Assembly: GCA_964607825.1 (NCBI GenBank)
Contig: CAZSNA010000001.1
Span: 23,697 to 87,696, forward strand
From: an uncultured Fibrobacteraceae bacterium
GTDB lineage: Bacteria > Krumholzibacteriota > Krumholzibacteriia > LZORAL124-64-63
Direction of reading: 5' to 3'
Length of the DNA stretch: 64,000 nucleotides
Part shown: positions 1-64,000 of the stretch, piece after piece
Layout: every line of letters begins with the position of its first letter
Position numbering within the stretch: position 1 is the first letter of the stretch
Translations under genes and position numbers: made by a program
Notes under the pieces: generated by a model
Databases searched by the model: none
Told to the model about the DNA's origin: nothing
Seen by the model: only the letters and a program-made list of their open reading frames with translations

Positions 1-1362
1 GGCAAGGAGGGCCTCGACGGGCCCGGTCGCGAGATGCGCGGCCAGGACATCGCGGCTGCGCTCGGCCATCATGGCGCGGCGCTTGACCCGGGCCCGGCGG
101 CCGCGGGGCGGGTCGGCCAGGGGCGGCAGCAGCCCGAAGTTGACGTTCATGGGCGAGAAACGCGGCGAGGTGGTGTCGAAGAGGAAGCCGTCGAGCAGGG
201 CGCCCAGCAGGGTCTCGGGGGGCCAGGCCGGGAGGTCGAGCCCCCGCAGGCGGGCCGACAGGCGCCAGGCCGTGGTCAGGCCCGAGGCGATGGACTCCAC
301 GTAGCCCTCCACGCCGGTGATCTGGCCGGCGAAGGCCAGGCGAGGCTCCGTCGGCAGGGCGAAGCCCCGGTCCAGCATGCGGGGCGTATCCAGATAGAGG
401 TTGCGGTGGAGCTGGCCGTAGCGCACGAACTCGGCCCGTTCGAGCCCCGGGATCAGTCGGAAGACGCGCCGCTGCTCCCCCTGCTTGAGGCGGGTCTGGA
501 AGCCGACCAGACCGAAGAGCGTGCCTTCGCGGTTCTCCTGGCGCAGCTGGACCACGGCGTGGGGGCGCCGGCCGGTGCGAGGATCCGCCAGGCCCACCGG
601 GCGCAGCGGGCCGAAGGCCAGGGTCTCGGGCCCCGTGTCGGCGATCTCCTCCACGGGCTGGCAGCCGGCGAAGAGCAGGTCCTTGTCGAAGTCGTGGACC
701 TCGGCCCGCTCTGCGCCGACCAGGGCCGCGTGGAAGTCGCGGTACTCGTCCGCGTCCAGGGGGGCGTTGAGATAGTCGGCCTCGCCGCGGTCGTAGCGGG
801 CGGCGCGGTAGAGGACGTCCAGGTCGAGGGAGTCCAGGGTGACCGTGGGCGCGATGGCGTCGAAGAAGTGCAGGCCCGCGTCTCCGGTCAGGGCGGTGAT
901 CCTGGCGTGCAGGTCGGGCGAGGTCAGGGGGCCGGTGGCCACGATCCAGTGGGCGTCGGCGGTCTCGAGCGGGTCGACGATCTCGCCGCGTCGGATCTCG
1001 ATCCGCGAGGTCGCCTCGAGCTCGGCCGCGACCCGCGCCGAGAAGCGCGCCTTGTCCACGGCCAGGGCGGCGCCGGCGGGCACCGCGCATTCGCGGGCCA
1101 GGTCGAGCAGCCGGCATCCGGCGGCCTCCAGCTCGGTCTTGAACAGGCCCGAGGCCGAGGCGGGATCGACGCTCTTCAGGGAGTTGCTGCAGACGATCTG
1201 GGCGAGGTCTTCGCCGCTGTGGGCGGGGGTGCCGCGTGCGGGCCGCATCTCGTGCAGCACCACGTCGTGACCGAGCCGGGCCAGCTGCAGGGCGGCCTCG
1301 CAACCGGCCAGTCCGCCGCCGGCCACGTGGACGGCCGGGAGGACGGGCGGCCGGTCGGCCAT
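1..1362 (-). CDS. trmFO: Methylenetetrahydrofolate--tRNA-(uracil54-C5)-methyltransferase TrmFO/Gid, 5' part; C-terminus runs off the window
   Basis: Reverse-complement from the ATG at 1360-1362 reads MADRPPVLPAVHVAGGGLAGCEAALQLARLGHDVVLHEMRP..., the FAD-binding N-terminus typical of TrmFO. The open frame continues to position 1. Not in the ORF track because no stop falls in the window. The start overlaps the topA stop (ATGA). Confidence 0.85.
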   Translation of the reverse strand, partial: MADRPPVLPAVHVAGGGLAGCEAALQLARLGHDVVLHEMRPARGTPAHSGEDLAQIVCSNSLKSVDPASASGLFKTELEAAGCRLLDLARECAVPAGAALAVDKARFSARVAAELEATSRIEIRRGEIVDPLETADAHWIVATGPLTSPDLHARITALTGDAGLHFFDAIAPTVTLDSLDLDVLYRAARYDRGEADYLNAPLDADEYRDFHAALVGAERAEVHDFDKDLLFAGCQPVEEIADTGPETLAFGPLRPVGLADPRTGRRPHAVVQLRQENREGTLFGLVGFQTRLKQGEQRRVFRLIPGLERAEFVRYGQLHRNLYLDTPRMLDRGFALPTEPRLAFAGQITGVEGYVESIASGLTTAWRLSARLRGLDLPAWPPETLLGALLDGFLFDTTSPRFSPMNVNFGLLPPLADPPRGRRARVKRRAMMAERSRDVLAAHLATGPVEALLA

Positions 1363-4052
1363 CAGGGGGCCTTCTTCCCGGCCGTCTTCTTGGCGGTCTT
1401 CTTGCGGGTCGTCTTCTTCTTCGTGGTCTTCTTGGCGGTCTTCTTCTTGGCCGCCTTCTTCTTGGTCTTCTTCTTGGCCGTCTTCTTCTTGCCGGTCTTC
1501 TTGCGCTTGGCGGCCGCGGCCAGCAACGGCAGGGCGGCCTCGACGGTCATGTCCTGGGGATCGTCCCCCTTGGGCAGGGACGCGTTCACCTTGCCGTCGG
1601 ACACGTAGGGGCCGTAGCGGCCCTTGAAAACCTGCAGCGGCTCGCCGGTCTCGGGATGCGGTCCCAGCTCCTTCAGGACCGGCTTGCGGTGCTTGTTGGC
1701 GATGCGCTCCAGGGCCTGCTCGAGCGTGATCTCGAAGAGGACGTCCACGTTCTCGACGCTGGCGAAGATCCGGGCGCACTCCACGTAGGGACCGAAGCGG
1801 CCGAGGCCGGCGCGGACCGGCTTGCCGGATTCCGGATCGAGGCCGATCTCGCGGGGCAAGGCCAGCAGCCGCAGGGCGTACTCCAGGGTCATGCTGGCGG
1901 GATCGAACTTGCGGCCGAGGCTGACGCGCTTGGGCTTGGGCTTGCCGTCCTCCATGTCGCCGAGCTGGAGATACCAGCCATAGGGGCCGGTCTTGAGGTA
2001 AATGGGCAGCCCGGATTCGGGATCGGTGCCGAGGGGCTCGTCCGCCTTGGCCCGGGCCACCAGCAGCTCCGACGCCCGTTCGGGCGTGAGCTCGTCGATG
2101 AGCAGATCCACGGGCAGGGTGACCCGGCGCGCGTCCTCGCCTGAGCCCGCCTGGACGTACACGTAGTTTCGGCCGATGCGCACGGTCAGGGGCTCGCCTG
2201 TGGCCGGATCCTCTCCCAGAGGGATGTTGGGGTAGGCGATGTCCGGCAGCTCGCGCTCGATGGTCTCCGCCAGGCCGGCGGCGTCTGCGCCGTCCCCCTT
2301 GTAGAAGCCGTCCAGGAAGGCCGTGCGGTCCAGATCGCCCGCCGCGATGTGGTCGAGTCCCTCCTCCATGTGCGCGGTGAACTTCAGATCCACGTACTGG
2401 GAGAAGTGGCGGCGCAGTAGATGCATCACGGCCATGCCCACATAGGTGGGCAACAGGGCGCCGCCCTTCTTCACGGCGTATTCCCGGTTCTGGATGGTGG
2501 AGATGGTGGGCGCGTAGGTCGACGGACGTCCGATGCCCTCCTCCTCCATCCGTTTGATCAGCGAGGCTTCCGTGAAGCGCGCCGGCGGGGTGGTGGCGTG
2601 GCGCACGGGCTGGACCTCGGCCAGGGCGATGGCGGCGTCGTCTCCGCCGATGGCCTCGCCGGTCTTCAGGTCGGGGATGAGCGTCTCCTTGCCGGAGCCG
2701 CCGCTCACGCGCATGAAGCCCGGGAAGCGCACGGTCTGGCCGGAGGCGCGGAAGACGAGTTCCCGGCCGTCGGCGGTGGCGACCAGGTCGGCGCGCGTGT
2801 TGTCCAGGCGGGCGTCGCTCATCTGCGAGGCGATGGCCCGCGACCAGATCAGCCGGTAGAGGGAGAGCTGGTCCTTGTCCAGCCAGCGCGAGACGGTCTC
2901 CGGCGCGCGCATCATGTTGGTGGGCCGGATGGCCTCGTGGGCCTCCTGGGCACCCTTGGCCTTGGTCTTGTAGCGGCGCGGGCCCTGGTGGTAGTCGTCG
3001 CCGAATTCGGCCTTGACGTAGCGTTCCGCGGCGGACAGGGCCTCCCCGCTCAGGCTGAGGGAGTCGGTCCGCATGTAGGTGATCAGACCCTCGCGGGCGC
3101 CGCCGAGATCGATCCCCTCGTAGAGCCGCTGGGCGATCTGCATGGTACGCCGGGGCGAGAAGCCGAGACGCGAGCTGGCGGCCTGCTGCAGGGTCGAGGT
3201 GGTGAAGGGCGGGCTCGGACGTTTCTTGGTCTCCTTGCGCTCGACCTCGCCCACCGTCCAGGGCAGGGCCTCGCGGCAGGCGGCGGCCAGGCGCGCGGCG
3301 GTCTCGGTGTCGAGGTGCGCGCGGTCCTTGACCAGGCGGCCGGTGTCGGGATCGAAGTCCTTGCCCCCGGCCACGCGCTTGCCGTCCACGCGACGCAGGC
3401 GGGCGCCGAAGGGGGTGCCGCCGGCGCTCAGGGTGGCCTCCAGATCCCAGTACTCGGCCTCGACGAAGCGCTGCCGGGCCTCCTCCAGCTCCACGATCAG
3501 GCGCAGGGCGGCGCTCTGCACGCGACCGGCACTCAGCTTGGTCCGCACCTTCTTCCACAGCACCGGCGATAGGGAGTAGCCGAAAAGACGGTCCAGGATG
3601 CGGCGACCCTCCTGGGCGCGCACGACCTGCAGGTTCACCTCGCGCGGCTCGGCCAGGGCGCGGGCGACGGCGGCCTGGGTGATCTCGTGGAAGGAGATGC
3701 GCTTGACCGGCACCTTCGGCTTGAGCACCTCGAGTACGTGCCAGCTGATGGCCTCGCCCTCGCGGTCCTCATCCGTGGCCAGCAACAGCTCGTCGGCGCC
3801 CTTGAGAAGCTTCTTCAGCTCGGCGACGTGCGACTTGCTGTCCTTGGTGACCACATAGATCGGGCCGTAGTCGCCGGTCGTGTCCACGCCGAGGCGGGCC
3901 CATGGTTCCTTCTTGAGCTTGGCGGGGATCTCCGCGGCGGTCGACGGCAGGTCGCGGACGTGGCCGTAGCTGGCCGCGACCGCGTAGTCCTCGCCCAGGA
4001 ACTTCTCGATGGTGCGGGCCTTGGCGGGGGACTCGACGATGATCAGCTTCAA
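1362..4052 (-). CDS. topA: DNA topoisomerase I with a lysine-rich C-terminal tail
   Basis: The 896-aa ORF begins MKLIIVESPAKARTIEKFLG and contains Toprim and topo IA motifs (YMRTDS-like active-site region). It ends in a 45-aa K/T/A-rich tail. topA-trmFO synteny. Confidence 0.95.
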   Translation of the reverse strand: MKLIIVESPAKARTIEKFLGEDYAVAASYGHVRDLPSTAAEIPAKLKKEPWARLGVDTTGDYGPIYVVTKDSKSHVAELKKLLKGADELLLATDEDREGEAISWHVLEVLKPKVPVKRISFHEITQAAVARALAEPREVNLQVVRAQEGRRILDRLFGYSLSPVLWKKVRTKLSAGRVQSAALRLIVELEEARQRFVEAEYWDLEATLSAGGTPFGARLRRVDGKRVAGGKDFDPDTGRLVKDRAHLDTETAARLAAACREALPWTVGEVERKETKKRPSPPFTTSTLQQAASSRLGFSPRRTMQIAQRLYEGIDLGGAREGLITYMRTDSLSLSGEALSAAERYVKAEFGDDYHQGPRRYKTKAKGAQEAHEAIRPTNMMRAPETVSRWLDKDQLSLYRLIWSRAIASQMSDARLDNTRADLVATADGRELVFRASGQTVRFPGFMRVSGGSGKETLIPDLKTGEAIGGDDAAIALAEVQPVRHATTPPARFTEASLIKRMEEEGIGRPSTYAPTISTIQNREYAVKKGGALLPTYVGMAVMHLLRRHFSQYVDLKFTAHMEEGLDHIAAGDLDRTAFLDGFYKGDGADAAGLAETIERELPDIAYPNIPLGEDPATGEPLTVRIGRNYVYVQAGSGEDARRVTLPVDLLIDELTPERASELLVARAKADEPLGTDPESGLPIYLKTGPYGWYLQLGDMEDGKPKPKRVSLGRKFDPASMTLEYALRLLALPREIGLDPESGKPVRAGLGRFGPYVECARIFASVENVDVLFEITLEQALERIANKHRKPVLKELGPHPETGEPLQVFKGRYGPYVSDGKVNASLPKGDDPQDMTVEAALPLLAAAAKRKKTGKKKTAKKKTKKKAAKKKTAKKTTKKKTTRKKTAKKTAGKKAP
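1375..1520 (-). repeat. Imperfect tandem ~15-nt repeats (ggtcttcttcttggc-like) encoding the (A/T)KKK(T) repeats of the TopA tail
   Basis: Direct reading: cttcttggcggtcttcttgcgggtcgtcttcttcttcgtggtcttcttggcggtcttcttcttggc... Translates on the minus strand to KKTGKKKTAKKKTKKKAAKKKTAKKTTKKKTTRKK. Confidence 0.7.
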
Positions 4053-4073
4053 ACCGGGCTCCTCGGCGCGGAC

Positions 4074-4409
4074 TCAGTGGGGACGGTGTTCGCTGAACGC
4101 CGCGCGGGGCGCGTCGTCCTCGGGAATCGTGAAGAGCAGATGGTCCACGAGCTCCTCCACATCCCAGCGGTCCAGCGGCTCGCCGCCCAGCTGCGAGGCA
4201 TAGTGGATGATCAGCTCGCGCTGCTCGTTGGGGAGCGCGCCGCGTCGGCTCAGCTCCATCAGGTAGCCGCGCGCGTCGGGTGTCAGGGCGTGCTGCTCGA
4301 GGGCGTCGAAATGCCGCAGGGCGCCGTCGGACCCGGCGCAACGGCGGAATTCCTCGTCGTCGAACATGTGGACCAGAAGCTGTCGTATCTTGCTGCCGGT
4401 GCTGTTCAT
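4074..4409 (-). CDS. Small acidic hypothetical protein (~111 aa from MNSTGSKIRQLL; the ORF could start as far up as 4505)
   Basis: ORF lies between secA and topA on the same strand with high GC3. No family recognised (…LVHMFDDEEFRRCAGSDGALRHFDALEQHALTPDARGYLMELSRRG…). Confidence 0.4.
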   Translation of the reverse strand: MNSTGSKIRQLLVHMFDDEEFRRCAGSDGALRHFDALEQHALTPDARGYLMELSRRGALPNEQRELIIHYASQLGGEPLDRWDVEELVDHLLFTIPEDDAPRAAFSEHRPH

Positions 4410-4517
4410 CGGGTCCTCCACGAATCCTGCTCGATACCATGCACGTTCGCCCGCGTCGTCGCGACACGGCCGCAGAACGCTAGCACAGGGCCGCGACCGC
4501 CGCAAGGGCGACCGTTC

Positions 4518-7500
4518 TCATCGTCCGCAGCACTTCTTGTATTTCTTGCCGCTGCCGCAGGGACAGGGCGCGTTCCTGGGCACCTTCTCGACGCTGCGCT
4601 GCATGGGCTGGGGGCGTCCCGGTATGGGCGGCTGGCCCGAGGGTGTCGGCTGGGGCGCGCCGGGATCGTCGGGGGCCGGCGGCTGGCCGCCCAGGTAGTC
4701 GACGTCCTGCTTGCTGGCCTGCATCTGCTCGGGCGGCGGCGCCGCGGGCGCCTCCTCTCGGCGTACGAGCTCGGCGCGCAGCAGCAGCCGCACGCTCTCG
4801 CGCTCCACGTTGTCCATCAGCGCCTGGAACATGTTGAAGGACTCGGCCTTGTACTCGACCAGCGGGTCCTTCTGGGCGTAGGAGCGCAGGCCGATGCCGC
4901 TGCGCAGCATGACGAGCTGGTTCAGGTGGTCCTTCCAGTGCTCGTCGATCACCTGCAGCTTGACGATGCGCTCCAGCTCGCGCATGAGCTCGGGGCCGAG
5001 GCGCGCCTCCTTCTCGGCGTGCTTGGCCAGCGCCGCCTCTTCCATGGACTGGGTGAGGGCGCCGTGGCCGATGGTCAGCCGCTCGTCCTCGGCCACCGGC
5101 AGGGGGGTCAGGAACAGGGACTGGAATTCCCGCTCGAGCTCCTCGAAATCCCAGAAGTCGTTGGCCTGCTCCTCCGGGGCATGGGCCTCCGCCAGGGCGG
5201 TCACCAGGTTGAGGACGTCGTCCCGGACGATCCCGGAGATGTCCTCCCCCAGCAGGATGTCGCGCCGCAGCCCGTAGACCACCTCGCGCTGCTTGTTGAC
5301 CACGTCGTCGTACTCGATCAGGTGCTTCCGGATGCTGAAGTTGTGCCCCTCGACGCGCTGGGCGGCCCGCTCGATGGCCTTGGTGACCATCGAATGGGTG
5401 ATGACCTCGCCCTCGCCGACGCCCATGCGGTCCATCAGCTTGATGAGCTGCTCGGAGTTGAACAGCCGCATGAGATCGTCCTCGAGCGAGAGGAAGAAGA
5501 CCGAGGCGCCGGGGTCGCCCTGGCGGCCGGCGCGGCCGCGGAGCTGGCGGTCGATGCGGCGGCTCTCGTGGCGCTCGGTGCCGATGATGTGGAGCCCGGC
5601 GGGCTCGTCGCCCACCGCGGCGGTCTCCTTGTCGTAGCCGTCGTCGGCGGGCAGGCCCAGCAGGGCGGGCATGTCGATCTTGATGTCGGTGCCGCGCCCG
5701 GCCATGTTCGTGGCGATGGTCACTGCGCCCTTGCGGCCGGCCTCCGCCACCACCTCGGCCTCGGACTTGTGGTGCTTGGCGTTGAGCACGTTGTGGTTGA
5801 TGCCGCGGCGCTTGAGCAGACGGCTCAGCAGCTCGCTGACCTCCACGGTGGTGGTGCCCACCAGCACCGGCAGGCCCGCCTCGTGCAGGCGTCCCACCTC
5901 CTCGACGATGGCGTTGTACTTCTCCTTCTTGGAGCGGAAGACCACGTCGTCGCTGTCCACGCGGCGCACCGGCTCGTTGGTGGGGATCTCCACCACGTCC
6001 AGGTCGTAGATCTGGGCGAACTCGGCCTCCTCGGTGACGGCGGTGCCCGTCATGCCGGCCAGCTTCCCGTACATGCGGAAGAAGTTCTGCAGGGTGACGG
6101 TGGCCAGGGTCTGGGTCTCCTTCTCGACCTTCACGCCCTCCTTGGCCTCCAGGGCCTGGTGGAGGCCCTCGCTGAAGCGGCGGCCGGGCATCAGGCGGCC
6201 CGTGAACTCGTCCACGATCTGGATCTTGCCGTCCATGACCACGTACTCGTCGTCGCGGTCGTAGAGGGTGTAGGCGCGCACGAGCTGGTCCACGTTGCTG
6301 ATCTGCTCGTTCTTCTCGGCGTAGGCCCGCTCGAGGGCGTCGATGCGCTCGGTGCGCTGCTCCGGCGTGAGGTCGGCGTCCTCCTGGATCTCCCCCACGC
6401 CCACGGCCAGGTCGGGCAGGACGAAGAACTCCGGGTCCTCGGAGGAGAGCTGGTCACGCCCCTTCTCGGTGAGGTCGGCCGCGCGGTTCTTCTCCTCCAC
6501 GACGTAGAGCAGGGGTTCGTCGGCCTCCCACAGGGCCTTGTCGCGCATGTAGGCCTCCTCGGTGCGGTTGACCGCGTCGAGGACGCCGGGCAGCTGGGCC
6601 AGGCGGCGGAAGCGCTTGTTCTTGGGCGCGCCGCGGGAGATGCGCAGCAGATCGAGGGCGGTCTCGGCGTCGATGTCCACGGCGTCGCCGTCCTCGGTGG
6701 CGCCCCGGAAGGCCTTCTCGACCCGCGAGAGCCACTCGTTGACCAGTCGGTTCTGCTGGCGCACCAGCCGGTCGACCCGCGGCTTGAGCTCCTCGAAACG
6801 ATGGGTCGACTTGGCCACCGCGCCGGAGATGATCAACGGCGTCCGCGCCTCGTCGATCAGCACCGAGTCGACCTCGTCCACGATGGCGTAGTTGAACTCG
6901 CGCTGCACGAGCTGGCTCTTGTGGACGGCCATGTTGTCGCGCAGATAGTCGAAACCGAACTCGTTGTTGGTGCCGTAGGTCACGTCGGCGGCGTAGGCCT
7001 CGCGACGCTCGTCCGGCGTCATGCTGTTGACGATGTAGCGGACCTCGAGCCCCAGGAAGGAGAGCACGCCGCCCATCCACTCGGCGTCGCGGCGGGCCAG
7101 GTAGTCGTTGACGGTCACCAGGTGGGCGCCCTTGCCCGACAGGGCGTTCAGGTAGAGGGGCATCACCGCCACCAGGGTCTTGCCCTCGCCCGTGGCCATC
7201 TCGGCGATCTTGCCCTGGTGCAGGACGATGCCGCCGACGATCTGCACGTCGTAGGGCACCATGTCCCAGACCATCTCGCGCTCCCAGACGGCCCAGCCGG
7301 CCTTGTGCTCGGCCAGGCGGCGACAGGCCTCCCAGACGACTCCGAAGGCCTCGGGCAACAGGTCGTCGAGGGACTCGCCCTCGGCGTGGCGGCGACGGAA
7401 CTCGTCGGTCTTGGCGCGCAGGGCCTCGTCGTCCAGGCCGGCCAGGGGCTCGCGCGCGGACTTCACCGCCTCCAGCATGGGTTGGAGCTTCTTGTAGTCG

Positions 7501-7550
7501 CGCTGCGACTTCTTGCCGAAGAGCTTTTCCAGGATGTTCGCGAAAGCCAT
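4518..7550 (-). CDS. secA: Preprotein translocase ATPase SecA
   Basis: 1010 aa with Walker [15 protein letters not shown], a DEAD-like DEVDS region and the C-terminal zinc finger [14 protein letters not shown]. Confidence 0.97.
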
Positions 7551-7593
7551 TAGCGGATCTTCTTTCGGATGGGTCGGGCGACGTCGGGTACGC

Positions 7594-8271
7594 TCAGACG
7601 AACCAGGTGTCGCAGAACTGGATGACCGCCGCCGTCGCCAGCGGCATGGTCAGGTTGTCCCAGCGGCCGGGCGTCCAGCGCTCCATGGTGGCCGAGGCCA
7701 CGCCGCCGGCCACAGAGAGCAGCAGCGAGGCGTCGCTGACGATCAGGATGACGGCGACCGAGACCAGGACGCAGGCGCCGGTGCCCGCCCAGGTCTTGTT
7801 GCCGCGCTTGGCCACCACCGGGATCCGGGAGTCGTCGCCGCGTTCCAGGCCGAGCTGCTGTCGCCGGTACGAGACCGACTGGCCGACGATCGCGGCGGCC
7901 GCGTCGCCCCAGGCCAGGCAGAGGATGCCCGCGGCGGCCGGCACCGCGGGAAAGATATAGGAGGTGATGGTGGCCCCGATCATCATGACCGAGGCGCCGG
8001 TCAGCCAGCGACGTTCGTCCCTGCGGAAGATAAGGGGAAACGTTCGGTAGAACCAGAGGGCCCAGCGGCGAGAGGACAGGCGGGCCGTGTCCACGGAGAT
8101 GCCGAAGAGCGAGACGGCGGCCAGGACCAGCGTGCACAGGGGGTCGTCCACCAGCAGGACCCAGATCGCCAGGCCCGTGGAGCTCAGGTGGAAGGCCTTG
8201 CGGCCCCACTCGACGCTCTCGCGCCAGGTCAGGGCGGGCTGGGCGTCGGTCTTGCGGTCGGCGGGCGTCAT
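7594..8271 (-). CDS. Polytopic membrane protein of the CTP-dependent polyprenol/diacylglycerol kinase (COG0170, CdsA/dolichol-kinase-like) family
   Basis: Multiple TM helices. N-terminal E..GRKAFH and C-terminal [11 protein letters not shown] motifs are typical of the family. Stop overlaps the start of the downstream transglycosylase gene (ATGA). Confidence 0.45.
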
Positions 8272-10419
8272 CTGGGGTCCCCGGATTCTGGCGCGGGTGC
8301 GGCGGGGTCGGATCCCGCAGTCTCAGGGCCAAGTATCCAGGCGTAGACGGCCCGGTCAATCAAAACCTTCTCCACGTAGCGCCGGGTCTCCGGGTAGCCG
8401 ATCCAGGACAGGAAGACCTCGCCGGGCGCGCGCCCGCCGAGCTGGGCGTCCCAGCGCTTCACCGCGCCGGGACCGGCGTTGTAGTCGGCCAGACAGCGGT
8501 AGGGGTCGCTGTCGTAGCGACGGGCCGCCGTGGCCAGCAGCTCCAGGCCCGCCCCCACCGAGGCGCCGAGACGGCGCCAGGTCGCCTCGCCGTCGTGATG
8601 TCCGCGGCCGGGGTAATGGAAGGGCATGATCTGCATCCAGCCCAGGGCGCCCGAGCGGGAGCGCACGGCCGGATCGAAGAGGGACTCGTTGCGGGCGACG
8701 GCCAGCACCAGGGCCGGGTCGAGATCCGAGCCGTCGAGCCGGCGCCACAGCTCGGCGTCGCCGGGGACCGGATACAGGAGGCGCAGGTTCTCGTCCAGGC
8801 TCAAGCCCGGGCGCGACAGCGAGACCACGGCGGCGAGCTGGCCACGGGCGTCGTCCAGCAGGAGGGCGGCGCCGAGCAGGAGGTGGCGGTCCAGAACCGT
8901 CTCGTGCGCGTCGACCAGGTGCGGAATGGGCGTGGGGACCGCGGGGGGCGCCTGCGCCCCGTCATCGGCCAGACGGCGCAGGATCTCCCAGGCGCGGAGC
9001 TCATCGCGCCAGGGGCGGTCCGCCAGGGCGGACGGCAGGATCCGGCCCAGGGCGCTCATGGGGGCCTCTGCCCCACTTGCGGCCAGAAGATCGCCGTATT
9101 CGCGCCACCGGGGATCCTCGGGACGATCGGCGGCCAGTCTGCGGCCGAGGACGAGCCAGGCCCGGGCGGCCCGTGTCCGGGCGTTCAGGACCGATCCTCG
9201 CCCGGCCTCGACGCTGACGGGCTGCGCACGCCCCTCGCTCACCTGCGCCTCGTATCGGCCCAGACGCCCTGGCCGCGGCGTGGCGTCCGCTTCGCCGGCC
9301 AGGGCCGCGAGCAGTTCAGCGGCCCGCGCGCGACCCTGATGGGCCGTGAGAGCGGCCATACGCTCGATCTCCATGTTCACGCGGCGCAGCACGCGTCCCC
9401 GACCGCTGCGCTCGGCCAGCATGCGGGCGGCGCGCAGGTTCGGGATGACGCTGCCCCAGTAGCCGTCGCTCGCCTGCTTGTCGGCGGCCCGCCTCAGGTA
9501 GCCGGCGCGATGCTCGTCGGCGATCCCCGGCAAGGCGGCGAGTCGCTCGGCGGCCGCGGCCGTCCAGCCCAGCAGCCGCCAGCGTCCGCGCAACCAGTGC
9601 TCCTGATCTCTCGCGTTGACAGGGGGATCCGGGAATTGTCCGTAGTGACGTCTCAAGGACGACTCGCGCAGGACGGCCGCACCCAGAGCGCTGCGGGCGT
9701 CGGTCGCGTAGGGGGCGCGGTCGATGTCGCGGGGCCCGAGGCCCGGCGAGCGCAGGGCGGCCACGAAGCGGGCCGCCCTGTCGTCGGACGGCTTGTCGGG
9801 CAGCAGCGGCAGGCCGAGGTGCTCGCGACGGATCCGCCAGAGCGTCCAGCCCGTATCCCGATCGTAGGGGCCCAGGTCGAGGAGCTCGGGCCACAGGCTC
9901 GTGTCCCGGGTTCCGGGCACGATCCGCGCTTCCAGTCGACGCTTCCGCAGGGTCCAGACGAAACGCTCCAGCTCGTCGAGCCTGTGGGCGGGCACGGTCC
10001 TCAGGAGCAGGTCGATGGCTCGCAGGGCCAGTTCCGGCTCCCGAGGGGCCAGGTCGAGGGCGCGCTTGGCGAGCAGGCTCTCCGCGAGATCGTCGGGCAG
10101 CTCGGCCGCGGGGTCTGCGGCCAGGCTGTCGCGTGCCGACCATCGGGTCGCGGCGGCCGCCAGCCAGGCGGCGGCGCCGTCGGCCGTGTGGAGCCTGAGC
10201 GACGCGGGTTCGAGGCCGCGCATCCAGGCCGCCTCCCAGGCGGCCGACCAGTGCGGCGCGGCGAAGAGGTCGGCCGGCCAGCCGTCCACAGTCTCGACGG
10301 CGTCCGGGTCGCGGTACTTGCCGACGCGGGCGTCCTCCAGGAAGGGATCCACCAGGAGGTCGGCGGCGGCGGGAACGGCGAGGAGCAGACAGACGAACGC
10401 CGGGATCCATCCACGGTTC
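8268..10419 (-). CDS. slt: Slt70-like soluble lytic murein transglycosylase (true start at MNRGW, signal peptide; the track ORF is over-extended upstream)
   Basis: C-terminal SLT domain ...ARNESLFDPAVRSRSGALGWMQIMPFHYPG...ADYNAGPGAV. N-terminal signal MNRGWIPAFVCLLLAVPAAA. ATG at ~10417-10419 overlaps the stop of the upstream protease gene. Confidence 0.75.
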
Positions 10420-13108
10420 ATCTCAGCAGCACGACCTTTCGGGTCGGGGTGACGGCGCCGTCGGGCACCGAGAGGCGCAGCAGGTAGAGGCCGGCGGGCA
10501 GGCGGCGGCCGTCGTCGTCGCGACCGTCCCAGGATACGAGGTATGCGCCGTTCGGCAACCACCAGTTCCTCACGCGGCGGGCTCGGGCGTCGTAGGCGGA
10601 GAGGCGGGCGCCGATCGCTTCGGTGTGGACCTCGAGGAAGACCTCCCCCGCGCTGGGGTTGGGGCGCGGCAGGCCCAGGCTCAGCGCGGGTGGCGTAGCC
10701 AAGGCGCCCAGCAAGGCGCTGCGGGAGACCACCTCGCCGAGATCGATGCGGATGCGGCCACGGAGCAGGACCCGCGCGTCGCCGTAACCGTCGGGCAAGG
10801 CGAGCTGGGCGGCGGGGATCACCATGTCGTCGGCGGTCTGGCCCGCGGGCACGTCGCCGTCCCACACGGGACTCCAGGTGGCGCCGTTGTCCAGGCTCGC
10901 GTCGACCGAGATCCGCTCGGGCATCTCCCAGGGCCAGCTCAGGGCGACACCGCCCCGCGCCTCGTCCCAGGCGGCGGCGAAGGGCGAGCCCGGATCCGCG
11001 ACCAGATCCATCCGGCCGAGCAGCCATCCACGCCCCCGCCTGAGCCGGTCGCTGGCCAGCCGGAACTCGAGCCGGGTGCCGCCCGCCAGGTCTTCGGGGA
11101 AGACGAAGGTGTCCACGCGCCACACAGGGGCGTCGTCGTCGGTGAGGCCGCCGGGCGAGACGAAGGCCTCGCGGCCGTGCAGGGGATTCTCGACCGCGCC
11201 GTCCACGCGTCCGTCGTAGCCGCCGTCGGGGGTGAGCGTCGTGTAGTCGCCCTCGGGGTCGAGGTAGCTCACCAGGGCCCCGTCGCTGCCGGTCCCCGGC
11301 GTGAAGGCGTGGATGTCGACGGCGTGGATCAGGCGCAGGACCGAGCCCGGCTCGGGGATGAAGCGGGGCGAGGTCAGCCGGGCGTCGCCCAGGTTGGCGT
11401 AGAGCACGTCGGGCCAGTCGGAGCCGTCGCCGTGGGCGGTGGCCGTGCAGGCGAGCAGCGGCGCGTCGGGCAGCCCGGGGGCCGCCGCGGGGCTCCAGGC
11501 GAACCAGTGGGTGGTGCTGCCGATCGATGGCTCGGACCAGCCCGTCGCGAAGGGGTCGTCCAGGGCGAAGGGCTCGTCGGCGGGTTCCCAGACCCAGGTC
11601 CGCTCAACAGTCTCCAGCAGGGTCCCGTTCCGGAAGATCTGGACCGTGAATTCCGAGGCGTCGCCCGGTCCGGGCGTATCGCCGGGCTGCCAGACGATGG
11701 CCTCGGTCAGGATCCAGATGATGTGGTCGTCCCGCTCGAGAGACCGCTCGACCTGCAGGACGCCGGGGGCGAACCGCCCGAAGTCGTCGTAGTCGAGCTT
11801 GGTCACGATGACCGAGATCTCGTCGTCCCAGGCGGCATGGCCGGTCAGGACGATGTGGCAAGTGACCTCGCCGCCGTTGTCGATCATCGCGAAGTCGAGG
11901 TCGAAGGGGTTTCCGAGCAGGTCGTACATGAAGCTGTAGTCGTACGTGACGCCCTTGAACTCGAGTCGTGCCTCGGACGGACCCGCATACCCGTCGCTCG
12001 ACGGAGAAGAGTATGGACCGAACACGTCGCCGTCGCCGAAGAGGTCCTGCGGCCCGCCGGAGGTCTCCCCCGCGGCCACGTCGTCCACGCCGTCGGCCTC
12101 GACCAGGCGGACGCGCAGATGAGGGCTCGCCCCGGACGACACGGCGTCGTCCGGCACCGACTCGTCCACGTGCAGCACCTCGAAGCGGAGCTCCGGAAAG
12201 GCCGCGTCGTAGGGTGCGTCGTCGAAGCCTCCGCGCAGGCGCACCAGGAAGTACTCGCCGGGGTCGTCGGCGCTCGCGGGTATCCGGGTCACATGGCGTG
12301 GGGCGCGGATCACGGTGCCGGCGGTGCCGGACGACAGGACGGTCTCCTCGGCCCAGCCCAGTTCAAGCAGGCTGTAGGCGTCCGGCAGCGCGGCGCCGGT
12401 GCCGTCGCCCCGGCCCCAGGCCCCGGCGGCCATCAGGCTGACGGCGCCCAGGCCGCCGCGGCTGACGGCCGAACCGGGGTCGGCGGGCAGGTCCGTGTCG
12501 TAGCGGTCCTCGAGGCCGAGCAGGTGGCCCGTCTCGTGGGCCCACACGCCGGGTCCGCTGTGGAGGCTGGCGACGGCGTAGCTCTGGGCCTCGTGGCCGC
12601 CCTGGCGGTAGGGCTCCTCGAGGTAGAACTGCAGGGGCTCCACCCAGCCGTCGACGGGATCGTTCTCCAGGCCGGGCGCCGCATGGAGGATCAGGACGCC
12701 GTCGACGATCCCGTCGCCGTCGGCGTCGGCGGTCGCGAAGTCCAGCCCCGCCGCGTCGGCGCCGGCGATGGCCTCGGCCGCCAGGGCGCGGGTGCGCACC
12801 ACGCTGTGCGGGTTGTAGCGGTCCGAATACCAGGAGGTCTCCTCGACCAGATGGACCAGGGGCGCCAGGGTCACCCGCAGCACATCGCTGCGCCCGCTGG
12901 CGGCGTAGAAGTAGCGCTCGAGGGTCTCGGCGCCGAGGCCGGCCACCCGCGGCGTCAGGTCGCGGGCGGGATCCCAGTCCACGGGCAGACGCCGGTCGGC
13001 GAAATCGACGGGGATCACCAGCAGACGGAACAGGGGGCCGCTCTTGGCGGGGTCGGTGAAGGCCGTCCGCATGGCGTCGCGGCGCTCCGCCCGGCGCTCG
13101 CTCTGCAC
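10418..13108 (-). CDS. Immune-inhibitor-A-like M6 zinc metalloprotease with a type-A T9SS C-terminal sorting domain; the N-terminus is probably mis-called (see finding)
   Basis: M6 N-domain (LLVIPVDFAD) and HEXXH in VWAHETGHLLGLEDRYD. C-terminus has PNPSAGEVFLEV...YLVSWDGRDDDGRRLPAGLYLLRL...RKVVLLR (Por-secretion-tail-like). The track start is a GTG with no signal peptide. Confidence 0.75.
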   Translation of the reverse strand: MQSERRAERRDAMRTAFTDPAKSGPLFRLLVIPVDFADRRLPVDWDPARDLTPRVAGLGAETLERYFYAASGRSDVLRVTLAPLVHLVEETSWYSDRYNPHSVVRTRALAAEAIAGADAAGLDFATADADGDGIVDGVLILHAAPGLENDPVDGWVEPLQFYLEEPYRQGGHEAQSYAVASLHSGPGVWAHETGHLLGLEDRYDTDLPADPGSAVSRGGLGAVSLMAAGAWGRGDGTGAALPDAYSLLELGWAEETVLSSGTAGTVIRAPRHVTRIPASADDPGEYFLVRLRGGFDDAPYDAAFPELRFEVLHVDESVPDDAVSSGASPHLRVRLVEADGVDDVAAGETSGGPQDLFGDGDVFGPYSSPSSDGYAGPSEARLEFKGVTYDYSFMYDLLGNPFDLDFAMIDNGGEVTCHIVLTGHAAWDDEISVIVTKLDYDDFGRFAPGVLQVERSLERDDHIIWILTEAIVWQPGDTPGPGDASEFTVQIFRNGTLLETVERTWVWEPADEPFALDDPFATGWSEPSIGSTTHWFAWSPAAAPGLPDAPLLACTATAHGDGSDWPDVLYANLGDARLTSPRFIPEPGSVLRLIHAVDIHAFTPGTGSDGALVSYLDPEGDYTTLTPDGGYDGRVDGAVENPLHGREAFVSPGGLTDDDAPVWRVDTFVFPEDLAGGTRLEFRLASDRLRRGRGWLLGRMDLVADPGSPFAAAWDEARGGVALSWPWEMPERISVDASLDNGATWSPVWDGDVPAGQTADDMVIPAAQLALPDGYGDARVLLRGRIRIDLGEVVSRSALLGALATPPALSLGLPRPNPSAGEVFLEVHTEAIGARLSAYDARARRVRNWWLPNGAYLVSWDGRDDDGRRLPAGLYLLRLSVPDGAVTPTRKVVLLR

Positions 13109-13196
13109 CGCGTCGGTCGCGCCCCGGACGCACGCGGCCGTCCCCAGCAGGACGGCCAGCGTCAGGATCAGGCGTTGCGTCGTCGGCTTCAGGCGC

Positions 13197-14747
13197 TCAC
13201 TCCCATTCGATGGTGCTCGGGGGCTTCGAACTGATGTCGTAGGCCACCCGGTTGATCCCCCGCACCTCGTTGATGATGCGGTTGCTGACGCGGGCCAGCA
13301 CCTGGTCGGGGATGCGGGCCCAGTCGGCGGTCATGCCGTCGAGGCTGGTGACCGCCCGCAGGGCCACCACCGACTCGTAGGTGCGCTGGTCCCCCATCAC
13401 GCCCACGGTCTGCACGGGCAGCAGCACCGCGCCGGCCTGCCAGATGCGGTCGTACTCCCCGGAGGCGCGCAGCTCGCTGATGAAGATATGGTCGGCGGCC
13501 TGCAGAAGGCGAACGCGTTCCGGCGTGACGTCGCCGAGGATGCGCACGCCGAGGCCCGGCCCCGGGAAGGGATGGCGCATCAGCAGGGCGTCGTCGAGAC
13601 CCAGGCCGCGGCCCACCTTGCGCACCTCGTCCTTGAAGAGCTCGCCCAGGGGCTCGAGCAGCTCGAAGCCCAGCTCGGCGGGCAGGCCGCCCACGTTGTG
13701 GTGCGACTTGATCACGTGCGAGGGGCCGTTGACCGACACCGACTCGATGCGGTCGGGATAGAGCGTGCCCTGGGCCAGGAAGTGCAGGGGGCCCAGGTCG
13801 GACGTCGCCGTCTTGAAGACCTCGATGAAGGTCTCGCCGATGATCTTGCGCTTGCGCTCGGGGTCGGTCACGCCGCTCAACCGCTGCAGGAAGAGGTCGG
13901 CCGCGTCGACGCGCACCACCGGGCGGTGCAGGAAGCCGTTGAGGGTGCGCTCCACCTCGTCGGCCTCCTGGTGACGCAGCAGGCCGTTGTCGACGAAGAC
14001 CGTGTGGAGCTGATCTCGCACGGCGCGGTCGATGAGCGAGGCGGTCACGGTGGAGTCCACGCCGCCGGAGACCGCGCAGAGCACCTGGCGGTCGCCGACG
14101 GTCTCGGTGATGTCGGCCACGGTCGCCTCGATGAAGGCGGCCGCCGACCACTCGCTCTCGATGGCGCAGATGTCCCGGGCGAAGTGGCGCAGGATCGTCA
14201 TGCCGTGCTCGGTGTGCACCACCTCGGGGTGGAACTGCACGCAGTACCGGGCGCGGGCCTCGTCGCCCGCGGCGGCGAAGGGGATCGACTCGGAGCTCGC
14301 CAGGGCCGCGAAGCCCTCGGGCAGGGCGCCGACGCGGTCGCCGTGGCTCATCCACACGTCCTGACGCTCGGGCGTGTCGTCGAAGAGGCGGCTCTCCCCC
14401 GTGCGCGTGATGACGGCCGGGCCGTACTCGCGGCTGTCCGAGCCCTCGATGGCTCCGCCCAGCTTGCGGCACATGAGCTGCATGCCGTAGCAGATGCCCA
14501 GCAACGGCTTGCCCTCGTCGAAGAGCTCGTCGCCGATGTCGGGCGCGCCGTCCTCGTAGACCGACGACGGACCTCCGCTGAGTACCACGCCGCGGATCTC
14601 GTCGCGGCCGAGCAGCTCCCGGTAGCGGTCGAAGGGATAGATCTGGGAGAAGACGCCCACCTCGCGCAGTCGGCGCGCGATGAGCTGGGTGTACTGGGAT
14701 CCGAAATCGAGGACCGCCACCTCGGGCTGGCCCGGCTGGGTCGTCAT
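13197..14747 (-). CDS. guaA: GMP synthase (glutamine-hydrolysing)
   Basis: 516 aa. GATase domain with the catalytic-Cys motif [11 protein letters not shown]-loop SGGVDSTV, C-terminus ...PPSTIEWE. Confidence 0.95.
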
Positions 14748-14766
14748 GCTCGCGGTACCGTCCTTC

Positions 14767-16311
14767 TCAGTGGCGGAAGTGCCGCCGGTCGGTGTGGATC
14801 AGGGTGACGCCGAGACGGTTCGCCGCCTCGATGACCTCCTCGTCGCGGATCGAGCCCCCCGGCGCGATGACGCCGGCCACGCCCGCCTCGTGCAGGCGCT
14901 CGATGCTGTCCGGGAAGGGGAAGAAGGCGTCCGAGGCGCATACACATCCGGTCAGGTCGAGTTCCTGGTCCCCCGCCTTGCGCACGGCGATGCGCGTGGA
15001 GTCGACCCGGCTCATCTGGCCGGCGCCGATGCCCAGGGTGGCCTCGTGATCGCCGAGGACGATGGCGTTGGACTTGACGTGCTTGCAGACCTTCCACTGG
15101 AACCTCAGGGCGGCGGTCAGCCGCTCGTCGGGCTCGGGGCCGGCCACGTGCTTCCAGTCGTCCAGCTCGGGGAAGCCCTCGTCCTCCTCCTGGTGGAGCT
15201 GGACCTGTCCGAAGGCCAGTCCCTTGCCGGTGGTCGCCGCGCCGAACACCTCGGGGTCGAGGGCCAGCACCCGCAGGTTCTTCTTCTTGCAGAGGGTCGC
15301 GAGGGCGTCCTCGTCGTAGGACGGGGCCAGCACCACCTCGCAGAAGCGCTTGCGCAGGATCTGCACCGCCGCGTCGTCCACCTCGCAGGTGAAGGCGAAG
15401 ATGCCGCCGAAGGCCGACTCGGGGTCGCAGCGCAGGGCCGCCTCGAGGGCCTCGGCCGCGGTCGCGCCCACGCCCACCCCGCAGGGGTTGGTGTGCTTGA
15501 TGGCGGCGCAGCAGACGCCGTCGAGGTCGCCCACCAGCTTGGCCGCCGCGATCACGTCCACGAAATTGTTGAACGAGAGCGCCTTGCCGTTGAGCTGGAC
15601 CAGGCCCATGCCCGCCAGGGGGTCGTCGGCGTCCAGGCCGGGCAGGAAGAGCTCCGCGCGTTGATGGGGATTCTCGCCGTAGCGCAGCTCCACCGAGAGA
15701 TGGCCGTCGTGGGCGGCGCCTTCGAAGTACTCGGCGATCTGGGCGTCGTAGTCGGCGACCAGGGCGAAGGTCTCGGCGGCCATGCGGCGGCGGAAGTCGG
15801 CGTCGGGGAAACCGCCGCCGGCCTCGCTGGCCGCGATGAAGTCCTCGTAGAGCTCGGGGTCGCTCAGGACGCAGACCCGGGCGTGGTTCTTGGCCGCCGC
15901 CCGCAGCAGCGAGGGACCGCCGATGTCGATCTTCTCGATGGTGGCGGCGTGGTCGGCGCCGTCGGACACGGCCCCCGCGAAGTCGTAGAGGTTGCACACC
16001 ACCACGTCCACCGGCGAGACGCCCAGCTCGGACACGTCGGCGAAGTCGCTTTCGGCGGCGCCGAGGATGCCGCCGAAGACCAGCGGGTGGAGGGTCTTGA
16101 CGCGGCCGCCGAAGATCTCGGGGAAGCCGGTCAGATCGCTCACGTCGCGCACCTCGTGGCCCAGCTCGCGCAGCCGGGCGGCGGTGCCGCCGCTGGCGAC
16201 GAACTCGTATCCCTGCGCGGCGAGGGCGGCGGCCAGGCCGTCGAGACCGGACTTGTCCGTCACGCTCAGCAACGCACGGCGGGGGCGGTTCAGCTCAGGA
16301 TCGCGGACCAT
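14767..16311 (-). CDS. purH: Bifunctional AICAR transformylase / IMP cyclohydrolase PurH (start at [22 protein letters not shown]; the track ORF is extended by 233 codons)
   Basis: MGS-like N-domain [11 protein letters not shown]...SGGTA and AICARFT domain. ATG at ~16309-16311. 22-nt overlap with purC. Confidence 0.95.
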
Positions 16312-17195
16312 GCGCGGGCCTCCTCGGCGAACAGGATGTTGAGCACCTCGAGATACCGGGCCGAGGTGCGCTCCAGGATATCCGTCGGCAGCTGCGGCGG
16401 CGGGTAGGCCTTGTCCCAGTCCAGGGTGTCGAGATGGTTGCGCAGGATCTGCTTGTCCCAGCTCGGCGGCTCCTCCCCCGGCACGTGCTCGGCGGCGGGC
16501 CAGAAGCGGCTGGAGTCGGGCGTGAGCACCTCGTCGATCAGGACGATGTTCCCGTCGATGCGTCCGAACTCGAACTTGGTGTCGGCGATGAGCACGCCGC
16601 CCGCCTTGGCGTAGGCCGCGGCGCGCGTGTAGAGGTCGAGGGTGAGCTCGCGCAGCCGGTTCGCGTCCGCCTCGCCGATGAGATCGACGGTCTCCGCGAA
16701 GGAGATGTTCTCGTCGTGGCCCGTCTCGGCCTTGGTCGAGGGGGTGTACAGGGGCGCGTCGAGCTGCTGCGACTTGAGCAGGCCCTCGGGCAGCGTATGG
16801 CCGCAGATGGTCCCGTCGTTCAGATAGGAGCGCCAGCCCGAGCCCGTGATGTAGCCGCGGGCGATGCATTCCACCGGGAAGGGCTCCGCCTTGCGCACCA
16901 GCATGGAGCGACCGGAGAGCTCGTCGCGCAGATCGCTGAAGGGCGCCGGGAAGAGATCGGCCTCGGCAGTCACCAGGTGATTCGTGACTTCGTTGAAGTG
17001 ATTCAGCCAAGCCAGTGTCATCACGGTAAGTATGCAGCCGCGCCCCGGCACGGTCTGGTCCATGATGACGTCGTAGGCGGAGATCCGATCCGTGGCGACG
17101 ATGAGCAGCTCCTCGCCCAGATCGAAGATCTCGCGCACCTTGCCCTTGCGGTCGGGGGTCAGTCCTAGATCGACCGTGCTGCGCAGAGATTGCAT
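16290..17195 (-). CDS. purC: SAICAR synthetase
   Basis: 301 aa; GKVREIFDLGEELLIVATDRISAYD and other SAICAR synthetase motifs. Confidence 0.93.
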   Translation of the reverse strand: MQSLRSTVDLGLTPDRKGKVREIFDLGEELLIVATDRISAYDVIMDQTVPGRGCILTVMTLAWLNHFNEVTNHLVTAEADLFPAPFSDLRDELSGRSMLVRKAEPFPVECIARGYITGSGWRSYLNDGTICGHTLPEGLLKSQQLDAPLYTPSTKAETGHDENISFAETVDLIGEADANRLRELTLDLYTRAAAYAKAGGVLIADTKFEFGRIDGNIVLIDEVLTPDSSRFWPAAEHVPGEEPPSWDKQILRNHLDTLDWDKAYPPPQLPTDILERTSARYLEVLNILFAEEARAWSAILS

Positions 17196-17243
17196 GGGTC
17201 TCCCGTTTCTGCGGAGGGTTCTGAGGGGTGGGACGCGGGCATG

Positions 17244-19595
17244 TTAGCCGCCGTCCTGCACGGTGTCAAGTCGGCGCGACGGCGGTCCGTGCAGGCTGGA
17301 AATGCGAGGCGGTCCCGGGCCGTCCCAATGGACGAACAGGGTGCCCCTCAGGTCCGTGCGCAGGGTCGCGAGCGTCTCCCCGGCGGCCGTGAAGGGACCG
17401 TGGCTGGGGTGGCCGTGACGACTGTCGATGCCGCAGCTGATCAGGACCAGTCGAGGGCGCGTGGCCTCCAGCAGGGCGGGCGAGCTGGACGTACGGCTGC
17501 CGTGGTGCCCGGCCTTGAGCACGTCGATCCCTCCGGGGGGCCAGGCAGTCGTGTGGGACAGCAGCCGCCGTTCGCCGACGCCTTCCAGATCGCCGGTCCA
17601 CAGGCCGCGGATCCGTTCCCCGTCGACCAGGATCACGGCCAGGGAGCGATCGTTCTCGTGTTCGGCGTCGAGATTCGACGCGCAGACCAGCGACCAGGCG
17701 CCGGCCCGGTGCAGGGTATCCCCCGGCGCGGGTCGGAGGGCGACCGCCTCCCCGGGCGCCGTGGTCGCGCCGCCCAGCCACCAGGCGCCCACCGGCAGGG
17801 CGTCGCCGACAGCGTCGGCCGCTCCGTCGTGGTCGGCGTGGTGGTGGGTCAGGATCACGCCGGCGAGACGTTCGACGCCCTCGCGTCGCAACCACGGCCG
17901 CACATCGCGCACGAAGGGCCCGCTGGCGCCCCAGGACTCGCCCGTGTCGATCAGCACGGCGCTGCGGTCGGGGAACACGAGCAGGGCGCAGTCCCCCTGG
18001 CCCACGTCGAACTGGACGGCGCTCATGCCGTCCGCAGGCAGACGGCGGTCCAGCGTGGGCAGCAGGATCAACAGGCCGGCGCCGAAGACGCCCGCCGTCC
18101 GCCAGCGCAGGGACGGTCCCCGCAGGAGCAGCGCGAACCCCACGGCGCCGGCCAGGAAGATCGAACAGCCCGCCAGGCTCCAGACCGGCAGACCGATGCG
18201 CAGGTCCGTTCCGGACGACAACCACGCGGCGCCGCCCGAGATGAGGCGCAGCACCAGCCAGGCGTCCGCCGCCAGCGCCTGCGCCGCCCAGGGCCAGGGA
18301 CTGAGCAGGGCTCCGGCCGACAGCCAGACCGCCGCTCCGAAGGCGGGTACGGCCGCGAGGTTGTAGGCCGTGGCCAGGGGATGGATCCAGCCGAAGCTGC
18401 GGGCGGTCTCGGGCAGCGCACCGAACTGGGCGCCCAGGCTCACAGTCACGGCGTTGCCGAGCCAGCGGAGCGGTCGCGGGAGGGTCGACAGGACCGGGAC
18501 GGCCAGGCGCAGGGAGACCAGGATGCCGGCCGCCGCCCCGAAGGAGAGTCGCAGTCCGGAGTCGGTCAGGGCGTCGGGCGTCGCCAGGGCCCAGAGCCAG
18601 AGCATCAGGCCCAGGGTCCGGAGTCCGTCGTGGGCCCGTCCGCTCCAGGCGGCCAGGGCGGCGGCGAGCAGCAGACCGGAGGCCCTCAGCGCGGAGCCCG
18701 GCGCGCCCGTCAGCAGGACGTAGACGGTCAGGAACGCGGCCAGCCCCAGCAGGCGCGACAGCGCACCGGCACGCAGGCCCTTCAGGCACAGCAGCCACAC
18801 CCCCGCCACCAGGCCCACGTGCAGGCCGCTCACGGCGAAGAGATGGCCCAGGCCGACCGCACCATAGGCCGCGCGCAGGTCGCGAACCTCGGCCCCGCGA
18901 CGACCGAGGAGCACGGAGGCGAGCAGGTTGGCTTCGCCCGTCGGGAAGAGGTGGGCGAGGCGGGCGAGCATGGCGCCGCGGATCACGCCCAGGGCCGAGC
19001 CGGCCGTGCCGGCCAGGGCATCTCCGGCCGTGGGAGCCGACTGCATGCGTGACAGGCGACCGTCTAACGACAGGCCCCGGCCCCGCAGGAAGCGCCGGGG
19101 ATCGAAACCCCCGGGTACGGTCGCGCGTCCAGGTGGCGAGGCCTCCAGCTCCCCCGCCACGCGGGACCACATGCGCGGCGCGGAGCCACGTCCGCGCAGC
19201 ATCACGCCCGTGCCCGGCGCCAGGTCGCCTTCATGTGCAATCACCGTGGCCGGGGCTCGCCAGCGGTCCGCGTCGACCGACGGCCAGGCGGTGGTGCGCA
19301 GGAGGGCCGGTGCGGTGTGGGACACGGGCCGCGACGGCGCCCAGGGCGTGTCCGCGAGCAGCTCGCGGGGCCGATCGTCGGCGGCGCGGACGGCGCGACC
19401 GGCGCACCAGCCGGCGACGGCGGTGATCGCGGAGGTTCCGCCCGTCAGGACGGGATGTCCGCCGGCCAGGCGCAGCAGCGGCGCCGAGCAGGCCAGGCGA
19501 ATCCAGGCGGACGCCGCGCCGGGCGGCTCGGGTCGGCCAGGACTCTCTTCACCGACGGTGAACGAGACGATCATCAGCAGCGACCAGGCCACGGG
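17244..19595 (-). CDS. comEC: ComEC/Rec2 DNA-uptake channel protein (competence domain plus C-terminal metallo-beta-lactamase domain). Start uncertain (GTG ~19595 or ATG 19574); the track ORF is over-extended
   Basis: TM-rich competence domain (…LFAVSGLHVGLVAGVWLL…) and MBL motif ILTHHHADHDG after GMSAVQFDVGQGDCALLVFPD. Confidence 0.8.
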   Translation of the reverse strand, partial: PVAWSLLMIVSFTVGEESPGRPEPPGAASAWIRLACSAPLLRLAGGHPVLTGGTSAITAVAGWCAGRAVRAADDRPRELLADTPWAPSRPVSHTAPALLRTTAWPSVDADRWRAPATVIAHEGDLAPGTGVMLRGRGSAPRMWSRVAGELEASPPGRATVPGGFDPRRFLRGRGLSLDGRLSRMQSAPTAGDALAGTAGSALGVIRGAMLARLAHLFPTGEANLLASVLLGRRGAEVRDLRAAYGAVGLGHLFAVSGLHVGLVAGVWLLCLKGLRAGALSRLLGLAAFLTVYVLLTGAPGSALRASGLLLAAALAAWSGRAHDGLRTLGLMLWLWALATPDALTDSGLRLSFGAAAGILVSLRLAVPVLSTLPRPLRWLGNAVTVSLGAQFGALPETARSFGWIHPLATAYNLAAVPAFGAAVWLSAGALLSPWPWAAQALAADAWLVLRLISGGAAWLSSGTDLRIGLPVWSLAGCSIFLAGAVGFALLLRGPSLRWRTAGVFGAGLLILLPTLDRRLPADGMSAVQFDVGQGDCALLVFPDRSAVLIDTGESWGASGPFVRDVRPWLRREGVERLAGVILTHHHADHDGAADAVGDALPVGAWWLGGATTAPGEAVALRPAPGDTLHRAGAWSLVCASNLDAEHENDRSLAVILVDGERIRGLWTGDLEGVGERRLLSHTTAWPPGGIDVLKAGHHGSRTSSSPALLEATRPRLVLISCGIDSRHGHPSHGPFTAAGETLATLRTDLRGTLFVHWDGPGPPRISSLHGPPSRRLDTVQDGG

Positions 19596-19615
19596 CCAGG
19601 GGAGCCGGTCGGCGA

Positions 19616-21004
19616 TCAGTCGGTGGGCGCGCTGTAGCGGGGCAGGGTGAGGACCGGGTCTCCGTCTGGATTCCAGAAGTGGCACCGGTTGCGGCCCCTC
19701 TGCTTGGACAGGTAGAGCATGCGGTCGGCGTTGCGGTAGAGCTCGTCGGGCGTGTCGCCCCCGCCCGGGAAGGCGGCGCCCCCGAAGGAGACGGTCACGC
19801 GCAAGGGGGACTCCGCGTCGGGATCGGACAGACGCAGGTTGGCGATGCCCACCTGGATGCGCGTCACGATGTCGCGGGCCGCGTCGAGTTCGGTGTTGGG
19901 CAGCACCAGGGCGAATTCCTCCCCGCCCACCCGGCAGACCAGATCGATCCGGCGCAGGCCGCGGAGCAGTTCGCGGGCCACGGCCCGCAGCACGCGGTCG
20001 CCGGCCGGATGTCCGAAGCGGTCGTTGATGTCCTTGAAGTGGTCGATATCCCCGAGGAGCAGCACCAGCGTGGAGTTGCGGCGCTGCGCACGTTCGATCT
20101 CGAGGGCGATCTGCTCCTCGAAGAAGCCCCGGTTGTGGACGCCGGTCAGCGGATCGACGTGGACCAGGCGCGTCATCCGGTGGGCCTGGCGCCACCCGTT
20201 GGTGACGAAGCGCGAGATGCGGCGGGCGAGCCGGATCAGGCTTTCACGCTCCGTGCCGACGCGGGCCACGGCGTAGAGCAGGCCGGCCTCCGCGACCGCG
20301 GTCCCGTCCGGCGTCTCGAGGACCTCGCGCGGCGGATAGAGCGGCACCGCCACGCCGCCGTGGAAGTCGGCGTCGCCGTCCGTTGCCGCGGCTCGCAGAC
20401 GCGGGGGCAGCTCCTCGCGGTCATGGATCCACACGGCCTCGCCCGCGCGGCGGGACGAGGTCCAGAACGGGCGTTCGCCCTGCGGGCAGTGGGTCACGTC
20501 CGGCAGCGGGTCGAGACCCTCGAGCTCGTCGAAGAGCTCGACGTGAAGGTCCACGTCGTCGAAGGCGGGTCGAAGCATGTCCAGCACGCCCTGCAGCAGG
20601 ACGGCCTCGCCATCGCTGGCGGCCCGCGTGAGGTTCAGGTCCTGGGCCCGCTCCATGGCGTTCAGCACGCGCTCGTGCATGCTGAACTCGTTGCCGGGAA
20701 TGCGGTCGCCTCGGTCCGTTCCGGCGGGGTCGCGAGCGATGTCCGCAGGGGCTTCGCTGAAGATCGGCGCCAGATCCAGAAGCATCGAATGACCGCGGAG
20801 CGCGAAATGCCGGGCCGGGCCCTCGTCCTGGTCGCCGACCAGGACGCGCACCAGATCTCCCCGGCCGACCAGGGTCGCCACCAGCGTCCGTCCGGCCGCC
20901 TGCAACGCCGCGGTATCGCCGCCGGCCAGGGCCACGCGCAGGTCGTGGCGCAGCGCGGGTCCGATGCGGGCTACGGACATCAGATGTCGGATCAGGTCGA
21001 TCAC
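19616..21004 (-). CDS. Diguanylate cyclase (GGDEF) with an N-terminal ~290-aa uncharacterised (GAF-like) sensory region
   Basis: GGDEF domain with active-site GGEEF (RVGGEEFALVL) and DxLTG…NRG upstream motifs. Directly upstream of comEC on the same strand. Confidence 0.85.
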   Translation of the reverse strand: MIDLIRHLMSVARIGPALRHDLRVALAGGDTAALQAAGRTLVATLVGRGDLVRVLVGDQDEGPARHFALRGHSMLLDLAPIFSEAPADIARDPAGTDRGDRIPGNEFSMHERVLNAMERAQDLNLTRAASDGEAVLLQGVLDMLRPAFDDVDLHVELFDELEGLDPLPDVTHCPQGERPFWTSSRRAGEAVWIHDREELPPRLRAAATDGDADFHGGVAVPLYPPREVLETPDGTAVAEAGLLYAVARVGTERESLIRLARRISRFVTNGWRQAHRMTRLVHVDPLTGVHNRGFFEEQIALEIERAQRRNSTLVLLLGDIDHFKDINDRFGHPAGDRVLRAVARELLRGLRRIDLVCRVGGEEFALVLPNTELDAARDIVTRIQVGIANLRLSDPDAESPLRVTVSFGGAAFPGGGDTPDELYRNADRMLYLSKQRGRNRCHFWNPDGDPVLTLPRYSAPTD

Positions 21005-21093
21005 GGCGAGAGGCGTCTCCGATCAGTTGTCGTTTCCAATGCCGGGCCCCGAGCGTATATTGGTGCGTCTGATGCACGAACGCACACCCTTAA

Positions 21094-21122
21094 TTGTGAC
21101 ACATGATGTGCATTCTTTCAAT
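21094..21122 (+). promoter_or_regulatory. Sigma70-like promoter (TTGTGA-N17-TTCAAT) in an AT-rich island upstream of mltD
   Basis: Direct reading of ttgtgacacatgatgtgcattctttcaat. Local AT content is far above the window average. About 65 nt upstream of the mltD ATG. Confidence 0.4.
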
Positions 21123-21185
21123 ATCGATGGCTTCCGGTAGACCTCCCAGTGACCATCGATCCCCTCCGCACCGTGGAGTTCAAGG

Positions 21186-22919
21186 ATGAACCGACCGATC
21201 GTTCCGCACAAGGTCCTTCCCCTGTCGATGCTGTTGCTCCCCCTGCTGGCCTTCTGGGCGGGGTGCGCCGGCGTCCCGGATTCGTCCCCGCGAGCGGCGG
21301 TCGACGTCGATGCGGCCGTTCCCGTTCCGGCGCCCGTCGACACCGCCGCGACGACCGCAGAAGTCCTCGCGGAGCCCTCGCCTCCCCCGCAGGACGGCGA
21401 CGGCCTCGCGTTGCAGCGCGTGCTCGAGGAACGGCCCGACCTGGCCCAGCTCGATCGCGCCTACCGCCAGGCCCTCGAGCTCCTCTCCCGGGCCCAGTAC
21501 GAGGCCGTCGAGGATCTGCTCTTCCTGCTCAAGGGCGAGACCGTGACCACGGTGCCCGCGGACCGCGACAGCCTGGCCCGCGCCTTCCTGTCCAGCCTGG
21601 ACCGTCGCGTGGGCCTGCTGGCTGGCGTCCTGGCCGAGGACCGGACCCTGAGCACCTCGGTCGCCGCCGACGACTCCCTGCTGACCGAGGCCTACGCCAG
21701 CCTGAAGGGTCTGTCCTTTCCGGACTCACTGATCCCCGTCTCCGGCGAGCGGCGGCGCGAGCTCCAGCGCGATCTGCTGCTGGTGGAGAACGAGGCCGTC
21801 GACAAGTGGATGGCCTACTTCACCGGCAACGGCCGTCTCAGCGTGCAGGCGTGGCTCGACCGCAAGGCCGCCGTCGACTCCCTGATCTACGCGGGACTCG
21901 ACGCCGCGGGCCTGCCCCGGGAGCTCATCTACCTGGCGGCCATCGAGAGCGGCTTCAATCCGCGCGCCCGCTCCGAGGCCGGCGCGGTGGGCACCTGGCA
22001 GTTCATGGCCAGCACCGCGCGCCATTTCCACCTGCGCTGCGACTGGTGGGTGGACGAGCGCCAGGATCCCGAGATGGCCACCCGCGCGGCGGCCACCTAC
22101 CTCTCCCAGCTTTACCACCACTTCGGCGACTGGGCCCTGGTGCTGGCCGCCTACAACACGGGCGAGCACAGGGTCGACCGCGCCATCCGCCTGGCCGGGC
22201 ACGACGACTTCTGGCGCCTGCACCTGCCCTGGCAGACACGCAACCACATCCCCAAGTTCATCGCCGTCGCCCGCATCTGCGAGGACCCGCTGGCGTACGG
22301 CTTCGAACCCACCGTCGCGCCCGCCCTCGGCTACGACGTGATCGACGTGACCGATGCCACCGACCTGGATCTCATCGCCCGCTGCGCCGACGTGGCGTCG
22401 GACGAGGTGGTCGCCCTCAACCCCGCCCTGCTCCGACGGGCCACGCCCCCCGGCCGCTCGGACTACCCCGTGCGCGTTCCCACCGGCACGGGCGCCCCGG
22501 CCCTGCGCGCCCTGCGCTCGATCCCCCTGGCGGAGCGTCTCACCTGGCGGCGCCACGTGGTGGAGCGGGGCGAGTCCCTGGGCGCCATCGCGGATCGCTA
22601 CGGCACCTCGGTCCGCGACATCGCGCGTCTGAACGGGATCGACGACGTGGCCCTCATCCATCCGGGCGACCGGTTGCTGATCCCCATGCCCGCCGAACTG
22701 GCCGAGCGGGCGCGCCTGCGCGTCGCCGAGAGCGGTCATTACGTGCCCCCTTCGGGCTACGAGCGCGTCAGCTACCGGGTTCGCTCCGGCGACACCCTCA
22801 CCGGCATCGCACGCAAGCTCGGCGTCACCCTGCGGCACCTGCGGCGCGTGAACAACATGCACGGCAACGCGCTGATCCGGCCGGGCGATCGCGTCTATGC
22901 GTACAGACCCCCGCGGTAA
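21186..22919 (+). CDS. mltD: Membrane-bound lytic murein transglycosylase D-like lipoprotein (SLT domain plus two C-terminal LysM domains)
   Basis: Lipoprotein signal MNRPIVPHKVLPLSMLLLPLLAFWAGCAG, SLT core AAIESGFNPRARSEAGAVGTWQFM...AAYNTGEHRV, and two LysM repeats (YVVERGESLGAIADRYG..., YRVRSGDTLTGIARKLG...). SD aagga before the ATG. Confidence 0.8.
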   Translation: MNRPIVPHKVLPLSMLLLPLLAFWAGCAGVPDSSPRAAVDVDAAVPVPAPVDTAATTAEVLAEPSPPPQDGDGLALQRVLEERPDLAQLDRAYRQALELLSRAQYEAVEDLLFLLKGETVTTVPADRDSLARAFLSSLDRRVGLLAGVLAEDRTLSTSVAADDSLLTEAYASLKGLSFPDSLIPVSGERRRELQRDLLLVENEAVDKWMAYFTGNGRLSVQAWLDRKAAVDSLIYAGLDAAGLPRELIYLAAIESGFNPRARSEAGAVGTWQFMASTARHFHLRCDWWVDERQDPEMATRAAATYLSQLYHHFGDWALVLAAYNTGEHRVDRAIRLAGHDDFWRLHLPWQTRNHIPKFIAVARICEDPLAYGFEPTVAPALGYDVIDVTDATDLDLIARCADVASDEVVALNPALLRRATPPGRSDYPVRVPTGTGAPALRALRSIPLAERLTWRRHVVERGESLGAIADRYGTSVRDIARLNGIDDVALIHPGDRLLIPMPAELAERARLRVAESGHYVPPSGYERVSYRVRSGDTLTGIARKLGVTLRHLRRVNNMHGNALIRPGDRVYAYRPPR

Positions 22920-22957
22920 CGGAACCGCGGGGGCCTTTCCCGAATCGCAGACTGTGA

Positions 22958-24046
22958 CTAGAAGCGGGCGGTGAGGCTGATCCGATGGGTCTCCTCGTCG
23001 ATCCCGAGCATGTCGCCGGCGTAGGCGTAGTCGATGGTCAGCCGCGAGACGCGGAAGCCGGCGCCCATGGTGATGTCGTTCAGGCTCCAGCCCGAATCGA
23101 AGCCTCCGCGCAGGAAGACCTTCTCGTGGAAGGCCAGCTCGCCGCCGAAGTGGATGTTCGTGCTGAGCGAGCCGGCGCTGTACTGGTCCGCCTCGCGCCG
23201 GTTGTCGAAGCGCGTCTCGGCGCTGGTGGCCAGGGTCACGCGCGCGCTCCACTCGGGCAGCATCAGGTGGTAGGCCAGGGCGGGCACCAGCGCCGGGCTG
23301 ATGTACTCGGTCAGGCTGTAGCCGTCGGGTCCGCTCCAGGCCAGCACCGTGGTGGTGATGTCCTGCAGCTTCAGGCCGAAGTCGAGGCCGCGCCAGACGC
23401 GAGGCCGGATCAGGCCCAGGTCGAGACCGATGCCCAGGCTGTTGTAGTCGCCCACGCTCTGACGGATGAACTTGACCGAGCCGCCGAGCTCCCAGTCGCC
23501 CTTGCGCTCGGCGTAGGACGCGAAGACGGCCAGCTCGGAATCGCTGGCGAAGCGGAACTGGTCCTGGAGGGTGAACAGGCCCTGGAGCTCGTCGTCGTCG
23601 ACGACGTCGTCGCCGTTCACGTCGAGCTGGTCGAAGAGGTGGTCGGTCAGGGGGATGTCGTCGATGCCGACCCGGATGGCCGAGACGGCGAAGGCGCCGT
23701 CCTCGCCGCCGAGCAGGGACCAGTCCACCGGCTGGGCGTAGGCCACGTAGTCGCGGTCGATCAGGTCGCCGAAGCGCTCGGCGTGCATCAGCAGCAGGTT
23801 CCGCTCGGCGGTGCCGGCGAGGCCGGCGGGGTTCCAGTAGGCCGCCGAGGGATCGTCCGCCACGGCGGTGAAGGCGCCGCCCATGGCCAGGGCGCGGGCG
23901 CCACCGCCGTCGTCCATGAAGGCGCCGGCGTACTTGGCGGCGTCGGCCGCGGCCGGGACGAGGGCGAGACAGGCGGCGAACAGCACGAGCGCCGTCCGCG
24001 CGAGGCGGGGCGACCGGCCGGTTCCGGGATTCGACATGAAGGCTCC
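22958..24046 (-). CDS. Outer-membrane beta-barrel protein of the FadL/PorV-PorQ-like family (candidate T9SS-associated OMP)
   Basis: Signal peptide MSNPGTGRSPRLARTALVLFAACLALVPAAADA followed by the family-typical GGGARALAMGGAFTAVADDPSAAYWNPAGLAG motif. Alternating beta-strand pattern, C-terminal aromatic (…LTARF). GAGGAG SD before the ATG at ~24044-24046. Confidence 0.5.
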   Translation of the reverse strand, partial: GAFMSNPGTGRSPRLARTALVLFAACLALVPAAADAAKYAGAFMDDGGGARALAMGGAFTAVADDPSAAYWNPAGLAGTAERNLLLMHAERFGDLIDRDYVAYAQPVDWSLLGGEDGAFAVSAIRVGIDDIPLTDHLFDQLDVNGDDVVDDDELQGLFTLQDQFRFASDSELAVFASYAERKGDWELGGSVKFIRQSVGDYNSLGIGLDLGLIRPRVWRGLDFGLKLQDITTTVLAWSGPDGYSLTEYISPALVPALAYHLMLPEWSARVTLATSAETRFDNRREADQYSAGSLSTNIHFGGELAFHEKVFLRGGFDSGWSLNDITMGAGFRVSRLTIDYAYAGDMLGIDEETHRISLTARF

Positions 24047-24096
24047 TCGCATTCCCAGGGGTCAGGAATCAGGGTCCGGGACGTTCAGCAAGGCCG

Positions 24097-24118
24097 TCCG
24101 TGGCGGACGGCCCGCTCA
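24097..24118. other. Perfect 9-bp stem hairpin (GGCCGTCCG-tggc-CGGACGGCC) in the fleQ/OMP intergenic region
   Basis: Direct reading. Lies just downstream of the fleQ-like stop and within the first ~30 nt of the predicted OMP transcript. No U-tract. Confidence 0.5.
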
Positions 24119-24119
24119 C

Positions 24120-24149
24120 ATTATACGACAGGGCCCGCACCGGGGCCAA
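24120..24149 (-). promoter_or_regulatory. Sigma70-like promoter for the PorV-like gene (TTGGCC-N18-TATAAT on the minus strand)
   Basis: Reverse complement reads ttggccccggtgcgggccctgtcgtataat with a perfect -10 hexamer. Confidence 0.4.
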
Positions 24150-24162
24150 GCCCGAGTCCGGT

Positions 24163-25743
24163 CTAACCCAGTCCGTACTTCTTGAGTTTCCGATAGAGCG
24201 TGCGCTCGCTGATGCCCAGGCGTTCGGCCGCCAGGCGACGCTTTCCGCCGGTCGCCCGCAGGGCCTGTTCGATCAGCGCGTGCTCGGCGCTCTCCAGGTC
24301 GCCGTCGCCGGCGACGGGTTCCGTCGAGTAGCCGGCCTCGCCGGCGAAGGTGTCCACGACGCGGCCGTCGAAACCCACCGGTCCGCCCACGGGACCGTCG
24401 ACCGACAGGGCCGCCTTGATCCGCTTCAGGTCCTCCCGCATCTCCAGCAGGGTGGCCATGATCAGTTCGGTCTCCCGCCCCGCCGTCATGGGGCCCACGG
24501 GCACCGGCAGCCGGTCCGCCCGGCCGGGCGCCCGGCCCGTGAGGATCTCCTCGGGCAGGTCCGCGGTCTCGATCATGCCGGTCTGCTTGAAGACGGCCAT
24601 CGACCGGATCGCGTTGCGGAGCTCACGCACGTTGCCGGGCCAGGGATAGGACGTGAGCAGATCCAGCGCCGGGCGGGCGATGCCGCGCAGGGAGAAGCCG
24701 TGCTCGCCGTTCTCCTGCTCCAGGAAGGTCCGGGCCAGGATGGGGACGTCCTCAGGCCGGTCGCGCAGCGGCGGCGTGGGGATGACCACCACGCGCAGAC
24801 GGTAGTAGAGGTCCTGGCGGAAGCGCCCGGCCTCCACCTCGGCGGCCAGGTCGCGATGGGTGGCCGCCACCAGGCGGATATCGCTGCGCTCGGTGCGGGT
24901 GCCGCCCACGGGCGTGAACTCCCCCGTCTCCAGGGCGCGCAGGAAGCGGGTCTGCATGGCCAGGGGCAGCTCGGCCACCTCGTCCAGGAAGAGGGTGCCC
25001 CCGTCCGCGCGCTTGAAGACGCCGTCGTGACGGCTCACCGCGCCGGTGAAGGCGCCCTTCTCGTGACCGAAGAGCTCGCTCTCCAGGACGCCCTCGCTCA
25101 GGGCGCCGCAGTTGAGGCTGACGAAGGGCTTGTCGGCGCGGCGGGAATGGTGATGGAGGGCGCGGGCGACCAGCTCCTTGCCGGTGCCGCTCTCCCCGAG
25201 CACGAGCACGTTCACGTCCAGGGGGGCCGCCTGGGCGATCAGGGCGATCATCTGGTTGACCGCGCGCGAGCGGCCGGCGATGCCGCTGCGCTGGCGCACC
25301 TCGCGCAGCTTGAGCAGCCGCTCCACCTCCAGCCGCAGCTCGTCCGCGCCCACGTTGGGCGCGAGCCGCCGCAGGGCGCCGCGATGGGGCTCGTCCTGCA
25401 GGCCCGACAGCACGGCCGGCGTGCCCAGCAGGATGAGGTCGGCGTCGCCCTTGAGGGTCAGGAACTTCTCGACCACGTGGCGGGAGCGGCCGAACTCGGC
25501 GGTGTCGAAGATCAGCAGGGCGCCCTCGCCCTCGGCGAAGAGGGCCAGGGCCTCCGAGGGGGAATCGTGGAGGCTGAGATCGACGCCCGGCAGGTGCCAG
25601 TCGGCGACGGTCTTGTAGAGGGCGGGTCTGCGTCCCAGGAGCGCGACGACGTGCGACACGGAAGGTCCTCCTGCTATTCTGTCAGACGATATGACATGCG
25701 AGCGCTCGGCGAGTGCGCGGCCAATCCGCTGATACGATAGCAT
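24163..25743 (-). CDS. fleQ: Sigma54-dependent transcriptional activator, FleQ/FlrA-like (degenerate N-terminal receiver-like domain, AAA+ sigma54-interaction domain, C-terminal Fis-type HTH)
   Basis: Walker A GESGTGKELVARALH, GAFTGA motif (EKGAFTGA), HTH GGKRRLAAERLGISERTLYRKLKKYG. N-terminal ~140 aa lacks the DD/phospho-acceptor pattern. Sits at the edge of the flagellar cluster. Confidence 0.75.
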   Translation of the reverse strand: MLSYQRIGRALAERSHVISSDRIAGGPSVSHVVALLGRRPALYKTVADWHLPGVDLSLHDSPSEALALFAEGEGALLIFDTAEFGRSRHVVEKFLTLKGDADLILLGTPAVLSGLQDEPHRGALRRLAPNVGADELRLEVERLLKLREVRQRSGIAGRSRAVNQMIALIAQAAPLDVNVLVLGESGTGKELVARALHHHSRRADKPFVSLNCGALSEGVLESELFGHEKGAFTGAVSRHDGVFKRADGGTLFLDEVAELPLAMQTRFLRALETGEFTPVGGTRTERSDIRLVAATHRDLAAEVEAGRFRQDLYYRLRVVVIPTPPLRDRPEDVPILARTFLEQENGEHGFSLRGIARPALDLLTSYPWPGNVRELRNAIRSMAVFKQTGMIETADLPEEILTGRAPGRADRLPVPVGPMTAGRETELIMATLLEMREDLKRIKAALSVDGPVGGPVGFDGRVVDTFAGEAGYSTEPVAGDGDLESAEHALIEQALRATGGKRRLAAERLGISERTLYRKLKKYGLG

Positions 25744-25804
25744 ATGTAAGAAGCGGACGCCAGCCGGAGGGGCGCCCGCTTTCCTGGCGTGTCAGGTGTC
25801 CGGA

Positions 25805-26272
25805 TCAGGAATGACGGTGGAGATATTCCATGTCCAGGCCGGTCAGGAAGGCCTGGTAGCTCTCGCCGCTGCCGGCCGCCTGGCCGCTGCGCAGGGCGAG
25901 CGCCTCGAGCGATTCGGCCGCCGAGCGCAGACGACCCAGGAGATCGTCCAGGGAGTCGGGCAGGGGCGTCTCGTCCCGGGGCGGCGTCTTCAGCCGCGTC
26001 TGTTCGATCCGATAGGCGGCCACGCCCGTCGGCGCGGCCACGCTGGGCTCGGGCGCCGTCTCGACGACCGGTTGCGTCTTCGCGACGGGACGGGGGCGGA
26101 TGCGCGGCTCGGGGCGGCCGGCCTTGCGCAGGGGCGGTTTCCCGCGCCAGCGTCGCCACTGGAGATAGAGGGTGACCACGATGGCGGTTCCGCCGGCGGC
26201 CAGCGCCACCGCGGCCAGCCAGGCCAGGGTGGTGTTCCCGCCGTTCATGCCGTTGACCATGTCGAGTTCCAT
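25805..26272 (-). CDS. Hypothetical single-pass membrane protein (N-terminal TM, Pro-rich linker, C-terminal helical domain)
   Basis: TM TLAWLAAVALAAGGTAIVVTLYLQW followed by RRWRGK (positive-inside), high GC3 coding. Downstream of fliA in the same orientation. No family recognised. Confidence 0.4.
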   Translation of the reverse strand: MELDMVNGMNGGNTTLAWLAAVALAAGGTAIVVTLYLQWRRWRGKPPLRKAGRPEPRIRPRPVAKTQPVVETAPEPSVAAPTGVAAYRIEQTRLKTPPRDETPLPDSLDDLLGRLRSAAESLEALALRSGQAAGSGESYQAFLTGLDMEYLHRHS

Positions 26273-26295
26273 CTGCGTCCCCTTCCGGGTATCCC

Positions 26296-26607
26296 TCAGG
26301 CCCGGGTGTCCAGCCGCCGGCCCACGCCGTCGGCGTCGTCCTCTTCGGTCTCGTCCCCGGCCGCCACCTCGGCGTCGCGGGAGTCGGCCGCCTCGTCCTG
26401 CTCCCGTTGCCGGCGCTCGTCCGGATCCACGCGGGAGCGGGTGTCCGTTTCCTCGGTCTGCTTGACCCGGTCCACGCGCTTGTCGTCCTGCGCCGTCTTG
26501 CTGGCGGCGGCGGGGTCGGTCTGGTTGGCCTGGCCCTTGGCCTGGGTACGGGCCACGTTCGAGGCCTGGCTCAGGGTCGTGTTGACCGAGATGCCGTCTG
26601 CGGCCAT
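26296..26607 (-). CDS. Hypothetical highly charged, probably disordered 103-aa protein
   Basis: D/E/R/Q/T-rich (…TEETDTRSRVDPDERRQREQDEAADSRDAEVAAGDETEEDDADG…). Immediately downstream of fliA. Lacks the conserved FlgM C-terminal motif. Confidence 0.35.
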   Translation of the reverse strand: MAADGISVNTTLSQASNVARTQAKGQANQTDPAAASKTAQDDKRVDRVKQTEETDTRSRVDPDERRQREQDEAADSRDAEVAAGDETEEDDADGVGRRLDTRA

Positions 26608-26629
26608 GGCCCCTCCTCTCCCCTGCCCG

Positions 26630-27574
26630 CTAGGTTCTCAGCGGGACATCCAACTCCATCAGGGCCGACGCCAACTTGATCAGCGGCGGCATCGCGAGAC
26701 CGGCCATGATGTTGATCTTCTCCACCAGCTCGCGCTTCAGATCCGACTCCTCGCCGTCGCTGCGCTGTTCGCGGATCTCGCGGGTCAGGCGGCTGAGGGA
26801 CTTGCGACCGTCGCTGCGCTGGATCTTGCCGCGCAGCCGCAGGATCGCCTTGGTGTGGATCTGGCACACGCGCGATTCGGTCACGTCGAGGATCTCGCCG
26901 ATCTCCTTGAGGGTGAGCTCCTCGTAGTAGTAGAGCACCAGCACGAGCTGCTCCTTGTCGGAGAGCTCGCCCAGGCTGCCCGCGACCAGGGCGCGCATCT
27001 CGTCCTCGGAGACGCTGGTCTCGGCGTCGGGCGTGCGGGTGTCGGGCAGGTAGTCGCCCAGACTGGAGCTGTTGGAATCGTCGTCCGAGTTGTCGGCGTC
27101 CAGGGAGACGATGGTGGCCACGGCCACCTCGTCCATCATCTGCGACAGCTCGCCGCGACTGACGCCCAGGTCCTTGGCGATCTCCTCGTCCGTGGGCGTG
27201 CGCCCGAAGCGCGCCTCCAGTCTGACGAAGGCGTCCTCGAGCTGGCGCGCCTTGCGGCGCAGCGAGCGCGGGAACCAGTCCTGCGAGCGCAGCTCGTCGA
27301 GGATCGCGCCGCGGATGCGCGGGATCGCGTAGGTCTCGAACTTGTTCCCGCGCCGGTAGTCGTAGTTGTCGATGGCCTGGATCAGGCCCAGCAACCCGGC
27401 GGAGATCAGATCCTTGTGGTCCACGTAATGGGGCAGTCCGATGGACATGCGCCCCGCCACGAACTTGACCACCCGCGCGTAGAGCTCGACCAGGTCCCGG
27501 CGGGCCTCCTGGTCCTCGCCCGCCTGCAGGCGCTCCCAGAGTTCGAAATGGGCGATGGTTTCTGTCTTCAGCAT
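26630..27574 (-). CDS. fliA: Flagellar sigma factor sigma28 (FliA/SigD), with a ~60-aa C-terminal extension
   Basis: Region 2 (HKDLISAGLLGLIQAIDNYDYRRGNKFETYAIPRIRGAILDELR), region 3 and region 4 HTH (LTLKEIGEILDVTESRVCQIHTKAILRL). 314 aa, against ~240 typical. Confidence 0.9.
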   Translation of the reverse strand: MLKTETIAHFELWERLQAGEDQEARRDLVELYARVVKFVAGRMSIGLPHYVDHKDLISAGLLGLIQAIDNYDYRRGNKFETYAIPRIRGAILDELRSQDWFPRSLRRKARQLEDAFVRLEARFGRTPTDEEIAKDLGVSRGELSQMMDEVAVATIVSLDADNSDDDSNSSSLGDYLPDTRTPDAETSVSEDEMRALVAGSLGELSDKEQLVLVLYYYEELTLKEIGEILDVTESRVCQIHTKAILRLRGKIQRSDGRKSLSRLTREIREQRSDGEESDLKRELVEKINIMAGLAMPPLIKLASALMELDVPLRT

Positions 27575-27612
27575 GCAGTGCCTCGTTGTGGGTGTCGGGT
27601 CTCGTTCAGGTC

Positions 27613-27627
27613 AGCAGTTTCCGTGCC
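27613..27627 (-). promoter_or_regulatory. Candidate sigma54 promoter upstream of fliA (GGCACG-N5-TGCT on the minus strand)
   Basis: Reverse complement gGGCACGgaaacTGCTg satisfies GG-N10-GC with a strong -24 element. About 40 nt upstream of the fliA ATG. Confidence 0.35.
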
Positions 27628-27632
27628 CGTCG

Positions 27633-27983
27633 TCATGGGGTCGCAGCCTCTTCGGCCGCCTTCTCCTCCGCCTCGCCGATGAGCTGCTTCTTGCGCTCTT
27701 CCTTGCGCCGGTCGCGCTCGGCCTGACGTTCGGCTTCCGCCTTCAGGCGCGTCTCTTCCTGCTCCTGCTGCTTGCGAAGTATCCGCTCGTGGTCCTCGCG
27801 CACCCACTCGTCGTGGATGCCGGCCCTGAAGACCAGGCTCAGGAGCGATCCCACCAGGTAGAAGGCGAAGTAGGCGATGGCCGCCCGCTTGAGCGTGGGC
27901 AGCGCGCCGAAGTCGCGCAGCAGCGCGTGGAGGATCGTGATGAGGGCCGCCCCCATGGCGGCGCTGTTGACGAACATCCGCAA
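27633..27983 (-). CDS. Hypothetical 116-aa protein: two predicted TM helices plus a K/E/R/Q-rich charged C-terminal tail. Occupies the slot where flhG/fleN normally lies
   Basis: MRMFVNSAAMGAALITILHALL…AYFAFYLVGSLLSLVF then …RKQQEQEETRLKAEAERQAERDRRKEERKKQ…. Fits exactly between flhF and fliA. Confidence 0.45.
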   Translation of the reverse strand: MRMFVNSAAMGAALITILHALLRDFGALPTLKRAAIAYFAFYLVGSLLSLVFRAGIHDEWVREDHERILRKQQEQEETRLKAEAERQAERDRRKEERKKQLIGEAEEKAAEEAATP

Positions 27984-28001
27984 GGGTCTCCTCCTTCAGG
28001 C

Positions 28002-29123
28002 TCAGCGGCTCTCCGCGGCCCGGACCGCGTCGACGCCGAGGATGCGCTCCACGAGGTCCGCGGCGTCGGGAATGACGGGGTGCGACCCCGGCCACTCGCC
28101 GCCGGCGACCAGCGACACGGCCATGGGAGCCGAGAGCAGCACGTCGACCAGCTTGCCCGGACCCGCCGTACGGTCCAGCCGCGTCAGGGACAGCCAGTCG
28201 CAGTTCCAGCCCCGCGCCTCGCTCCAGGCGCGCTCGCGGGCGGGGGTGTCGATATCCAGGGGCAGGACCAGGTGGCGGTGCACGTTCTCCAGGCCCGCCA
28301 GCATGTCCCGGAGGTCGGGATCGGACATGACGTCGCCGGTATGGGCCGGCGTGTCGATCAGCACGACGTCGTAGGCGGCGAAGATCTCGAGCCCGGCGGC
28401 GAGATGGGCCGCGTCCTTGAGGATGGCGGCGTCGTAGCCGTGGGCGGTGGCCTCCTCCCGGAAGCGCTCGATCTCGCCGGCGTGGCGCGGCGCGTAGGTC
28501 AGCACCAGGGCGCGATGACCCAGATCCTTCAGGCGCGCGGCCGTGGCGAGCACCAGGTCGGTCTTGCCCGCGCCCGGCCCCCCCAGGAAGAGATGGCATC
28601 CGGCCAGCGAGGCCCAGTCCCCGCCGCTGGTGCGGAGCTGGTCGCGCAGATGCCGCTCGGCCGTATGGGGCCGCCGGCCGCCGGTCTCGGCCAGGTAGAG
28701 GCGGCGCAGGAGGCGGACCGCGGGCAACGAGGCGCCGGTGGCCAGGAGCCGCTTGGCCAGGGGGTAGTCGTCGAAGCCGGTCTCGCGTTCCGCGCGTTCG
28801 GCGGCCTCGCGCTTCACGAGCGTCTCCACCATGGTCTCGATCCGCTCGACCTCGGCGCGGATGGCCTCGGCGGTGCGGGCGGGATCGGGACGCGGCTGCG
28901 GCGGCGTCGATGCGATCGGCGTCTCCCCCGGCGCCGGGCAGACGCTCACCTCGATGAACCGCTCGTCGCCGCGGGTCACGCTGCGCGTCTCGATGATGCA
29001 GGCGTCTTCACCGAACTCCCTGCGAGCCCCGGCGAGGGCGGCGCGGAGGGTCCGGCCGCGGATCTTGTGGACCACGGGGTCCAGGATCGCGGCGCCGGTC
29101 TCAGGCGTTGGCTTGCTGCTCAT
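28002..29123 (-). CDS. flhF: Flagellar biosynthesis SRP-type GTPase FlhF
   Basis: G1 LFLGGPGAGKTDLVLATAARL, G3 DTPAH, N-terminal B-domain-like region. Immediately after flhA. Confidence 0.85.
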   Translation of the reverse strand: MSSKPTPETGAAILDPVVHKIRGRTLRAALAGARREFGEDACIIETRSVTRGDERFIEVSVCPAPGETPIASTPPQPRPDPARTAEAIRAEVERIETMVETLVKREAAERAERETGFDDYPLAKRLLATGASLPAVRLLRRLYLAETGGRRPHTAERHLRDQLRTSGGDWASLAGCHLFLGGPGAGKTDLVLATAARLKDLGHRALVLTYAPRHAGEIERFREEATAHGYDAAILKDAAHLAAGLEIFAAYDVVLIDTPAHTGDVMSDPDLRDMLAGLENVHRHLVLPLDIDTPARERAWSEARGWNCDWLSLTRLDRTAGPGKLVDVLLSAPMAVSLVAGGEWPGSHPVIPDAADLVERILGVDAVRAAESR

Positions 29124-31215
29124 GTTGCACTCCCTGTAAGGAGACGGTTCCCGCGGACTGGACCTTGGTCTGGGCGGTCACCTCGGTGTAGCCCATGACC
29201 GGCAGGGTCGGGAACGTGGGTTCGATGAGTCGTTTGACGAACAGCCGCAGGGGCGTCGGCAGCAGCAGCACCGGCGGACGGCCCCGGGCGTAGACCTTCT
29301 GCAGGGTTCGTTCCAGCTGCTCCAGGAAGGACTGGGCCAGCAGCGGATCCAGCACCACCGCGCCGGCGCGCTCCGATTCGTGGACGGCCTGGCCGAGGCG
29401 CTGTTCGAGCTCCGGATGCAGGGTGACGGCGTAGACGTTCCCGTCGGGTTCCACGTAGAGGCGGCTGACGGTCCGCCGCAGCGCCTCGCGAACCTTCTCG
29501 ACCAGGTAGTCGGGACCGGCCTTGGCCTCCACGTGGTTGGCCAGCGTCTCCAGGATGGTGACGACGTCCTTGATGGGCACCCGCTCGTGCAGCAGCCCCT
29601 TGAGCACGTTGTGCAGGGTGTTGACGGGCACCTTGTCGGGGATCAGGTCCTCGATCAGGGCCGGCGCGAATTCGCGCACCGACTCGCACATGTCCTTCAC
29701 GTCCTGCCGCGAGAGCAGCTCGTCGGCGTGGGCGCGGATGGTCTCGCTCAGGTGGGTCGCCAGCACGGCGGTGGGCTCCACGACGGTGTAGCCCTCCATC
29801 TCGGCGGCGGCCTTGCGCGCGGGGTCGATCCAGACGGCGGGCAGCTGGAAGGCCGGCTCGACGGTCTCGAGGCCCTCGATCCGCTCCCCGCTCGTGTTGC
29901 CGGTGCTCATGGCCAGCAGGCGCCCCGGCTGCAGCTCGGCACGGTTGATCTCCACGCCCTTGAGCTTCAGCACGTAGGCGTTGGCCTCGAGCTGGAGGTT
30001 GTCCCGCACGCGGATGGGCTGGATGACCAGCCCCAGCTCGGAGCTGATCTGCTTGCGGATGTTGGTGATGCGCACCAGCAGGTCGCCGCCGCGCGACTCG
30101 TCCACCATGGGCAGCAGGCCGTAGCCCAGCTCCAGCTCCAGGGCGTCGGTCACGTAGAGCTCGCGGGTCAGGGACTCCTGCTCCGTCTCGGCGGGCGTGG
30201 CCGCCTCCTGCGCGGCCTGCTCGGCCGCGTCCTGGCGCTTCATGCGCTCGACGCGGCCGGCCACGATCCGTCCCGCCAGCGCGAACACGCCCGCGAGGCT
30301 CAGGAAGGGCATGGTGGGCAGACCGGGAATGAGGCCGAATACGGCCAGTGATCCCGCGGCCAGATACACGGCCTTGGGCTGGCGGAAGATCTGCAGCGTC
30401 AGGGCCTGGCCCAGGTTGAGCTTGCCGCTGGAGCGGGTGACCACCATGCCGGCGGCGGTCGAGACCAGCAGGGCGGGGATCTGGCTGACCAGGCCGTCGC
30501 CGACGGTCAGGATGGTGAACTGCCGCAGGGCCTCGCCGGCGGACAGGCCCATCTGGAGCATGCCCACCACGAAGCCGCCGATGATGTTGATCAGGGTGAT
30601 CACGATGCCGGCGATGGCATCGCCGCGGACGAACTTGCTGGCGCCGTCCATGGCGCCGAAGAACTCGGCCTCCGAGGCCACCTCGGCCCGACGCTCCCGG
30701 GCCTGGGCCTCGGTGATCAGGCCGGCGTTGAGGTCGGCGTCGACGGCCATCTGCTTGCCGGGCATGGCGTCCAGGGTGAAACGGGCGGCCACCTCGGCGA
30801 TCCGGCCCGAACCCTTGGTGATCACCACGAACTGGACGATCACCAGGATGGCGAAAACTATGACACCGATGACATAATTCCCGCCGATCACGAAGTCGCC
30901 GAAACTGGCGATCACCTTGCCGGCCGCGCCCTTGGAGAGGATCAGACGCGTCGAGGCCACGTTCAGGGCGAGCCTGTAGAGGGTCACCATCAGCAGCAGC
31001 GAGGGGAAGCTGGAGAAGTGGAGGGGCTCTTTCAGGTACAGGGCCACCAGCAGGACGACCACCGCGAAGGCGATGTTGAAAGTGATCAAAAGGTCCAGGA
31101 CGATGGGATTTACGGGCATGATCATCAGACCGATGACCGCCACCACCGCCAGGGCGCTCAGCACGTTGCTATTGGCCAGGATCAGATCCCGGTCGATGCC
31201 CTTGGTCCCTTCCAC
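29101..31215 (-). CDS. flhA: Flagellar export apparatus protein FlhA
   Basis: 704 aa; N-terminal 8-TM domain (…FGDFVIGGNYVIGVIVFAILVIVQFVVITKGSGRIAEVAARFTLDAMPGKQMAVDADL…) and large cytoplasmic C-domain. Confidence 0.95.
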   Translation of the reverse strand: MEGTKGIDRDLILANSNVLSALAVVAVIGLMIMPVNPIVLDLLITFNIAFAVVVLLVALYLKEPLHFSSFPSLLLMVTLYRLALNVASTRLILSKGAAGKVIASFGDFVIGGNYVIGVIVFAILVIVQFVVITKGSGRIAEVAARFTLDAMPGKQMAVDADLNAGLITEAQARERRAEVASEAEFFGAMDGASKFVRGDAIAGIVITLINIIGGFVVGMLQMGLSAGEALRQFTILTVGDGLVSQIPALLVSTAAGMVVTRSSGKLNLGQALTLQIFRQPKAVYLAAGSLAVFGLIPGLPTMPFLSLAGVFALAGRIVAGRVERMKRQDAAEQAAQEAATPAETEQESLTRELYVTDALELELGYGLLPMVDESRGGDLLVRITNIRKQISSELGLVIQPIRVRDNLQLEANAYVLKLKGVEINRAELQPGRLLAMSTGNTSGERIEGLETVEPAFQLPAVWIDPARKAAAEMEGYTVVEPTAVLATHLSETIRAHADELLSRQDVKDMCESVREFAPALIEDLIPDKVPVNTLHNVLKGLLHERVPIKDVVTILETLANHVEAKAGPDYLVEKVREALRRTVSRLYVEPDGNVYAVTLHPELEQRLGQAVHESERAGAVVLDPLLAQSFLEQLERTLQKVYARGRPPVLLLPTPLRLFVKRLIEPTFPTLPVMGYTEVTAQTKVQSAGTVSLQGVQHEQQANA

Positions 31216-31229
31216 TCACTCGCCTCCTC

Positions 31230-32288
31230 TCAGGATCGCTTGAGCCGGTAGACGTAGGCCAGCACCTCGGCCACGGCCTGGTACAGGTCGTCCGGTATGA
31301 AGCCGCCCACCTTCACGACCTTATGCAGCGCCCGTGCCAGGGGCTTGTTCTCGATCACCGGGACGCGATGTTCCCGCGCGATGCGCCGGATGACGGCGGC
31401 CAGCTCGTCGGCGCCCTTGGCCACCACCGTGGGCGCCACGTCGCCCGGGGCGTAGCGCAGGGCCACCGCGAAGTGGGTCGGGTTGGTGACCACCACGTCG
31501 GCCCGGGGCACGTCGGCCAGCATGCGCTTGCGCATGGCCTCGAGCTGGATGGCGCGGATACGGGCCTTGATCTGCGGATCGCCCTCGGTGTCCTTGTGCT
31601 CCTCCTTGACCTCCTGCAGGGTCATCTTCAGCCGCTGCTCGTGCTGCCACTTCTGGAAGGTCCAGTCGATGACCGCCAGCAGGGCCAGGAAGGCGATCAG
31701 CCGATAGGCCAGCACGGCCACCGACTTGATGCCCAGGGTGATGATCCCCTCGATCGGCAGCTCGGCCGAGCCGGGCATGTCCTCCCCCAGCCCCCGGACC
31801 GTCCACCAGGCCAGCACGCCGATCAGGGTGATCTTCAGCAGGTTCTTGAAGAGGTCGAAGGCCGCGCGCTTGCCGAAGATGTTCTTGATGCCGTTGATCG
31901 GGTTGATGTTCTCCACCCGGAAGGCCAGGGCGCTGATGTTGACCTTCCACCCCACCTGCAGGACGTTGCCCAGGAACCCGAAGATCAGGATGCCGAGCAT
32001 CAGCGGCGCCAGGGCGGCCACGATCACGCCCACGTTGGCGCGGGCGATCTCCACCAGGGCGTAGGGGCTCTCGAGCAGGAAGATGTGCGCCTCGCGGAAC
32101 AGGTAGCGGCTGTTGTCGCCCAGGACGTTGCGCATGTGGCGGGCGGCCACGAAGAGCAGGGAGAAGCCGGCCAGCAGCACCATGGCGCTGTTGACCTCCT
32201 GGCTCAACGCCACCTGACCCTTCTCGAGGGCCTTTTCGCGGCGTCTGGGTGTTGCTTGTTCCGTGCGTTCGCCGGCCGCGTCCGCCAT
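31230..32288 (-). CDS. flhB: Flagellar export apparatus protein FlhB
   Basis: 352 aa; 4 TM, NPTH autocleavage motif (VVTNPTHFAVALRY). Confidence 0.92.
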   Translation of the reverse strand: MADAAGERTEQATPRRREKALEKGQVALSQEVNSAMVLLAGFSLLFVAARHMRNVLGDNSRYLFREAHIFLLESPYALVEIARANVGVIVAALAPLMLGILIFGFLGNVLQVGWKVNISALAFRVENINPINGIKNIFGKRAAFDLFKNLLKITLIGVLAWWTVRGLGEDMPGSAELPIEGIITLGIKSVAVLAYRLIAFLALLAVIDWTFQKWQHEQRLKMTLQEVKEEHKDTEGDPQIKARIRAIQLEAMRKRMLADVPRADVVVTNPTHFAVALRYAPGDVAPTVVAKGADELAAVIRRIAREHRVPVIENKPLARALHKVVKVGGFIPDDLYQAVAEVLAYVYRLKRS

Positions 32289-32336
32289 GACGTCTCACCT
32301 CCTCGGGGGCGCGCCGCTCCCGCGGCGGAAAGGGGA

Positions 32337-33122
32337 TCAGCCCTGGAGCGAGCCCAGCAGCAGGGCCAGCTCGTTCTCCATGCGCCCGACCACGGCGCCG
32401 AAGACCTGGTGGAAGAACGTGAGCGACACGCCCATGGCGGCCAGGCCCACCGCGATCTTGATGGGGAAGCCCACCACCAGGATGTTGATCTGGGGCACCG
32501 TCTTGACGATGAAGCCCATGGACACGCTCAGCAGCAGCAGCACCAGGATCACCGGCGCCGCCACGCGCAGCCCGATGGCGAAGAACTCGGCGAAGCGCTC
32601 CAGGGTCAGCCAGGTGGCGCCGCCCAGCTCCACCGGCGCGAAGGGCGGCACCAGCCGCGTGCTCTCCACCATGGCCGCCACCAGCGTGTGGTGCGCGTCC
32701 AGGGTGAAGAACAGCAGCACCGCCAGCAGGTAGTAGATGTTGGACAGCACCGTGTAGCGGCCGCCGGTCTGCGGGTCGAGGGTGTTGACCATGCCGAAGC
32801 CGATCTGCACGCCGATCACGGCGCCCGCGAAACGCACCGCCGCGAAGGGGATGCCCACCGAGAAGGCGATCAACGCGCCCACGCCCAGCGAACGCAGGCC
32901 CTCGGCGGCCAGTCCGCGCCAGCTCAGGTCCAGGGCGTCGGGGGACATCTCGGCGGCGATGGCCGGGGCGGTCGAGATGGCGAGACAGACCGCCAGGGCG
33001 ATCCGCCAGGTCGGGGGCACGGTGCGTCCGGCGAGCAGGGGCAGGAGGGCGGTCAGCATCGCGAGACGCAGGGTCAGGACCAGGCCCACGATCATCCAGG
33101 TCAGGTCGAGCTCGAACCCCAC
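32337..33122 (-). CDS. fliR: Flagellar export apparatus protein FliR
   Basis: 261-aa polytopic membrane protein between fliQ and flhB, FliR-like helices. Confidence 0.85.
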   Translation of the reverse strand: MGFELDLTWMIVGLVLTLRLAMLTALLPLLAGRTVPPTWRIALAVCLAISTAPAIAAEMSPDALDLSWRGLAAEGLRSLGVGALIAFSVGIPFAAVRFAGAVIGVQIGFGMVNTLDPQTGGRYTVLSNIYYLLAVLLFFTLDAHHTLVAAMVESTRLVPPFAPVELGGATWLTLERFAEFFAIGLRVAAPVILVLLLLSVSMGFIVKTVPQINILVVGFPIKIAVGLAAMGVSLTFFHQVFGAVVGRMENELALLLGSLQG

Positions 33123-33131
33123 GCCGTCCTC

Positions 33132-33395
33132 CTACATGGCGCCGATGCGCTCGAAGATGCCCATGGTGAAGGTGGTGAGCTGGTGGATGATCCAGGGCAG
33201 CGCCAGGATCATCACCACGAACACGGCCACGATCTTGGGCACGAAGGTCATGGTCATCTCGTTGATGTGGGTGGCCGCCTGGAAGATGCTGATGGTCAGA
33301 CCCACCAGCATGCCCGCGGCCAGCATCGGACCCGCCACCATCAGCGTGGTGCGCAGGGCGAGCTGTCCGAGTTCGACGACGGTTTCGGGTGTCAT
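33132..33395 (-). CDS. fliQ: Flagellar export apparatus protein FliQ
   Basis: 87 aa; LGQLALRTTLMVAGPMLAAGMLVGLTISIFQAATHINEMTMTFVPK. Confidence 0.9.
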   Translation of the reverse strand: MTPETVVELGQLALRTTLMVAGPMLAAGMLVGLTISIFQAATHINEMTMTFVPKIVAVFVVMILALPWIIHQLTTFTMGIFERIGAM

Positions 33396-33408
33396 GTCGT
33401 CCTTTCTG

Positions 33409-34185
33409 TCAGCCGTTCTGGAAGGCCGTCACCAGCGAGCGCACGATCAGGTACCAGCCGTCCACCAGCACGAAGAGCAGCACCTTGAAGGGCAGGCTGA
33501 TCAGCACCGGCGGCAGCATCATCATGCCCATGGACATCAGGACCGACGCCACGACCATGTCGATGATCAGGAACGGCAGGAAGAGCACGAAGCCGATCTG
33601 GAAGGCCATCTTCAGCTCGCCCAGCACGAAGCTGGGCACCACGATCAGCAGGGAGAGCTCCGCGGGATCCTCGGGGGGATCCTGCCCCGTGAGCTCCAGG
33701 AACAGGGAGACGTCCTTCTCGCGCACCTGGCGGAGCATGAACTCCTTCAGGGGGCCCTGGGCGCGCTGCAGCGCCTCCCCCTGCTCGATCTCCTCGGCCA
33801 GGTAGGGCTGCAGGGCCTCGTCGTTGATCTGGGTGAAGACGGGGCTCATGATGATGAAGGTCAGGAACAGGGCCAGGCCGATGAGGATCTGGTTGGAGGG
33901 CATCTGGTTGGTGCCCATGGCCTGGCGCAGGAAGCCCAGCACGATGATGATGCGGGTGAAGCTGGTCAGCAGGATCAGGAGCGCCGGCGCCAGCGACAGC
34001 AGGGTCATCAGCAGGACGATCTCGACCGCCACGTCCAGGCGCGCGCCGCCGTCCATGTCCCCCAGCGAGAGGTTCACGGCGCCGGTCGCCGCGGGGGTCG
34101 CCGCGTCCTGGGCCTGGACCGGGGCGACGGCCGCCGCGAGCACGGTCAGGAGGCAGGCGATGATCTGGACGTGTCGTCGGGTCAA
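33409..34185 (-). CDS. fliP: Flagellar export apparatus protein FliP (with signal peptide)
   Basis: 258 aa; signal peptide then IVLLMTLLSLAPALLILLTSFTRIIIVLGFLRQAMGTNQMPSNQILIGLALFLTFIIMSPV. Confidence 0.92.
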   Translation of the reverse strand: MTRRHVQIIACLLTVLAAAVAPVQAQDAATPAATGAVNLSLGDMDGGARLDVAVEIVLLMTLLSLAPALLILLTSFTRIIIVLGFLRQAMGTNQMPSNQILIGLALFLTFIIMSPVFTQINDEALQPYLAEEIEQGEALQRAQGPLKEFMLRQVREKDVSLFLELTGQDPPEDPAELSLLIVVPSFVLGELKMAFQIGFVLFLPFLIIDMVVASVLMSMGMMMLPPVLISLPFKVLLFVLVDGWYLIVRSLVTAFQNG

Positions 34186-34249
34186 GACGCTTTCCTTGGT
34201 GCGGGCGGCTCGGGTCCCGGGCGTACCGAGAGGACGATCTGGCAGGACT

Positions 34250-34267
34250 CCGCAAGGCGCGTGCCAG
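34250..34267 (-). promoter_or_regulatory. Sigma54 promoter (cTGGCACG-cgcc-TTGCG on the minus strand) in the 175-nt fliO-fliP gap
   Basis: Direct reading of the reverse complement of ccgcaaggcgcgtgccagg. Near-perfect match to TGGCACG-N4-TTGCA. About 55 nt upstream of the fliP ATG. Confidence 0.6.
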
Positions 34268-34360
34268 GTGTGCGAGGCTTATATGGCGGTCGGATAGGGA
34301 GTTAGACGTGAGCGGGCGGGAAGGCCGGACGGCTTCCGTCCACGGCTGGCCAGGAACGCG

Positions 34361-34723
34361 TCAGCGCTTCAACAGGGCGCGCAGACGCTCCAGCCAGCCG
34401 CCCAGCGAGGGCGCGTCGGCGCCGGGCTGGTGCCGGGCGGGGTCGTAGGGCTCCTCCTCCAGGAGCGCCATGGAGGACTCGCTCCGGTAGAGGGTGTAGA
34501 CCCGCTCGCCGCAGCGCAGGTATTCCAGGCTGCGCCGCGGCCCCAGGGACTGGACGCGCAGCAGGGCGGCGTCCTCGGCGACGGCGCCCCTCTGCAGGCG
34601 TCCCACCAGCCTCAGGAACAGCACCAGCAGCGCGAAGACCAGCAGGAAGGCCCCGCCCAGCTTCCACCAGGAGGGGTCCTCGGGCCGGGCCGCGGCCGCC
34701 AGGAAGACCGGCAGGACGGGCAT
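34361..34723 (-). CDS. fliO: Flagellar protein FliO/FliZ-like (single TM, between fliN and fliP)
   Basis: 120 aa; N-terminal TM LGGAFLLVFALLVLFLRLV. Assigned by position and topology; weak sequence conservation is normal for FliO. Confidence 0.55.
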   Translation of the reverse strand: MPVLPVFLAAAARPEDPSWWKLGGAFLLVFALLVLFLRLVGRLQRGAVAEDAALLRVQSLGPRRSLEYLRCGERVYTLYRSESSMALLEEEPYDPARHQPGADAPSLGGWLERLRALLKR

Positions 34724-34724
34724 C

Positions 34725-35135
34725 TCAGATCAGCTTCCGGATGCGGTCGCCGCGGCTGAGCAGCTTGTTGATGCGGACGGAGAACTGCTCGTCCACCACG
34801 ACCACCTCGCCGCGGGCCAGCAGCACGCCGTTGACCAGGATGTCCACGGGCTCCGCCGGCGAACGTCCCAGCTCCACGACGGAGCCCGGGCTGAGGTTCA
34901 TGATGTCGCGGATCTTCATCTGGGTGCGGCCCAGCTCCACGGTCACCTTCATGTCGATGTCCAGGAGCACGCCGATGTTCTTGACGCCGGGCGCCGCGGC
35001 GGCCAGGTCGTCCTCCAGCGCCTGGGTCTCGTCGTCCTGGGCGGCCGCGGTCGGCGCGGCCGGTGCGGGCGTCTCGGGTGCGACGGTCGTCTCGGCGACG
35101 GTCTCCTCGACCTTGTCTTCGACTTCGGTGACCAT
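34725..35135 (-). CDS. fliN: Flagellar motor switch protein FliN
   Basis: 136 aa; C-terminal SpoA domain IGVLLDIDMKVTVELGRTQMKIRDIMNLSPGSVVELGRSPAEPVDILVNGVLLARGEVVVVDEQFSVRI. Confidence 0.85.
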   Translation of the reverse strand: MVTEVEDKVEETVAETTVAPETPAPAAPTAAAQDDETQALEDDLAAAAPGVKNIGVLLDIDMKVTVELGRTQMKIRDIMNLSPGSVVELGRSPAEPVDILVNGVLLARGEVVVVDEQFSVRINKLLSRGDRIRKLI

Positions 35136-35136
35136 G

Positions 35137-36201
35137 CTAGTCCTCCTCCTCGAGTCGTTCCGTGAGTTTCAGGGCGCGCATCTGGTTCAGCTTGCCGGGC
35201 TGGCCCTGGAACATGGGCTTGCCCTGGATCTCGAGCACCAGCGGCGAGTTGACCGTCCGGCCGAGGGGGATCATGTCGCCCTCGCTCAGCTCCAGGATGC
35301 GCTGGAAGCAGAGGTTGATCTCCGCGAGGTTAACCACCAGCTCGGCCTGCGAGGACTTGACCGCCTCGAAGACCATCAGCCGGTCGCGTCGTACCTCCGC
35401 GGGAGACCGGTATTCGGAGTTCTCCTCCGGATCGAACTTGTCCCAGACCGGCTCGAAGGCCGTCATGGGGATGCAGATGCGCATGGGACCCGACTGGTCG
35501 TCGATGCTGATCTCGAAGTTCAGCACCACCACCGGGTCGTTCTGGGCCACGATGCCCAGGTAGGCGGGGTTGTTCTCCAGATGGATGAACTCGGGCCGCA
35601 GCTCGACCAGCTTCGACGCCGATTCCTTGAGATCGGTGATCACCTGGTCGGTGATCATCTTGCCGATGCCCAGTTCGATGTCCGTGAACTTGCGCTCGGT
35701 GGTCGCCTCCCTGATGGGTCCGCCGAGCAGGCGCATGACCATCAGGTACATCATGTTCAGGTCGAAGTGGATCAGCGAGAAGCCGCCCAGGGGCGGCAGC
35801 GACACGATGCTCACCGCGGTCAGCTCGTCCAGGTCGATGCCGAAGGTGCCGTAGGCGACCAGTTCCAGCCGGGTGAAGCGGATCGACGTGTTGGCGCGCA
35901 GCTGGCGCGTCATGGCCAGCGACACCGTCTTGGCGAAGCCCTCGCACATCTTCAGCAGGTTCTTCTCGAACTGCCGCGACAGCTTGTGATGATGGCTGAA
36001 GTCGAAGGACTCGGTGCCCGGGAAGGGCGCCTGGCCCCGGTCCATGCCCGCGATCGCCTCGTGGGGCGCGTCCGGACGCTCCTCGACCACGAGCGTGGCC
36101 TTGGATTCGTCTTCACCGCCCTCCTCGACCGGCTCCTGGCCGTCCTCGGCCTCGAGCATCTCGTCGATCTCGGCGTCGGGGGTCTGCGTCTCGTCGCTCA
36201 T
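35137..36201 (-). CDS. fliM: Flagellar motor switch protein FliM
   Basis: 354 aa; middle CheC-like domain and C-terminal SpoA domain. N-terminus has an acidic extension with a partial EIDEML CheY-binding-like motif. Confidence 0.85.
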   Translation of the reverse strand: MSDETQTPDAEIDEMLEAEDGQEPVEEGGEDESKATLVVEERPDAPHEAIAGMDRGQAPFPGTESFDFSHHHKLSRQFEKNLLKMCEGFAKTVSLAMTRQLRANTSIRFTRLELVAYGTFGIDLDELTAVSIVSLPPLGGFSLIHFDLNMMYLMVMRLLGGPIREATTERKFTDIELGIGKMITDQVITDLKESASKLVELRPEFIHLENNPAYLGIVAQNDPVVVLNFEISIDDQSGPMRICIPMTAFEPVWDKFDPEENSEYRSPAEVRRDRLMVFEAVKSSQAELVVNLAEINLCFQRILELSEGDMIPLGRTVNSPLVLEIQGKPMFQGQPGKLNQMRALKLTERLEEED

Positions 36202-36246
36202 GGCGCTCCTGGTGCTCCTGGTTGACCCGGTCCGCAGGGGTCTCCC

Positions 36247-36771
36247 CTACTGGACCACCATGTCGGAGAAGTAGATGTTCATCAGGCTGTCCTCGGGCAG
36301 CGTGTCGCCCAGCTTGCGGAAGAGCTCCGCCTTCAGCGCCGACTTGCCGTCCATGGACTTCAGGTCGGTCGCGAACTTGTTGGACAGGGACAGGATCACG
36401 ATGTCGCGCAGGTGCGGCAGCCGCTGCTCGACCATGCTCGCCACCTTCCCGTCCACGACCTCCAGGTCGATGTTGATGCGCAGGTAGCTCGTGGTGGGGC
36501 CGCCGTCCCTGAGCGTGACGACCACCTCGTTCAGGCCCACCAGCACGCCCTGCTCGGGCTGCTCCTTGTCCTGCTCGGCCTCGGCGACCTCCTCGGTCTC
36601 CGGCGCCGCCAGGGCCTGCAGCTTGGGCGCGATCACGAACTGGGTCACGCCGAAGGCCACCAGGGCCTGGGCCACGATGATGGCCGCCAGCAGGATGAGC
36701 TTGTTGTCGAGAAAACCGCCGCCGGCCTTCTTCTCCTTGGACTCGTCCTTCTTCTTGTCGTCATCAGCCAT
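36247..36771 (-). CDS. fliL: Flagellar basal body-associated protein FliL
   Basis: 174 aa; N-terminal TM LILLAAIIVAQALVAFGV and C-terminal FliL domain (…LRINIDLEV…ELFRKLGDTLPE…IYFSDMVVQ). Overlaps motB by 8 nt. Confidence 0.8.
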   Translation of the reverse strand: MADDDKKKDESKEKKAGGGFLDNKLILLAAIIVAQALVAFGVTQFVIAPKLQALAAPETEEVAEAEQDKEQPEQGVLVGLNEVVVTLRDGGPTTSYLRINIDLEVVDGKVASMVEQRLPHLRDIVILSLSNKFATDLKSMDGKSALKAELFRKLGDTLPEDSLMNIYFSDMVVQ

Positions 36772-37516
36772 CGGTCTCTCCCGGTGTTTCGAGGGGCAGC
36801 CCCTCGTGTCGCGTGGTCTGGGTCTTGGCGGTCTTCAGGAAGATCTCCACGCGACGGTTGGCCGCGCGTCCCTGACTCGTGTCGTTGTCGTCGATCGGCC
36901 GCCACTCGCCGAAGCCCGTGGCGCTGATCCGCTCGGGCGCGATGCCCAGGTCCTGGAAGCGCCGGGCCACCGAGATGGCCCTCGCCGCCGACAGTTCCCA
37001 GTTCGAGGGGAATCGCGGCGTGTTGATGGGCACCGAATCCGTGTGGCCGGAAACGGTCACTTCCTGGCCGACGCCGTCCACCATGACGGCGATCCTGTCC
37101 AGCAGGTCCAGGGCCGTGGCCTGCAGATCGGCCTTCGCCGAGGCGAACAGCACCGAATCCACGATGCTCAGCTTGATGCCGTCGTCCGTCACCTCGACGC
37201 GGACGGCCTGGTCGAGATTCTCCTTAAGCAGGAACTGTTCCAGTTGCCGGACCTGGTAGTAGATCTCCGAGTTGTCCGTCTGGCGCGGCTGCGGGATGAG
37301 CACGTTGGGCTGCTCGATCATGGTGGGGTACTCCTCGAGCACGCCCAGCGCCCCCTGCAGGGACTCCATGGCCTCCTTGAACTTCGTCTCCTGGATCGTC
37401 GAGAAACTGATCAGCAGGATGAAGAAGGTCAGCAGCAGGGACATCATGTCGCCGTAGGTGACCACCCATCCGGGGATCCCCAGCTCTTCCGGCGGACATT
37501 TGCACTTCTTGGGCAT
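36764..37516 (-). CDS. motB: Flagellar motor stator protein MotB (OmpA-like peptidoglycan-binding C-domain)
   Basis: 250 aa; WVVTYGDMMSLLLTFFILLISF plug/TM region and OmpA-like …TVSGHTDSVPINTPRFPSNWELSAARAISVARRF…NRRVEIFL. Confidence 0.85.
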   Translation of the reverse strand: MPKKCKCPPEELGIPGWVVTYGDMMSLLLTFFILLISFSTIQETKFKEAMESLQGALGVLEEYPTMIEQPNVLIPQPRQTDNSEIYYQVRQLEQFLLKENLDQAVRVEVTDDGIKLSIVDSVLFASAKADLQATALDLLDRIAVMVDGVGQEVTVSGHTDSVPINTPRFPSNWELSAARAISVARRFQDLGIAPERISATGFGEWRPIDDNDTSQGRAANRRVEIFLKTAKTQTTRHEGLPLETPGETDG

Positions 37517-37532
37517 GACGCTCCCGTGTCTC

Positions 37533-38321
37533 CTAGGCCGCCGCGCCGGCGTCCTTTTCCTCGTCCATCGCGTTCTGGACCGTGGGCATCAGGAAGGACT
37601 TGAGCTTCTCCTCCACGATGCGGGGCGAGTCGCCGCTCTGGATGGCCAGCACGCCCTCGATGATCATCTCCCGGATCAGGTTCTCCTCCCGGGACCGCGC
37701 CTCCAGCTTGCCCGCCAGGGGCAGGAAGAAGGCGTTGGCCATGACGGCGCCGTAGAGGGTGGTCAGCAGGGCCACGGCCATGCCGGCGCCGATGGTGCTC
37801 GGGTCGTCGAGGGTGGCCAGCATGTTCACCAGGCCCACCAGCGTGCCGATCATGCCGAAGGCCGGCGCGAAGGTGCCGCCGCTCTCGAGGATCTTCTTGC
37901 CCTCGGTGTGGCGGTTGCGCTGCTGGTCGATGTCGGTCTCCATGATCTGCTGCAGCACGGCGGGGTCGTTGCCGTCCACGGCCAGTCGCAGCCCCTTGCG
38001 CAGGAAGTGGTTCTCCTCGGTCTCGGCGTACTCCTCCAGGGCCAGCATGCCTTCCTTGCGGGCCTTCTCGGCGTACTTGACGATCTTCTCGATGTACTCG
38101 CGCGGATCGCTGGCGGCGGCGAAGAGGGTCTTCTTCATGATGGCGATCATGCCCAGCACCTTGGGCAGGGGATAGTTGGCCAGCAGGGCCATCACCGTGC
38201 CGCCCACCACCATCACCAGCGAGGGGATGTTGACGAAGCCCATGATGTCTCCGCCCATCATGATGGCGGATACGATCAGCGCTCCGGCTCCGATCACCCC
38301 GATCAAAGTTGCGATATCCAC
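37533..38321 (-). CDS. motA: Flagellar motor stator protein MotA
   Basis: 262 aa; 4 TM, MotA/TolQ/ExbB channel motifs (…GGTFAPAFGMIGTLVGLVNML…ALLTTLYGAVMANAFFLPLAGKL). Confidence 0.85.
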   Translation of the reverse strand: MDIATLIGVIGAGALIVSAIMMGGDIMGFVNIPSLVMVVGGTVMALLANYPLPKVLGMIAIMKKTLFAAASDPREYIEKIVKYAEKARKEGMLALEEYAETEENHFLRKGLRLAVDGNDPAVLQQIMETDIDQQRNRHTEGKKILESGGTFAPAFGMIGTLVGLVNMLATLDDPSTIGAGMAVALLTTLYGAVMANAFFLPLAGKLEARSREENLIREMIIEGVLAIQSGDSPRIVEEKLKSFLMPTVQNAMDEEKDAGAAA

Positions 38322-38356
38322 GACTCGCTCCTCGGTTCTCGCTGCTCAGGAGAGGA

Positions 38357-38583
38357 CTACTGGTCCTCGAACACGTTGCTCGGTCCGCCGCAGGGCACGG
38401 GATGGCTGCGCGACTGGCGCCGGTACTCGATGATCAGCCGCACCACCGCTTCCAGCTCCTCGCGGATCATGAGCTTGCGCCCGGTCGTCAGGCACAGGAG
38501 CGTGTCCGGCGTGCTCTCGATGAACTCCACCAGGTCGGCGTTGATCACCAGCCGGCTCCCGTTGAGTTTGGTCACGTTGATCA
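38357..38583 (-). CDS. flbD: Flagellar protein FlbD (75 aa). Only the last 75 codons of the 293-aa track ORF are real
   Basis: MINVTKLNGSRLVINADLVEFIESTPDTLLCLTTGRKLMIREELEAVVRLIIEYRR matches the FlbD family closely. The upstream part of the ORF is Arg/Gly-rich junk overlapping flgE in another frame. Confidence 0.75.
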
Positions 38584-38613
38584 TGTCATTCACTCCTGCG
38601 CCGCACGCGCGGG

Positions 38614-40710
38614 TTAGCGGATCATCGACACGACTTCCTGCAGGATCTGGTCCCCGGTGGAGATGACCTTGGCGTTGGCCTGGAAGGCCCTCTGGGCCAC
38701 CACCATGTTGGTCAGCTCCTGGGTCAGGTCCACGTTCGAGGTCTCCAGCACGCCGGACAGCACGTAGGAGCCGGTGTCGCCGCCCACGAAGCCGTACATG
38801 GCCTGGCCCGAGTTGCCGCTGGTGGTGAAGGTGTTGCCCTCGGAGCGGGTCAGACCCTGGTTGTTGGCGAAGCGCGCCACGCCGATCTGGGCCAAGGTCA
38901 GCACCGTGTCGTTGCTGAACCGGCCGATCACCAGGCCGTCCGTGTTGATCTCGTAGTCCAGCAGCTGGCCCACGGAATAGCCGTCGGTGATGGACTGGAC
39001 GCCGCCCGATGCGGCGTACTGGGTCAGGCCGTTGAACTCGCCGAACTGGCCGGCGTCGAGCTGGATCGTGAGGTCCTGGGCTCCCGCGTCGCCGGTCGGC
39101 TGGGGACGCAGGGACAGGCCGCCGGCGCCGTCGTCGTAGGTGAAGGACAGGATCTCGCCGGTGTCGGTGAAGCTGATGGTGCCCGAGCCGCCCTCGAGGA
39201 TCTCCTCGTCGCCCTCGGGCGAGGCCACCCAGGTCCACTCGTTGCGGCCCACGACCTTGGTGAAGGTGAACTGCAGGTTGTGCACGTCGCCCAGCGAGTC
39301 GTAGACCGCCGACGTCACCGTGTACTCGTCGCCGTCGGAGGCCGCCTGGAGCTCGGCGAAGTCGAAGGAGGTCTCGAGGATGGGGTTGACCTCCCCCGTC
39401 TCGCGGATGTCCACCTGGCCCAGGGCGTTGGCCAGGCCGACCTCCCCCTGCATCACGATCTCGCCGTCGCCGTTCAGGGACACCGGCTCGCTCGAGATGC
39501 CGAAGGCGATCTGCAGCCCCGTCAGCAGGTCGGCCATGGTCGTGGAGTCGTCCACGGCCAGGCTGTAGGAGGCGTCGGCGGTCTCGCCGATGGTGCCGCT
39601 GATGCTCAGGTTGGTGGTCGGGTTCGTCGGCGTCACGTTCAGGCCCAGGGACTGGCCGTCGCTGTTGTAGACGGCCGTCAGCAGGTCGGTGTCGGTGGCC
39701 GCGGCGCGCAGCTGGCCGGCCTCGCGGTCGGCGTCGTAGGTGGTGCCGGTCTCGGCGGGTCCGATGGACCCCGTGAAGCGGAAGCTCTGGTTGAAGTCGG
39801 CGCGGCTCGGCGCGGTGAGCAGGAGGTTCTGCAGGGTGACGGTGCCGCTGCCGTTGGTCAGTTCGAGGGCGCCGTCCGCGGACAGGGCCACGGTGATGTC
39901 GCCCGGGTTGAAACCGGGCTGGTTCTCGAGGGTGGTGACGATCCAGGCGCTCAGGTCGTCCAGGGTCGAACCGTCGGTGCCCACCACGAAGGCCGGCTCG
40001 GCGATCTGCGTGCTGCCGCCGTCGTCGACCATGCCGGTCAGGCTGATCTCGTCGCCCACGCTCAGGCCCATCAGGTCGCCGTTCTGGGCGTAGAGGGCGG
40101 TCAGGGCGTCGGTGCCCTCGGCCGCGGCCATGAAGTGGGCGGATTCCAGCAGCGAGGACTGGGCCTCGGCGGCCGCGTCCAGGTTGCCGTGGAGCTGCAG
40201 GCTGGTCGTCGCGCTGGCGGGGACGGTCTGGCTCGGGTCGATGAACAGGTCCTCGAACTGGCTGCCGGTGATGGCGCCCGTGTCGTCGGCCAGCAGGCCC
40301 TGCAGGCGCATGCCGGTCGAGGGATCGACCAGGTAGTTCTCGGCGTCGAGGCCGAAGGCGCCGGCGCGCGTGTAGTACTGGCTGCTGCCGTCGCTCAGGA
40401 CGAAGAAGCCGTCGCCCTGCAGCGCGAGGTCGTTGACCAGGCCGGTGTTCTGCGTGCCGCCCTGGGTGAAGCGGGCGTCGATGCTGCCGACGGTGGAGCC
40501 CAGGCCGATCTGCTGGGCGTTCATGCCGCCGCGACCGCCCGAGACGGGACGCTGGGCCGGACGCAGGGTCTGGCTCAGCATCTCGCGGAAGGTCACGCGC
40601 GAGGACTTGTACCCCACCGTGTTCGCGTTGGCGATGTTGTTGCCGATGACGTCCAGCTCGACGGCATTGGAATTGAGACCGGAGATGCCGGCATAGAGGG
40701 AACGAAGCAT
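38614..40710 (-). CDS. flgE: Flagellar hook protein FlgE (long form, 698 aa)
   Basis: N-terminal MLRSLYAGISGLNSNAVELDVIGNNIANANTVGYK and C-terminal VVAQRAFQANAKVISTGDQILQEVVSMIR rod/hook family termini. Confidence 0.9.
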   Translation of the reverse strand: MLRSLYAGISGLNSNAVELDVIGNNIANANTVGYKSSRVTFREMLSQTLRPAQRPVSGGRGGMNAQQIGLGSTVGSIDARFTQGGTQNTGLVNDLALQGDGFFVLSDGSSQYYTRAGAFGLDAENYLVDPSTGMRLQGLLADDTGAITGSQFEDLFIDPSQTVPASATTSLQLHGNLDAAAEAQSSLLESAHFMAAAEGTDALTALYAQNGDLMGLSVGDEISLTGMVDDGGSTQIAEPAFVVGTDGSTLDDLSAWIVTTLENQPGFNPGDITVALSADGALELTNGSGTVTLQNLLLTAPSRADFNQSFRFTGSIGPAETGTTYDADREAGQLRAAATDTDLLTAVYNSDGQSLGLNVTPTNPTTNLSISGTIGETADASYSLAVDDSTTMADLLTGLQIAFGISSEPVSLNGDGEIVMQGEVGLANALGQVDIRETGEVNPILETSFDFAELQAASDGDEYTVTSAVYDSLGDVHNLQFTFTKVVGRNEWTWVASPEGDEEILEGGSGTISFTDTGEILSFTYDDGAGGLSLRPQPTGDAGAQDLTIQLDAGQFGEFNGLTQYAASGGVQSITDGYSVGQLLDYEINTDGLVIGRFSNDTVLTLAQIGVARFANNQGLTRSEGNTFTTSGNSGQAMYGFVGGDTGSYVLSGVLETSNVDLTQELTNMVVAQRAFQANAKVISTGDQILQEVVSMIR

Positions 40711-40759
40711 TGGGTCCTCCTTGTCCTCCGTCTCACCCAGGGGGTGAGCGTCGATCGGG

Positions 40760-41404
40760 TCAGATGCCCACCCTGGCGATTTCCGAGGCGTAGTAGTCGC
40801 GCCCGTTGATGCTCATGAGCGCGAGGTTGTTCTCGAATCGGATGCTCTCCACGACACCCTCCATGTAGGTGATCGCGGAGACGTCGTTGCCGGCGCGGTC
40901 GGTCACGCCGACCGTCACCGAGTAGGTGCCGTCCCCGGCGGCGTCGCCGCCCGAGAGGACGCCGTCCCAGGACACGTCGTTCCAGCCGGCCTGGACCTCG
41001 GTCGTGTAGCTGGCGACCAGAGCGCCGCTCTCGTCGCGGACCTCGACGGAGGCCGTGCCGGCGGCCGAGGCCTGGATCCGGCTCGCGCCGGTCGCGCCGT
41101 CCTCGACGCGCACCTCGTTCCCCTCCACCACGGCGCTGCGGCCCACCAGACCCAGCAGCATGGTGTTGTTCAGGGACTGGCTGTAGACCATGTTCTGCTC
41201 GAGGCTCGCGTTCATCTGCTCCAGCTCCTCCAGCATGGCGAACTGGGAGAGCTGCGAGGTGAACTGCGCGTTGTCCAGGGGGTCGAGCGGGTTCTGGTTC
41301 TGGATCTGGGTGACCAGCAGCTGCAGGAACTGGTCCTGCTCGCTGGCGGCGCCCTGGCTCACGGACGTCGTGGACGTGCCGCTGCCGACCGGATTCACGT
41401 TCAT
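40760..41404 (-). CDS. flgD: Flagellar hook capping/assembly protein FlgD
   Basis: 214 aa; FlgD N-domain (DQFLQLLVTQIQNQNPLDPLDNAQFTSQLSQFAMLEELEQ) and Ig-like C-domain. Confidence 0.85.
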   Translation of the reverse strand: MNVNPVGSGTSTTSVSQGAASEQDQFLQLLVTQIQNQNPLDPLDNAQFTSQLSQFAMLEELEQMNASLEQNMVYSQSLNNTMLLGLVGRSAVVEGNEVRVEDGATGASRIQASAAGTASVEVRDESGALVASYTTEVQAGWNDVSWDGVLSGGDAAGDGTYSVTVGVTDRAGNDVSAITYMEGVVESIRFENNLALMSINGRDYYASEIARVGI

Positions 41405-42447
41405 GTCGTCTCCCCCTCCTCTGGCCGGTGATCGGACTCGACGTCGCCGCGGCCGGCGAGGTCGCGGTCATCCGAAGCGTCCGGATCGTCCTGGCGCCGC
41501 TCGCGCCGCGCCTCCGCCTCTTCGTCCTGCTCGACGTCGATGTCGATCCGCGTCCAGTGGTCGTTGCGGCCGAGCAGCAGCTCCTGGAGCGGGCCGGCCC
41601 CGTCCATCAGGGCGCGGGCGGCCGCGGCCGACTCCACGCGGAACTGCAGGTGCAGATGGTCGCCCTCGCGGGTGAACCGGATCTCGACGCGGCCCAGCTC
41701 GGGCGGCGTGAGCTCGAACTTGAGCTGGCCCTTGCCGCCCAGACCACCCAGCTTGCCGGCCAACTGGGCGGCGACCTGGGCGCGGATCTCCTCGGCGGGG
41801 ACCTGGGCCGGTGCGGGAGCCGGCGCCGGTGCGGGGTCGGCGGGCATGGGCTCGCCGAGCGGTTTCAGTCCCTTGATCACGGCCGCCGCCGGGTCGAAGG
41901 CGTCGAGGACGGCGGCCTGCTGGCCGGCCGTCGGGTCGGGGACGGCCCCGCCGGTCTTCGCCTGCGGCGTCTCCCCGGGCGCGGGCTCGGTCGCTTCCTG
42001 GCCCGTGACCGTCTTCAGGGTGTTGCGGACGTGTTCGAGCAGGCGGGCGTAGTCCGCGGCGTCGCGGTCCTGGAGCGCGGCCGCGGCGGCCTCGCGGGAC
42101 GACGCCGGCAGCTCCAGTCCGGGCTGGGCGCCGACGCCCGGCCGCAGGCAGGCCCCCATGATCGGGATCCCCCGCAGGTTCGTCCGGCCCTGCGGTCCGT
42201 TGCGTGCGTCGCCTTCGCGCACCGGCGCCTCCTCGGCGCGTGCGTTGCCGGACGTCGCCCCGGCGTCCGCTCGGGAAGCGGGGGCGTCCGCAGCGGCGCG
42301 ACGGCCGGCCGCTGTGCGCGGCTGGCCGAGCAGGCGTTCGAAGGTGTGGCCGTCCGGAGTGGCCATGGACACGGCCGCCGTGACGTCCGAACGGTAGCGG
42401 TCGGTGTCGCGGCGGGGCGCGTGGCTCGTCTGACCGAGTTCGTGCAT
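41401..42447 (-). CDS. fliK: Flagellar hook-length control protein FliK (start at MHELGQTS; the track ORF is over-extended by ~196 junk codons)
   Basis: C-terminal Flg_hook domain (KGQLKFELTPPELGRVEIRFTREGDHLHLQFRVESAAAARAL) and Pro/Ala-rich central region. ATG overlaps the stop of the upstream gene. Confidence 0.7.
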   Translation of the reverse strand: MHELGQTSHAPRRDTDRYRSDVTAAVSMATPDGHTFERLLGQPRTAAGRRAAADAPASRADAGATSGNARAEEAPVREGDARNGPQGRTNLRGIPIMGACLRPGVGAQPGLELPASSREAAAAALQDRDAADYARLLEHVRNTLKTVTGQEATEPAPGETPQAKTGGAVPDPTAGQQAAVLDAFDPAAAVIKGLKPLGEPMPADPAPAPAPAPAQVPAEEIRAQVAAQLAGKLGGLGGKGQLKFELTPPELGRVEIRFTREGDHLHLQFRVESAAAARALMDGAGPLQELLLGRNDHWTRIDIDVEQDEEAEARRERRQDDPDASDDRDLAGRGDVESDHRPEEGETT

Positions 42448-43001
42448 CAACCCGCTCCCTTCATCTCGTCGGCCTTGCGGGCGCTCATGCGCGAGCTGAT
42501 CTCCGCGGCGAGCCCGGGATTCATGGCGGCCAGGATCTTGGCGGCCTGACGGTCCTTCATGTTGCGCAGGATAGGCAGCACGATGTCGAGGTCCAGGCTC
42601 GACAGGATCGGCGCCGCCTGCGCGGGCTTCATGGCCTCGTAGACCTTGGACAGCTTGCTCGCCTGGGCGTCGCTCCCCGAGGCGAACTGCTTCTGGGCCT
42701 CCTGCAGGTCGGCGATCAGTTCGGATAGCTTGTCGTCGCGTTCGGAAAGCAGCTTGTCCTCCACCTCGTAGAGCGACTGGCGCATCAGGTCGTGCTCGCG
42801 CTCGCGCTGGATGTCGTCGCGGGCCCGGGCCAGGTTCATGTAGAGCGTCTGCTCGGCGTCGCCGTCCCGTTCGACGGAGGCGGCCTCCTTGAGCGTCCGC
42901 TTCAGATCGCGCACGGCGTCCTGGTAGAGGCCGCCGCTGATCATGACGACGGCCAGGATCACCGTGAAGGTCAGGGAGGAGATGATGATGATCGACTTCA
43001 T
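42447..43001 (-). CDS. MotE/FlbB/YlxF-like flagellar protein (N-terminal TM, coiled coil, MgtE-N-like C-terminal motif)
   Basis: MKSIIIISSLTFTVILAVVMISGGL, then coiled coil, then …AAPILSSLDLDIVLPILRNMKDRQAAKILAAMNPGLAAEI… Positioned between fliJ and fliK as in the B. subtilis and spirochaete fla operons. Confidence 0.5.
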   Translation of the reverse strand: MKSIIIISSLTFTVILAVVMISGGLYQDAVRDLKRTLKEAASVERDGDAEQTLYMNLARARDDIQREREHDLMRQSLYEVEDKLLSERDDKLSELIADLQEAQKQFASGSDAQASKLSKVYEAMKPAQAAPILSSLDLDIVLPILRNMKDRQAAKILAAMNPGLAAEISSRMSARKADEMKGAG

Positions 43002-43435
43002 GCTCTGCGTCCGCTCCCCCTGGAGGCGATCTCATCGGTGCGTTTCTGGTCCAGACGGCGTTGCCGCTGCGACCATTCGTCGTGACGGCGGTCCTTCAGC
43101 ATCTCCAGGGCGCGCACCTCTCGTTGAGCGGCCAGCAGGTGCCGGCGCTGCGCGTCGGCCCGCTGCCGGATGGCCCGGATCTCGTCCTCGTTGTGCCGGA
43201 TCAGCCGCTGCTGCCCCTGTACGAATTCCGTGAGACGCCGTCGCTCGTTCAGGTCGTCGCTCGTGACGCCGGGCGCCGCGGCCGCCGCCAGCTCCCTGCA
43301 GCGCGCCGCCATGCGGGCGTTCTCACGCTCCAGGACCAGCGCCGCGGACTCGATCGCATGCAGTTTTCGTGCCTCGGCCTCCATGCGTCGGACACGATGG
43401 CGCAGCACGGCCTCGAGCTTGAAGCGGAATGGCAT
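42998..43435 (-). CDS. fliJ: Flagellar export chaperone FliJ
   Basis: 145-aa coiled-coil protein (MPFRFKLEAVLRHRVRRMEAEARKL…) immediately after fliI. Confidence 0.65.
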   Translation of the reverse strand: MPFRFKLEAVLRHRVRRMEAEARKLHAIESAALVLERENARMAARCRELAAAAAPGVTSDDLNERRRLTEFVQGQQRLIRHNEDEIRAIRQRADAQRRHLLAAQREVRALEMLKDRRHDEWSQRQRRLDQKRTDEIASRGSGRRA

Positions 43436-43438
43436 CCG

Positions 43439-44752
43439 TTACTCCGATGTCAGTGCGGACAGGTCGTTTAGCGTATCGTCCCAGTCGGCCCTGTCGGTCA
43501 GCGTCTGGCGAAGGAACACGTTCATCGCGTCGCGCTTGCGCAGGGCGGTGTCGACCAGGGGATCGGATCCGGCCACGTACGCTCCGATGTTGATCAGGTC
43601 CCGGTTCTCTTCCAGGGCCTTGAGCCAGCGCAGCAGGGTGATGCCGGCCTCCTGGATCCCGTCGTCCACCACGTCGTTACGCAGGCGCGAGACGCTGCCC
43701 AGGACGTCGACGGCCGGGAAGTGGCCCTGGCGCGCCAGGTCGCGGCTGAGCATCACGTGGCCGTCCAGGATCGAACGCATGGCGTCGCCCACGGGGTCGT
43801 GCTCGTCGTCGCCCTCGATCAGGACCGTGAAGAAGGCGGTGATGGCGTTGGTGTCCGTCCAGCCGGGGCGCTCGCAGAGCTTGGGCAGGGTCGCGAAGAC
43901 CGACGGCGTGTAGCCCTTGGTGGTGGGCGGCTCCCCCGCCGCCAGACCGATCTCGCGCAGGGCCATGGCGTAGCGGGTCACCGAGTCCATCATGAACAGC
44001 ACGTTGTCGCCGCGGTCGCGGAAGAACTCCGCGATGGTCATGGCCGTCTCGGCGCCCTTGACGCGCAGCACGGCGTTCTCGTCCGAGGTCACCACGATCA
44101 CCACGCTGCGGGCCAGCCCCTCGGGGCCGAGGTCGCGCTCGATGAACTCGCGCACCTCGCGGCCGCGCTCGCCGATCAGGGCCACCACGTTGACGTCGGA
44201 GGCGGCGTTCCGGGCCATCTGTCCCAGCAGCACGCTCTTGCCCACGCCGCTCCCGGCGAAGATGCCCATGCGCTGGCCCCGGGCCACGGTGACCAGACCG
44301 TCGATGGAGCGGATGCCGGTGGGAAAGGGACTCGCGATGCGCTGCCGGCTCAGGGCCGGGGGCGGCGGCGCGGTGACGGTGCGTTCCGAGGCCGAATCCA
44401 GGGGCGGGCCGCCGTCGATGGGCTGCCCCAGGCCGTCGAGCACGCGCCCGAGCAGATGCGATCCGGCCGGGACGGTCAGGCGCTTGGAGGTCACGGTCGC
44501 CCGTTGTCCGGGCGCGATGCCGGCCAGGGACCGGTAGGGCATCACCACGGCGCGTCCGTCGCGATAGCCGATCACCTCGCCGTTGACGGGCTCCTCGGCC
44601 CGCCCCCGCTCGATGCGGCAGACCGTGCCCACCGACGCGGACAGGCCCTTCACCTCGACGGTCAGGCCCACGATGCTCTCGACGGTGCCGGTGACGCGGA
44701 CGGTATCGACGCGGCTGACGCGGCGGATGGTCTCGGCCCAGGGCAGGCTCAC
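43439..44752 (-). CDS. fliI: Flagellum-specific ATPase FliI
   Basis: 437 aa; Walker A GIFAGSGVGKSVLLG, Walker B …VLFMMDSVTR, F1/T3SS ATPase family. Confidence 0.95.
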   Translation of the reverse strand: MSLPWAETIRRVSRVDTVRVTGTVESIVGLTVEVKGLSASVGTVCRIERGRAEEPVNGEVIGYRDGRAVVMPYRSLAGIAPGQRATVTSKRLTVPAGSHLLGRVLDGLGQPIDGGPPLDSASERTVTAPPPPALSRQRIASPFPTGIRSIDGLVTVARGQRMGIFAGSGVGKSVLLGQMARNAASDVNVVALIGERGREVREFIERDLGPEGLARSVVIVVTSDENAVLRVKGAETAMTIAEFFRDRGDNVLFMMDSVTRYAMALREIGLAAGEPPTTKGYTPSVFATLPKLCERPGWTDTNAITAFFTVLIEGDDEHDPVGDAMRSILDGHVMLSRDLARQGHFPAVDVLGSVSRLRNDVVDDGIQEAGITLLRWLKALEENRDLINIGAYVAGSDPLVDTALRKRDAMNVFLRQTLTDRADWDDTLNDLSALTSE

Positions 44753-45426
44753 GACGGCGCCCCCTCCTGCGGCGCGCCGCCCAGCATGGCCTGCCGGACC
44801 GCCTCTTCCATCACCTCGAGGCGGCCGGAGACGGTGTAGTCGAATTCCTGGCCGTCCACCTCCACCAGGCAGCCGCCGCGCTCGATGCGCTGGTCCACCT
44901 CGATGCCGACGATGTTCAGGCGCTCCAGCTCCTCGGGCTGCGAGCGGAGGAATTCCGCGTCCGCGGGGTTGACCAGGACGGTGAAGCGGGTGCCGCGCTT
45001 GGTGCGGTAGATGACGGTCTCCAGGGCCGTCAGCAGCGCGTCGCTGTCGAGCTCGATGCTCCGGCGCACGATCTGCTCGGCCATGGCGATGGACAGGTCG
45101 AGGGCCTGGCGGGATACGGTCTCCAGCGCGGCGTCGTACTTCTTCTCGAGGGCCTGGACCAGGTGCCTGGCGACGCTCTTGCCCTTCTCGAGCCAGAGGG
45201 CGTTCTCCTCCTCCAGCTCGCTCCGGATCTCCTCGCGGAGCTCGTCGCTCACCAGTTGGTAGAGGGATTCGCGCTCGTCGAGCTCCAGGCGGTCCAGGAA
45301 GCCCTTCAGGCCGTCGCGGGGGAAGTCCTCGACGAAGTCCTGCCCCGCGGGTTCGGAGGGCTCGGCCACGGCCGTGGCCACGGCTTCGGAGGCGGCGTAG
45401 AGATCATCAGGCGACCACGGACGCAC
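44749..45426 (-). CDS. fliH: Flagellar assembly protein FliH (exact start uncertain)
   Basis: 225 aa; acidic coiled-coil N-half and C-terminal FliH-domain (…FTVLVNPADAEFL…GGCLVEVDGQEFDYTVSGRLEVMEEAV). Position between fliG and fliI. Confidence 0.7.
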   Translation of the reverse strand: MRPWSPDDLYAASEAVATAVAEPSEPAGQDFVEDFPRDGLKGFLDRLELDERESLYQLVSDELREEIRSELEEENALWLEKGKSVARHLVQALEKKYDAALETVSRQALDLSIAMAEQIVRRSIELDSDALLTALETVIYRTKRGTRFTVLVNPADAEFLRSQPEELERLNIVGIEVDQRIERGGCLVEVDGQEFDYTVSGRLEVMEEAVRQAMLGGAPQEGAPS

Positions 45427-46411
45427 CGCCGCCTCCCCTGCCGAGCACGATCACGCCTTCGTCCATCATGCGACGTACGACGGCCACGATCTTCTGCTGG
45501 GCCTCCTCCACGTCCGAGATGGGCACCGGGCCCATGTACTCCATGTCCTCCTGGATGCCGGACGCGGCGCGCTTGGACATGTTCTTGTAGATCTTCTCCT
45601 GGATGTTGCTGGGCGTGCCCTTCAGGGCGGTCGCGAGCTCCTTGCCCTTGACCTCCTTGAGGATCTCCTGGATGTAGTGGTCGTCCAGGTTCACCAGGTC
45701 CTCGAAGACGAACATGAGGTTCTTGATCTCGGTGGCGCACTCGTCGTCGATCTCGCGCACGTCGTCGATGATCTCGAGCCAGGAATCCTGTTCGATCTCG
45801 TTGAGCACCGCGGCCACCTGCTTGCGGCCGCCGAAGTTGCGGGCGGTGCCCTTGATCTCGTCGCGGACCAGTCCGTTGATGGTCTCCTCGACGATCTTCA
45901 GGGCCTGGGGATTGGGCTTGTCGAGACTGGCCATGCGATGCGCGATGCGCCCCTGCAGGGACGCGGGCATGATGGACAGGATGGGCCCGCTGGTGCGCGG
46001 GTCCACGTAGGAGAGCACCAGCGCGATGGTCTGCGGATGCTCGTTCTTCAGGTAGTTCATCACCGTCAGGTGATCGACGCGCTTGAGGTTGTCGAAGCCC
46101 GGCATGTCGCTGAAGCCCGTGGCGCGGTTCAGCACCGAGTCCGCCTGGCGCTTGCCGAGGGCCTCCTCGAGGATCTCCAGGGCGCTGTTCTCGCCGCCGA
46201 ACTCCACGCCGGAGGCCTTGCGCCGCAGGTCGACGAACTCCTCGAGCACCGAGGACTTGTCGCGGTTGCTGACCAGCTTCACCTCGGAGATCTCCGCGGT
46301 GACCCGCTCCATCAGCTCCTCGGGCAGCCGCTTCATGATCTGGCCGGCGACCTTCGGTCCCAGCGAGATCATCAGGACGGCGATCTTGTGTACGGTTTCC
46401 CTGTCAGCCAC
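45407..46411 (-). CDS. fliG: Flagellar motor switch protein FliG
   Basis: 334 aa; HKIAVLMISLGPKVAGQIMKRL…, C-terminal torque helix region …GIQEDMEYMGPVPISDVEEAQQKIVAVVRRM. Confidence 0.92.
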   Translation of the reverse strand: MADRETVHKIAVLMISLGPKVAGQIMKRLPEELMERVTAEISEVKLVSNRDKSSVLEEFVDLRRKASGVEFGGENSALEILEEALGKRQADSVLNRATGFSDMPGFDNLKRVDHLTVMNYLKNEHPQTIALVLSYVDPRTSGPILSIMPASLQGRIAHRMASLDKPNPQALKIVEETINGLVRDEIKGTARNFGGRKQVAAVLNEIEQDSWLEIIDDVREIDDECATEIKNLMFVFEDLVNLDDHYIQEILKEVKGKELATALKGTPSNIQEKIYKNMSKRAASGIQEDMEYMGPVPISDVEEAQQKIVAVVRRMMDEGVIVLGRGGGGASVVA

Positions 46412-46434
46412 GTGTCATGCTCCCGGTGGTCTCG

Positions 46435-47946
46435 CTAGCCGTCCGCCTCGCCGACCCAGGCCTGGACCAGGTCGGCGATCTCCTGCGGGTTCGCGCCGGC
46501 GAAGTCCCGCACTTCGGTCAGGTTCTGCTCCAGCGTCACGACGGAGCTGTCGGTCTCCAGGATGTCCAGCGAGGCGCCGGTCTCGTCGACGACGGGGCCT
46601 GCGACGCCCGCTGCGACCGCACCGCCGGGCTCGGCCGCGCGTCCCACCATGGAGCCCAGGGTGCTGCGCAGCCGCAGGGCCATGAAGATGGCCAGGCCGA
46701 ACAGGAGCACCTTGCCGATGGTCTCGGGCAGGGTCTCCAGCAAGCCGCCCATGCCGCCGCCCTCGCCTTCGAGGGGCAGCGGATCGGGGTCGCGGAAGCG
46801 CATGTTGACGACCTCGATGCGGTCGCCGCGCGCGTCGTCCAGTCCCACGGCGGTCTGCACGATGCGGCCGATCTGCTCCAGCTCCTCCTCGGGCAGCGGC
46901 GTGTAGACCGGGTCGGCGCCGTCCTCGGCGGCCTCGTAGCTGCCGTCGACGAACACGGCGACCGACATGCTCTTCACGCCGCCCACCTCGCCCACGACCG
47001 TCTCGAGGGTCTCGTTGATCTCGTAGTTGGTGGTGGAGGTCTCGTTGCTGCCGCCCTCGCCCTCGCTGCTCTCGTTGCGCTCCTCGCTGCGGACCACCGT
47101 CTGGTTGGGGTCGAAGGTGCGGCGCTGCTGCTCGAGCCGCTCGAAATTCAGGGTGGCGTCCACGCGCACGATGGAGCGGTCGGGGCCGAGCACCTGGGCG
47201 AGCATGCCCTGGGCCTTCTCGGCCAGGTAGGTGTCGACTTCCTTCTTCATGGCCAGCTGGCTGTCGGAGCGGGCGACCGCGTCGTCGCCGTGGTTCTCGC
47301 TCAGCAGGACGCCGTACTGGTCGAGCACCGACACGTTGGGCGTCTCCAACCCCTCCACGCTGCCCGAGACCAGGCTCTGCACGCCGCGGATCTGCTGGGG
47401 CGACAGCGCGCTGCCCCGACCGAGGGTCAGCACGACGGTGGCGGTGGCCGGCGCCTGCATCTTCTTGAAGATCGACGGCTTGGGCGTGACCAGGTGGACG
47501 CGCGCGGCGCGGATCCCCGCGATGCTCTCGATGGTGCGGGTGAGCTCGCCCTCCAGGGCGCGCTTGAAGTTCACGTTCTGGACGAACTCGGTCATGCCGT
47601 ACTGCTTGCCGTCGAAGATGCCCCAGCCCACGGTGCCCGACGAGGGGATCCCCTTGGCCGACAGGTCGACCCGCAGCCTGTGGACCAGGTTGTCGGGCAC
47701 CATGATGGTGGTGCCGCCGTTGGACAGCTCGGCCTCCACGTTCGCCTTGGCGAGCTCGTCGATGGCCAGGGAGGCGTCTTCGGGCGAGAGGTTGGTGAAC
47801 AGGACCGCCTGTTCCTCGCTCTGCAGCCAGACGCTGAAGATGGCCACGCTGAGCATGGCGGCGCCGAGGATCACGCCCATCAGGATCTTCTGATTGAACG
47901 TGAAGCGGGCCGTCACGGCCTTCAGGTTGTCGAGCAGTTGCCTCAT
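46435..47946 (-). CDS. fliF: Flagellar MS-ring protein FliF
   Basis: 503 aa; N-terminal TM ILMGVILGAAMLSVAIFSVWL, YscJ/FliF ring domains, second TM near the C-terminus. Confidence 0.9.
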   Translation of the reverse strand: MRQLLDNLKAVTARFTFNQKILMGVILGAAMLSVAIFSVWLQSEEQAVLFTNLSPEDASLAIDELAKANVEAELSNGGTTIMVPDNLVHRLRVDLSAKGIPSSGTVGWGIFDGKQYGMTEFVQNVNFKRALEGELTRTIESIAGIRAARVHLVTPKPSIFKKMQAPATATVVLTLGRGSALSPQQIRGVQSLVSGSVEGLETPNVSVLDQYGVLLSENHGDDAVARSDSQLAMKKEVDTYLAEKAQGMLAQVLGPDRSIVRVDATLNFERLEQQRRTFDPNQTVVRSEERNESSEGEGGSNETSTTNYEINETLETVVGEVGGVKSMSVAVFVDGSYEAAEDGADPVYTPLPEEELEQIGRIVQTAVGLDDARGDRIEVVNMRFRDPDPLPLEGEGGGMGGLLETLPETIGKVLLFGLAIFMALRLRSTLGSMVGRAAEPGGAVAAGVAGPVVDETGASLDILETDSSVVTLEQNLTEVRDFAGANPQEIADLVQAWVGEADG

Positions 47947-47973
47947 CGCGTCGCGTCAGCTCCTCGTGGCGGT

Positions 47974-48276
47974 CTAGACCTGCATCTGCATGATCGTGTT
48001 GTAGCTCTCCAGCAGCTTGTTCCGCACCTCGAGCATGAGCTCGAAGGCCAGCTGCGCCTCCTCGGCGGCGATCATCACGTCGTGGACCTCGCCCACGTGT
48101 CCGGAGACCGCGCCCTCGATGACCTCGTCGCGGAACGACTGGGCGTCGTTCACCGCGGAGACGGCCTCTTGCAGTTTCGTTGCAAAGGACGGACCAGCCC
48201 CGGCGCCCGCGGCGTTTCCGCCGTAGACCTGCCGCGGATCGACGGCTCCGGGTATCCTGACGGCGTTGATGGCCAT
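47974..48276 (-). CDS. fliE: Flagellar hook-basal body protein FliE
   Basis: 100 aa; C-terminal …AAEEAQLAFELMLEVRNKLLESYNTIMQMQV typical of FliE. Confidence 0.85.
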   Translation of the reverse strand: MAINAVRIPGAVDPRQVYGGNAAGAGAGPSFATKLQEAVSAVNDAQSFRDEVIEGAVSGHVGEVHDVMIAAEEAQLAFELMLEVRNKLLESYNTIMQMQV

Positions 48277-48292
48277 GCGCGTCCTCCCCGTC

Positions 48293-48799
48293 CTAGATGT
48301 CCAGGGCCTTGGCGAACATCTGCTTGGCCGCCTGGACGGCCGAGATGTTGGCCTCGTAGGCCCGGCTGGCTGTGATCATGTCCACCATCTCGGTGATGAC
48401 GTTCACGTTGGGCATAAGTACGTAGCCCTCGGCGTCCGCGTCCGGATGGCCGGGATCGTAGACGACCTTGAATTCGGAGGCGTCGGGGGCCGTCTCGACC
48501 TGCATCTCGACGCCCCGGCTCACCCGGGTTGCGCCGCCGGCCCCGCCGGTGATGTGGCGCGGATCCGTGGCGGACAGGCCGCCCGATGCGCGTGACTCGG
48601 GACCGGGCAGGGCGCGACCGTCGAGCTTCTGCGCCAGGGTCTGCTCGAAGACGACCCGCTCGCGGCGATAGGGGGTGCCGTCCTCGGTGCGCGTGGTCTC
48701 GGCGTTGGCCAGATTCTTGGCGACCGTGTCCATTTTCGTCCGCATGCCCGACAGGCCGGACGAGCTGATCTTGATGGAGCCGAACAGTCCGTCACTCAT
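48293..48799 (-). CDS. flgC: Flagellar basal-body rod protein FlgC
   Basis: 168 aa; SSSGLSGMRTKMDTVAKNLANAETTRT… and C-terminal …ITEMVDMITASRAYEANISAVQAAKQMFAKALDI. Confidence 0.92.
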   Translation of the reverse strand: MSDGLFGSIKISSSGLSGMRTKMDTVAKNLANAETTRTEDGTPYRRERVVFEQTLAQKLDGRALPGPESRASGGLSATDPRHITGGAGGATRVSRGVEMQVETAPDASEFKVVYDPGHPDADAEGYVLMPNVNVITEMVDMITASRAYEANISAVQAAKQMFAKALDI

Positions 48800-48815
48800 G
48801 TCGTCGCCTCCTTCC

Positions 48816-49229
48816 CTACTTCACACGGCCCGAGACCGCTTCGCTCAGCTGCGTGTATTTCATGCTCAGCAGACGGGTGGCCAGGCGGTACGACAGCTCC
48901 GTCGTCGCCAGGGTCGCCATCTCCGTGTCCACGTTCACGTCGTTGATGCCGTTGTCGTGGCCGCTGTCCTGGGCCACGACCTCGCCGCGGGCGTCCTCGA
49001 GGGAGCGCACGCCGACAGGCAGATGCGCCGCATGGGTTTGCGCGCCCTGCAGCCGGCGTCCGGCCTCCTGGCGCAGCAGGCTCTCGAAGCGGTACTCCTG
49101 GGCCTTGTACCCGGACGTCTCCACGTTGGCGATGTTCTCGGCGGTCACGCGGTGGCGTCCCGAGTAGACCGTCAGCGCCTGTTTGAGATGACCGAGGTGG
49201 GCCTGTCCGAAGATGGTGGTGTCGAACAT
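48816..49229 (-). CDS. flgB: Flagellar basal-body rod protein FlgB
   Basis: 137 aa; …RHRVTAENIANVETSGYKAQ… and C-terminal …MATLATTELSYRLATRLLSMKYTQLSEA. Confidence 0.9.
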   Translation of the reverse strand: MFDTTIFGQAHLGHLKQALTVYSGRHRVTAENIANVETSGYKAQEYRFESLLRQEAGRRLQGAQTHAAHLPVGVRSLEDARGEVVAQDSGHDNGINDVNVDTEMATLATTELSYRLATRLLSMKYTQLSEAVSGRVK

Positions 49230-49343
49230 GGGACCGCCTAGCCTCCTTGCCGGGGACAGGTGGGGGCCGCCGTCGGCGACGCCGTCCGGGATCCGTCCCG
49301 GACATCCGGCCGCTTCAGCCCATCAAGAACCGTTCCGGGCCGA

Positions 49344-49697
49344 TCAGGCGCCATGTCCCGCCAGCTCCAGGAACAGCTTGTCGTTCTCCGCCTCCACCTG
49401 GAGGATCTGCTCGATGAGCTCCCCCATCGACACCAGGGACTGCTGCAGCCGCACCGGCAACGAGCCGCGCAGGTCGCCGCGGTGCCGTTCCCAGCAGGCG
49501 CGGGCCTCGGCGCCGCGCCGCTCCAGACGGGCGATCTCGTCCAGCCGCTCGCGCTTGGCTTCCAGCACGCGCCGGATGCCGCGCAGGCTCTCCCCGTCGC
49601 GGATCAGGTCGGCCTGGTCACGGGAGAGCTGCAGGACCTCCTCGTAGAGGACCCGCTCGCGGGCGAAGAGATCGATCAGGCCCTCCAGCAGCATCTG
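49344..49697 (-). CDS. FlgN-family-like helical protein (possible flagellar export chaperone). Start may be the M at 49697 or further up at 49742
   Basis: Heptad pattern MLLEGLIDLFARERVLYEEVLQLSRDQADLIRDGESLRGIRRVLEAKRERLDEIARLERR resembles the FlgN family (L..LL..E..LY..LL.L...Q). Directly upstream of flgB. Confidence 0.4.
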   Translation of the reverse strand, partial: QMLLEGLIDLFARERVLYEEVLQLSRDQADLIRDGESLRGIRRVLEAKRERLDEIARLERRGAEARACWERHRGDLRGSLPVRLQQSLVSMGELIEQILQVEAENDKLFLELAGHGA

Positions 49698-49713
49698 GGG
49701 AGCGGTGGACGTC

Positions 49714-50781
49714 TCAGCGGGCGTGCAGGCTGTCGATGCCATAGGGCGCGCCCTCCTTCCGGATGTCGGCCAGGGTGACGGCCGCCTCGGCCAGGGCGCA
49801 GGCGCGCAACTGCCAGGAGGCGGGGTCGGTTGCGTTGCAGGATTCCTCGAGCAGCGGCGCGGCCTCTTCGTAGCGGCCGGCCAGCATCAGATCGTAGGCG
49901 ATCACGTAGCGGGCCCAGCGGCCGGCCTCGACATCGTCGCGCGCCGCCAGCAGGGTATAGAGCCGATAGGCGTCGCGGCGGCGATCCGTCACCAGCAGCA
50001 GGTCCGGCAGGGTGCGGACGAACCAGGCCACGTGGGCCGGTTCGAGTCGCTCGCTGAGACGTGCGTCGCTCGCCAGGGACAGCAGCAGGGGCGCGGCCTC
50101 GGACGGCCGGTCGCGTCGGACAAGCGCGAAGGCGTGCCAGAAGCGGACTTCCGCCGGCAGCCTGTCGATCTGGGCGCCCACCTTCTCGATCAGCAGGTTC
50201 AGGTTGTTCCGGTCGTGCCGGCCGAGGTAGTGGCGATAGGCCAGGACGACCGCGCCGGCGCGCCGCTCGAGCCGGGGGGCCCCCACGGTGTTCAGGAGCT
50301 GTTCGATGATCAGCAGCGAATCGCCCGACTGGATCGCCGTGGCGAAGATCTCGCGGGACAGGTCGTCGTCCACGGCGGTGGCGCCGCCCATGTCCGACAC
50401 GGCCATGCCGTACCAGTCCAGGGCGCTCTGGTAGTCCAGGATCTCGGCGCTGGAGCGCGCGTGGTTGATTCCCCGGACCGCGTCGCCGAATTCACGATCA
50501 TCCCAGGCGCGGCCGACGGACTCGTCGTAGTCCAGCAGGGCGCGGGCGGCGGTCAGCCGTCGCTCGGGACCGCCGGCGCCGATCTCGGCCTCGGTGCGGC
50601 CGGTCGGGTAGAGACGCGCCTTGGGCTCCGCGTCCAGGGCCTGCAGCCACTGGGCGTAGCCGAGCAGGGTGGCGCGGGAGAGCCCCTTGGCCGCACGGGC
50701 CTCGCCGTCGATCAGGACCGCGAAGAACGCGATCCAGACCCACAGGACGACCACCGGGCCATTTTCTTGACGAAGGCGCAT
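49714..50781 (-). CDS. Hypothetical 355-aa protein with an N-terminal signal/anchor and an Ala/Leu/Arg-rich helical-repeat body, preceded by a sigma54 promoter
   Basis: N-terminal hydrophobic segment VVVLWVWIAFFAVLIDGEARA, high GC3 coding. First gene after the fleR terminator, upstream of flgN-like and flgB. No family recognised. Confidence 0.4.
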   Translation of the reverse strand: MRLRQENGPVVVLWVWIAFFAVLIDGEARAAKGLSRATLLGYAQWLQALDAEPKARLYPTGRTEAEIGAGGPERRLTAARALLDYDESVGRAWDDREFGDAVRGINHARSSAEILDYQSALDWYGMAVSDMGGATAVDDDLSREIFATAIQSGDSLLIIEQLLNTVGAPRLERRAGAVVLAYRHYLGRHDRNNLNLLIEKVGAQIDRLPAEVRFWHAFALVRRDRPSEAAPLLLSLASDARLSERLEPAHVAWFVRTLPDLLLVTDRRRDAYRLYTLLAARDDVEAGRWARYVIAYDLMLAGRYEEAAPLLEESCNATDPASWQLRACALAEAAVTLADIRKEGAPYGIDSLHAR

Positions 50782-50825
50782 GATTTCCTTGCTTCAAAAG
50801 CCGTAAACGACGGTTTCAGTGAGGA

Positions 50826-50842
50826 TTCGCAATCGACATGCC
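50826..50842 (-). promoter_or_regulatory. Sigma54 promoter (aGGCATG-tcga-TTGCGa on the minus strand) upstream of the 355-aa gene
   Basis: Reverse complement of tcgcaatcgacatgcct. GG-N10-GC spacing is exact, with a good match to TGGCACG-N4-TTGCA. Confidence 0.5.
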
Positions 50843-50859
50843 TGCCGGGCGGCGGGCAC

Positions 50860-50887
50860 GAAAAACCGGGAGGCCAAGGGCCTCCCG
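50860..50887 (-). terminator. Rho-independent terminator after fleR (10-bp GC stem CCGGGAGGCC/GGCCTCCCGG, 3-nt loop, U5 tract on the minus strand)
   Basis: Plus strand reads aaaaaCCGGGAGGCCaagGGCCTCCCGG. 27-54 nt past the fleR stop. Confidence 0.75.
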
Positions 50888-50913
50888 GCTCGGTCGGGGC
50901 GTCGTCGGGCGGG

Positions 50914-52340
<1,427 letters not shown>

Positions 52341-52344
<4 letters not shown>

Positions 52345-54674
52345 GACATCTCCTGTTCCTGGGCGGCCGGTGCGGTCTCCTCGGAGTCCCGCAAGTCGGG
52401 CAACAAGATGGCGAAAATGGTGCCGTTCCCGTCGCAGTCGACGGAAATGCGGCCGGCGTGGGCCTTGACGATCTTGCGGCAGATGGACAAGCCCAGGCCC
52501 GTGCCTGAGTTCTTGGTCGTGTAGAAGGGACGGAAGATGCGGTCGCGGTCCGCGGGCGCCACGCCGGGCCCCTCGTCCGTGACCGCGAGACGGAAACCGG
52601 GGCGCACGCGGGACTCCCCGCTCACGGGGTCGTCCACCAGCAGGTCGTCCACGCGGGTCAGGGTGGCCGAGACGGTGCCGCCGGCGGGCGAGGCGTCCAC
52701 GGCGTTGAACAGCAGGTTCAGCACCACCTGCTTGAGCTGGGTGCCGTCGGCCGCGAGGGTCGCGCTCTCGCCGCGGGGCAGGTCGCGCCCCAGGCCCAGC
52801 CGCACGTCCTTGTCGTCGGCGCGGGGGCGCGCCAGCACCAGGCTGTCGCGCAGCAGGCGGTCGAGGTCCACGTGGCCGAGTTCGGGTTCGTAGGGGCGCA
52901 CGAACTGGAGCATGCGGGTGATGGTGTCGTTGATCCGGCCCACCTCGCCGGTGATCACGTCGATGTAGCGGCGGCGCGGGTCGTCGTCCTCCAGGTTGTC
53001 GCCGAGCAGTTCGGCCTGGGCGCTCAGGCCCATCAGCGGATTGCGGATCTCGTGGGCCAGGGCCGCCGACATCTCCACCAGGCTCTCCAGGGCGTCGGCG
53101 CGGCGGGTCTCCTGGGCCAGCCGCTTGACCGGGCGGAGGTCCTCCAGCACGACCACGCGCCAGAGCTCGTCGCGGGCGCGGCCCGGCATCAGGTGGGCCT
53201 GGACCATCACCGGGACCGCGGTGCCGTCCGCGCGCACGACCCGCCCCTCCCCGTAGAAGGGCTCGGGATCCTCGTGCTTGAAGGCGGCCAGGGCCGGCCC
53301 CTCCTGGTCCTCCAGGCGCAGCATGGCGTCCAGGAGCAGTTCCGGCAGACCCTCCAGGTGGAAGGTGTCGCGGCGGAAGAAGGCCGAGGTGGACCCGGTG
53401 TCGTCGGGGTGGCGACCGCGTCCGAGGGCCGTGTCGGGCTCCGTGATGATGCGCGGCGCTTGGGCGCGGCCGGTGACCAGTTCGCGGCCGCCCCGGTTGC
53501 AGAAGATGGTGCGGCCCAGGTCGTCCAGAACCCAGATGCCGCTGTCCACCGCCTCGAGCACCCGCGAATTGAAGGTGCCGAGCTCGCGCATGCGGTCGAG
53601 CATCTGGGCCGCCGCCACCTCCTCGGCCAGGATGATCTGGGCGGTGCGCAGGAAGGCGAGCTGGCCGCTGGTGGCCGTGCGCGGCTGGAAGTCCAGCAGC
53701 AGCAGGTAGCCGAGGCAGGCGTGCATGTGGTCCAGGGACAGGGCCGCCACCACGGGCAGCGTGTCGTCGCGCTCCGCTTCGGGTTCCAGGGTGATCACGA
53801 CGGGCTCGCCGGGATCCCCGTCCTCGCGCCGGCGTTCGGCCTCGAGACGGGTCAGCACCCGGTCCCAGCCCTCCTCGTTCCAGTGGAAGGTCTGGCGGGG
53901 CGCGAAGGGGGCGTCGGGCGCGGGACGCAGCACCAGGGCGGCGCCCTGGGCGCCCACGAAGTCGGCCATGGTGCCCAGGAGCGACTCGAGGGTGCTGTCC
54001 CAGTTGGGCGTGGTGCTCAGCTCGCGCACGATGGTGTAGAGCAGCGAGAGCTGGTCCATGTGCTCGGTCAGGGCCTGGTTGGCCTCTTCCAGGCGCAGGT
54101 GCGAACGGGCCAGATCGTCACCGGCGCGCACGAGTTCCACCTGCAGGCGTTGACGGTGCTCGAGCAGCCGCTCGGTGGTCTCCTGCTGGGCGGCCTCGAG
54201 ACGATCCGCCTCGTCGAAGACGGCCAGACGCGCGCCAACCCGCTGGAGCAGGTCTTCCCACGCCGCGTCGTCGCCCAGGGGGATCGCGTCGAAGAGGCCG
54301 GCGCGGAAGCAGGCCGGCAAGAGCAGGTCCTCGCTGCCGTCATGGAGCAGGACCGGCAAGGCGGCGGGGTTGATCACGCGCAGGGCCCGCACGAGTTCGG
54401 GCAGATCCGCGGCGGCGCGTCGTTCGCGCGTCAGGGGCAGGATCACGAGCATGGGCCGGGGCCCGTCGGACGCTCTCGCGCGCAAGTCCACGAGCAGATC
54501 GCTCGCCGCGGCGTGGAAGATCAACTCGTCGGTCGTGGCCGGAACCAGGTCGGTCCAGGCGGAATCCGCGACCACGAGAATGGGAAATCGATCCGGATCT
54601 CGATCTGAAAAACGAAGTGGCACGCCGCCCCCCGAGCGCTCGAGTCGTCGATCACTGGAACCGCTGTCGGACAA
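52341..54674 (-). CDS. fleS: Cytoplasmic sensor histidine kinase (FleS/FlrB-like) with a long N-terminal region (pseudo-receiver-like plus PAS/GAF-like). Apparently a TTG start
   Basis: HisKA H-box LAHEIRNPLMGLSAQAELL, HATPase_c N/G boxes (NLLFNAVDASPAGG…DEGPGV…GTGLGLSICRKIV). No TM helices seen. An in-frame TAA lies 9 codons upstream of the TTG. Confidence 0.8.
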
Positions 54675-54778
54675 GGAGTAACGGACAGACTGTAAGGTTT
54701 CTTACCAGACGCGGCAAGTCAACATCTATCTGAGTTGGGCAGGAAAAGAGACGTTTCGGTCGGTGGGAGCGCCCCGCT

Positions 54779-55153
54779 CTACTCGAGCAGGGTGTCGAGT
54801 CCGCGCATGAGTTCGGTGAGCCGGCCGGCCACCTGCTGCCGGATCTCGTTCGAACCGTACACGCCGGACTGCAGCCGACGCTGGACGGTCTCCATCTTCT
54901 CCCTGCGCACCGGATCCGCCTCGTCCAGCTTGGCCTGCCCCGCCTCGAGCAAGTCCCGCATCTGCTCCAGCTTGCGCGCCGACGACGAGATCTCCAGCCG
55001 CTCCCCCTCCGGCCTGACGGAGGCCTGGGTCTCGGCACCGGCCTCGGCCTGGGCGGCGCGAGCGCCGTCCGCTTCCGCTTGACGCGTCTGCTGGAACTGG
55101 GCCAGTGCGCGGGGATCGTTGAGCTGCGAGTGGTCGATCTTGGGGGTCGGCAT
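54779..55153 (-). CDS. flgM: Anti-sigma28 factor FlgM
   Basis: 124 aa, low complexity, with the FlgM signature C-terminus …GERLEISSSARKLEQ…VRREKMETVQRRLQSGVYGSNEIRQQVAGRL. A sigma28 promoter lies upstream. Confidence 0.7.
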   Translation of the reverse strand: MPTPKIDHSQLNDPRALAQFQQTRQAEADGARAAQAEAGAETQASVRPEGERLEISSSARKLEQMRDLLEAGQAKLDEADPVRREKMETVQRRLQSGVYGSNEIRQQVAGRLTELMRGLDTLLE

Positions 55154-55254
55154 CTGGGCTTCGCTCCTGGGTCTCGTGGGTTCGGACTCGGAATCAGGGC
55201 CATGCTAGCAAGGCCGGGACCAGGCGACAAGGTCGGCGACGCTGCGTGTAGTGG

Positions 55255-55282
55255 TTATCGGACGAGAGGGCATTATCTTTAG
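55255..55282 (-). promoter_or_regulatory. Sigma28 (FliA) promoter for flgM: TAAAGATA-N11-tCCGATAA on the minus strand
   Basis: Reverse complement of ttatcggacgagagggcattatcttta. Spacer is exactly 11 nt. About 95-nt leader to the flgM ATG. Confidence 0.6.
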
Positions 55283-55434
55283 CATATAATCCGCATAATG
55301 TGCGTATAGACACCTTCCTGGATCTCGTCATCCACCGTCCTTGACCGATACACCGTTCATTCTATCCATCAAGCTCGCGGCACGGTCGTGTGAACCCGAT
55401 TCCGACATATTCGGGATTGCCGGGAAGATTGGGC

Positions 55435-55462
55435 TAAAGTTTCGCCCCCCCGCCGCCGATAC
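55435..55462 (+). promoter_or_regulatory. Sigma28 (FliA) promoter for fliC: TAAAGTTT-N12-GCCGATAc
   Basis: Direct reading of ctaaagtttcgcccccccgccgccgatacc. About 140-nt leader to the fliC ATG at 55611, with SD aggaaggag. Confidence 0.6.
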
Positions 55463-55610
55463 CTACTCCACGACAGAATCGTGTCGGTCGGCGAGAAGGC
55501 CGAACAACCGCAACGAAAGGAAGTCCAGCCGATCATCGACCGTCATGCGGGCCCCGGGCCCGCGCGAGTCAGGCAAGGATGTCTGACACGACCCTAGGAA
55601 GGAGCTAATC

Positions 55611-56450
55611 ATGTCCCTGCGCATCAACACCAACGTCGCCAGCCTCAACGCTCAGCGTAACCTGTACAACACCACCATGAATCTGAACAAGTCGCTGGAG
55701 CGGCTCAGCTCGGGTCTGCGCATCAACCGCGCCGGCGACGACGCTGCCGGCCTGGCGATCTCTGAGAACCTGAAGTCCGACATCCGCGCCCTGGAGCAGT
55801 CCGCGCGGAACGCGGCCGACGGCATCTCCATGATCCAGGTGGCCGAGGGCGCGCTGAACGAGGTCAGTGACATCCTCATCCGCATGCGCGAGCTGGCCCA
55901 GCAGGCCTCGAACGAAACCCTGGGCACCGCCGAGCGCGGCTACCTGGACACGGAGTACGAGGCCCTGGCCGCGGAGATCACCCGTATCGCCGACAGCACC
56001 GAGTTCAACGGCACCAACCTGCTGGACAGCTCGGCGTCGTCCCGCGACATCCAGGTCGGTCTCTCGAACACCGCCGCCGACGTCATCACGCTGGACTTCA
56101 GCACCGACACCGACGCGACCGCGCTCGGCGTTGATGCTGCTGCGGCCGATCTGACCGGCGCCAACAACACGAACGCCCAGGCGGCCATGGCGTTGATCGA
56201 GACGGCCATCGACTCGATCAGCAGCACGCGGGCCTCCTTCGGCGCCTCCCAGAACCGCCTGGAGTCCTCCATCCGCGGTATTCACAACTCGGTGGAGAAT
56301 CTCTCCGCGGCGAACAGCGCCATCCGGGACGTGGACATCGCGGCCGAGACCGCGCACATGACCAGCTCGCAGATCCTGCAGCAGGCCGGTGTGTCGGTGC
56401 TGGCCCAGGCGAACATGTCGCCGCAGATGGCTCTGATGCTGCTGCAGTAA
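55611..56450 (+). CDS. fliC: Flagellin (short, 279 aa)
   Basis: N-terminal D0/D1 MSLRINTNVASLNAQRNLYNTTMNLNKSLERLSSGLRINRAGDDAAGLAISE… and C-terminal …SQILQQAGVSVLAQANMSPQMALMLLQ. Confidence 0.95.
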   Translation: MSLRINTNVASLNAQRNLYNTTMNLNKSLERLSSGLRINRAGDDAAGLAISENLKSDIRALEQSARNAADGISMIQVAEGALNEVSDILIRMRELAQQASNETLGTAERGYLDTEYEALAAEITRIADSTEFNGTNLLDSSASSRDIQVGLSNTAADVITLDFSTDTDATALGVDAAAADLTGANNTNAQAAMALIETAIDSISSTRASFGASQNRLESSIRGIHNSVENLSAANSAIRDVDIAAETAHMTSSQILQQAGVSVLAQANMSPQMALMLLQ

Positions 56451-56469
56451 GCGCATGATCCGCACAGGT

Positions 56470-56500
56470 GGGGCCCTCCGGGGCCCCGCCTCTTCCTTCG
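56470..56500 (+). terminator. GC-rich hairpin (GGGGCCC-tcc-GGGCCCC) followed by a pyrimidine-rich tract, just after fliC; possible partial terminator
   Basis: Direct reading of ggggccctccggggccccgcctcttccttcg. The U-tract is imperfect, so read-through into fliD is plausible. Confidence 0.4.
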
Positions 56501-56524
56501 ACGCGTACGGGAGGACGTGTTGAC

Positions 56525-57826
56525 ATGATCCAGTTCAGCGGTATCGCCTCAGGCATGGATACGGGTTCCATCGTGGCCCAGCTCGTGGAGTTGCGCCGGC
56601 AGCCCATCTATCGCCTGGAGAGCAAGAAGACAGGTTACGAGATGCAGAAGGCGGCGTACGCCGACCTGGAGAGCAAGCTCTCCGCCATGCTCTCGACCAT
56701 CAACGACATCGACAGCATCCGCGGCTTCGCGTCCCTGGCCGCCACCTCGAGCGACGAGGACGCGCTGACCGCCTCGGTCGGCGAGCTGGGAGCCCAGGGC
56801 AGCTACGACATCACCATCAACGCCCTGGCCCAGGCCCAGAAGTCCATGACCCAGGGCTTCGACACGCTCAACGACAGCGTGGGCACCGGCACCTTCTCGA
56901 TCACCGTCGGCGGCGAGACCACGGACATCACCCTCGAGGCGGGCGCCAGCGGCCTGAGCGCTCTCGCGGCGGCGATCAACGAATCCGGCGCGGGCGTCAC
57001 GGCGACCGTGCTCTACAACGGCGCCGAGTCCGGCGGCTACCACCTGGTGGTCAGCGCCGAGGAGACCGGCACCGAGTCGGCCTTCACCCTGGACGCCAGC
57101 GGTCTGAGCGGCGGCACCGCCCCCGTCTTCTCGACGACGCAGGAGGCGGCCAACGCCGAGTTCGTCATCGACACCCTCACGGTCACCTCCCAGACCAACG
57201 AGGTGTCGACCGCCATCCAGGGCGTCACCCTGAACCTGGCTGCGGCCGATCCGGCCACCGAGCACCGGCTGGACGTCGGCGTGGACGGCGAGGCCCTGCA
57301 GGAGAAGCTCCAGGCCTTCGTCGACGCCTACAACGACCTGTTCGGCTACATCAACGACCAGAGTTCCGAGGGCTCCACCCTGCGCGGCGACTCGCTCATG
57401 CGGAGCGTCGGGACGCGGGTGCGCATGGCCATGACCCAGTCCCTGAGCGACGCGGACATCACGACGCTCTACCAGGTCGGTCTGCGCCAGCAGGACGACG
57501 GCCTCCTGAGCTTCGACTCGAGCCTGTTCAACGAGGAGCTGGTGGAGGATTACACGGGCGTCCGCGACCTGTTCGTGGGCACGGACACCCACTCGGGCAT
57601 CATCTACTCGCTCGGCCTGTCCCTGGACGACATGACCGACTCGACCGACGGCGTCTTCAAGATCCGCAAGGAGTCGCTCACCGATCGCATGGACGACATC
57701 GACGACCGGATCGAGCGCTACGAGCTGAGCATCGACAAGTACGAGGCGACCATGATCGCCAAGTTCACGGCCATGGAGACGATGATCGCCACCTTGCAGG
57801 CGCAGTCGTCCTACCTGGCCTACTAA
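56525..57826 (+). CDS. fliD: Flagellar filament cap protein FliD (start at MIQFSG; the track ORF starts 19 codons earlier)
   Basis: FliD N-terminal MIQFSGIASGMDTGSIVAQLVELRRQPIYRLESKKTGYEMQKAAY and C-terminal …KFTAMETMIATLQAQSSYLA. SD gggagg before the ATG at 56525. Confidence 0.85.
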   Translation: MIQFSGIASGMDTGSIVAQLVELRRQPIYRLESKKTGYEMQKAAYADLESKLSAMLSTINDIDSIRGFASLAATSSDEDALTASVGELGAQGSYDITINALAQAQKSMTQGFDTLNDSVGTGTFSITVGGETTDITLEAGASGLSALAAAINESGAGVTATVLYNGAESGGYHLVVSAEETGTESAFTLDASGLSGGTAPVFSTTQEAANAEFVIDTLTVTSQTNEVSTAIQGVTLNLAAADPATEHRLDVGVDGEALQEKLQAFVDAYNDLFGYINDQSSEGSTLRGDSLMRSVGTRVRMAMTQSLSDADITTLYQVGLRQQDDGLLSFDSSLFNEELVEDYTGVRDLFVGTDTHSGIIYSLGLSLDDMTDSTDGVFKIRKESLTDRMDDIDDRIERYELSIDKYEATMIAKFTAMETMIATLQAQSSYLAY

Positions 57827-57843
57827 CCCTTCACGGGAGAGAC

Positions 57844-58341
57844 ATGTACTACGACGGCGTCCGCAAGTACCAGGAAAGCAACGTGAGCACCATGAGCCCC
57901 GAGCGCATGATCGTGATGCTCTACGAGGGGATCGTGCGCCACCTCGAGGACGCGCGCGCGGCCATCGCCGCCGGCGACATCGCCGCCAGGGCCCGTGGGC
58001 TGGACAAGGCCCGGGACATCATCTCGGAGCTGAACCACAGCCTCGATCTCGAGGTGGGCGGCGACATCGCCCGCAACCTCTCCGCCCTCTACGGTTTCCT
58101 GGGCCACGAGCTGCTGGAGGCCCGCATCTCCGGCCGCGTCGAGCACGTGGACAACGCCCTGCGCGTGATCCAGCCCGTGCTGGAATCCTGGCGGGCCGTC
58201 AAGCCCGGCGCCGCCGATCGCGCCAGGGCCGAATCGAGCCCCGCCGGCGTCGAGGACGGCCCCGAACTTGCAGCGCCCCCGCAGACCCCTTCGGTCGACG
58301 AGGCCGAACGGACCCGCAAGGACTTCTGCGTGGCGGTGTGA
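57844..58341 (+). CDS. fliS: Flagellin-specific chaperone FliS (with an ~40-aa C-terminal extension)
   Basis: MYYDGVRKYQESNVSTMSPERMIVMLYEGIVRHLEDARAAIAAGDIAARARGLDKARDIISELNHSLD… is classic FliS. Confidence 0.85.
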   Translation: MYYDGVRKYQESNVSTMSPERMIVMLYEGIVRHLEDARAAIAAGDIAARARGLDKARDIISELNHSLDLEVGGDIARNLSALYGFLGHELLEARISGRVEHVDNALRVIQPVLESWRAVKPGAADRARAESSPAGVEDGPELAAPPQTPSVDEAERTRKDFCVAV

Positions 58342-58343
58342 CG

Positions 58344-58672
58344 TGGATCCCGATCTCAACCGACTGATCGCCCTGACCGAGGAGATGTCCGTCGCCTTCG
58401 CGCGCGACGATCTCGACCGGTGCGCCGAACTGCTCGACGCCCGGGGCGGCCTGCTGCGCGATCTGCATGCGCGCTACGGTCCCGGCGGCCCTCTCCCCGT
58501 CCCCGAGGGCCTGCAGCGGGTGCTGGACGAGGTCAACGCCCAGGACCGGGCCCTCGAGGCGCGCCTGACCGGCGCCCTGGCCGAGACGGGTCGTCGTCTC
58601 GGTGACCTGCAGCAGAAGACCCGCCGCGGCGGCGACGGGTCGAGCGGGATCCACCTGAATCGGCGAGCCTAG
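58344..58672 (+). CDS. Small helical protein downstream of fliS (FliT-like position); GTG start
   Basis: ~109 aa, L/A/R/D/E-rich heptads (…[37 protein letters not shown]…[19 protein letters not shown]…), high GC3. The competing minus-strand ORF is Arg/Gly/Pro junk. Confidence 0.35.
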
Positions 58673-58914
58673 TCGGTCTCTTCCTCTTCCTTCTTGTCCT
58701 TGTCCAGGAACTTCTTGGGATCGGGCTGATCCGAATCGGCGGCCTTCATGGTGATGTTCTTGATCTCTTCGTAGATCTCGTGACGGTGGACCGGAATCGA
58801 GCGCGGCGCGTCGATGCCGATCTGGACCTGGTCGCCACGTATATCGACGATCATGATCGAGATGTCGTCCCCGATCATGATCTTCTCGTTGCGCTTGCGG
58901 CTCAGGATTAACAC
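58669..58914 (-). CDS. csrA: Carbon storage regulator CsrA (81 aa, acidic C-terminal tail)
   Basis: [51 protein letters not shown]… is near-invariant CsrA. Tail is …[11 protein letters not shown]. Confidence 0.93.
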
Positions 58915-58963
58915 GGGACCTCCATGTCTCCGCGGTACTCCAATGGGACCGAACGTCGTGCGG

Positions 58964-59536
58964 TCAGCGCACGTCTACGAGCTCGGCCTCCGGGTCGCGC
59001 ACCGTCGGTTCCGCCGACCCATCCTCATCATATCCACCCGTCATGGCCTTGTCCACCGCTGTTCCGACCACCGTCTCGGGGTGTCCGGCGGCGTAGGCCT
59101 GGCAGGCCTCGCCGAACCTGAGCTGGTTGATCTCGTGTCGCATCCCGTAATGACCGCTCTCGAGGATGCACTGTATCCCCTTGCGGTTCTTCACGTTGAC
59201 GACCAGGGGCGCCGACAGGTTGCCCGTGATCCGCTGTCCGCCGGGGTGGACCGTGGAGATGATCATCACCACGATGTCTTCCACGTCCTCGGCGTTGATG
59301 ACCGCCTGCGAGGCGTCGTCGATCTCGAAACTGTAGGCCTCGGTGTAGAAGCCGGGGTCCGTGATCGGCAGTCGGAAGCCCTCGCGATCCAGGCTCTGGA
59401 GCCATTTCATGGGCAATACGGGCTCCATGTCAACCAGAATCCAGCGCTTAAGCTCCGGCAGGCCGACCAGACCGTTCCGGAACGTCAGCACGTCCTCGGG
59501 CCTGTGGGTGCGGGTCTCTTCGTTCGCCTGGCTCAT
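58964..59536 (-). CDS. fliW: Flagellar assembly factor FliW (CsrA antagonist), with a C-terminal extension
   Basis: …[20 protein letters not shown]…[23 protein letters not shown]…[20 protein letters not shown]… matches the FliW family. fliW-csrA adjacency. Confidence 0.85.
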
Positions 59537-59566
59537 GATCTCTCCTTCGTGAGGCGGCCGCCGCCG

Positions 59567-61117
59567 CTACAGGTAGTCGAACAGGTTCATCTGCAACATC
59601 TCGCTGGAGACTCTCAGGCTGGCCTCGTAGGACACCTCGGCCTGGCGCAGGTCCGAGGTCACCTGGATCAGGTCCGCGTCCCGCACCTCGGCGAGATTGC
59701 GGTTCAGGTTGTAGTCCCGGTCCATGTTCAGGCCTTCCATCCAGTCCAGCATGTTCTCGCGGGCGCCGACCTTCACCTCGAGGGCCAGCAGGTGGTCCTC
59801 GATGGCTTCCAGCTCGCCCAGCGCGCGTTTGACGCCGTCCGAGTCGGCGGCGTCCAGGGCGTCGCGCAGGCTCTCCAGCACGTCGAAGATGCGATGGGGC
59901 GCGCCCGTGCCCAGCAGACCCAGCCGCTGGGCCGTGTCGTCGCCCGTGACCGACCTCACCTCGAACACATCGGCGTTGCTCGAGACGATCTTGACGGAAT
60001 TCTCGCCCAGCTCGAGGGTCAGGGGCGGCAGTCCCGCCGCCGTGACCTGGGCCTCGAAGAGGGTCTTGACGTCGTCCAGGGTGGCGGCGGTGGACAGGTC
60101 GATCAGCGCCGTGGTCCCGTCCAGTACCACCTCCAGGTTTCCCAGGGGCAGACCGCCGACCAGGCTCTCGATATCGACCAGGGCCGTGGTCCAGTCGGGC
60201 GAGAGCCGGATGTCGTGGCCGATCACCACGCCGTCCGCGGCCGTGCCGGTCAGGCCCAGCGAGAGCGCCGTGTCGCCGCCGTCCACGTCCGAGACGGTCA
60301 GGGGGCCGCCGCCGGGATCGGTGAGCGTGATCCCGGTGCCGTCCGCCGAGATGGCGGCCGTCAGGCCCGCGGCGTTCAGGATGTCGAGTATGTCCTGCAC
60401 GGTGCCGGCGCCGGAGAGGTCCACCTCCAGGGGGACGCCCAGGCTGCCGGTCCAGGTGATGGTGCCGGGGGTCCAGCCCTCGCCGTAGCCGATGTCGCTC
60501 AGGGAGTCGGCGCCCGTCAGCCGCGGCGACAGGTCGCCGAAACCGTACAGGCTCGACTCGCTCGAACCCATCAGGTCGCTGCCCGGTATGTTCACCGCCA
60601 TCTCGGTGTTGGGCCCGATCTGCACGTTCATCACGCCCTGGTCGCCCTGGTAGAGCACCTGTCCCCCGCTGTTCACGAAGGCGGCGTGATCGGTGCGGTG
60701 ACCGCCGAAGAGCGAGTTGCCCTCCTGGGTCTGGTTGAGGATGTTCAGGGCCGCCTGGATCATCTGGTCGACCTCTGCGGCGGCGACGCGGCTCGATTCG
60801 ACCGTCCAGGTGGCGTTGAGCTGCTCGCGTCCCGAGTCGCGGGCCTCGCGCATGAGCTCCACCAGGTCCAGCAGGGCCGCGTCGGTCTGCTCCACGAAGG
60901 TGCGGGCGCGGATGATGTTCTCCTGGTACTGGGCGTTCTCCTGGATCAGCAGCTCGTAGCGCTGGATCAGGCCCACCGCCTGCGGGTCGTCGGCGTAGCT
61001 GTTGACGCGACGGCCGGTGGAGACCTGTTCCTGCAGCTCCGTCATGCGTCCCAGGTTGGTGTGGGAGTGACGGTAGATCAGGCTGGCGATCTGTTGGCTC
61101 GTGACGCGGGTCAGCAT
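59567..61117 (-). CDS. flgL: Flagellar hook-associated protein 3 FlgL (516 aa)
   Basis: Flagellin-like N-terminus MLTRVTSQQIASLIYRHSHTNLGRMTELQEQVSTGRRVNSYADDP and C-terminus …EVSYEASLRVSSEMLQMNLFDYL. Confidence 0.85.
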   Translation of the reverse strand: MLTRVTSQQIASLIYRHSHTNLGRMTELQEQVSTGRRVNSYADDPQAVGLIQRYELLIQENAQYQENIIRARTFVEQTDAALLDLVELMREARDSGREQLNATWTVESSRVAAAEVDQMIQAALNILNQTQEGNSLFGGHRTDHAAFVNSGGQVLYQGDQGVMNVQIGPNTEMAVNIPGSDLMGSSESSLYGFGDLSPRLTGADSLSDIGYGEGWTPGTITWTGSLGVPLEVDLSGAGTVQDILDILNAAGLTAAISADGTGITLTDPGGGPLTVSDVDGGDTALSLGLTGTAADGVVIGHDIRLSPDWTTALVDIESLVGGLPLGNLEVVLDGTTALIDLSTAATLDDVKTLFEAQVTAAGLPPLTLELGENSVKIVSSNADVFEVRSVTGDDTAQRLGLLGTGAPHRIFDVLESLRDALDAADSDGVKRALGELEAIEDHLLALEVKVGARENMLDWMEGLNMDRDYNLNRNLAEVRDADLIQVTSDLRQAEVSYEASLRVSSEMLQMNLFDYL

Positions 61118-61134
61118 GGCATCGCTCTCCGGGT

Positions 61135-62508
61135 TCAGACCATGTTCAGGATCGAGTCGAACATGTCCTGGGCCATCGCGATCACCCTCGCGTTGGCGTT
61201 GTAGGCATTCTGGTACAGGGCGAGATTGGCGGCCTCCTCGTCGAGGCTCACGCCGCGGACGCTCTCCAGCCTCATGTCCAGGGCGTCGACCAGCTGCTGC
61301 TGGCCCTCCACCCGGTAGCCGCTGGCCGACGACTCCGCGGCCAGGTCGACCACGATGGCCGTGAAGAGCTCGGTCATGCTCATGCCGTCGGCCACGTCGG
61401 TGTCGCCCTGGCCGAGGGCCGCGATCTCCAGGGCGATGTCGGCGTCGCCGGACAGGTTGGAGCGCGAGGTGGCGATGTGGCTGGGATTGTCCACCAGCCG
61501 GGCGTTGACGGCGATGTCTGCGGCGGTGCTGCCGGTGAAGAACATCAGGCCCCGGCCGCCGTCGCTCAGGCCCTCGGCATGCAGCGCGTTGACCCGGTCG
61601 ACCAGGGTGCCCACCAGCTCGTCGAGCTGGGCGCGGGCGCCGAGAACCTGCTCGTCGCGGGCGATCATCAGCCCCTTGATCAGACCGTCGCCCAGGTTCA
61701 CGTCGAAGCGGCCGTTCTTGACGCTGATCTCCACGCGGCCCGGCTCCAGGTCCTCCCCCGGCGCCACGCTCACCTCCAGGTGCTCCACATGGTCGCGGGT
61801 GACCAGGGTGCGGCCCGAGAGGATCACGTCCAGCGTGCCGTCCGAGCGCTCCTCGATATCGACCCGCGCCAGCTCCGTCAGCTCGGACAGCAGGGCGTCC
61901 CGGTGGTCGCGCAGGTCGTTGGCGGGGGTGCCCGAACTCTCGGCCGCCACGATCTGGCGGTTGTAGTCGCCCACCGCGGTCAGCAGCTGGTTCATCTGCC
62001 CCACGCCCGCCACGATCTGGTCGTCCAGGTCCTGGGCCAGATTCATCAGGTTGGCGTCCATGGCGTTCAGGTCCAGCACCAGGCGCTCGGCGCTGCCCAG
62101 CACCTCCTCACGCAGCACGGGATCGTGGGACGGCGTCGCCAGGGTGCTCCAGGCCGTGAAGAACTGGGTCATGGCATCGCCCAGGTGGTTGTTCTCCACC
62201 GAGCCGAAGATCATCTCCACGTTGCTCAAGGCCAGGTTCTCGGAGTCGTACTGGGCCAGCAGCGAGGACTGGTCTCGGCGCTGGGCCACCAGGAAGTTGT
62301 CGGTCTGGCGGCTGACGTCCACGATCTGGGTGCCGCTGCCCAGCAGGCCGTAGGCGGTCAGGACGCCCGGCGTGCTGCCGGACAGGGCCCGCTGCCGCGA
62401 GAAGCCCGGCGTGGCGGCGTTGGCGATGTTGTGGCTGGTCGTCTGCATGGACGCGCCGGCCGCGAACATGCCCGTCAAGCCGATCTGCAGGATGTTGTTC
62501 AGGCTCAT
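61135..62508 (-). CDS. flgK: Flagellar hook-associated protein 1 FlgK
   Basis: N-terminal MSLNNILQIGLTGMFAAGASMQTTSHNIANAATPGFSRQ and C-terminal …EEAANLALYQNAYNANARVIAMAQDMFDSILNMV. Confidence 0.9.
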   Translation of the reverse strand: MSLNNILQIGLTGMFAAGASMQTTSHNIANAATPGFSRQRALSGSTPGVLTAYGLLGSGTQIVDVSRQTDNFLVAQRRDQSSLLAQYDSENLALSNVEMIFGSVENNHLGDAMTQFFTAWSTLATPSHDPVLREEVLGSAERLVLDLNAMDANLMNLAQDLDDQIVAGVGQMNQLLTAVGDYNRQIVAAESSGTPANDLRDHRDALLSELTELARVDIEERSDGTLDVILSGRTLVTRDHVEHLEVSVAPGEDLEPGRVEISVKNGRFDVNLGDGLIKGLMIARDEQVLGARAQLDELVGTLVDRVNALHAEGLSDGGRGLMFFTGSTAADIAVNARLVDNPSHIATSRSNLSGDADIALEIAALGQGDTDVADGMSMTELFTAIVVDLAAESSASGYRVEGQQQLVDALDMRLESVRGVSLDEEAANLALYQNAYNANARVIAMAQDMFDSILNMV

Positions 62509-62517
62509 CTCGTCTCC

Positions 62518-63054
62518 TCAGGCCTGCTTGACGATGACGCCGGCGCAGGCGCCGCTCGCCTCGCCGCCGCGGGCGTCGTAACAGCCGTCCTTGCCGCTCA
62601 CGCCGCGACGGAGGATGTCGGCCTCGGCGCCCACCATGTCCAGACAGAAATCGGCCAGCAGCCCGTTCAGGGCGTTCTGGCGCATGAGTTCACCGGTCGT
62701 CTTCTCCCACGCGCGCAGGTCGGCGCGCAGGGCGCGTCCGGTCTCGCCCGTGGTGCTCCGCGCCAGACGGCTCATGCGGAGCTCGTCCGTCCCGATGCCG
62801 TGGCGGCGGCCCAGCTCCAGCAGATAGGTCTCGCGGGCGCGGCGCGCGTCCTCGGCCACGGGCAGCCGGTCGGTCCAGGTGGCGACGACCTCGGCCAGGT
62901 GCACCACGTCCTGGCTGCGCAGCCACTCGTTCTGATGCTGCGCCAGCTCCAGCAGCTCGCCGTAGGCCCGCGCTTCGGCCCTCAGCAGGGCCCGCAGGTT
63001 GTCGGCCTCGGCTCTCGAGAGAGGAGCTGTGGTGCGCTGGGTCGGGGTCGTCAT
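62518..63054 (-). CDS. FlgN-family-like protein (putative FlgK/FlgL chaperone), 178 aa
   Basis: …ADNLRALLRAEARAYGELLELAQHQNEWLRSQDVVHLAEVVATW…LLELGRR… has the FlgN-like heptad pattern. Located immediately upstream of flgK as in flgN-flgK-flgL operons. Confidence 0.45.
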   Translation of the reverse strand: MTTPTQRTTAPLSRAEADNLRALLRAEARAYGELLELAQHQNEWLRSQDVVHLAEVVATWTDRLPVAEDARRARETYLLELGRRHGIGTDELRMSRLARSTTGETGRALRADLRAWEKTTGELMRQNALNGLLADFCLDMVGAEADILRRGVSGKDGCYDARGGEASGACAGVIVKQA

Positions 63055-63071
63055 GATGTCGTCTCCGTGTC

Positions 63072-63950
63072 TCAGGGCGCGAAGCCCAGGCTCGGGTTTC
63101 CGTCCAGGTCGCCGTACATGGCGCCCACCTTCTGCACGTAGGTGCGGGTCTCGGCGAAGTCCGGCACCACGTCGCCCGCACGTCGCACGTTGCCGGGGCC
63201 GGCGTTGTACGCGGCCAGCACCAGATCCAGGTCGCCGCCGAACTGCTCGCGCATGCGGGCCAGGTAGCGGACGCCGCCGCGGATGTTCTGGACGGGGTCG
63301 AAGGGATCGTCCACGCCCATCTCGGCGGCCGTGCCCGGCATGAGCTGCATCAGGCCCTGGGCGCCGGCCCGGGAGACGGCGTCCGGCCGTCCGCCCGATT
63401 CCTGGACCATGACCGCCAGCACCAGCTCCGGCGCCAGGTCGTGGTCGCGGGCCGCGGCCTCGATCTCGGGTCCCCAGCGACGCAGGGTGTCGGCCGCGGC
63501 GCCGCCCAGGGCATGGGCCCGCTCCGTCAGGCCGCTGGTGTCCCGCCGAGGCGCGCGTCGATCGGCGTCCGCATAGGCCGCCAGGGCGCGGTCGATCTCG
63601 GGCCCCAGCCGGCTCGTCGCGGGCAGCGGCGCGAAGGTGTCGACCGGCAGCGCGCCGCCGGTGCGGTCGTCCGGGATCGGCGCCATGCCCGGCCCGTCCC
63701 GGGTGTCGGGGGCCCCGTCGCCGTTCACGTAGGGCTCGTACTGGCGGGTCACCATCTCGGCGATGCCGAGTCCGCCTGAACCGCCGATGCGGTCGGCCAT
63801 GGCCTCGTCCAGCATCTGCTTGTAGGTGTCCATCTCGCCGCCGCCGGTCAGCTCCGAGGTGGGCACGGTCTGCCGCATGGTCTTCATGAGCGTCTGCACG
63901 AACAGGGACTCGAAGTGCTCGGCGGCCTGGTGGAGCTTCGACAGACGCAC
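63072..63950 (-). CDS. flgJ: FlgJ-like protein: N-terminal rod-binding domain fused to a C-terminal SLT lytic transglycosylase domain (N-terminus may extend beyond the called GTG or past the window end)
   Basis: Rod-binding motif …KLHQAAEHFESLFVQTLMKTMRQ…. SLT core …LVLAVMVQESGGRPDAVSRAGAQGLMQLMPGTAAEMG…LAAYNAGPGNV. The open frame continues upstream (…APPSAPDLPGGPDARE) to the window edge without a canonical start. Confidence 0.7.
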   Translation of the reverse strand: MRLSKLHQAAEHFESLFVQTLMKTMRQTVPTSELTGGGEMDTYKQMLDEAMADRIGGSGGLGIAEMVTRQYEPYVNGDGAPDTRDGPGMAPIPDDRTGGALPVDTFAPLPATSRLGPEIDRALAAYADADRRAPRRDTSGLTERAHALGGAAADTLRRWGPEIEAAARDHDLAPELVLAVMVQESGGRPDAVSRAGAQGLMQLMPGTAAEMGVDDPFDPVQNIRGGVRYLARMREQFGGDLDLVLAAYNAGPGNVRRAGDVVPDFAETRTYVQKVGAMYGDLDGNPSLGFAP

Positions 63951-64000
63951 CTCGCGCGCGTCGGGACCGCCCGGCAGGTCCGGCGCGGACGGCGGCGCGG

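Follow-up and report, generated by a model that had tools for sequence, protein, structure and literature searches.

A CTG codon as the probable translation start of a guaA-adjacent M6-family protease gene in an uncultured Krumholzibacteriota bacterium

Where does translation of an exported protease begin if its reading frame encodes a signal peptide with no canonical start codon ahead of it? This question is raised by a gene in the window, the whole 64,000-nucleotide stretch of Krumholzibacteriota DNA analysed here, in which an M6-family metalloprotease follows guaA. We consider it likely that the protease is initiated at a near-cognate CUG (13192-13190), aided by a Shine-Dalgarno site embedded in guaA and by translational coupling. 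All features described below lie on the minus strand. Re-annotated to full length, the protease precursor would occupy 10418..13192 (924 codons plus stop).

The M6 assignment comes from Pfam PF05547 (29 bits, cut-off 22), and a TIGR03296 match of 83 bits lies below its cut-off of 110.8. Alignment located the zinc-binding motif HETGH (HExxH) at 12524..12538, residues 219-223 counted from the CTG, and the columns of H219, E220 and H223 are invariant among the 15 aligned proteins. At the C-terminus, a FlgD_ig-like beta-sandwich (10469..10594; PF13860, E = 1.3e-5) scored 25.5 bits, under the cut-off of 27, and TIGR04183 and PF18962 had no match on the protease. The type IX secretion (T9SS) sorting tail of the original prediction is therefore suggested on this protein by a sub-threshold match, while some homologues do carry PF13860 or PF18962, or have been annotated as T9SS type A sorting domain proteins. 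The next gene downstream encodes an SLT domain (8268-10421), and its start overlaps the protease stop as ATGA (10418..10421).

A signal peptide upstream of every canonical start

The upstream gene, guaA (GMP synthase, 516 aa; 13197..14747), was identified from its open reading frame and Pfam matches (GATase, 7e-39; GMP_synt_C, 6e-43). It ends in ATC GAA TGG GAG TGA (IEWE*), with the stop codon TGA at 13197..13199. Between a stop near 13336 and GTG 13106..13108 the protease frame stays open, and this open stretch holds no in-frame ATG, GTG or TTG upstream of that GTG. Starting at the GTG, the first canonical in-frame start, would give an 896-aa product without a signal peptide, and the public annotation of the protease (P0001, 884 aa, in both NCBI and Logan) begins further in, at ATG 13070..13072. 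The original prediction had noted that a signal peptide is encoded upstream of GTG 13108 with no canonical initiator; its statements about the sequence all check out, and its premise that an exported protease needs a signal peptide is reasonable.

The 28 codons absent from all canonical-start gene calls (13109..13192), translated as (M)KPTTQRLILTLAVLLGTAACVRGATDA, read as a signal peptide: K2 and R7 mark the n-region, L8-A20 make up a 13-residue h-region, and small residues are found at VRG|A or TDA|V. Translation has to start at CTG 13192 for the protease to have a Sec signal peptide. The stretch is coding-like, because its GC3 is 0.96, compared with 0.71 and 0.57 in the other two frames, one of which contains stops; genes of the window range from 0.85 to 0.98. 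Among the first 21 residues, 14 are identical to the closest orthologue, P0002. A lipoprotein signal, which had also been suggested, is uncertain: Cys21 is present, and is retained in relatives P0005, P0007, P0009 and P0010, but the protease motif T-A-A-C places Thr at -3 when compared with the lipobox [LVI][ASTVI][GAS]C, and the two closest orthologues have Ser or Tyr in place of the cysteine.

Orthologous starts and accuracy of the assembly

The two closest orthologues align over 100% of the query: P0002 (70% identity, 924 aa), which begins MTKTTRRLILTLAVLLGTAA from an ATG (also given as MTKTTRRLILTLAVLLGTAAS), and P0003 (63% identity, 923 aa), which begins MTRKILRRLL… from a GTG (also given as MTRKILRRLLPPLAVLLGTAAY). 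An alignment of orthologous N-termini had been proposed as a check, and in it the ATG of P0002 (locus L006) and the GTG of P0003 (L007) match CTG 13192-13190 codon for codon, so that the window's L-KPTTQRLILTLAVLLGTAAC aligns to both starts without any change of frame. Of the 15 aligned sequences, 14 have Met in column 1, the window protein being the sole exception, and n-region residues are conserved (TT-RRLIL vs TTQRLIL). All orthologues have an N-terminal hydrophobic signal peptide before a conserved RxERRA motif, and neither GTG 13108 nor ATG 13072 has an orthologous counterpart serving as a start. GTG 13108 is almost certainly not the real start of the protease, and the public gene calls would be truncated. 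In the closest relatives, 10-13 nt separate the guaA stop from the ATG or GTG initiator, and a 9-nt in-frame difference distinguishes them from the window.

Could the missing start codon be an artefact of sequencing or assembly at 13170-13200, either an indel, as the original prediction had allowed, or a substitution? The window is 100% identical over 4.6-7.6 kb, junction included, to five independent Logan assemblies (runs SRR24302418, SRR31802798, SRR31802800, SRR31802804 and SRR8146441), which makes six identical independent reconstructions from three accession series, and the orthologue alignment needs no frame correction. Nothing beyond the missing codon itself speaks for an error, apart from a genuine frameshift in this region in an orthologue from an unrelated long-read metagenome-assembled genome (L072). 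The probability of an error is negligible and the indel is refuted; the missing start codon is real biology.

Ribosome-binding context and recurrence at the guaA junction

Shine-Dalgarno sites are clearly in use in the source genome: matches of 4 nt or more, spaced 4-11 nt from the start, precede 27 of the 40 gene starts in the window, compared with 14-16% in controls. At the junction, the last Trp-Glu codons of guaA (TGG GAG) supply a Shine-Dalgarno-like GGGAG (13200..13204) 7 nt upstream of CTG 13190..13192, the proposed initiation codon (decoded as fMet), and this GGGAG-N7-CTG spacing would suit a working ribosome-binding site. The CTG is the only near-cognate codon with such a site in the open upstream stretch, and GTG 13108 has none upstream. 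The two genes are co-oriented with a 4-nt gap between the guaA stop and the CTG, and no promoter or terminator matches were found between them. RNA folding of the junction is less stable than that of shuffled sequence (z = +1.31), leaving it unstructured. These properties of the junction favour coupled translation. The GGGAG is constrained by guaA coding, and its presence therefore cannot count as separate evidence that a ribosome-binding site has been selected for. At the end of guaA, GAG is found in 12/12 orthologues that lack a canonical start (GAA in 0/12), whereas those with a canonical start have 20 GAG vs 10 GAA (Fisher p = 0.02, uncorrected for phylogeny).

Initiation at CTG, one of the options in the original prediction, fits both the GGGAG placement and the orthologous Met at this codon. 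We propose that a 9-nt in-frame change in the window lineage removed the ATG or GTG initiator and left the CTG in its place, 4 nt past the guaA stop and 7 nt past GGGAG. Initiator tRNA would most likely start translation at this near-cognate CUG, and the Shine-Dalgarno site within the final Trp-Glu codons of guaA probably helps. As the upstream partner in the proposed coupling, guaA would also deliver terminating ribosomes, which probably assist through termination-reinitiation or local mRNA unfolding. The product would be a 924-aa precursor starting (f)Met-KPTTQRLILTLAVLLGTAAC… with a Sec-type signal peptide. We infer the use of the CUG, its efficiency and its dependence on guaA translation from sequence comparison. 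An ATG start would probably give more protein; output from the CUG could be very low, because in E. coli this codon initiates poorly, with about 1-2% of the AUG level (range 0.02-3%; bioRxiv 10.1101/063800). For a secreted protease that shares its transcript with a housekeeping enzyme, low output may be acceptable or even advantageous.

The same arrangement recurs in relatives. Among 42 distinct guaA-adjacent Krumholzibacteriota orthologues, 10-12 have no canonical start ahead of the signal peptide, defined as a first canonical start so far in that no more than 11 residues of the signal-peptide core remain. These start-less orthologues have a CTG (an ATC in L046) 1-22 nt past the guaA stop; L076 and L082 reproduce the geometry of the window exactly (stop-N4-CTG), and the CTG of L078 and the ATC of L046 occupy the position of the GTG or ATG in L024, L042, L060 and L065. 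Several start-less loci are supported by at least two assemblies, and 24 contigs yielded the L082 protein. The start-less state predominates (9-10 of 15 species) in a deep clade whose members share 45-67% identity pairwise. Because related uncultured bacteria repeatedly show it, the arrangement is real and not a sequencing error. The picture is less clean in L050, L052 and L085, in which the best near-cognate codon would leave out the charged n-region. Chance would also be expected to put a CTG close to the right position, because signal peptides are rich in Leu and CTG is the Leu codon used most often in this genome of 70% GC. No CTG start was seen in other genes of the 64-kb window.

Competing readings and known parallels

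Loss of the start codon might instead have left a null or near-null allele, the intact reading frame and signal peptide being recent relics of a 9-nt deletion. The 1-2% efficiency of CUG in E. coli would suit such an allele, as would an event that could be recent, given that all close copies of this strain are identical. Integrity of the frame is also weak evidence at 70% GC, where an 869-aa antisense open reading frame spans the same region. We nevertheless regard a null allele as unlikely. Unique amino-acid changes are not in excess on the window branch (84 vs 78 on the L006 sister branch), dN/dS resembles that of the other pairs (0.39-0.44 across three pairwise comparisons), and the window protease keeps all invariant residues, HExxH included; judged by its sequence, the protease is without decay. 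Furthermore, the strain was found in at least five runs, the CTG adjoins the guaA stop with a correctly spaced Shine-Dalgarno site, and the start-less, intact orthologues of the deep clade cannot all be recent pseudogenes. Distinctly less credible is initiation at another near-cognate codon inside the signal peptide (CTG 13171, ATC 13168, CTG 13165 or others), at the cost of the K/R n-region. Several in-frame CTG and ATC codons are present there and some relatives have inferred signal peptides without a charged n-region, but no such codon has a Shine-Dalgarno site, and both the orthologous Met and the conserved n-region residues point to CTG 13192.

The remaining alternatives keep a canonical start codon. 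The original prediction had pointed to an out-of-frame ATG overlapping the end of guaA, which we found at 13206, and the sequence agrees that a -1 shift after GCC would reach the protease frame. This ATG opens a mini-ORF, ATG GGA GTG AGC GCC TGA (MGVSA*; 13189..13206), which reads MSA* when begun at GTG 13200; the GTG overlaps the guaA stop as GTGA, and the TGA of the mini-ORF overlaps CTG 13192 as CTGA. Ribosomes that made a programmed -1 shift, or a hop, ahead of TGA 13191 would yield MGVSA-LKPTT…, and the more distant orthologue P0010 is called, in frame, from the equivalent ATG (MGVSRPV…). As in dnaX and prfB frameshifting, a canonical start lies in one frame and the main reading frame in another, with GGGAG adjoining the stop; unlike in those genes, the junction has no slippery site, re-pairing or stimulatory structure. 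No X_XXY_YYZ heptamer was found in 13212-13180, the downstream fold is not stabilized (z = +1.31), and tRNA-Ala, once on GCC, would be unable to re-pair with CGC. The conserved EWE* codons of guaA (GAA-TGG-GAG-TGA) generate the ATG and GTG incidentally, in every locus and whatever the protease frame, and the two-frame architecture is not conserved, the closest orthologues having a simple in-frame start at the CTG-equivalent codon. The programmed shift is thus unsupported and we judge it very unlikely. The mini-ORF is probably incidental, although it could act as a relay for terminating ribosomes. Extremely unlikely, finally, is a real start at GTG 13108 or at the publicly annotated ATG 13072, giving a protease without a signal peptide: these are the only canonical starts and were chosen by gene callers, but the orthologues start elsewhere and all have the signal peptide, the 28 codons upstream are conserved and coding-like, and GTG 13108 has no Shine-Dalgarno site.

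Near-cognate CUG initiation, the reading we prefer, has precedents among weak initiators. In E. coli, infC and pcnB start with AUU, and the AUU of infC belongs to the autoregulatory loop of IF3. Like these genes and the CTG of plasmid RepA, the protease would have a weak non-canonical initiator that may set low or regulated expression; unlike infC, it shows no evident IF3-type regulatory logic, and unlike both genes it has CTG as the codon and an uncultured member of the FCB group as the host. We know of no shown case in which a CUG start is coupled to an upstream gene. Where genes lie close together, termination-reinitiation is known from trpE-trpD, and from galT-galK or rplK-rplA at +3 nt (review PMC12548453). 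The junction resembles trpE-trpD-type coupling in its 4-nt stop-to-start distance, the Shine-Dalgarno site inside the upstream coding sequence, the shared operon and the downstream ATGA overlap, whereas the coupled genes described reinitiate at canonical start codons (PMC12548453).

The closest parallels are rpsL, Deide_03051 and dnaA of Deinococcus-Thermus (Baudet et al. 2010, PMC2830850), in which a near-cognate codon also replaces ATG, GTG or TTG. There, a CTG start was found by proteomics for RpsL and deduced from conserved residues for Deide_03051, an ATC start was shown for DnaA, and the CTG start of RepA was already known (PMC2830850). As in those cases, the protease start is recognized by canonical calls that lose conserved N-terminal residues, and a non-canonical start is kept in related species. 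The RpsL and DnaA starts have peptide evidence, while that of the protease is comparative, tied to the guaA junction (1-22 nt past the stop), with a signal peptide as the lost residues. As far as its sequence indicates, the protease is most likely an additional bacterial gene with a non-canonical CTG start, of a kind already known.

A broader and more tentative proposition, which we hold to be possible at somewhat less than even chances, is that canonical initiators are dispensable at the guaA to M6-protease junction of Krumholzibacteriota, where ribosomes that have completed guaA, held by the GGGAG of its last two codons, would reinitiate within a few nucleotides on CTG, ATC or ATT. Such a state would have evolved on at least three occasions, persisted in a deep clade and served as a built-in attenuator that keeps the protease-to-GuaA ratio low. 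If so, standard gene callers would systematically mis-annotate the exported proteases of this junction as cytoplasmic, a wrong start call changing the predicted cellular location since the residues lost are the signal peptide.

The protease frame and the initiators of its orthologues

The gene for the M6-family metalloprotease lies directly behind guaA on the minus strand of the window. GuaA (13197-14747, minus strand; Pfam GATase and GMP_synt_C) is encoded by a gene ending in ATC GAA TGG GAG TGA, and the protease ORF behind it matches PF05547 above threshold and carries an invariant HETGH motif. The first canonical start (ATG, GTG or TTG) in the protease frame is GTG 13108, and public gene calls begin at ATG 13072 (P0001, 884 aa). 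The original prediction held that a signal peptide is encoded in frame ahead of GTG 13108 with no canonical start and that an out-of-frame ATG at 13206 overlaps the last guaA codons, and both points were borne out: upstream of GTG 13108 the frame is open (36 residues read) and contains no ATG, GTG or TTG. GC3 is 0.96 over the 28 codons that begin with CTG 13192 and end at 13109, within the range of the real genes of the window (0.85-0.98; window 69.5% GC), and the remaining two frames over the same codons have GC3 values of 0.71 and 0.57, with stops in one. Within this stretch, the signal-peptide motif LLGT[AV]AC (13121-13132, residues 21-24) is shared with P0005, P0007, P0009, P0010 and locus L010; the two closest orthologues have Ser or Tyr in place of its Cys. 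The proteases may be either lipoproteins (SPase II) or substrates of SPase I. An 869-aa ORF on the plus strand (10625-13234) is antisense to nearly the whole protease gene, and several more, 100-600 aa long, lie across guaA and purH in other frames; these are high-GC artefacts, since gene-typical GC3 (~0.92-0.95) is found in the minus-strand frames only.

Alignment to orthologous protease N-termini, the check named beforehand, placed the initiators at CTG 13192. The two closest orthologues, P0002 (locus L006; 70% identity, 924 aa) and P0003 (locus L007; 63% identity, 923 aa), covered 100% of the CTG-started query, and their loci share the gene order purH-guaA-M6-SLT with the window. P0002 begins MTKTTRRLILTLAVLLGTAAS at an ATG, P0003 begins MTRKILRRLLPPLAVLLGTAAY at a GTG, and the window protein read from the CTG is L-KPTTQRLILTLAVLLGTAAC, so that CTG 13192 pairs codon for codon with the orthologous initiator and the frame is unchanged. 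In an alignment of 15 proteins, column 1 is Met everywhere but in the window. The guaA stop lies 10-13 nt from the start in the closest orthologues vs 4 nt (CTG) in the window, whose junction has 9 nt fewer than that of L006. The L006 locus also has a CTG at +4 (TGA GTCC CTG CGG ACG ATG ACG…), and loss of the TG-repeat-flanked CGGACGATG from it would yield the window architecture in one step, a scenario that serves as an illustration only, L006 being a cousin rather than an ancestor.

The sequence around CTG 13192 is consistent with initiation there. GGGAG (13204-13200, minus strand), formed by the terminal Trp-Glu codons of guaA, lies 7 nt 5' of the CTG, which is the sole in-frame near-cognate codon of the open stretch with a Shine-Dalgarno site. 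Shine-Dalgarno matches of 4 nt or more, spaced by 4-11 nt, precede 27 of the 40 gene starts in the window, many of them perfect AGGAGG, compared with 16% of random positions and 14% of internal ATG/GTG codons. We found no promoter-like or terminator-like site between guaA and the protease, RNA structure at the junction was weaker than in shuffled controls (z = +1.31), and the protease stop overlaps the start of the next gene as ATGA. The original prediction of an atypical start at CTG is thus supported by the orthologous initiators and the upstream Shine-Dalgarno site; the corrected gene model would span 10418-13192 (minus strand, 924 codons). Strong Shine-Dalgarno examples elsewhere in the window are found at 26607-26640, 27983-28010, 31215-31245 and 38321-38350. 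Bacteroidota mostly do without Shine-Dalgarno sites, and the strong use of them by the window organism, an FCB-group relative, contrasts with this.

Start-less genes at the guaA junctions of relatives

A single-protein query of GTDB genomes returned no relatives. An alignment-based scan of GTDB species genomes retrieved 66 loci, mostly from MAGs of Candidatus Krumholzibacteriota/-ia, some of which carry the automatic label Fibrobacteraceae or Latescibacterota; further loci came from another protein search and from contig look-ups. For 42 distinct guaA-adjacent orthologues, we counted the residues that the first canonical start leaves of the uncharged signal-peptide core. Eleven or fewer are left in ten of them, namely the window (-6), L068 (1), L078 (4), L079 (4), L046 (6), L082 (6), L076 (9), L081 (10), L085 (11) and L087 (11), and at least 14 in all the others; by eye, L050 and L052 have no canonical start ahead of the hydrophobic core either. 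The start-less signal-peptide 5' ends are located at L046:2360-2420, L050:2294-2420, L052:2399-2480, L068:2299-2380, L076:1749-1830, L078:1752-1830, L079:65-150, L081:1713-1830, L082:1761-1830, L085:1758-1830 and L087:1261-1330. Each start-less case has a CTG 1-22 nt past the guaA stop that brings back 14-23 residues, except that the codon is ATC in L046 and possibly ATT in L052. L076/L077 (TGA-CCGG-CTG) and L082-84 (TAG-CGCC-CTG) have exactly the geometry of the window, and the CTG of L078 and the ATC of L046, 1 nt past the stop, occupy the GTG/ATG position of L024, L042, L060 and L065. L050, L052 and L085 are less clean, as they would be left without a charged n-region. Several start-less cases were seen in at least two independent assemblies, and 24 contigs, two NCBI assemblies among them, gave the L082 protein. 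These loci bring the start-less Krumholzibacteriota orthologues behind guaA to at least ten besides the window, with public calls beginning at an internal GTG or TTG.

In a neighbour-joining tree of the mature protease part only, for which HExxH anchored the reading frame, the window stands alone within a canonical-start clade and L068 is a second isolated case. The tree also contains a deep clade (45-67% pairwise identity) in which 9-10 of 15 members have no canonical start and the others start with TTG or GTG. The last guaA codon is GAG, giving GGGAG, in 12/12 non-canonical cases and GAA in none, compared with 20 GAG vs 10 GAA among canonical cases (Fisher p = 0.02; kinship ignored). The median distance from guaA stop to start is 4 nt for non-canonical vs 13 nt for canonical starts (p = 0.006, six clearest cases), a difference that we do not rely on, as p rises to 0.19 with the weaker cases added and kinship is ignored. 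No other gene of the window combines an in-frame upstream CTG, ATC or ATT with a Shine-Dalgarno site and an N-terminal extension of meaningful size and, on present evidence, the CTG-type start is specific to the guaA-protease junction and not genome-wide.

Alternative explanations for the missing start codon

A sequencing or assembly indel near the start, or a substitution, had been offered as one explanation. A protein 100% identical to that of the window was found on 10 contigs, and Logan assemblies of five different SRA runs (SRR24302418, SRR31802800, SRR8146441, SRR31802804 and SRR31802798) all match the window at 100% identity over 4.6-7.6 kb, including the junction. These five independent assemblies refute an indel or substitution, and an assembly error at the protease start can be excluded for practical purposes. 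Searching JGI metagenome contigs for the exact junction with N replacing the C of CTG gave zero matches, and the conserved signal-peptide DNA gave two unrelated chance matches only; the JGI searches revealed no strain variant carrying a canonical start, the range from 70% to 100% identity being empty. Judged from the window strain alone, in which all copies are identical, the protease may have been inactivated very recently. The gene itself gives no sign of decay on sequence grounds: when L007 serves as outgroup, 84 amino-acid changes are unique to the window lineage and 78 to L006, dN/dS is 0.39-0.44 across three pairs, and the 130-odd invariant columns of the 15-protein alignment are all kept in the window protein. 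Moreover, intact genes as diverged as those of the deep clade cannot all be recent pseudogenes, which makes the start-less state compatible with function over the long term.

A programmed -1 shift from ATG 13206 had also been suggested, and that ATG, together with GTG 13200 in the same third frame, is indeed present at every orthologous locus. Both codons occur whatever the protease frame, however, because they are dictated by the conserved guaA end …GAA TGG GAG TGA. The stretch 13212-13180 contains no X_XXY_YYZ heptamer, folding against shuffled sequences revealed no stimulatory structure at the junction, and tRNA-Ala cannot re-pair from GCC to CGC, which leaves a programmed shift unsupported. 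The TGA of the mini-ORF overlaps the CTG as CTGA, an overlap that is unavoidable since TGA in the mini-ORF frame implies NTG in the protease frame; at most, the mini-ORF would provide a second reinitiation route, still requiring CUG as initiator. A GuaA-protease fusion by +1 shift or readthrough of the guaA stop was rejected, as tRNA-Glu is unable to re-pair from GAG to AGU and a signal peptide would have no purpose in the interior of a protein. A frame break does occur in L072 (long-read MAG MFD01299.bin.2.49; 2334-2470), where an ATG and signal-peptide start (MRRALL…) run into a stop after 42 codons and the mature protease continues in another frame, unlike the in-frame case of the window; the break may be a real frameshift or else an indel error of the long reads.

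Possible mode of initiation, gene calls and surroundings

Conserved non-canonical starts are rare and usually signs of special expression control (infC, rpsL, dnaA). At the protease junction, the initiator tRNA would initiate at the near-cognate CUG, positioned by the Shine-Dalgarno site within the last guaA codons and probably helped by ribosomes that terminate on guaA 4 nt before it. Coupling works best when stop and start lie very close together, and Shine-Dalgarno sites have an influence on it (PMC12548453); CUG initiation in E. coli reaches ~1-2% (0.02-3%) of the AUG level (bioRxiv 10.1101/063800). Such a weak start would keep the secreted protease at a lower level than the housekeeping guaA. 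The CTG starts may plausibly have arisen through TTG to CTG transitions driven by GC pressure, since TTG starts are common in sister lineages. In Deinococcus, proteomics backs initiation at CTG for RpsL and at ATC for DnaA, the CTG start of Deide_03051 was deduced from missing conserved residues, and plasmid RepA has a known CTG start (PMC2830850). CTG 13192 would add a new case to a phenomenon that is known but rare, with added interest in its recurrence at one gene junction throughout an uncultured phylum. Together, these genes would form a new, comparatively well-supported set of non-canonical starts tied to one tightly coupled junction, so that relaxation of start-codon stringency by termination-reinitiation becomes directly testable.

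Public calls are N-terminally truncated for the window protein (884 aa) and at least ten orthologues, and the missing signal peptide leads to an exported protease being predicted as cytoplasmic. Gene callers that accept ATG, GTG and TTG only will repeat this truncation wherever the pattern occurs.

The protease belongs to a co-directional minus-strand string (1362-17195) of purC, purH, guaA, M6, SLT, a hypothetical gene (7594-8271, minus strand; no Pfam match), secA and topA, and the order purH-guaA-M6-SLT is kept in orthologous loci down to ~45% protein identity. Rfam and tRNA scans of the 64 kb detected neither tRNA, tmRNA nor rRNA, no Rfam family reached the gathering threshold, and some stretches (for example, 17243-19616, 43031-44749 and 50793-52341) hold no ORF passing the GC3 filter. 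Elsewhere, at 26296-41467 on the minus strand, ~16 tightly packed genes have ends that overlap or nearly abut, and their Shine-Dalgarno sites are mostly perfect.

Follow-up and report, generated by a model that had tools for sequence, protein, structure and literature searches.

The window, that is, the whole stretch of 64,000 nucleotides of DNA that was analysed, contains a complete flagellar supercluster in which genes from flgB through flhB, flhA, flhF, o116, fliA and orf103 to orf155 follow one another on one strand. The sigma-28 gene fliA (positions 26630–27574, reverse strand, 314 amino acids) is followed by two small genes of the same orientation: orf103 (26296–26607), which encodes an acidic, disordered protein of 103 amino acids, and orf155 (25805–26272), which encodes a predicted bitopic inner-membrane protein of 155 amino acids. 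The initial annotation had placed two genes directly downstream of fliA and tightly packed with it; the coordinates of both were borne out, and recomputing the gaps gave the same values, 22 nt between fliA and orf103 and 23 nt between orf103 and orf155. The next gene downstream, previously called fleQ, encodes a sigma-54 enhancer-binding protein (EBP) whose N-terminal 150 amino acids gave no REC or FleQ match in Pfam. Upstream, flhF lies at 28002–29123 (TIGR03499, 3.9e-14). No MinD/FlhG-like gene is present between flhF and fliA, and none was noticed in the part of the window's list of open reading frames (ORFs) that was scanned.

Conservation and probable co-transcription of the fliA-orf103-orf155 genes

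In a genome of 70% G+C, long ORFs are expected by chance in every frame, and several competing ORFs overlap the orf103/orf155 region, including one of 628 amino acids on the forward strand. Third-codon-position G+C is 0.93 for orf103 and 0.885 for orf155, close to the reference genes fliA (0.94) and flhA (0.93), and it is 0.57–0.72 in the alternative ORFs that overlap them. GGAGG-like ribosome-binding sites precede both starts. Given these features, the conserved motifs and lengths of the two proteins, and their synteny in 19 lineages, orf103 and orf155 are not spurious; they are real genes.

Protein homologues of the same lengths were found in 19 distinct lineages, and the order o116, fliA, orf103, orf155 was kept in all 19 (G+C 0.54–0.71), with intergenic gaps of 10–63 nt. 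An orf103-family member precedes every orf155-family member with readable context, and among the recovered loci no member of either family was seen away from flagellar genes. The gene 3' of orf155 varies, being the EBP gene in most lineages and an HDOD protein gene in one (L016). The pair is thus conserved beside fliA in related genomes, a point that the initial annotation had left to be checked; it is kept outside this genome and has no homology to housekeeping families. Identity is 45–59% for orf103 and orf155 and 81–88% for FliA and the EBP; judged by these values, the two small proteins evolve much faster than the nearby core flagellar proteins. A CTGACA repeat was also noted as a locally conserved motif that is not enriched window-wide.

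A scan of the window identified a putative sigma-54-type –24/–12 element, GGGCACGGAAACTGC, at 27614–27628 on the reverse strand, which begins 5 nt past the o116 stop codon and about 37 nt ahead of the fliA ATG. All 16 related loci carry the motif GGCA[CT]-N6-TGC[AT] ahead of fliA, at a distance of 35–40 nt in 14 of them and of 73 nt in the other two (L011 and L012). Owing to the invariant gene order, the short gaps, and this conserved element, fliA-orf103-orf155 looks like a single sigma-54-driven unit with fliA as its first gene, which gives comparative support to the co-transcription with the sigma factor that had been suggested from the spacing in one genome. Additional transcription probably arrives by read-through from flhA-flhF-o116. 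No sigma-28-type site (TAAA-N15-GCCGATAA) was found near 26600–27650. A scan for sigma-70 promoters returned a single site, which lies downstream of the EBP gene and is irrelevant to the fliA unit.

A G+C-rich hairpin with a weak T tail (25753–25779, reverse strand), 25 nt past the orf155 stop codon, is a possible, tentative end of the unit. MFE folds were obtained for it in several lineages, and RNAalifold gave seven pairs, four of them with compensatory changes, at a weak consensus energy of –6.6 kcal/mol. The hairpin overlaps a conserved TTGGCG / TGCTATnAT promoter-like element of the downstream sigma-54 activator gene. A simple terminator scan of 23800–29300 found no terminator, and no Rfam family matched anywhere in the window.

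Architecture of the orf155 and orf103 proteins

The orf155 protein has a single hydrophobic segment at residues 16–38 (26159–26227; maximum Kyte-Doolittle value over 19 residues, 2.08), which is flanked by a net charge of –2 on its N-terminal side and of +7 on its C-terminal side. We therefore predict an N-out/C-in topology: a short outside N-terminus (residues 1–15), an Ala/Gly-rich transmembrane (TM) helix followed by a positive patch, a variable Pro/Ala/Arg-rich linker with a conserved [AG]-Y-[RQ] motif, and a C-terminal helical hairpin (residues 105–155, 25808–25960) of the pattern L..LL.RL..AA..LE that ends in VEY[LV][HF][RK]. Hydropathy, flanking charges and predicted helices thus agree with the earlier description of a protein that spans the membrane once and has a helical part in the cytoplasm. 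An AF2 model of low confidence (pLDDT 54), used only for secondary structure, placed helices at residues 3–44, 84–95, 105–132, and 136–154. The best-conserved part of the protein is the TM helix (alignment A3; 33-sequence family alignment), in which A17, W18, A21, A23, A25, A26, G27, G28, T29, and A30 are invariant; such conservation would fit a helix that makes a specific contact within the membrane and is more than a passive anchor. The family comprises 30 clusters among 1.84 billion representatives, and all are 140–176 amino acids long.

Database searches gave no family assignment for orf155. Its best Foldseek hit in the PDB, obtained with the AF2 model, had a meaningless E-value of 1.5, and scans of orf155 and its family against Pfam (10 members, E ≤ 10) and NCBIfam returned noise only, as did those of orf103 (Flattop, Zip, and SfLAP across both proteins). 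V-ATPase subunit G (E = 3.2) and the MHC class I alpha chain (E = 0.08), which came up in profile searches of PDB sequences, were rejected as chance matches.

In architecture and position, orf155 resembles two known flagellar membrane proteins. SwrB (YlxL) of Bacillus subtilis, which activates flagellar type III export, has 167 amino acids, an N-terminal TM helix and a cytoplasmic C-terminus, and its gene follows sigD (PMC4526659; bioRxiv 10.1101/2021.04.30.442225). Both proteins have a single N-terminal TM helix, positive charges after it, and their bulk in the cytoplasm, and in both a poorly conserved middle is flanked by conserved residues; both are narrowly distributed. Like swrB, orf155 is found past the sigma-28 gene, where an operon of the fla/che type (flgB...flhA-flhF-...-sigma; PMC4526659) has its 3' end. 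By contrast, orf103, a gene without a Bacillus counterpart, stands between fliA and orf155, so that orf155 is the second gene and not the first after the sigma gene, and its TM helix is Ala/Gly-rich, whereas that of SwrB carries a functionally important His. An hhalign comparison of profile A3 with B. subtilis SwrB gave a probability of 0.3%; the SwrB sequence used agrees with the published length (167 amino acids) and with H13, L48, F51, L53, and L155. The analogy with SwrB drawn in the initial annotation hence stands for size, N-out/C-in topology, poorly conserved middle, and operon-end position, and falls for sequence homology.

FipA (DUF2802) of Vibrio, Shewanella, and Pseudomonas is a protein of 163 amino acids with a TM helix at residues 6–28; it recruits FlhF to the membrane, is found only in genomes with FlhF, and is encoded after a flhA-flhF-flhG-fliA(-che) operon (PMC11620751). 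Like the predicted orf155 protein, it exposes only a very short N-terminus to the periplasm, crosses the membrane once, and has a helical or coiled portion in the cytoplasm; the position of its gene after flhF-...-fliA is matched by orf155. FipA has a conserved C-terminal domain, and PF10975/DUF2802 did not match orf155 (E ≤ 1) or 10 of its family members (E ≤ 10); the FipA operon also has flhG between flhF and fliA, where the orf155 clade has none. The likeness of orf155 to SwrB and FipA is therefore one of architecture and position only, without detectable homology.

The orf103 protein was correctly described as acidic and disordered: it has a pI of 4.46, a GRAVY of –1.35, no aromatic residues and 77% disorder-promoting residues, and its AF2 model, used only for secondary structure, has a mean pLDDT of 54 and three nominal helices. 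In a 20-sequence alignment (A4), three parts are conserved, namely an N-terminal amphipathic segment (M-x-x-DG-[FIL]-S-V-[KN]-TT-[IL]-SQ-x-x-NVAR-x-Q-x-KGQ), a central motif (K-RVDR-[VI]-K..EE / DPD..R), which is followed by a variable acidic stretch, and the C-terminal end (G-x-x-[LIV]-D-T-[KRT]-A). Searches of Pfam and NCBIfam with orf103 and 20 family members, and of PDB sequences with the profile, returned only noise or chance matches.

The suggestion that orf103 is reminiscent of FlgM found no support. Both are small, intrinsically disordered, and linked to sigma-28; however, orf103 lacks the C-terminal sigma-28-binding motif of FlgM, and PF04316 matched neither orf103 nor 20 family members at E ≤ 10. 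By hhalign, all probabilities were below 0.2%: the values for the orf103 family were 0.07% with Salmonella FlgM and 0.15% with the FlgM-like protein of the window itself. That FlgM-like protein is encoded by a separate gene at 54779–55153 (PF04316, E = 1.6e-3, motif RREKMETVQRRLQSGVYGSNEIRQQVA), and the predicted sigma-28 promoter of this gene (55255–55281) is near-consensus, with one mismatch, and is the best such site in the window. The presence of this gene and its promoter argues against orf103 being FlgM.

The FliA tail and o116

The TIGR02479 FliA/WhiG match (2.9e-80) spans only residues 28–251 of FliA. Beyond it lies a clade-specific C-terminal extension of about 60 amino acids (26633–26812, reverse strand), which ends in a hydrophobic, proline-containing tail (26633–26719). 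Of 16 orthologues, 15 keep the tail, and its maximum Kyte-Doolittle value over 19 residues is 1.5–2.3; the extension occurs in the same lineages as o116, orf103, and orf155. The tail of the window's FliA includes K, E, D, and two adjacent prolines (PP); instead of anchoring the protein in the membrane, it may serve as an amphipathic peptide for docking. A limited literature search found no precedent for a sigma-28 factor with a C-terminal transmembrane segment, which is not proof of absence.

Between flhF and fliA lies o116 (27633–27977, reverse strand), which encodes a two-TM protein of 114 amino acids whose charged tail contains EERKKQLIGE, and which matched nothing in Pfam or NCBIfam. Every locus long enough to cover this position has o116 there, always with the fliA-orf103-orf155 trio. 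FlgV, a motor-ring protein of the Campylobacterota, has 104–127 amino acids and two TM helices, one of which (GFFxG) contacts FliF, and its gene comes after flhF/flhG and just before fliA (PMC10655999). The likeness of o116 to FlgV is by position and architecture (size, two TM helices, location between flhF and fliA); unlike FlgV, o116 has a long charged tail with the conserved EERKKQLIGE, and flhG is absent at that position. The resemblance suggests that small lineage-specific membrane accessories are typical of the flhF/fliA neighbourhood.

Candidate roles of orf103 and orf155

We favour, tentatively and with somewhat less than even confidence, a reading in which orf103 and orf155 are lineage-restricted flagellar accessory genes that encode a SwrB- or FipA-like membrane assembly factor and its disordered partner. 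The sigma-54 promoter upstream of fliA would drive the three-gene unit, such that orf155 is made together with sigma-28. The small-residue TM helix of orf155 would pack against a component of the flagellar base (the export gate, the TM helices of FliF, or o116), and its cytoplasmic motifs ([AG]Y[RQ], the hairpin, and the VEYLHR end) would capture a cytoplasmic partner at the membrane, so as to promote or license an early step of flagellar assembly. The orf103 protein may fold upon binding, through its N-terminal helix and its C-terminal D-T-K-A end, and would serve as a cytoplasmic cofactor or adaptor of orf155. SwrB, FipA, and FlgV are small membrane proteins encoded beside flhF/fliA, each of which controls where, when, or how many flagella are made; in the uncultured, high-G+C clade studied here, which has no known cultured member, orf103/orf155 would add a further independent solution, the third or fourth, for this place in the operon. 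The clade has no flhG where that gene usually lies, and its sigma-28 carries an unusual hydrophobic tail. Should the pair act on FliA, it would gate a sigma factor at the membrane in a new way; should its target be the export gate or FlhF, the need for a co-expressed monotopic activator would appear to be general.

A role directed at sigma-28 would suit the invariable association of the pair with fliA, and the hydrophobic tail of FliA, just as well. The genes of sigma-factor regulators typically share a transcript with the gene of the sigma factor, and orf155, possibly with o116, might hold or release FliA at the inner membrane through the tail of FliA, with orf103 as an antagonist or timer that resembles an anti-anti-sigma factor or an exported co-regulator; the module would then impose a second, FlgM-independent checkpoint on late genes. 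Consistent with this, fliA, orf103, and orf155 share a conserved, dedicated sigma-54 promoter, the pair is never parted from fliA though the downstream gene changes, and the lineages with the three small genes are also those with the FliA extension of about 60 amino acids and its hydrophobic tail. Disordered orf103 and the cytoplasmic part of orf155 also belong to the fold-on-binding kind, of which FlgM on sigma-28 is an example. Nevertheless, we consider membrane-coupled control of sigma-28 possible rather than likely. The window already has a FlgM-like gene, whose predicted sigma-28 promoter is near-consensus, and the K, E, D, and PP of the FliA tail may mark a docking peptide. Classical membrane anti-sigma factors have an anti-sigma domain on the inside, a TM helix, and a sensor domain on the outside. 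Like the RseA, RsiW, and FecR types, orf155 is a single-pass membrane protein whose gene appears to be co-transcribed with a sigma gene, but its predicted topology is reversed, with only about 15 residues outside, and no anti-sigma domain was matched in orf155 or its family (Pfam, 10 members). Moreover, in anti-sigma factors the TM helix usually shows little conservation, whereas in orf155 it is the most conserved segment.

A fuller version of this proposal, in which sigma-28 is itself membrane-associated through its tail and o116, orf103, and orf155 form a membrane device that sequesters and releases it, seems doubtful to us. If true, a second checkpoint unrelated to FlgM would couple the expression of late flagellar genes to the condition of the basal body, and would replace functions that are covered elsewhere by FlhG and FlgM.

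It is rather improbable that orf103 and orf155 are stoichiometric parts of the motor or basal body, of the FlgV, FliL, or collar type, instead of transient factors. The genes do sit inside a complete flagellar supercluster, the conserved small-residue TM helix of orf155 is reminiscent of the GFFxG helix with which FlgV contacts FliF, and the neighbouring o116 is like FlgV in size, topology, and position. However, the cytoplasmic part of orf155 consists mostly of its variable Pro/Ala/Arg-rich linker and orf103 is nearly all disordered, which is atypical of ring-formers, and both evolve fast in comparison with FliA and the EBP.

It is very improbable that orf103 represents a diverged anti-sigma-28 factor of the FlgM type that leaves the cell by way of the flagellar type III system. 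The small size, disorder, conserved N-terminus, and position next to fliA of orf103 are what such a factor would have; against this, neither the profile searches nor hhalign connected it to FlgM, a variable acidic stretch makes up its C-terminal half in place of conserved helices that bind sigma-28, no sigma-28 promoter precedes it, and the gene at 54779–55153 is a better FlgM candidate. At the sequence level, this reading is largely refuted.

Lastly, the many chance ORFs of high-G+C DNA and the absence of any family annotation would suit spurious genes or unrelated hitch-hikers with no flagellar role, a proposal that we regard as scarcely credible and whose spurious half is already refuted by the codon-position G+C, the ribosome-binding sites, and the protein-level conservation of motifs and lengths in strict synteny across 19 lineages that span a wide range of G+C.

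Gene neighborhood and authenticity of orf103 and orf155

The window (G+C content of 70%) carries a near-complete flagellar supercluster on the minus strand, arranged in the Bacillus/spirochaete-type order flgB-flgC-fliE-fliF-fliG-fliH-fliI ... flgD-flgE-motA-motB-fliL-fliM-fliN-fliO-fliP-fliQ-fliR-flhB-flhA-flhF. Past flhF (28002–29123), five genes follow on the same strand: o116 (27633–27977), which encodes a 114-aa protein with two transmembrane (TM) helices and a charged tail; fliA (26630–27574; TIGR02479, 2.9e-80); orf103 (26296–26607); orf155 (25805–26272); and a gene for a sigma-54 enhancer-binding protein (EBP; 24163–25743 as annotated). The N-terminal 150 aa of the EBP matched neither a REC nor a FleQ domain, hence 'fleQ' is a putative label. 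Downstream of EBP lie genes for a UPF0164-like predicted outer-membrane protein (22958–24052), an SLT/LysM lytic transglycosylase (21186–22919, plus strand), and a GGDEF protein (19616–21004); the synteny of this region (19616–24052) with the flagellar cluster is kept in most related lineages.

Most frames of this G+C-rich DNA contain ORFs longer than 100 aa, and six other ORFs overlap the orf103/orf155 region. Third-codon-position G+C was 0.93 for orf103 and 0.885 for orf155, close to fliA (0.94), flhA (0.93), and flhF (0.93), whereas the overlapping alternative ORFs reached only 0.57–0.72. Moreover, GGAGG-type ribosome-binding sites precede the ATG codons of both genes, and both have length-matched protein-level homologues elsewhere. 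Collectively, these results confirm the initial annotation, which had called two small genes downstream of fliA with gaps of 22 nt (fliA-orf103) and 23 nt (orf103-orf155); both gaps were correct.

In a word-indexed search, orf155 had only four relatives and orf103 had none; the contigs of these orf155 relatives nevertheless carry, at the orf103 position, a 102–107-aa gene product that is 47–58% identical to orf103. A profile built from three orf103 sequences retrieved 18 proteins of 102–114 aa, none of which (0/18) is annotated, and an orf155 profile, run with HMMER against the full set of 1.84 billion representatives, retrieved 30 clusters, all of 140–176 aa and matched end to end. Related loci were gathered by looking up identical proteins and by a single scan each of genomes and metagenomes, and were then searched with local HMMs; lineages were considered distinct when orf155 identity was below 90% (n = 19, G+C 0.54–0.71). 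The gene pair is kept well beyond this genome: its order with fliA is preserved in 19 distinct lineages, with fliA, orf103, and orf155 on the same strand in every one that has upstream DNA present, and with intergenic gaps of 12–63 nt (fliA-orf103) and 10–59 nt (orf103-orf155). o116 lies upstream of fliA in all contigs reaching that far. The gene 3' of orf155 is usually EBP; in one related locus (L016) it encodes an HDOD protein instead, hence the pair is tied to fliA and not to EBP. Another contig, L031, has a local upstream rearrangement or misassembly, yet a partial fliA still adjoins the pair. Within its first 3100 nt the flhF-like gene faces the other way and fliA is reduced to the codons for its final 123 aa, which reflects either a genuine inversion or faulty assembly.

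orf103 and orf155 evolve faster than their neighbors (45–59% identity versus 80–88% for FliA and EBP), with lengths and motifs preserved. The related metagenome-assembled genomes are labeled 'uncultured Fibrobacteraceae bacterium' or just 'bacterium'. Judging from these sequence searches, orf103 and orf155 are two unannotated protein families confined to one uncultured clade.

A conserved sigma-54-type element upstream of fliA

We noted a sigma-54-type –24/–12 element, GGGCACGGAAACTGC, at 27614–27628 (minus strand), 5 nt past the o116 stop codon and ~37 nt before the fliA ATG. The pattern GGCA[CT]-N6-TGC[AT] was present in 16/16 loci examined, 35–40 nt from fliA in 14 of the 16 and 73 nt away in the remaining two (L011 and L012); the rest of the spacer showed no conservation. 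Given this conservation, fliA appears to be sigma-54-dependent in the clade. The fliA-orf103 and orf103-orf155 gaps are too short for promoters, and a simple terminator scan found no terminator-like site from flhF to EBP. We infer that fliA-orf103-orf155 is a sigma-54-driven unit, probably with additional read-through from upstream genes. A perfect TGGCAC-N5-TTGC also occurs at 34252–34266 (minus strand), upstream of fliP within the long flagellar operon.

A G+C-rich hairpin lies 3' of orf155 (25753–25779, minus strand), with some compensatory changes and a weak consensus energy. According to its homologues and to independent gene calls, EBP probably starts at GTG 25659 rather than ATG 25743, giving a 145-nt intergenic region (25660–25804). 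This region contains a conserved promoter-like TTGGCG-N17-TGCTATnAT; CTGACA repeats were also seen just upstream of the EBP ribosome-binding site.

Protein features and comparison with known families

orf103 (pI 4.46, GRAVY –1.35) has no aromatic or cysteine residues, 77% disorder-promoting residues, and a net charge of –10 in its final third; its AF2 model has three nominal helices at a pLDDT of about 54. Conservation is concentrated in an N-terminal segment (M-x-x-D-G-[FIL]-S-V-[KN]-T-T-[IL]-S-Q-x-x-N-V-A-R-x-Q-x-K-G-Q), the center (K-R-V-D-R-[VI]-K..E-E / D-P-D..R), and the extreme C-terminus (G-x-x-[LIV]-D-T-[KRT]-A), a pattern typical of disordered proteins that carry a few (two or three) short binding elements.

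In orf155, ~15 residues precede the TM helix (residues 16–38), which is the best-conserved part and rich in small residues (consensus aW..A.a.AaGgT). Since a +7 patch follows this helix, an N-out/C-in topology is predicted. The rest consists of a Pro/Ala/Arg linker that is variable but includes a nearly invariant [AG]-Y-[RQ], an amphipathic helix (L..LL.RL..AA..LE), and, in most family members, a terminal [VI]-E-[YF]-[LVI]-[HFY]-[RK].

Neither protein has detectable homology to anything named: Pfam and NCBIfam gave no match for orf103, orf155, or any relative scanned, PDB sequence searches gave chance-level matches only, and Foldseek with a low-confidence orf155 model returned nothing. The resemblance of orf103 to FlgM-type regulators, proposed initially, did not hold. 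orf103 has no PF04316 match and an hhalign probability below 0.2%, and a better candidate is a 124-aa FlgM-like protein at 54779–55153 (minus strand; sub-threshold in Pfam, PF04316 E = 1.6e-3) that contains a typical RREKMETVQRRLQSGVYGSNEIRQQVA motif and lies downstream of the window's closest match to a sigma-28 promoter (TAAAG-N14-TCCGATAA, 55255–55281, minus strand, one mismatch). orf103 is therefore not FlgM, and even an FlgM-like role is very improbable. A weaker sigma-28-like site (55436–55462, plus strand) precedes a divergent flagellin gene (55611–56450).

SwrB, to which orf155 had been likened, is a 167-aa protein of narrow distribution with one N-terminal TM helix followed by positive charges, an experimentally established cytoplasmic C-terminus, and a poorly conserved middle region, and its gene is located after sigD (PMC4526659). 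orf155 shares these architectural and positional traits, its topology being predicted. The likeness is reasonable as an analogy only: the orf155 family profile matched B. subtilis SwrB with an hhalign probability of 0.3% (the SwrB sequence used agrees with PMC4526659 in length and at H13, L48, F51, L53, and L155). FipA (163 aa, TM helix 6–28, cytoplasmic DUF2802 domain), which recruits FlhF to the membrane, is encoded after flhA-flhF-flhG-fliA-che (PMC11620751); orf155 has the same architecture and position but no DUF2802 match. On these comparisons orf155 belongs to neither family; by analogy, it is a third one that shares the SwrB/FipA design and their place in the operon. The pair falls into a recognized class of small accessories, membrane-associated and lineage-specific, encoded beside flhF and fliA.

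The FliA tail, o116, and possible roles of the pair

FliA here is 314 aa, and the FliA/WhiG model match stops at residue 251. The extra ~60 residues beyond region 4 (26633–26812) are clade-specific and conserved in the clade, ending with a conserved hydrophobic, proline-containing tail, KINIMAGLAMPPLIKLASALMELDVPLRT (26633–26719, minus strand). The tail is more hydrophobic in more distant lineages, for example VNITACLVAAPMALALLASVVGLPVT, and its maximum Kyte-Doolittle(19) value is 1.5–2.3 across 15 orthologues. It may anchor FliA in the membrane or serve as a hydrophobic peptide for docking; a literature search of limited scope found no precedent for a sigma-28 with such a C-terminal tail.

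We tentatively favor orf155 as a SwrB/FipA-like membrane-anchored factor with orf103 as its disordered cofactor, because the TM helix is conserved and two experimentally studied look-alikes exist. The two proteins would be made together with sigma-28 from the sigma-54 promoter, during completion of the basal body and export apparatus; the TM helix of orf155 would pack onto one of the membrane components at the base of the flagellum, and its cytoplasmic motifs would draw a partner to the membrane. In the main rival reading, that partner would be FliA itself, bound via its tail, and the pair would work in parallel with FlgM as a module that controls sigma-28 at the membrane. This reading is favored by the strict linkage to fliA, by the dedicated promoter, and by the FliA tail; we consider it somewhat less likely than the first. 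That the pair forms a structural component seems improbable.

o116 takes the usual site of flhG, between flhF and fliA, and no MinD/FlhG-like gene was seen among the scanned ORFs of the window, a subset of all. Its charged tail has a conserved EERKKQLIGE, and it matched no Pfam or NCBIfam family. o116, the FliA tail, orf103, and orf155 thus together make up a four-part novelty around fliA in this clade. In size, two-TM topology, and position, o116 is similar to FlgV, a motor-ring protein of Campylobacterota with two TM helices (PMC10655999).

Follow-up and report, generated by a model that had tools for sequence, protein, structure and literature searches.

Does the long flagellar gene cluster of this window (the whole stretch of 64,000 nucleotides analysed) represent an unusual combination of a Firmicutes/spirochaete-style layout with a high-GC, FCB-type host, or is it the ordinary flagellar locus of its lineage? 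HMM searches of the window ORFs, in which gene identity was judged by the curated Pfam and NCBIfam cut-offs, recovered the 27 genes on the minus strand in the order and at the coordinates originally predicted, from the flgB start (49229) to the fliA stop (26630): flgB-flgC-fliE-fliF-fliG-fliH-fliI-fliJ-MgtE_N gene-fliK-flgD-flgE-flbD-motA-motB-fliL-fliM-fliN-fliO-fliP-fliQ-fliR-flhB-flhA-flhF-(unknown)-fliA. The cluster at 26630-49229 is thus confirmed as real and correctly ordered. All 27 positions are intact, co-directional minus-strand ORFs with a GC3 of about 0.9; the products of flgB to fliJ, fliK to fliN, fliP to flhA, and fliA exceed the curated cut-offs, fliO and flhF score below them, and 27633-27983 lacks a family match.

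48816..49229, minus, flgB, proximal rod (TIGR01396, 74.3 bits vs cut-off 59.05)
48293..48799, minus, flgC (TIGR01395, 152.8 vs 102.1; Flg_bbr_C)
47974..48276, minus, fliE (PF02049, 83.2 bits)
46435..47946, minus, fliF, MS ring (YscJ_FliF 194.5, YscJ_FliF_C 117.4 bits)
45407..46411, minus, fliG (FliG_N/M/C, all above cut-off)
44749..45426, minus, fliH (PF02108, 75.2 bits)
43439..44752, minus, fliI, export ATPase (ATP-synt_ab 279, T3SS_ATPase_C 71 bits)
42998..43435, minus, fliJ (PF02050, 43.3 bits; TIGR02473, 52.3 vs 50.45)
42447..43001, minus, YlxF/FlbB-like membrane-anchored MgtE_N protein (PF03448, 31.5 vs 25.9 bits)
41401..42450, minus, fliK, hook-length control (PF02120 Flg_hook, 45.1 bits)
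40760..41404, minus, flgD (FlgD 68.4, FlgD_ig 41.7 bits)
38614..40710, minus, flgE, hook, 698 aa (Flg_bb_rod, LlgE_F_G_D1, FlgE_D2, Flg_bbr_C)
38357..38584, minus, flbD (PF06289, 82.5 bits)
37533..38321, minus, motA, stator (MotA_ExbB, 105.9 bits)
36764..37516, minus, motB (MotB_plug 64, OmpA 68.8 bits)
36247..36771, minus, fliL (PF03748, 63.3 bits)
35137..36201, minus, fliM (FliM 124.4, FliMN_C 57.9 bits)
34725..35135, minus, fliN (FliMN_C, 87.3 bits)
34361..34723, minus, fliO candidate, one hydrophobic helix (TIGR03500, 20.3 bits, E 4e-4)
33409..34185, minus, fliP (PF00813, 274.8 bits)
33132..33395, minus, fliQ (Bac_export_3, 93.3 bits)
32337..33122, minus, fliR (Bac_export_1, 183 bits)
31230..32288, minus, flhB (Bac_export_2, 400.7 bits)
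29101..31215, minus, flhA (FHIPEP, 876.7 bits)
28002..29123, minus, divergent FlhF-like SRP-type NG-domain protein (SRP54, 26.4 bits; TIGR03499, 53.3 vs 174)
27633..27983, minus, small membrane protein between flhF and fliA (no family match)
26630..27574, minus, fliA, sigma-28 (TIGR02479 FliA/WhiG, 269.2 vs 189.6; NF005413, 236.8 vs 201)

The MgtE_N gene keeps its position in relatives; on it the spirochaete collar FlbB model (NF047368) scored only 15.7 vs a cut-off of 110. The best NCBIfam matches of motA are of the PomA/MotP type, below cut-off (NF006527 PomA, 287.8 vs 341). The fliO candidate misses the TIGR03500 cut-off (55.25), covers profile positions 4-69 of 70 and shares 42% identity with the positional counterpart ORF in the Delphibacteria MAG. 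The small gene at 27633-27983 sits where Bacillus and Borrelia have flhG, and the N-terminal 51 aa of its product are 35% identical to a positional counterpart, a 79-aa ORF, in the relative locus L087.

The absence of che genes from 26630-49229, as predicted, holds, and flgF, flgG, flgH, flgI and flgA are likewise not found within these limits. The original prediction regarded the lack of distal-rod and P/L-ring genes as part of what was unusual and suggested a search elsewhere; this point falls, as contig L082, which is 99.99% identical to window positions 51135-64000 and extends beyond them, runs on into flgJ-flgI-flgH-flgA-flgG-flgF, with the rod and ring genes directly past base 64000. The 27 genes form the central part of a locus about 44 kb long, and its ring content is ordinary. 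Since the distal-rod and P/L-ring genes lie just past base 64000, the flagellum predicted from these genes is most likely of the standard external diderm type. No flhG adjoins the FlhF-like gene. The AF2 model of the FlhF-like protein (pLDDT 84) has FlhF structures (8r9r, 2px0) as top PDB fold matches; when the family is aligned, G3 reads D-T-P-x instead of DTAGR, and several members have R or T in place of the Walker-A Lys. The protein is fast-evolving, with degenerate GTPase motifs, a minor quirk of the lineage. Placement and number control may differ from those of known polar flagellates because these motifs are degenerate and no flhG is adjacent.

As for the host, SecA homologues show identities of 100, 88, 85 … 75-64% and FlhA homologues of 100, 85 … 66%; the named relatives are Candidatus Krumholzibacteria/-iia and the Delphibacteria MAG DOLZORAL124_64_63, Delphibacteria being Krumholzibacteriota in GTDB. 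These source-given names, rather than a phylogeny, place the contig in Krumholzibacteriota, in line with the FCB-superphylum diderm originally proposed; a GTDB scan with FlhA gave no Krumholzibacteriota among the matches listed. SecA and FlhA relatives have longest contigs of the same lengths with matching identities, for example 247662 (88/85%), 298077 (71/72%) and 41282 (65/68%). Together with the uniform GC of the window (0.65-0.75), this argues for vertical inheritance of the locus. Its lower half is syntenic in GCA_002747875 and in a 269-kb JGI contig, up to the PorV-family, SLT-LysM, GGDEF and ComEC neighbours, and its upper half in L088-L096 (FliF identity 56-77%); the entire locus is syntenic in relatives, among them the 2017 'Delphibacteria' MAG.

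The likeness that suggested a Firmicutes/spirochaete-style layout is real in one respect: the Borrelia flgB operon has the same order, with flbD-motA-motB-fliL mid-cluster and an MgtE_N/YlxF-like gene after fliJ, here without che genes. The arrangement is not peculiar to those groups, since flgE-flbD-motAB-fliL…flhA…fliA also occurs in loci of Chloroflexota, Atribacterota, Clostridia, Fibrobacterales, Desulfobacterota and others. The layout is thus widespread, not a Firmicutes/spirochaete signature, and all through Krumholzibacteriota it is conserved. A Krumholzibacteriota MAG has already been noted to carry flagellar and chemotaxis genes (PMC10936416). The flagellar locus is ordinary; the FlhF-like protein, the lack of an adjacent flhG and a TPR-like protein upstream of flgB are its minor remaining quirks. 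The genes flanking the cluster are the following:

58669..64000, minus, late/hook-associated operon flgJ-flgN-flgK-flgL-fliW-csrA
63072 to past 64000 (cut by the window edge), minus, flgJ (Rod-binding and SLT on L082)
62518-63054, minus, flgN (FlgN model)
61135-62508, minus, flgK (FlgK_D1)
59567-61117, minus, flgL (TIGR02550, 201 vs 127)
58964-59536, minus, fliW (FliW model)
58669-58914, minus, csrA (CsrA, 88.5 bits)
58343-58672, plus, fliT-like (FliT, 20.5 vs 29.5)
57844-58341, plus, fliS (FliS above cut-off)
56468-57826, plus, fliD (FliD_N/C above cut-off)
55611-56450, plus, fliC (Flagellin_N/C above cut-off)
54779..55153, minus, flgM-like anti-sigma-28 factor (TIGR03824, 30.5 vs 40.75 bits, E 4.5e-7)
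52341-54674, minus, histidine kinase (HisKA/HATPase_c)
50914-52344, minus, sigma-54 response regulator (Response_reg, Sigma54_activat, HTH_8)
49714..50781, minus, TPR-like solenoid protein, N-terminal hydrophobic helix, heading the flgB unit (synteny, AF2 fold)
49344..49742, minus, small FlgN-like protein, gene next to flgB on its upstream side (PF05130, 29 vs 30.5 bits)
25805..26607, minus, two small ORFs past fliA, 103 and 155 aa (no family matches)
24163..25743, minus, sigma-54 enhancer-binding protein without receiver domain (Sigma54_activat 229 bits, HTH_8)

The flagellum-associated kinase/response-regulator pair (50914..54674) is syntenic in relatives, and the FlgN-like gene (49344-49742) is 42-65% identical there. 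The TPR-like protein has no family match and just 55 cluster representatives among 1.84 billion proteins; its AF2 model (pLDDT 90.6) is all-alpha and matches generic TPR folds only, and its gene is syntenic in L089-L096. It is a lineage-restricted protein. Locus L087 has ORFs of 106 and 148 aa at the positions of the two small ORFs past fliA, the 103-aa one being 35% identical to its counterpart (E 1e-11) and the 155-aa one giving no significant match to its own. The enhancer-binding gene keeps its place downstream of fliA in relatives and is FleQ/FlrA-like by position. As a side observation, fliO, flgM, the second FlgN-like gene and fliT all score below curated cut-offs.

The predicted control elements are:

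55568..55605, plus, fliC mRNA leader with two predicted CsrA-type sites (GUCAGGCAAGGAUGUCUGAC and AGGAAGGAG)
55435..55461, plus, predicted sigma-28 promoter of the flagellin gene (TAAA-N16-GCCGATA)
55256-55281, minus, sigma-28 motif upstream of flgM (motif search)
55207-55222, minus, conserved sigma-54-like motif upstream of flgM (motif and relatives)
50828..50843, minus, predicted sigma-54 promoter of the TPR-FlgN-like-flgB unit (AGGCATGTCGATTGCG)
34252..34266, minus, predicted sigma-54 promoter of fliP, internal to the cluster (perfect TGGCACGCGCCTTGC within the 175 nt between fliO and fliP)
27613..27628, minus, predicted sigma-54 promoter upstream of fliA (GGGCACGGAAACTGCT)

Conserved sigma-54 (-24/-12) motifs precede the TPR-like gene (upstream of flgB), fliP, fliA, flgM and flgF; the 1260 nt of upstream intergenic sequence hold four, where 0.30 would be expected (P = 2.5e-4), and their positions are kept in relatives. 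L087 carries TGGCACGCCCATTGC at the matching place upstream of fliP and TGGCACGGATACTGCT at equal distance upstream of fliA, and GGCA(T/C)-N6-TTGC lies 59-63 nt upstream of the TPR-like orthologue in L089, L090, L091, L092 and L096. A terminator hairpin (about 50860-50890; -30.8 kcal/mol, then UUUUU) stands before the TPR-unit promoter. Because the 114 nt immediately preceding flgB hold no sigma-54-like motif by the enrichment-test pattern, flgB is taken to share a transcript with the two genes ahead of it. The flagellin sigma-28 motif had no matches in 100 shuffles, the chance expectation of the sigma-28 motifs being zero or near-zero. In the fliC leader, the GGA of the first site (55568-55587) lies in the loop of a hairpin seen in the MFE fold, and that of the second (55597-55605) overlaps the Shine-Dalgarno; the CsrA-FliW pair is encoded in the late operon. 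The 64-kb window lacks rpoN. Judged from the predicted sigma-54 and sigma-28 motifs and the CsrA-FliW pair, regulation looks like that of Vibrio, Pseudomonas and Campylobacter and, in contrast to Borrelia, not like one sigma-70 operon. Promoters were assigned by motif matches and the conservation of these; the gene identities, synteny and motifs are observed, whereas the use of the promoters, the targets of the regulators and motility are inferred.

We therefore read the region, with a probability of about 0.85, as the core of an ordinary flagellar regulon, inherited vertically in an uncultured Krumholzibacteriota bacterium of about 70% GC, with a widespread gene order and presumably tiered expression. 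This regulon spans about 44 kb and about 50 genes: the 27 genes code for the proximal rod, MS ring and switch, export gate, hook, stator, FlhF-like protein and sigma-28, and the neighbouring units for the distal rod, both the P and the L ring, the hook-filament junction, flagellin and its cap, chaperones and regulators. Sigma-54, the FleQ-like activator and the kinase/response-regulator pair would drive the early/middle units (flgM-HK-RR; TPR-FlgN-like-flgB…; fliP…; fliA…; flgF…), FlgM-restrained sigma-28 would drive flagellin and flgM, and CsrA-FliW would gate flagellin translation via the GGA sites of the fliC leader.

Two further genes had suggested a type IX secretion system (T9SS):

10418..13108, minus, M6-like metalloprotease, beta-sandwich tail at its C-terminus (TIGR03296, 83 vs 110.8)
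22958..24052, minus, PorV/PorQ-family outer-membrane beta-barrel (NF033709, 103.6 vs 90)
24149-24120, minus, predicted sigma-70-like promoter of the beta-barrel gene (TTGGCC-18-TATAAT)

The type-A sorting tail ascribed to the protease failed HMM validation, TIGR04183 (15.5 vs 23) and PF18962 (13 vs 27) both lying below curated cut-offs; FlgD_ig scored 26.4 vs 27. Of the PorV/FadL-like assignment, the specific part was not sustained, the equivalog models being far below cut-off (PorV2 156 vs 325, PorQ 62 vs 220, PorV 20.8 vs 250), whereas the broad PorV/PorQ family assignment stands.

The flagellar genes of this stretch form the regulon that is standard in Krumholzibacteriota and was inherited vertically, and the 27-gene cluster is only the middle part of a larger locus. 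The 27 consecutive minus-strand genes of the original prediction, from 49229 to 26630, were recovered with Pfam and NCBIfam models in the order proposed and with exact end coordinates: flgB, flgC, fliE, fliF, fliG, fliH, fliI, fliJ, an MgtE_N-domain gene, fliK, flgD, flgE, flbD, motA, motB, fliL, fliM, fliN, a fliO candidate, fliP, fliQ, fliR, flhB, flhA, an flhF-like gene, a small gene without family and fliA. The G+C content is about 70% across the whole window, and real genes were distinguished from the many overlapping spurious ORFs by a third-position GC of about 0.9-0.97. Most of the products pass the curated cut-offs (for instance, FlgB with TIGR01396, 74.3 vs 59.05 bits, and FliA with TIGR02479, 269 vs 189.6). 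The export apparatus (FlhA, FlhB, FliP, FliQ, FliR, FliI, FliH, and FliJ) lies entirely above them, and HMM searches also recovered the core set of the MS ring and switch (FliF, FliG, FliM, and FliN), of the stator (MotA and MotB) and of the rod and hook (FlgB, FlgC, FliE, FlgD, FlgE, and FliK). The FliO candidate scores 20.3 bits with TIGR03500 (cut-off 55.25); its position is conserved, and it shares 42% identity with the corresponding ORF of the Delphibacteria metagenome-assembled genome (MAG) GCA_002747875. As anticipated, che genes are lacking: an HMM scan found no Che domain in any window gene. For the MotA protein (37533-38321, minus strand), PomA (287.8 bits) and MotP (247.2 bits), two stator models of the sodium type, score higher than MotA (201.2 bits), all three being below the equivalog cut-offs.

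The other genes of the locus and those flanking it are the following:

Genes surrounding the 27-gene cluster
1-1350 (minus strand), 1362-4052, 4518-7550 and 13197-17195: flanking housekeeping genes, i.e., a GidA-family gene (cut by the window start), topA, secA, guaA, purH and purC
17244-19613: ComEC-like gene
downstream of fliA: two small ORFs, then a receiver-less sigma-54 activator (24163-25743) and a PorV/PorQ-family outer-membrane protein
49344-49742, minus strand: FlgN-like, upstream of the cluster
49714-50781, minus strand: 355-residue protein without assigned family, upstream of the cluster
50914-54674, minus strand: histidine kinase and sigma-54 response regulator, upstream of the cluster
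54779-55153, minus strand: flgM-like, upstream of the cluster
55611-58672, divergent from the cluster: fliC, fliD, fliS and fliT-like
beyond the fliC block, minus strand: csrA, fliW, flgL, flgK, flgN and flgJ (cut by the window end)

An exact-protein match to FlgK led to L082, a Logan contig of 30 kb that is 99.99% identical to positions 51135-64000 of the window (12.9 kb) and extends 8.5 kb more. According to Pfam, this extension encodes FlgJ (Rod-binding and SLT domains), FlgI (407 bits), FlgH (156 bits), FlgA, FlgG, and FlgF. The P/L-ring and distal-rod genes therefore belong to this locus too, some 15-20 kb away from flgB and a little past the window end. Their reported absence holds for the inside of the cluster, but flgF, flgG, flgH, flgI, and flgA were all located just past base 64000. 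Judging from gene content, the organism carries the full parts list for an external diderm flagellum. Three lytic transglycosylase (SLT) genes flank or lie within the locus:

Lytic transglycosylase genes
8268-10409, minus strand: SLT protein of 713 residues, with a weak match to the model of the Borrelia BB0259 flagellar-assembly transglycosylase (87 vs 234 bits)
21186-22919, plus strand: SLT protein with two LysM domains, adjoining the PorV-family gene in relatives too
63072-64000, minus strand: FlgJ, with SLT in place of the glucosaminidase domain

The SecA sequence retrieved a ladder of relatives, from 100% identity (a 124,782-bp NCBI contig) to 88, 85 and then 75-64%, and all the matches named beyond "bacterium" are Candidatus Krumholzibacteria/-iia/-ota or DOLZORAL124_64_63. 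The samples SRR24302411, SRR8146441 and SRR31802797/8 contain the organism. FlhA gave the same ladder; one match at 68% is labelled Gemmatimonadales, the other specific names being all Krumholzibacteria/-iia or DOLZORAL124_64_63.

Identity of SecA and FlhA in three relatives
relative with a longest contig of 247662 bp: SecA 88%, FlhA 85%
relative with a longest contig of 298077 bp: SecA 71%, FlhA 72%
relative with a longest contig of 41282 bp: SecA 65%, FlhA 68%

Since the two identities match relative by relative, secA and the flagellar cluster are linked and have diverged together. DOLZORAL124_64_63 corresponds to the "Delphibacteria" MAG, GCA_002747875, a member of Krumholzibacteriota according to GTDB (bioRxiv 10.1101/2023.07.10.548433); this placement and the two ladders bear out the idea that the host is an FCB-superphylum bacterium. 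Flagellar and chemotaxis genes had previously been noted in Krumholzibacteriota (PMC10936416). A FlhA scan of GTDB genomes landed on the universal peptide DAMPGKQM and, among the matches listed, all were at or below 52% identity and came from mixed phyla; such low identities are no sign of an absent lineage, the close relatives having come from the protein-database ladders.

Within the lineage, the gene order is a common one. GCA_002747875 and a 269-kb JGI contig match the window over flgD-flgE-flbD-motA-motB-fliL-fliM-fliN-(FliO-position ORF)-fliP-fliQ-fliR-flhB-flhA and continue, as the window does, with (FlhF-like)-(79-residue ORF)-fliA-(two small ORFs)-sigma-54 activator-(PorV-family)-SLT/LysM-GGDEF-ComEC. 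For the upper half, metagenome contigs retrieved with FliF as the query (56-77% FliF identity) carry fliS/fliD/fliC, flgM, the kinase, the regulator, the 355-residue gene, a FlgN-like gene and flgB to fliL in the same order. Krumholzibacteriota MAGs (e.g., GCA_002747875 and JADHED010000001) share gene-for-gene synteny, including lineage-specific ORFs and neighbours, and the idea that the combination is unusual does not hold. One Krumholzibacteriota sublineage with 70% FliF identity (L091 and L092, i.e., JADHED010000001.1 and Ga0172375_10000779) differs in that flbD is directly followed by fliL (~19470-19700) and motA/motB are not in the cluster, as in Bacillus.

Outside the phylum, the order flgE-flbD-motA-motB-fliL-fliM-fliN-fliP-fliQ-fliR-flhB-flhA…fliA was found in loci of Chloroflexota (L005 and L020), Atribacterota (L078), Clostridia, and Lachnospiraceae, and the same order, with or without a detectable flbD, in those of Fibrobacterales, Geothermobacter, and Desulfotalea. 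The layout had been read as a Firmicutes/spirochaete-style one; the Borrelia-like order is real, but it is a widely shared arrangement and not a signature of those groups. In Borrelia a single sigma-70 promoter serves the operon and no sigma-28/FlgM cascade is known; the B. burgdorferi flgB operon reportedly comprises about 26 genes, from flgB to flhF/flhG. The likeness extends, as foreseen, over flgB…fliJ-(MgtE_N/FlbB-position gene)-fliK-flgD-flgE-flbD-motA-motB-fliL…flhA-flhF. The window locus differs in harboring fliA, a flgM-like gene, two sigma-54 activators and conserved -24/-12 motifs, in lacking flhG after flhF, and in the failure of the FlbB collar HMM. The Bacillus subtilis fla/che operon (flgB…fliK-flgD-flgE-flbD(swrD)-fliL-fliM…fliP-fliQ-fliR-flhB-flhA-flhF…sigD), whose last gene codes for sigma-28 and whose flagellin is under a CsrA-FliW checkpoint, shares with the window locus this backbone, the terminal sigma-28 gene and the checkpoint; the window locus, in turn, lacks che genes and flhG, belongs to a diderm with L/P rings, and shows sigma-54 motifs where Bacillus has sigma-A/sigma-D promoters. 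The Bacillaceae/Paenibacillus loci examined (L011, L014, L016, and L055) read flgE-flbD-fliM…flhA…fliA; compared with them, only the window locus has motAB inside the cluster, and in B. subtilis too motAB presumably lie outside the fla/che operon.

This shared order bears on whether the cluster was gained horizontally from a Firmicute or a spirochaete; such an origin would account for a layout that looks "foreign" in an FCB genome. The Borrelia flgB operon, with motAB in a mid-operon position (PMC6663468), and three Clostridia loci (L009, L035, and L046) have an identical order, and the GC content is slightly lower at 30-40 kb (0.66-0.68) than in the flanks. However, FlhA is only 42-49% identical to its Firmicutes counterparts, which, among the matches listed, is not above the values for Fibrobacterota, KSB1, Zixibacteria, Ignavibacteriota, and Chloroflexota, and this lack of any closer affinity to Firmicutes argues against a transfer. 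Moreover, the FlhA ladder follows the SecA ladder contig for contig within the lineage, the whole neighbourhood, non-flagellar genes included, is syntenic down to about 56-68% identity, and the GC3 of about 0.9-0.97 is like that of the housekeeping genes. On identity ladders, synteny and composition we reject a horizontal origin, which appears very improbable. That the locus is degenerating in an organism without motility is very improbable as well: the FlhF-like protein, FliO, FlgM, and FliT do score poorly, and a published model predicts few functional CsrA homologues in Krumholzibacteriota (PMC13443453), but none of the about 50 genes of the locus has a frameshift or an internal stop, and in the relatives gene lengths are intact and conservation is strong.

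As for transcription, a loose sigma-54 scoring of the whole window is too permissive at 70% GC; hence, we kept only intergenic matches conserved in relatives. A perfect sigma-54 element, TGGCACGCGCCTTGC, lies in the 175-nt gap before fliP, with TGGCACGCCCATTGC at the equivalent position of the Delphibacteria MAG. Sigma-54-like elements (-24/-12, GG-N10-GC) were also found before fliA (window, GGGCACGGAAACTGCT; Delphibacteria MAG, TGGCACGGATACTGCT), before the 355-residue gene (in five relatives, 59-63 nt ahead of it, and at the equivalent position in the window), and before flgM and flgF. In the window, the predicted -12 elements before fliP, fliA, the 355-residue gene and flgM are at 34252, 27613, 50828 and 55207, respectively. 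One fixed sigma-54 pattern occurs at four sites in 1260 nt of upstream intergenic DNA, with 0.30 expected (P = 2.5e-4), and between the response-regulator gene and the following sigma-54 element there is a strong hairpin with a U-run after it. A sigma-28 motif (TAAA-N16-GCCGATA) is present upstream of fliC, with no occurrence in 100 shuffles, and a second one upstream of flgM. The locus embeds two sigma-54 enhancer-binding proteins; rpoN is not among the genes of the 64-kb window. A further sigma-54-like sequence, AGGCACGAAAACTGCA, is found inside the 5' part of fliJ (43359-43374, minus strand), and at the same place in a related contig, L089 (AGGCACGAAAGCTGCA), and in L091/L092 (AGGCACGGAAGCTGCA); possible explanations are an internal promoter for MgtE_N-fliK-flgD-flgE or plain conservation of the coding sequence.

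Finally, csrA and fliW are adjacent (CsrA 88.5 bits and FliW 108 bits), and the fliC leader carries GCAAGGAUGU, whose GGA is in a hairpin loop, and a second GGA over the Shine-Dalgarno sequence; the two are predicted to be a classic CsrA site pair, and csrA-fliW are close neighbours of the gene. At the level of motifs, the best reading of the whole is a tiered programme, in which sigma-54, a FleQ-like activator and a flagellum-associated two-component system would act first, sigma-28/FlgM would follow and CsrA-FliW would come last, within the framework described for polar flagellates (PMC7064773). The sigma-54 polar programmes of Vibrio (FlrA, FlrBC), Pseudomonas (FleQ, FleSR), and Campylobacter (FlgSR) share with the locus a receiver-less activator plus a kinase/response-regulator pair, -24/-12 motifs before the rod/hook and fliA units, sigma-28/FlgM for flagellin and an FlhF-type protein, while the last tier resembles that of Bacillus and Campylobacter. 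Unlike those programmes, the window locus keeps a long collinear order instead of scattered gammaproteobacterial operons, has no flhG and a highly divergent FlhF with degenerate G motifs, and includes the CsrA-FliW module.

Alternatively, the 27 genes, or all those from flgM to fliA, might be one operon transcribed from a single promoter of the housekeeping type, like the Borrelia operon, in which case the sigma-54-like motifs would be coincidental. All the genes are co-directional with gaps of at most 175 nt, no terminator-like sites beyond chance were detected inside the cluster, and the fixed sigma-54 pattern is absent directly before flgB. On the other hand, no sigma-70-like promoter was found inside the cluster, and the one gap of any size within it, fliO-fliP, holds the perfect -24/-12 element, which a relative with 68% FlhA identity has conserved; the similar conserved elements before fliA, the 355-residue gene, flgM and flgF and the two embedded activators also disagree with a regulation of the Borrelia type, without a sigma-28/sigma-54 cascade. 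We consider this organization unlikely and retain the tiered programme.

The oddities beyond routine are limited to the FlhF-like protein, the lack of flhG at the locus and the 355-residue protein. The latter, encoded by the first gene of the flgB transcription unit, comes from a small family (55 cluster representatives in a set of 1.84 billion proteins), and as a metagenome query (8-mer seeding) it retrieved no match. Its AF2 model (pLDDT 90.6) is a TPR-like solenoid behind an N-terminal hydrophobic helix, and the fold search returned generic or designed TPR matches alone (E > 1e-3). The spirochaete collar protein FlcA is a TPR protein, and the position after fliJ, filled here by a membrane-anchored MgtE_N protein, is in Borrelia the one that we take to be occupied by bb0286/FlbB; these two features and the Borrelia-like order might point to spirochaete-style periplasmic flagella or a collar-bearing motor. 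Against this, the FlbB collar model scores 15.7 vs 110, the TPR protein matches generic folds only, flgH (L-ring) and flgI (P-ring) are both present together with fliD (filament cap) and a single standard flagellin, and Pfam detected no sheath protein (for example, FlaA) in the window genes scanned. With flgH, flgI, and flgA near the cluster, the flagellum is presumably external and not periplasmic, unlike that of Borrelia; the failure of the FlbB HMM and the presence of flgH/flgI led us to reject a spirochaete-type motor, the chance of which we regard as very small.

The FlhF-like protein is fast-evolving (56% identity in a relative with 85% FlhA identity) and is labelled as hypothetical at NCBI; it scores 53.3 with TIGR03499 (cut-off 174.15), and a sequence search of the PDB gave no FlhF match. 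Its AF2 model (pLDDT 84) has the FlhF/SRP NG fold, the top Foldseek match being Shewanella FlhF (8r9r, TM 0.76 on the target), with 2px0 at 0.72. Compared with the reference FlhF motifs (G1 GxxGxGKT, G3 DTAGR, and G4 TKLD), the 18 family members have a G3 of the form D-T-P-x, without the glycine, a G4 that reads TRLD and, in several of them, R or T in place of the Walker-A Lys; the motifs HRH and WNCDW are new and invariant in the family. The place of flhG after flhF is taken by a gene for a 116-residue two-helix membrane protein (27633-27983) that matches no family, ParA/MinD included, and the slot is filled likewise in the Delphibacteria MAG and in the JGI contig. It is conceivable, if rather doubtful, that Krumholzibacteriota have a variant control of flagellar placement and number, in which an FlhF-like protein without canonical GTPase chemistry would work with a small membrane protein instead of FlhG, and that the membrane-anchored TPR protein, restricted to the lineage and co-transcribed with flgB, would be a new basal-body or assembly part. 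An FlhF-like protein without FlhG at the locus is a modest lead for flagellar number control.

The result matters little beyond annotation. It shows a complete flagellar regulon of the conventional kind in an uncultured FCB phylum and, in the long collinear flgB…fliA order, a widely shared layout that marks neither Firmicutes nor spirochaetes; the conserved predicted sigma-54/sigma-28 motifs and CsrA sites might serve as a ready regulatory map for enrichments of such organisms.

The T9SS hallmarks attributed to the same stretch fared less well. In its last 100 residues, the M6-like protease gives a weak alignment to the full T9SS type-A tail model (TIGR04183, 15.5 vs 23; PF18962, 13 vs 27), and the best match of these residues is FlgD_ig (26.4 vs 27); since all these values are below the curated cut-offs, the sorting tail failed HMM validation and was discarded. 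The supposed PorV-like protein (22958-24052, minus strand) passes the broad PorV/PorQ model NF033709 (103.6 vs 90), so that the assignment stands for the family; it does not stand for PorV itself (equivalog NF033710, 20.8 vs 250), nor for PorQ or PorV2, which are also far below their cut-offs. None of PorK/L/M/N, SprA/Sov, or PorU was found in the window, and our search retrieved no literature linking Krumholzibacteriota with type IX secretion. The gene has a sigma-70-like promoter of its own. The barrel also just passes the Pfam UPF0164 model, a Treponema outer-membrane family (21.6 vs 21.4), and across the phylum its gene lies next to the flagellar sigma-54 activator (56% identity in GCA_002747875).

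At the lower edge of the locus there is a conserved gene for a GGDEF diguanylate cyclase (19616-21004, minus strand), and a PilZ-domain gene (L082 3550-3945), itself preceded by TGGCACGGCCCGTGCA, lies directly upstream of flgF; the two genes suggest that c-di-GMP may act on motility. The two small ORFs after fliA (25805-26607, minus strand) match no family: the first codes for an acidic, low-complexity protein of 103 residues and the second for one of 155 residues with one hydrophobic helix. The Delphibacteria MAG has ORFs of 106 and 148 residues at the same positions, only the 103-residue one being detectably similar (35% identity, E 1e-11), and two HDOD-HD genes are inserted there between these ORFs and the sigma-54 activator.
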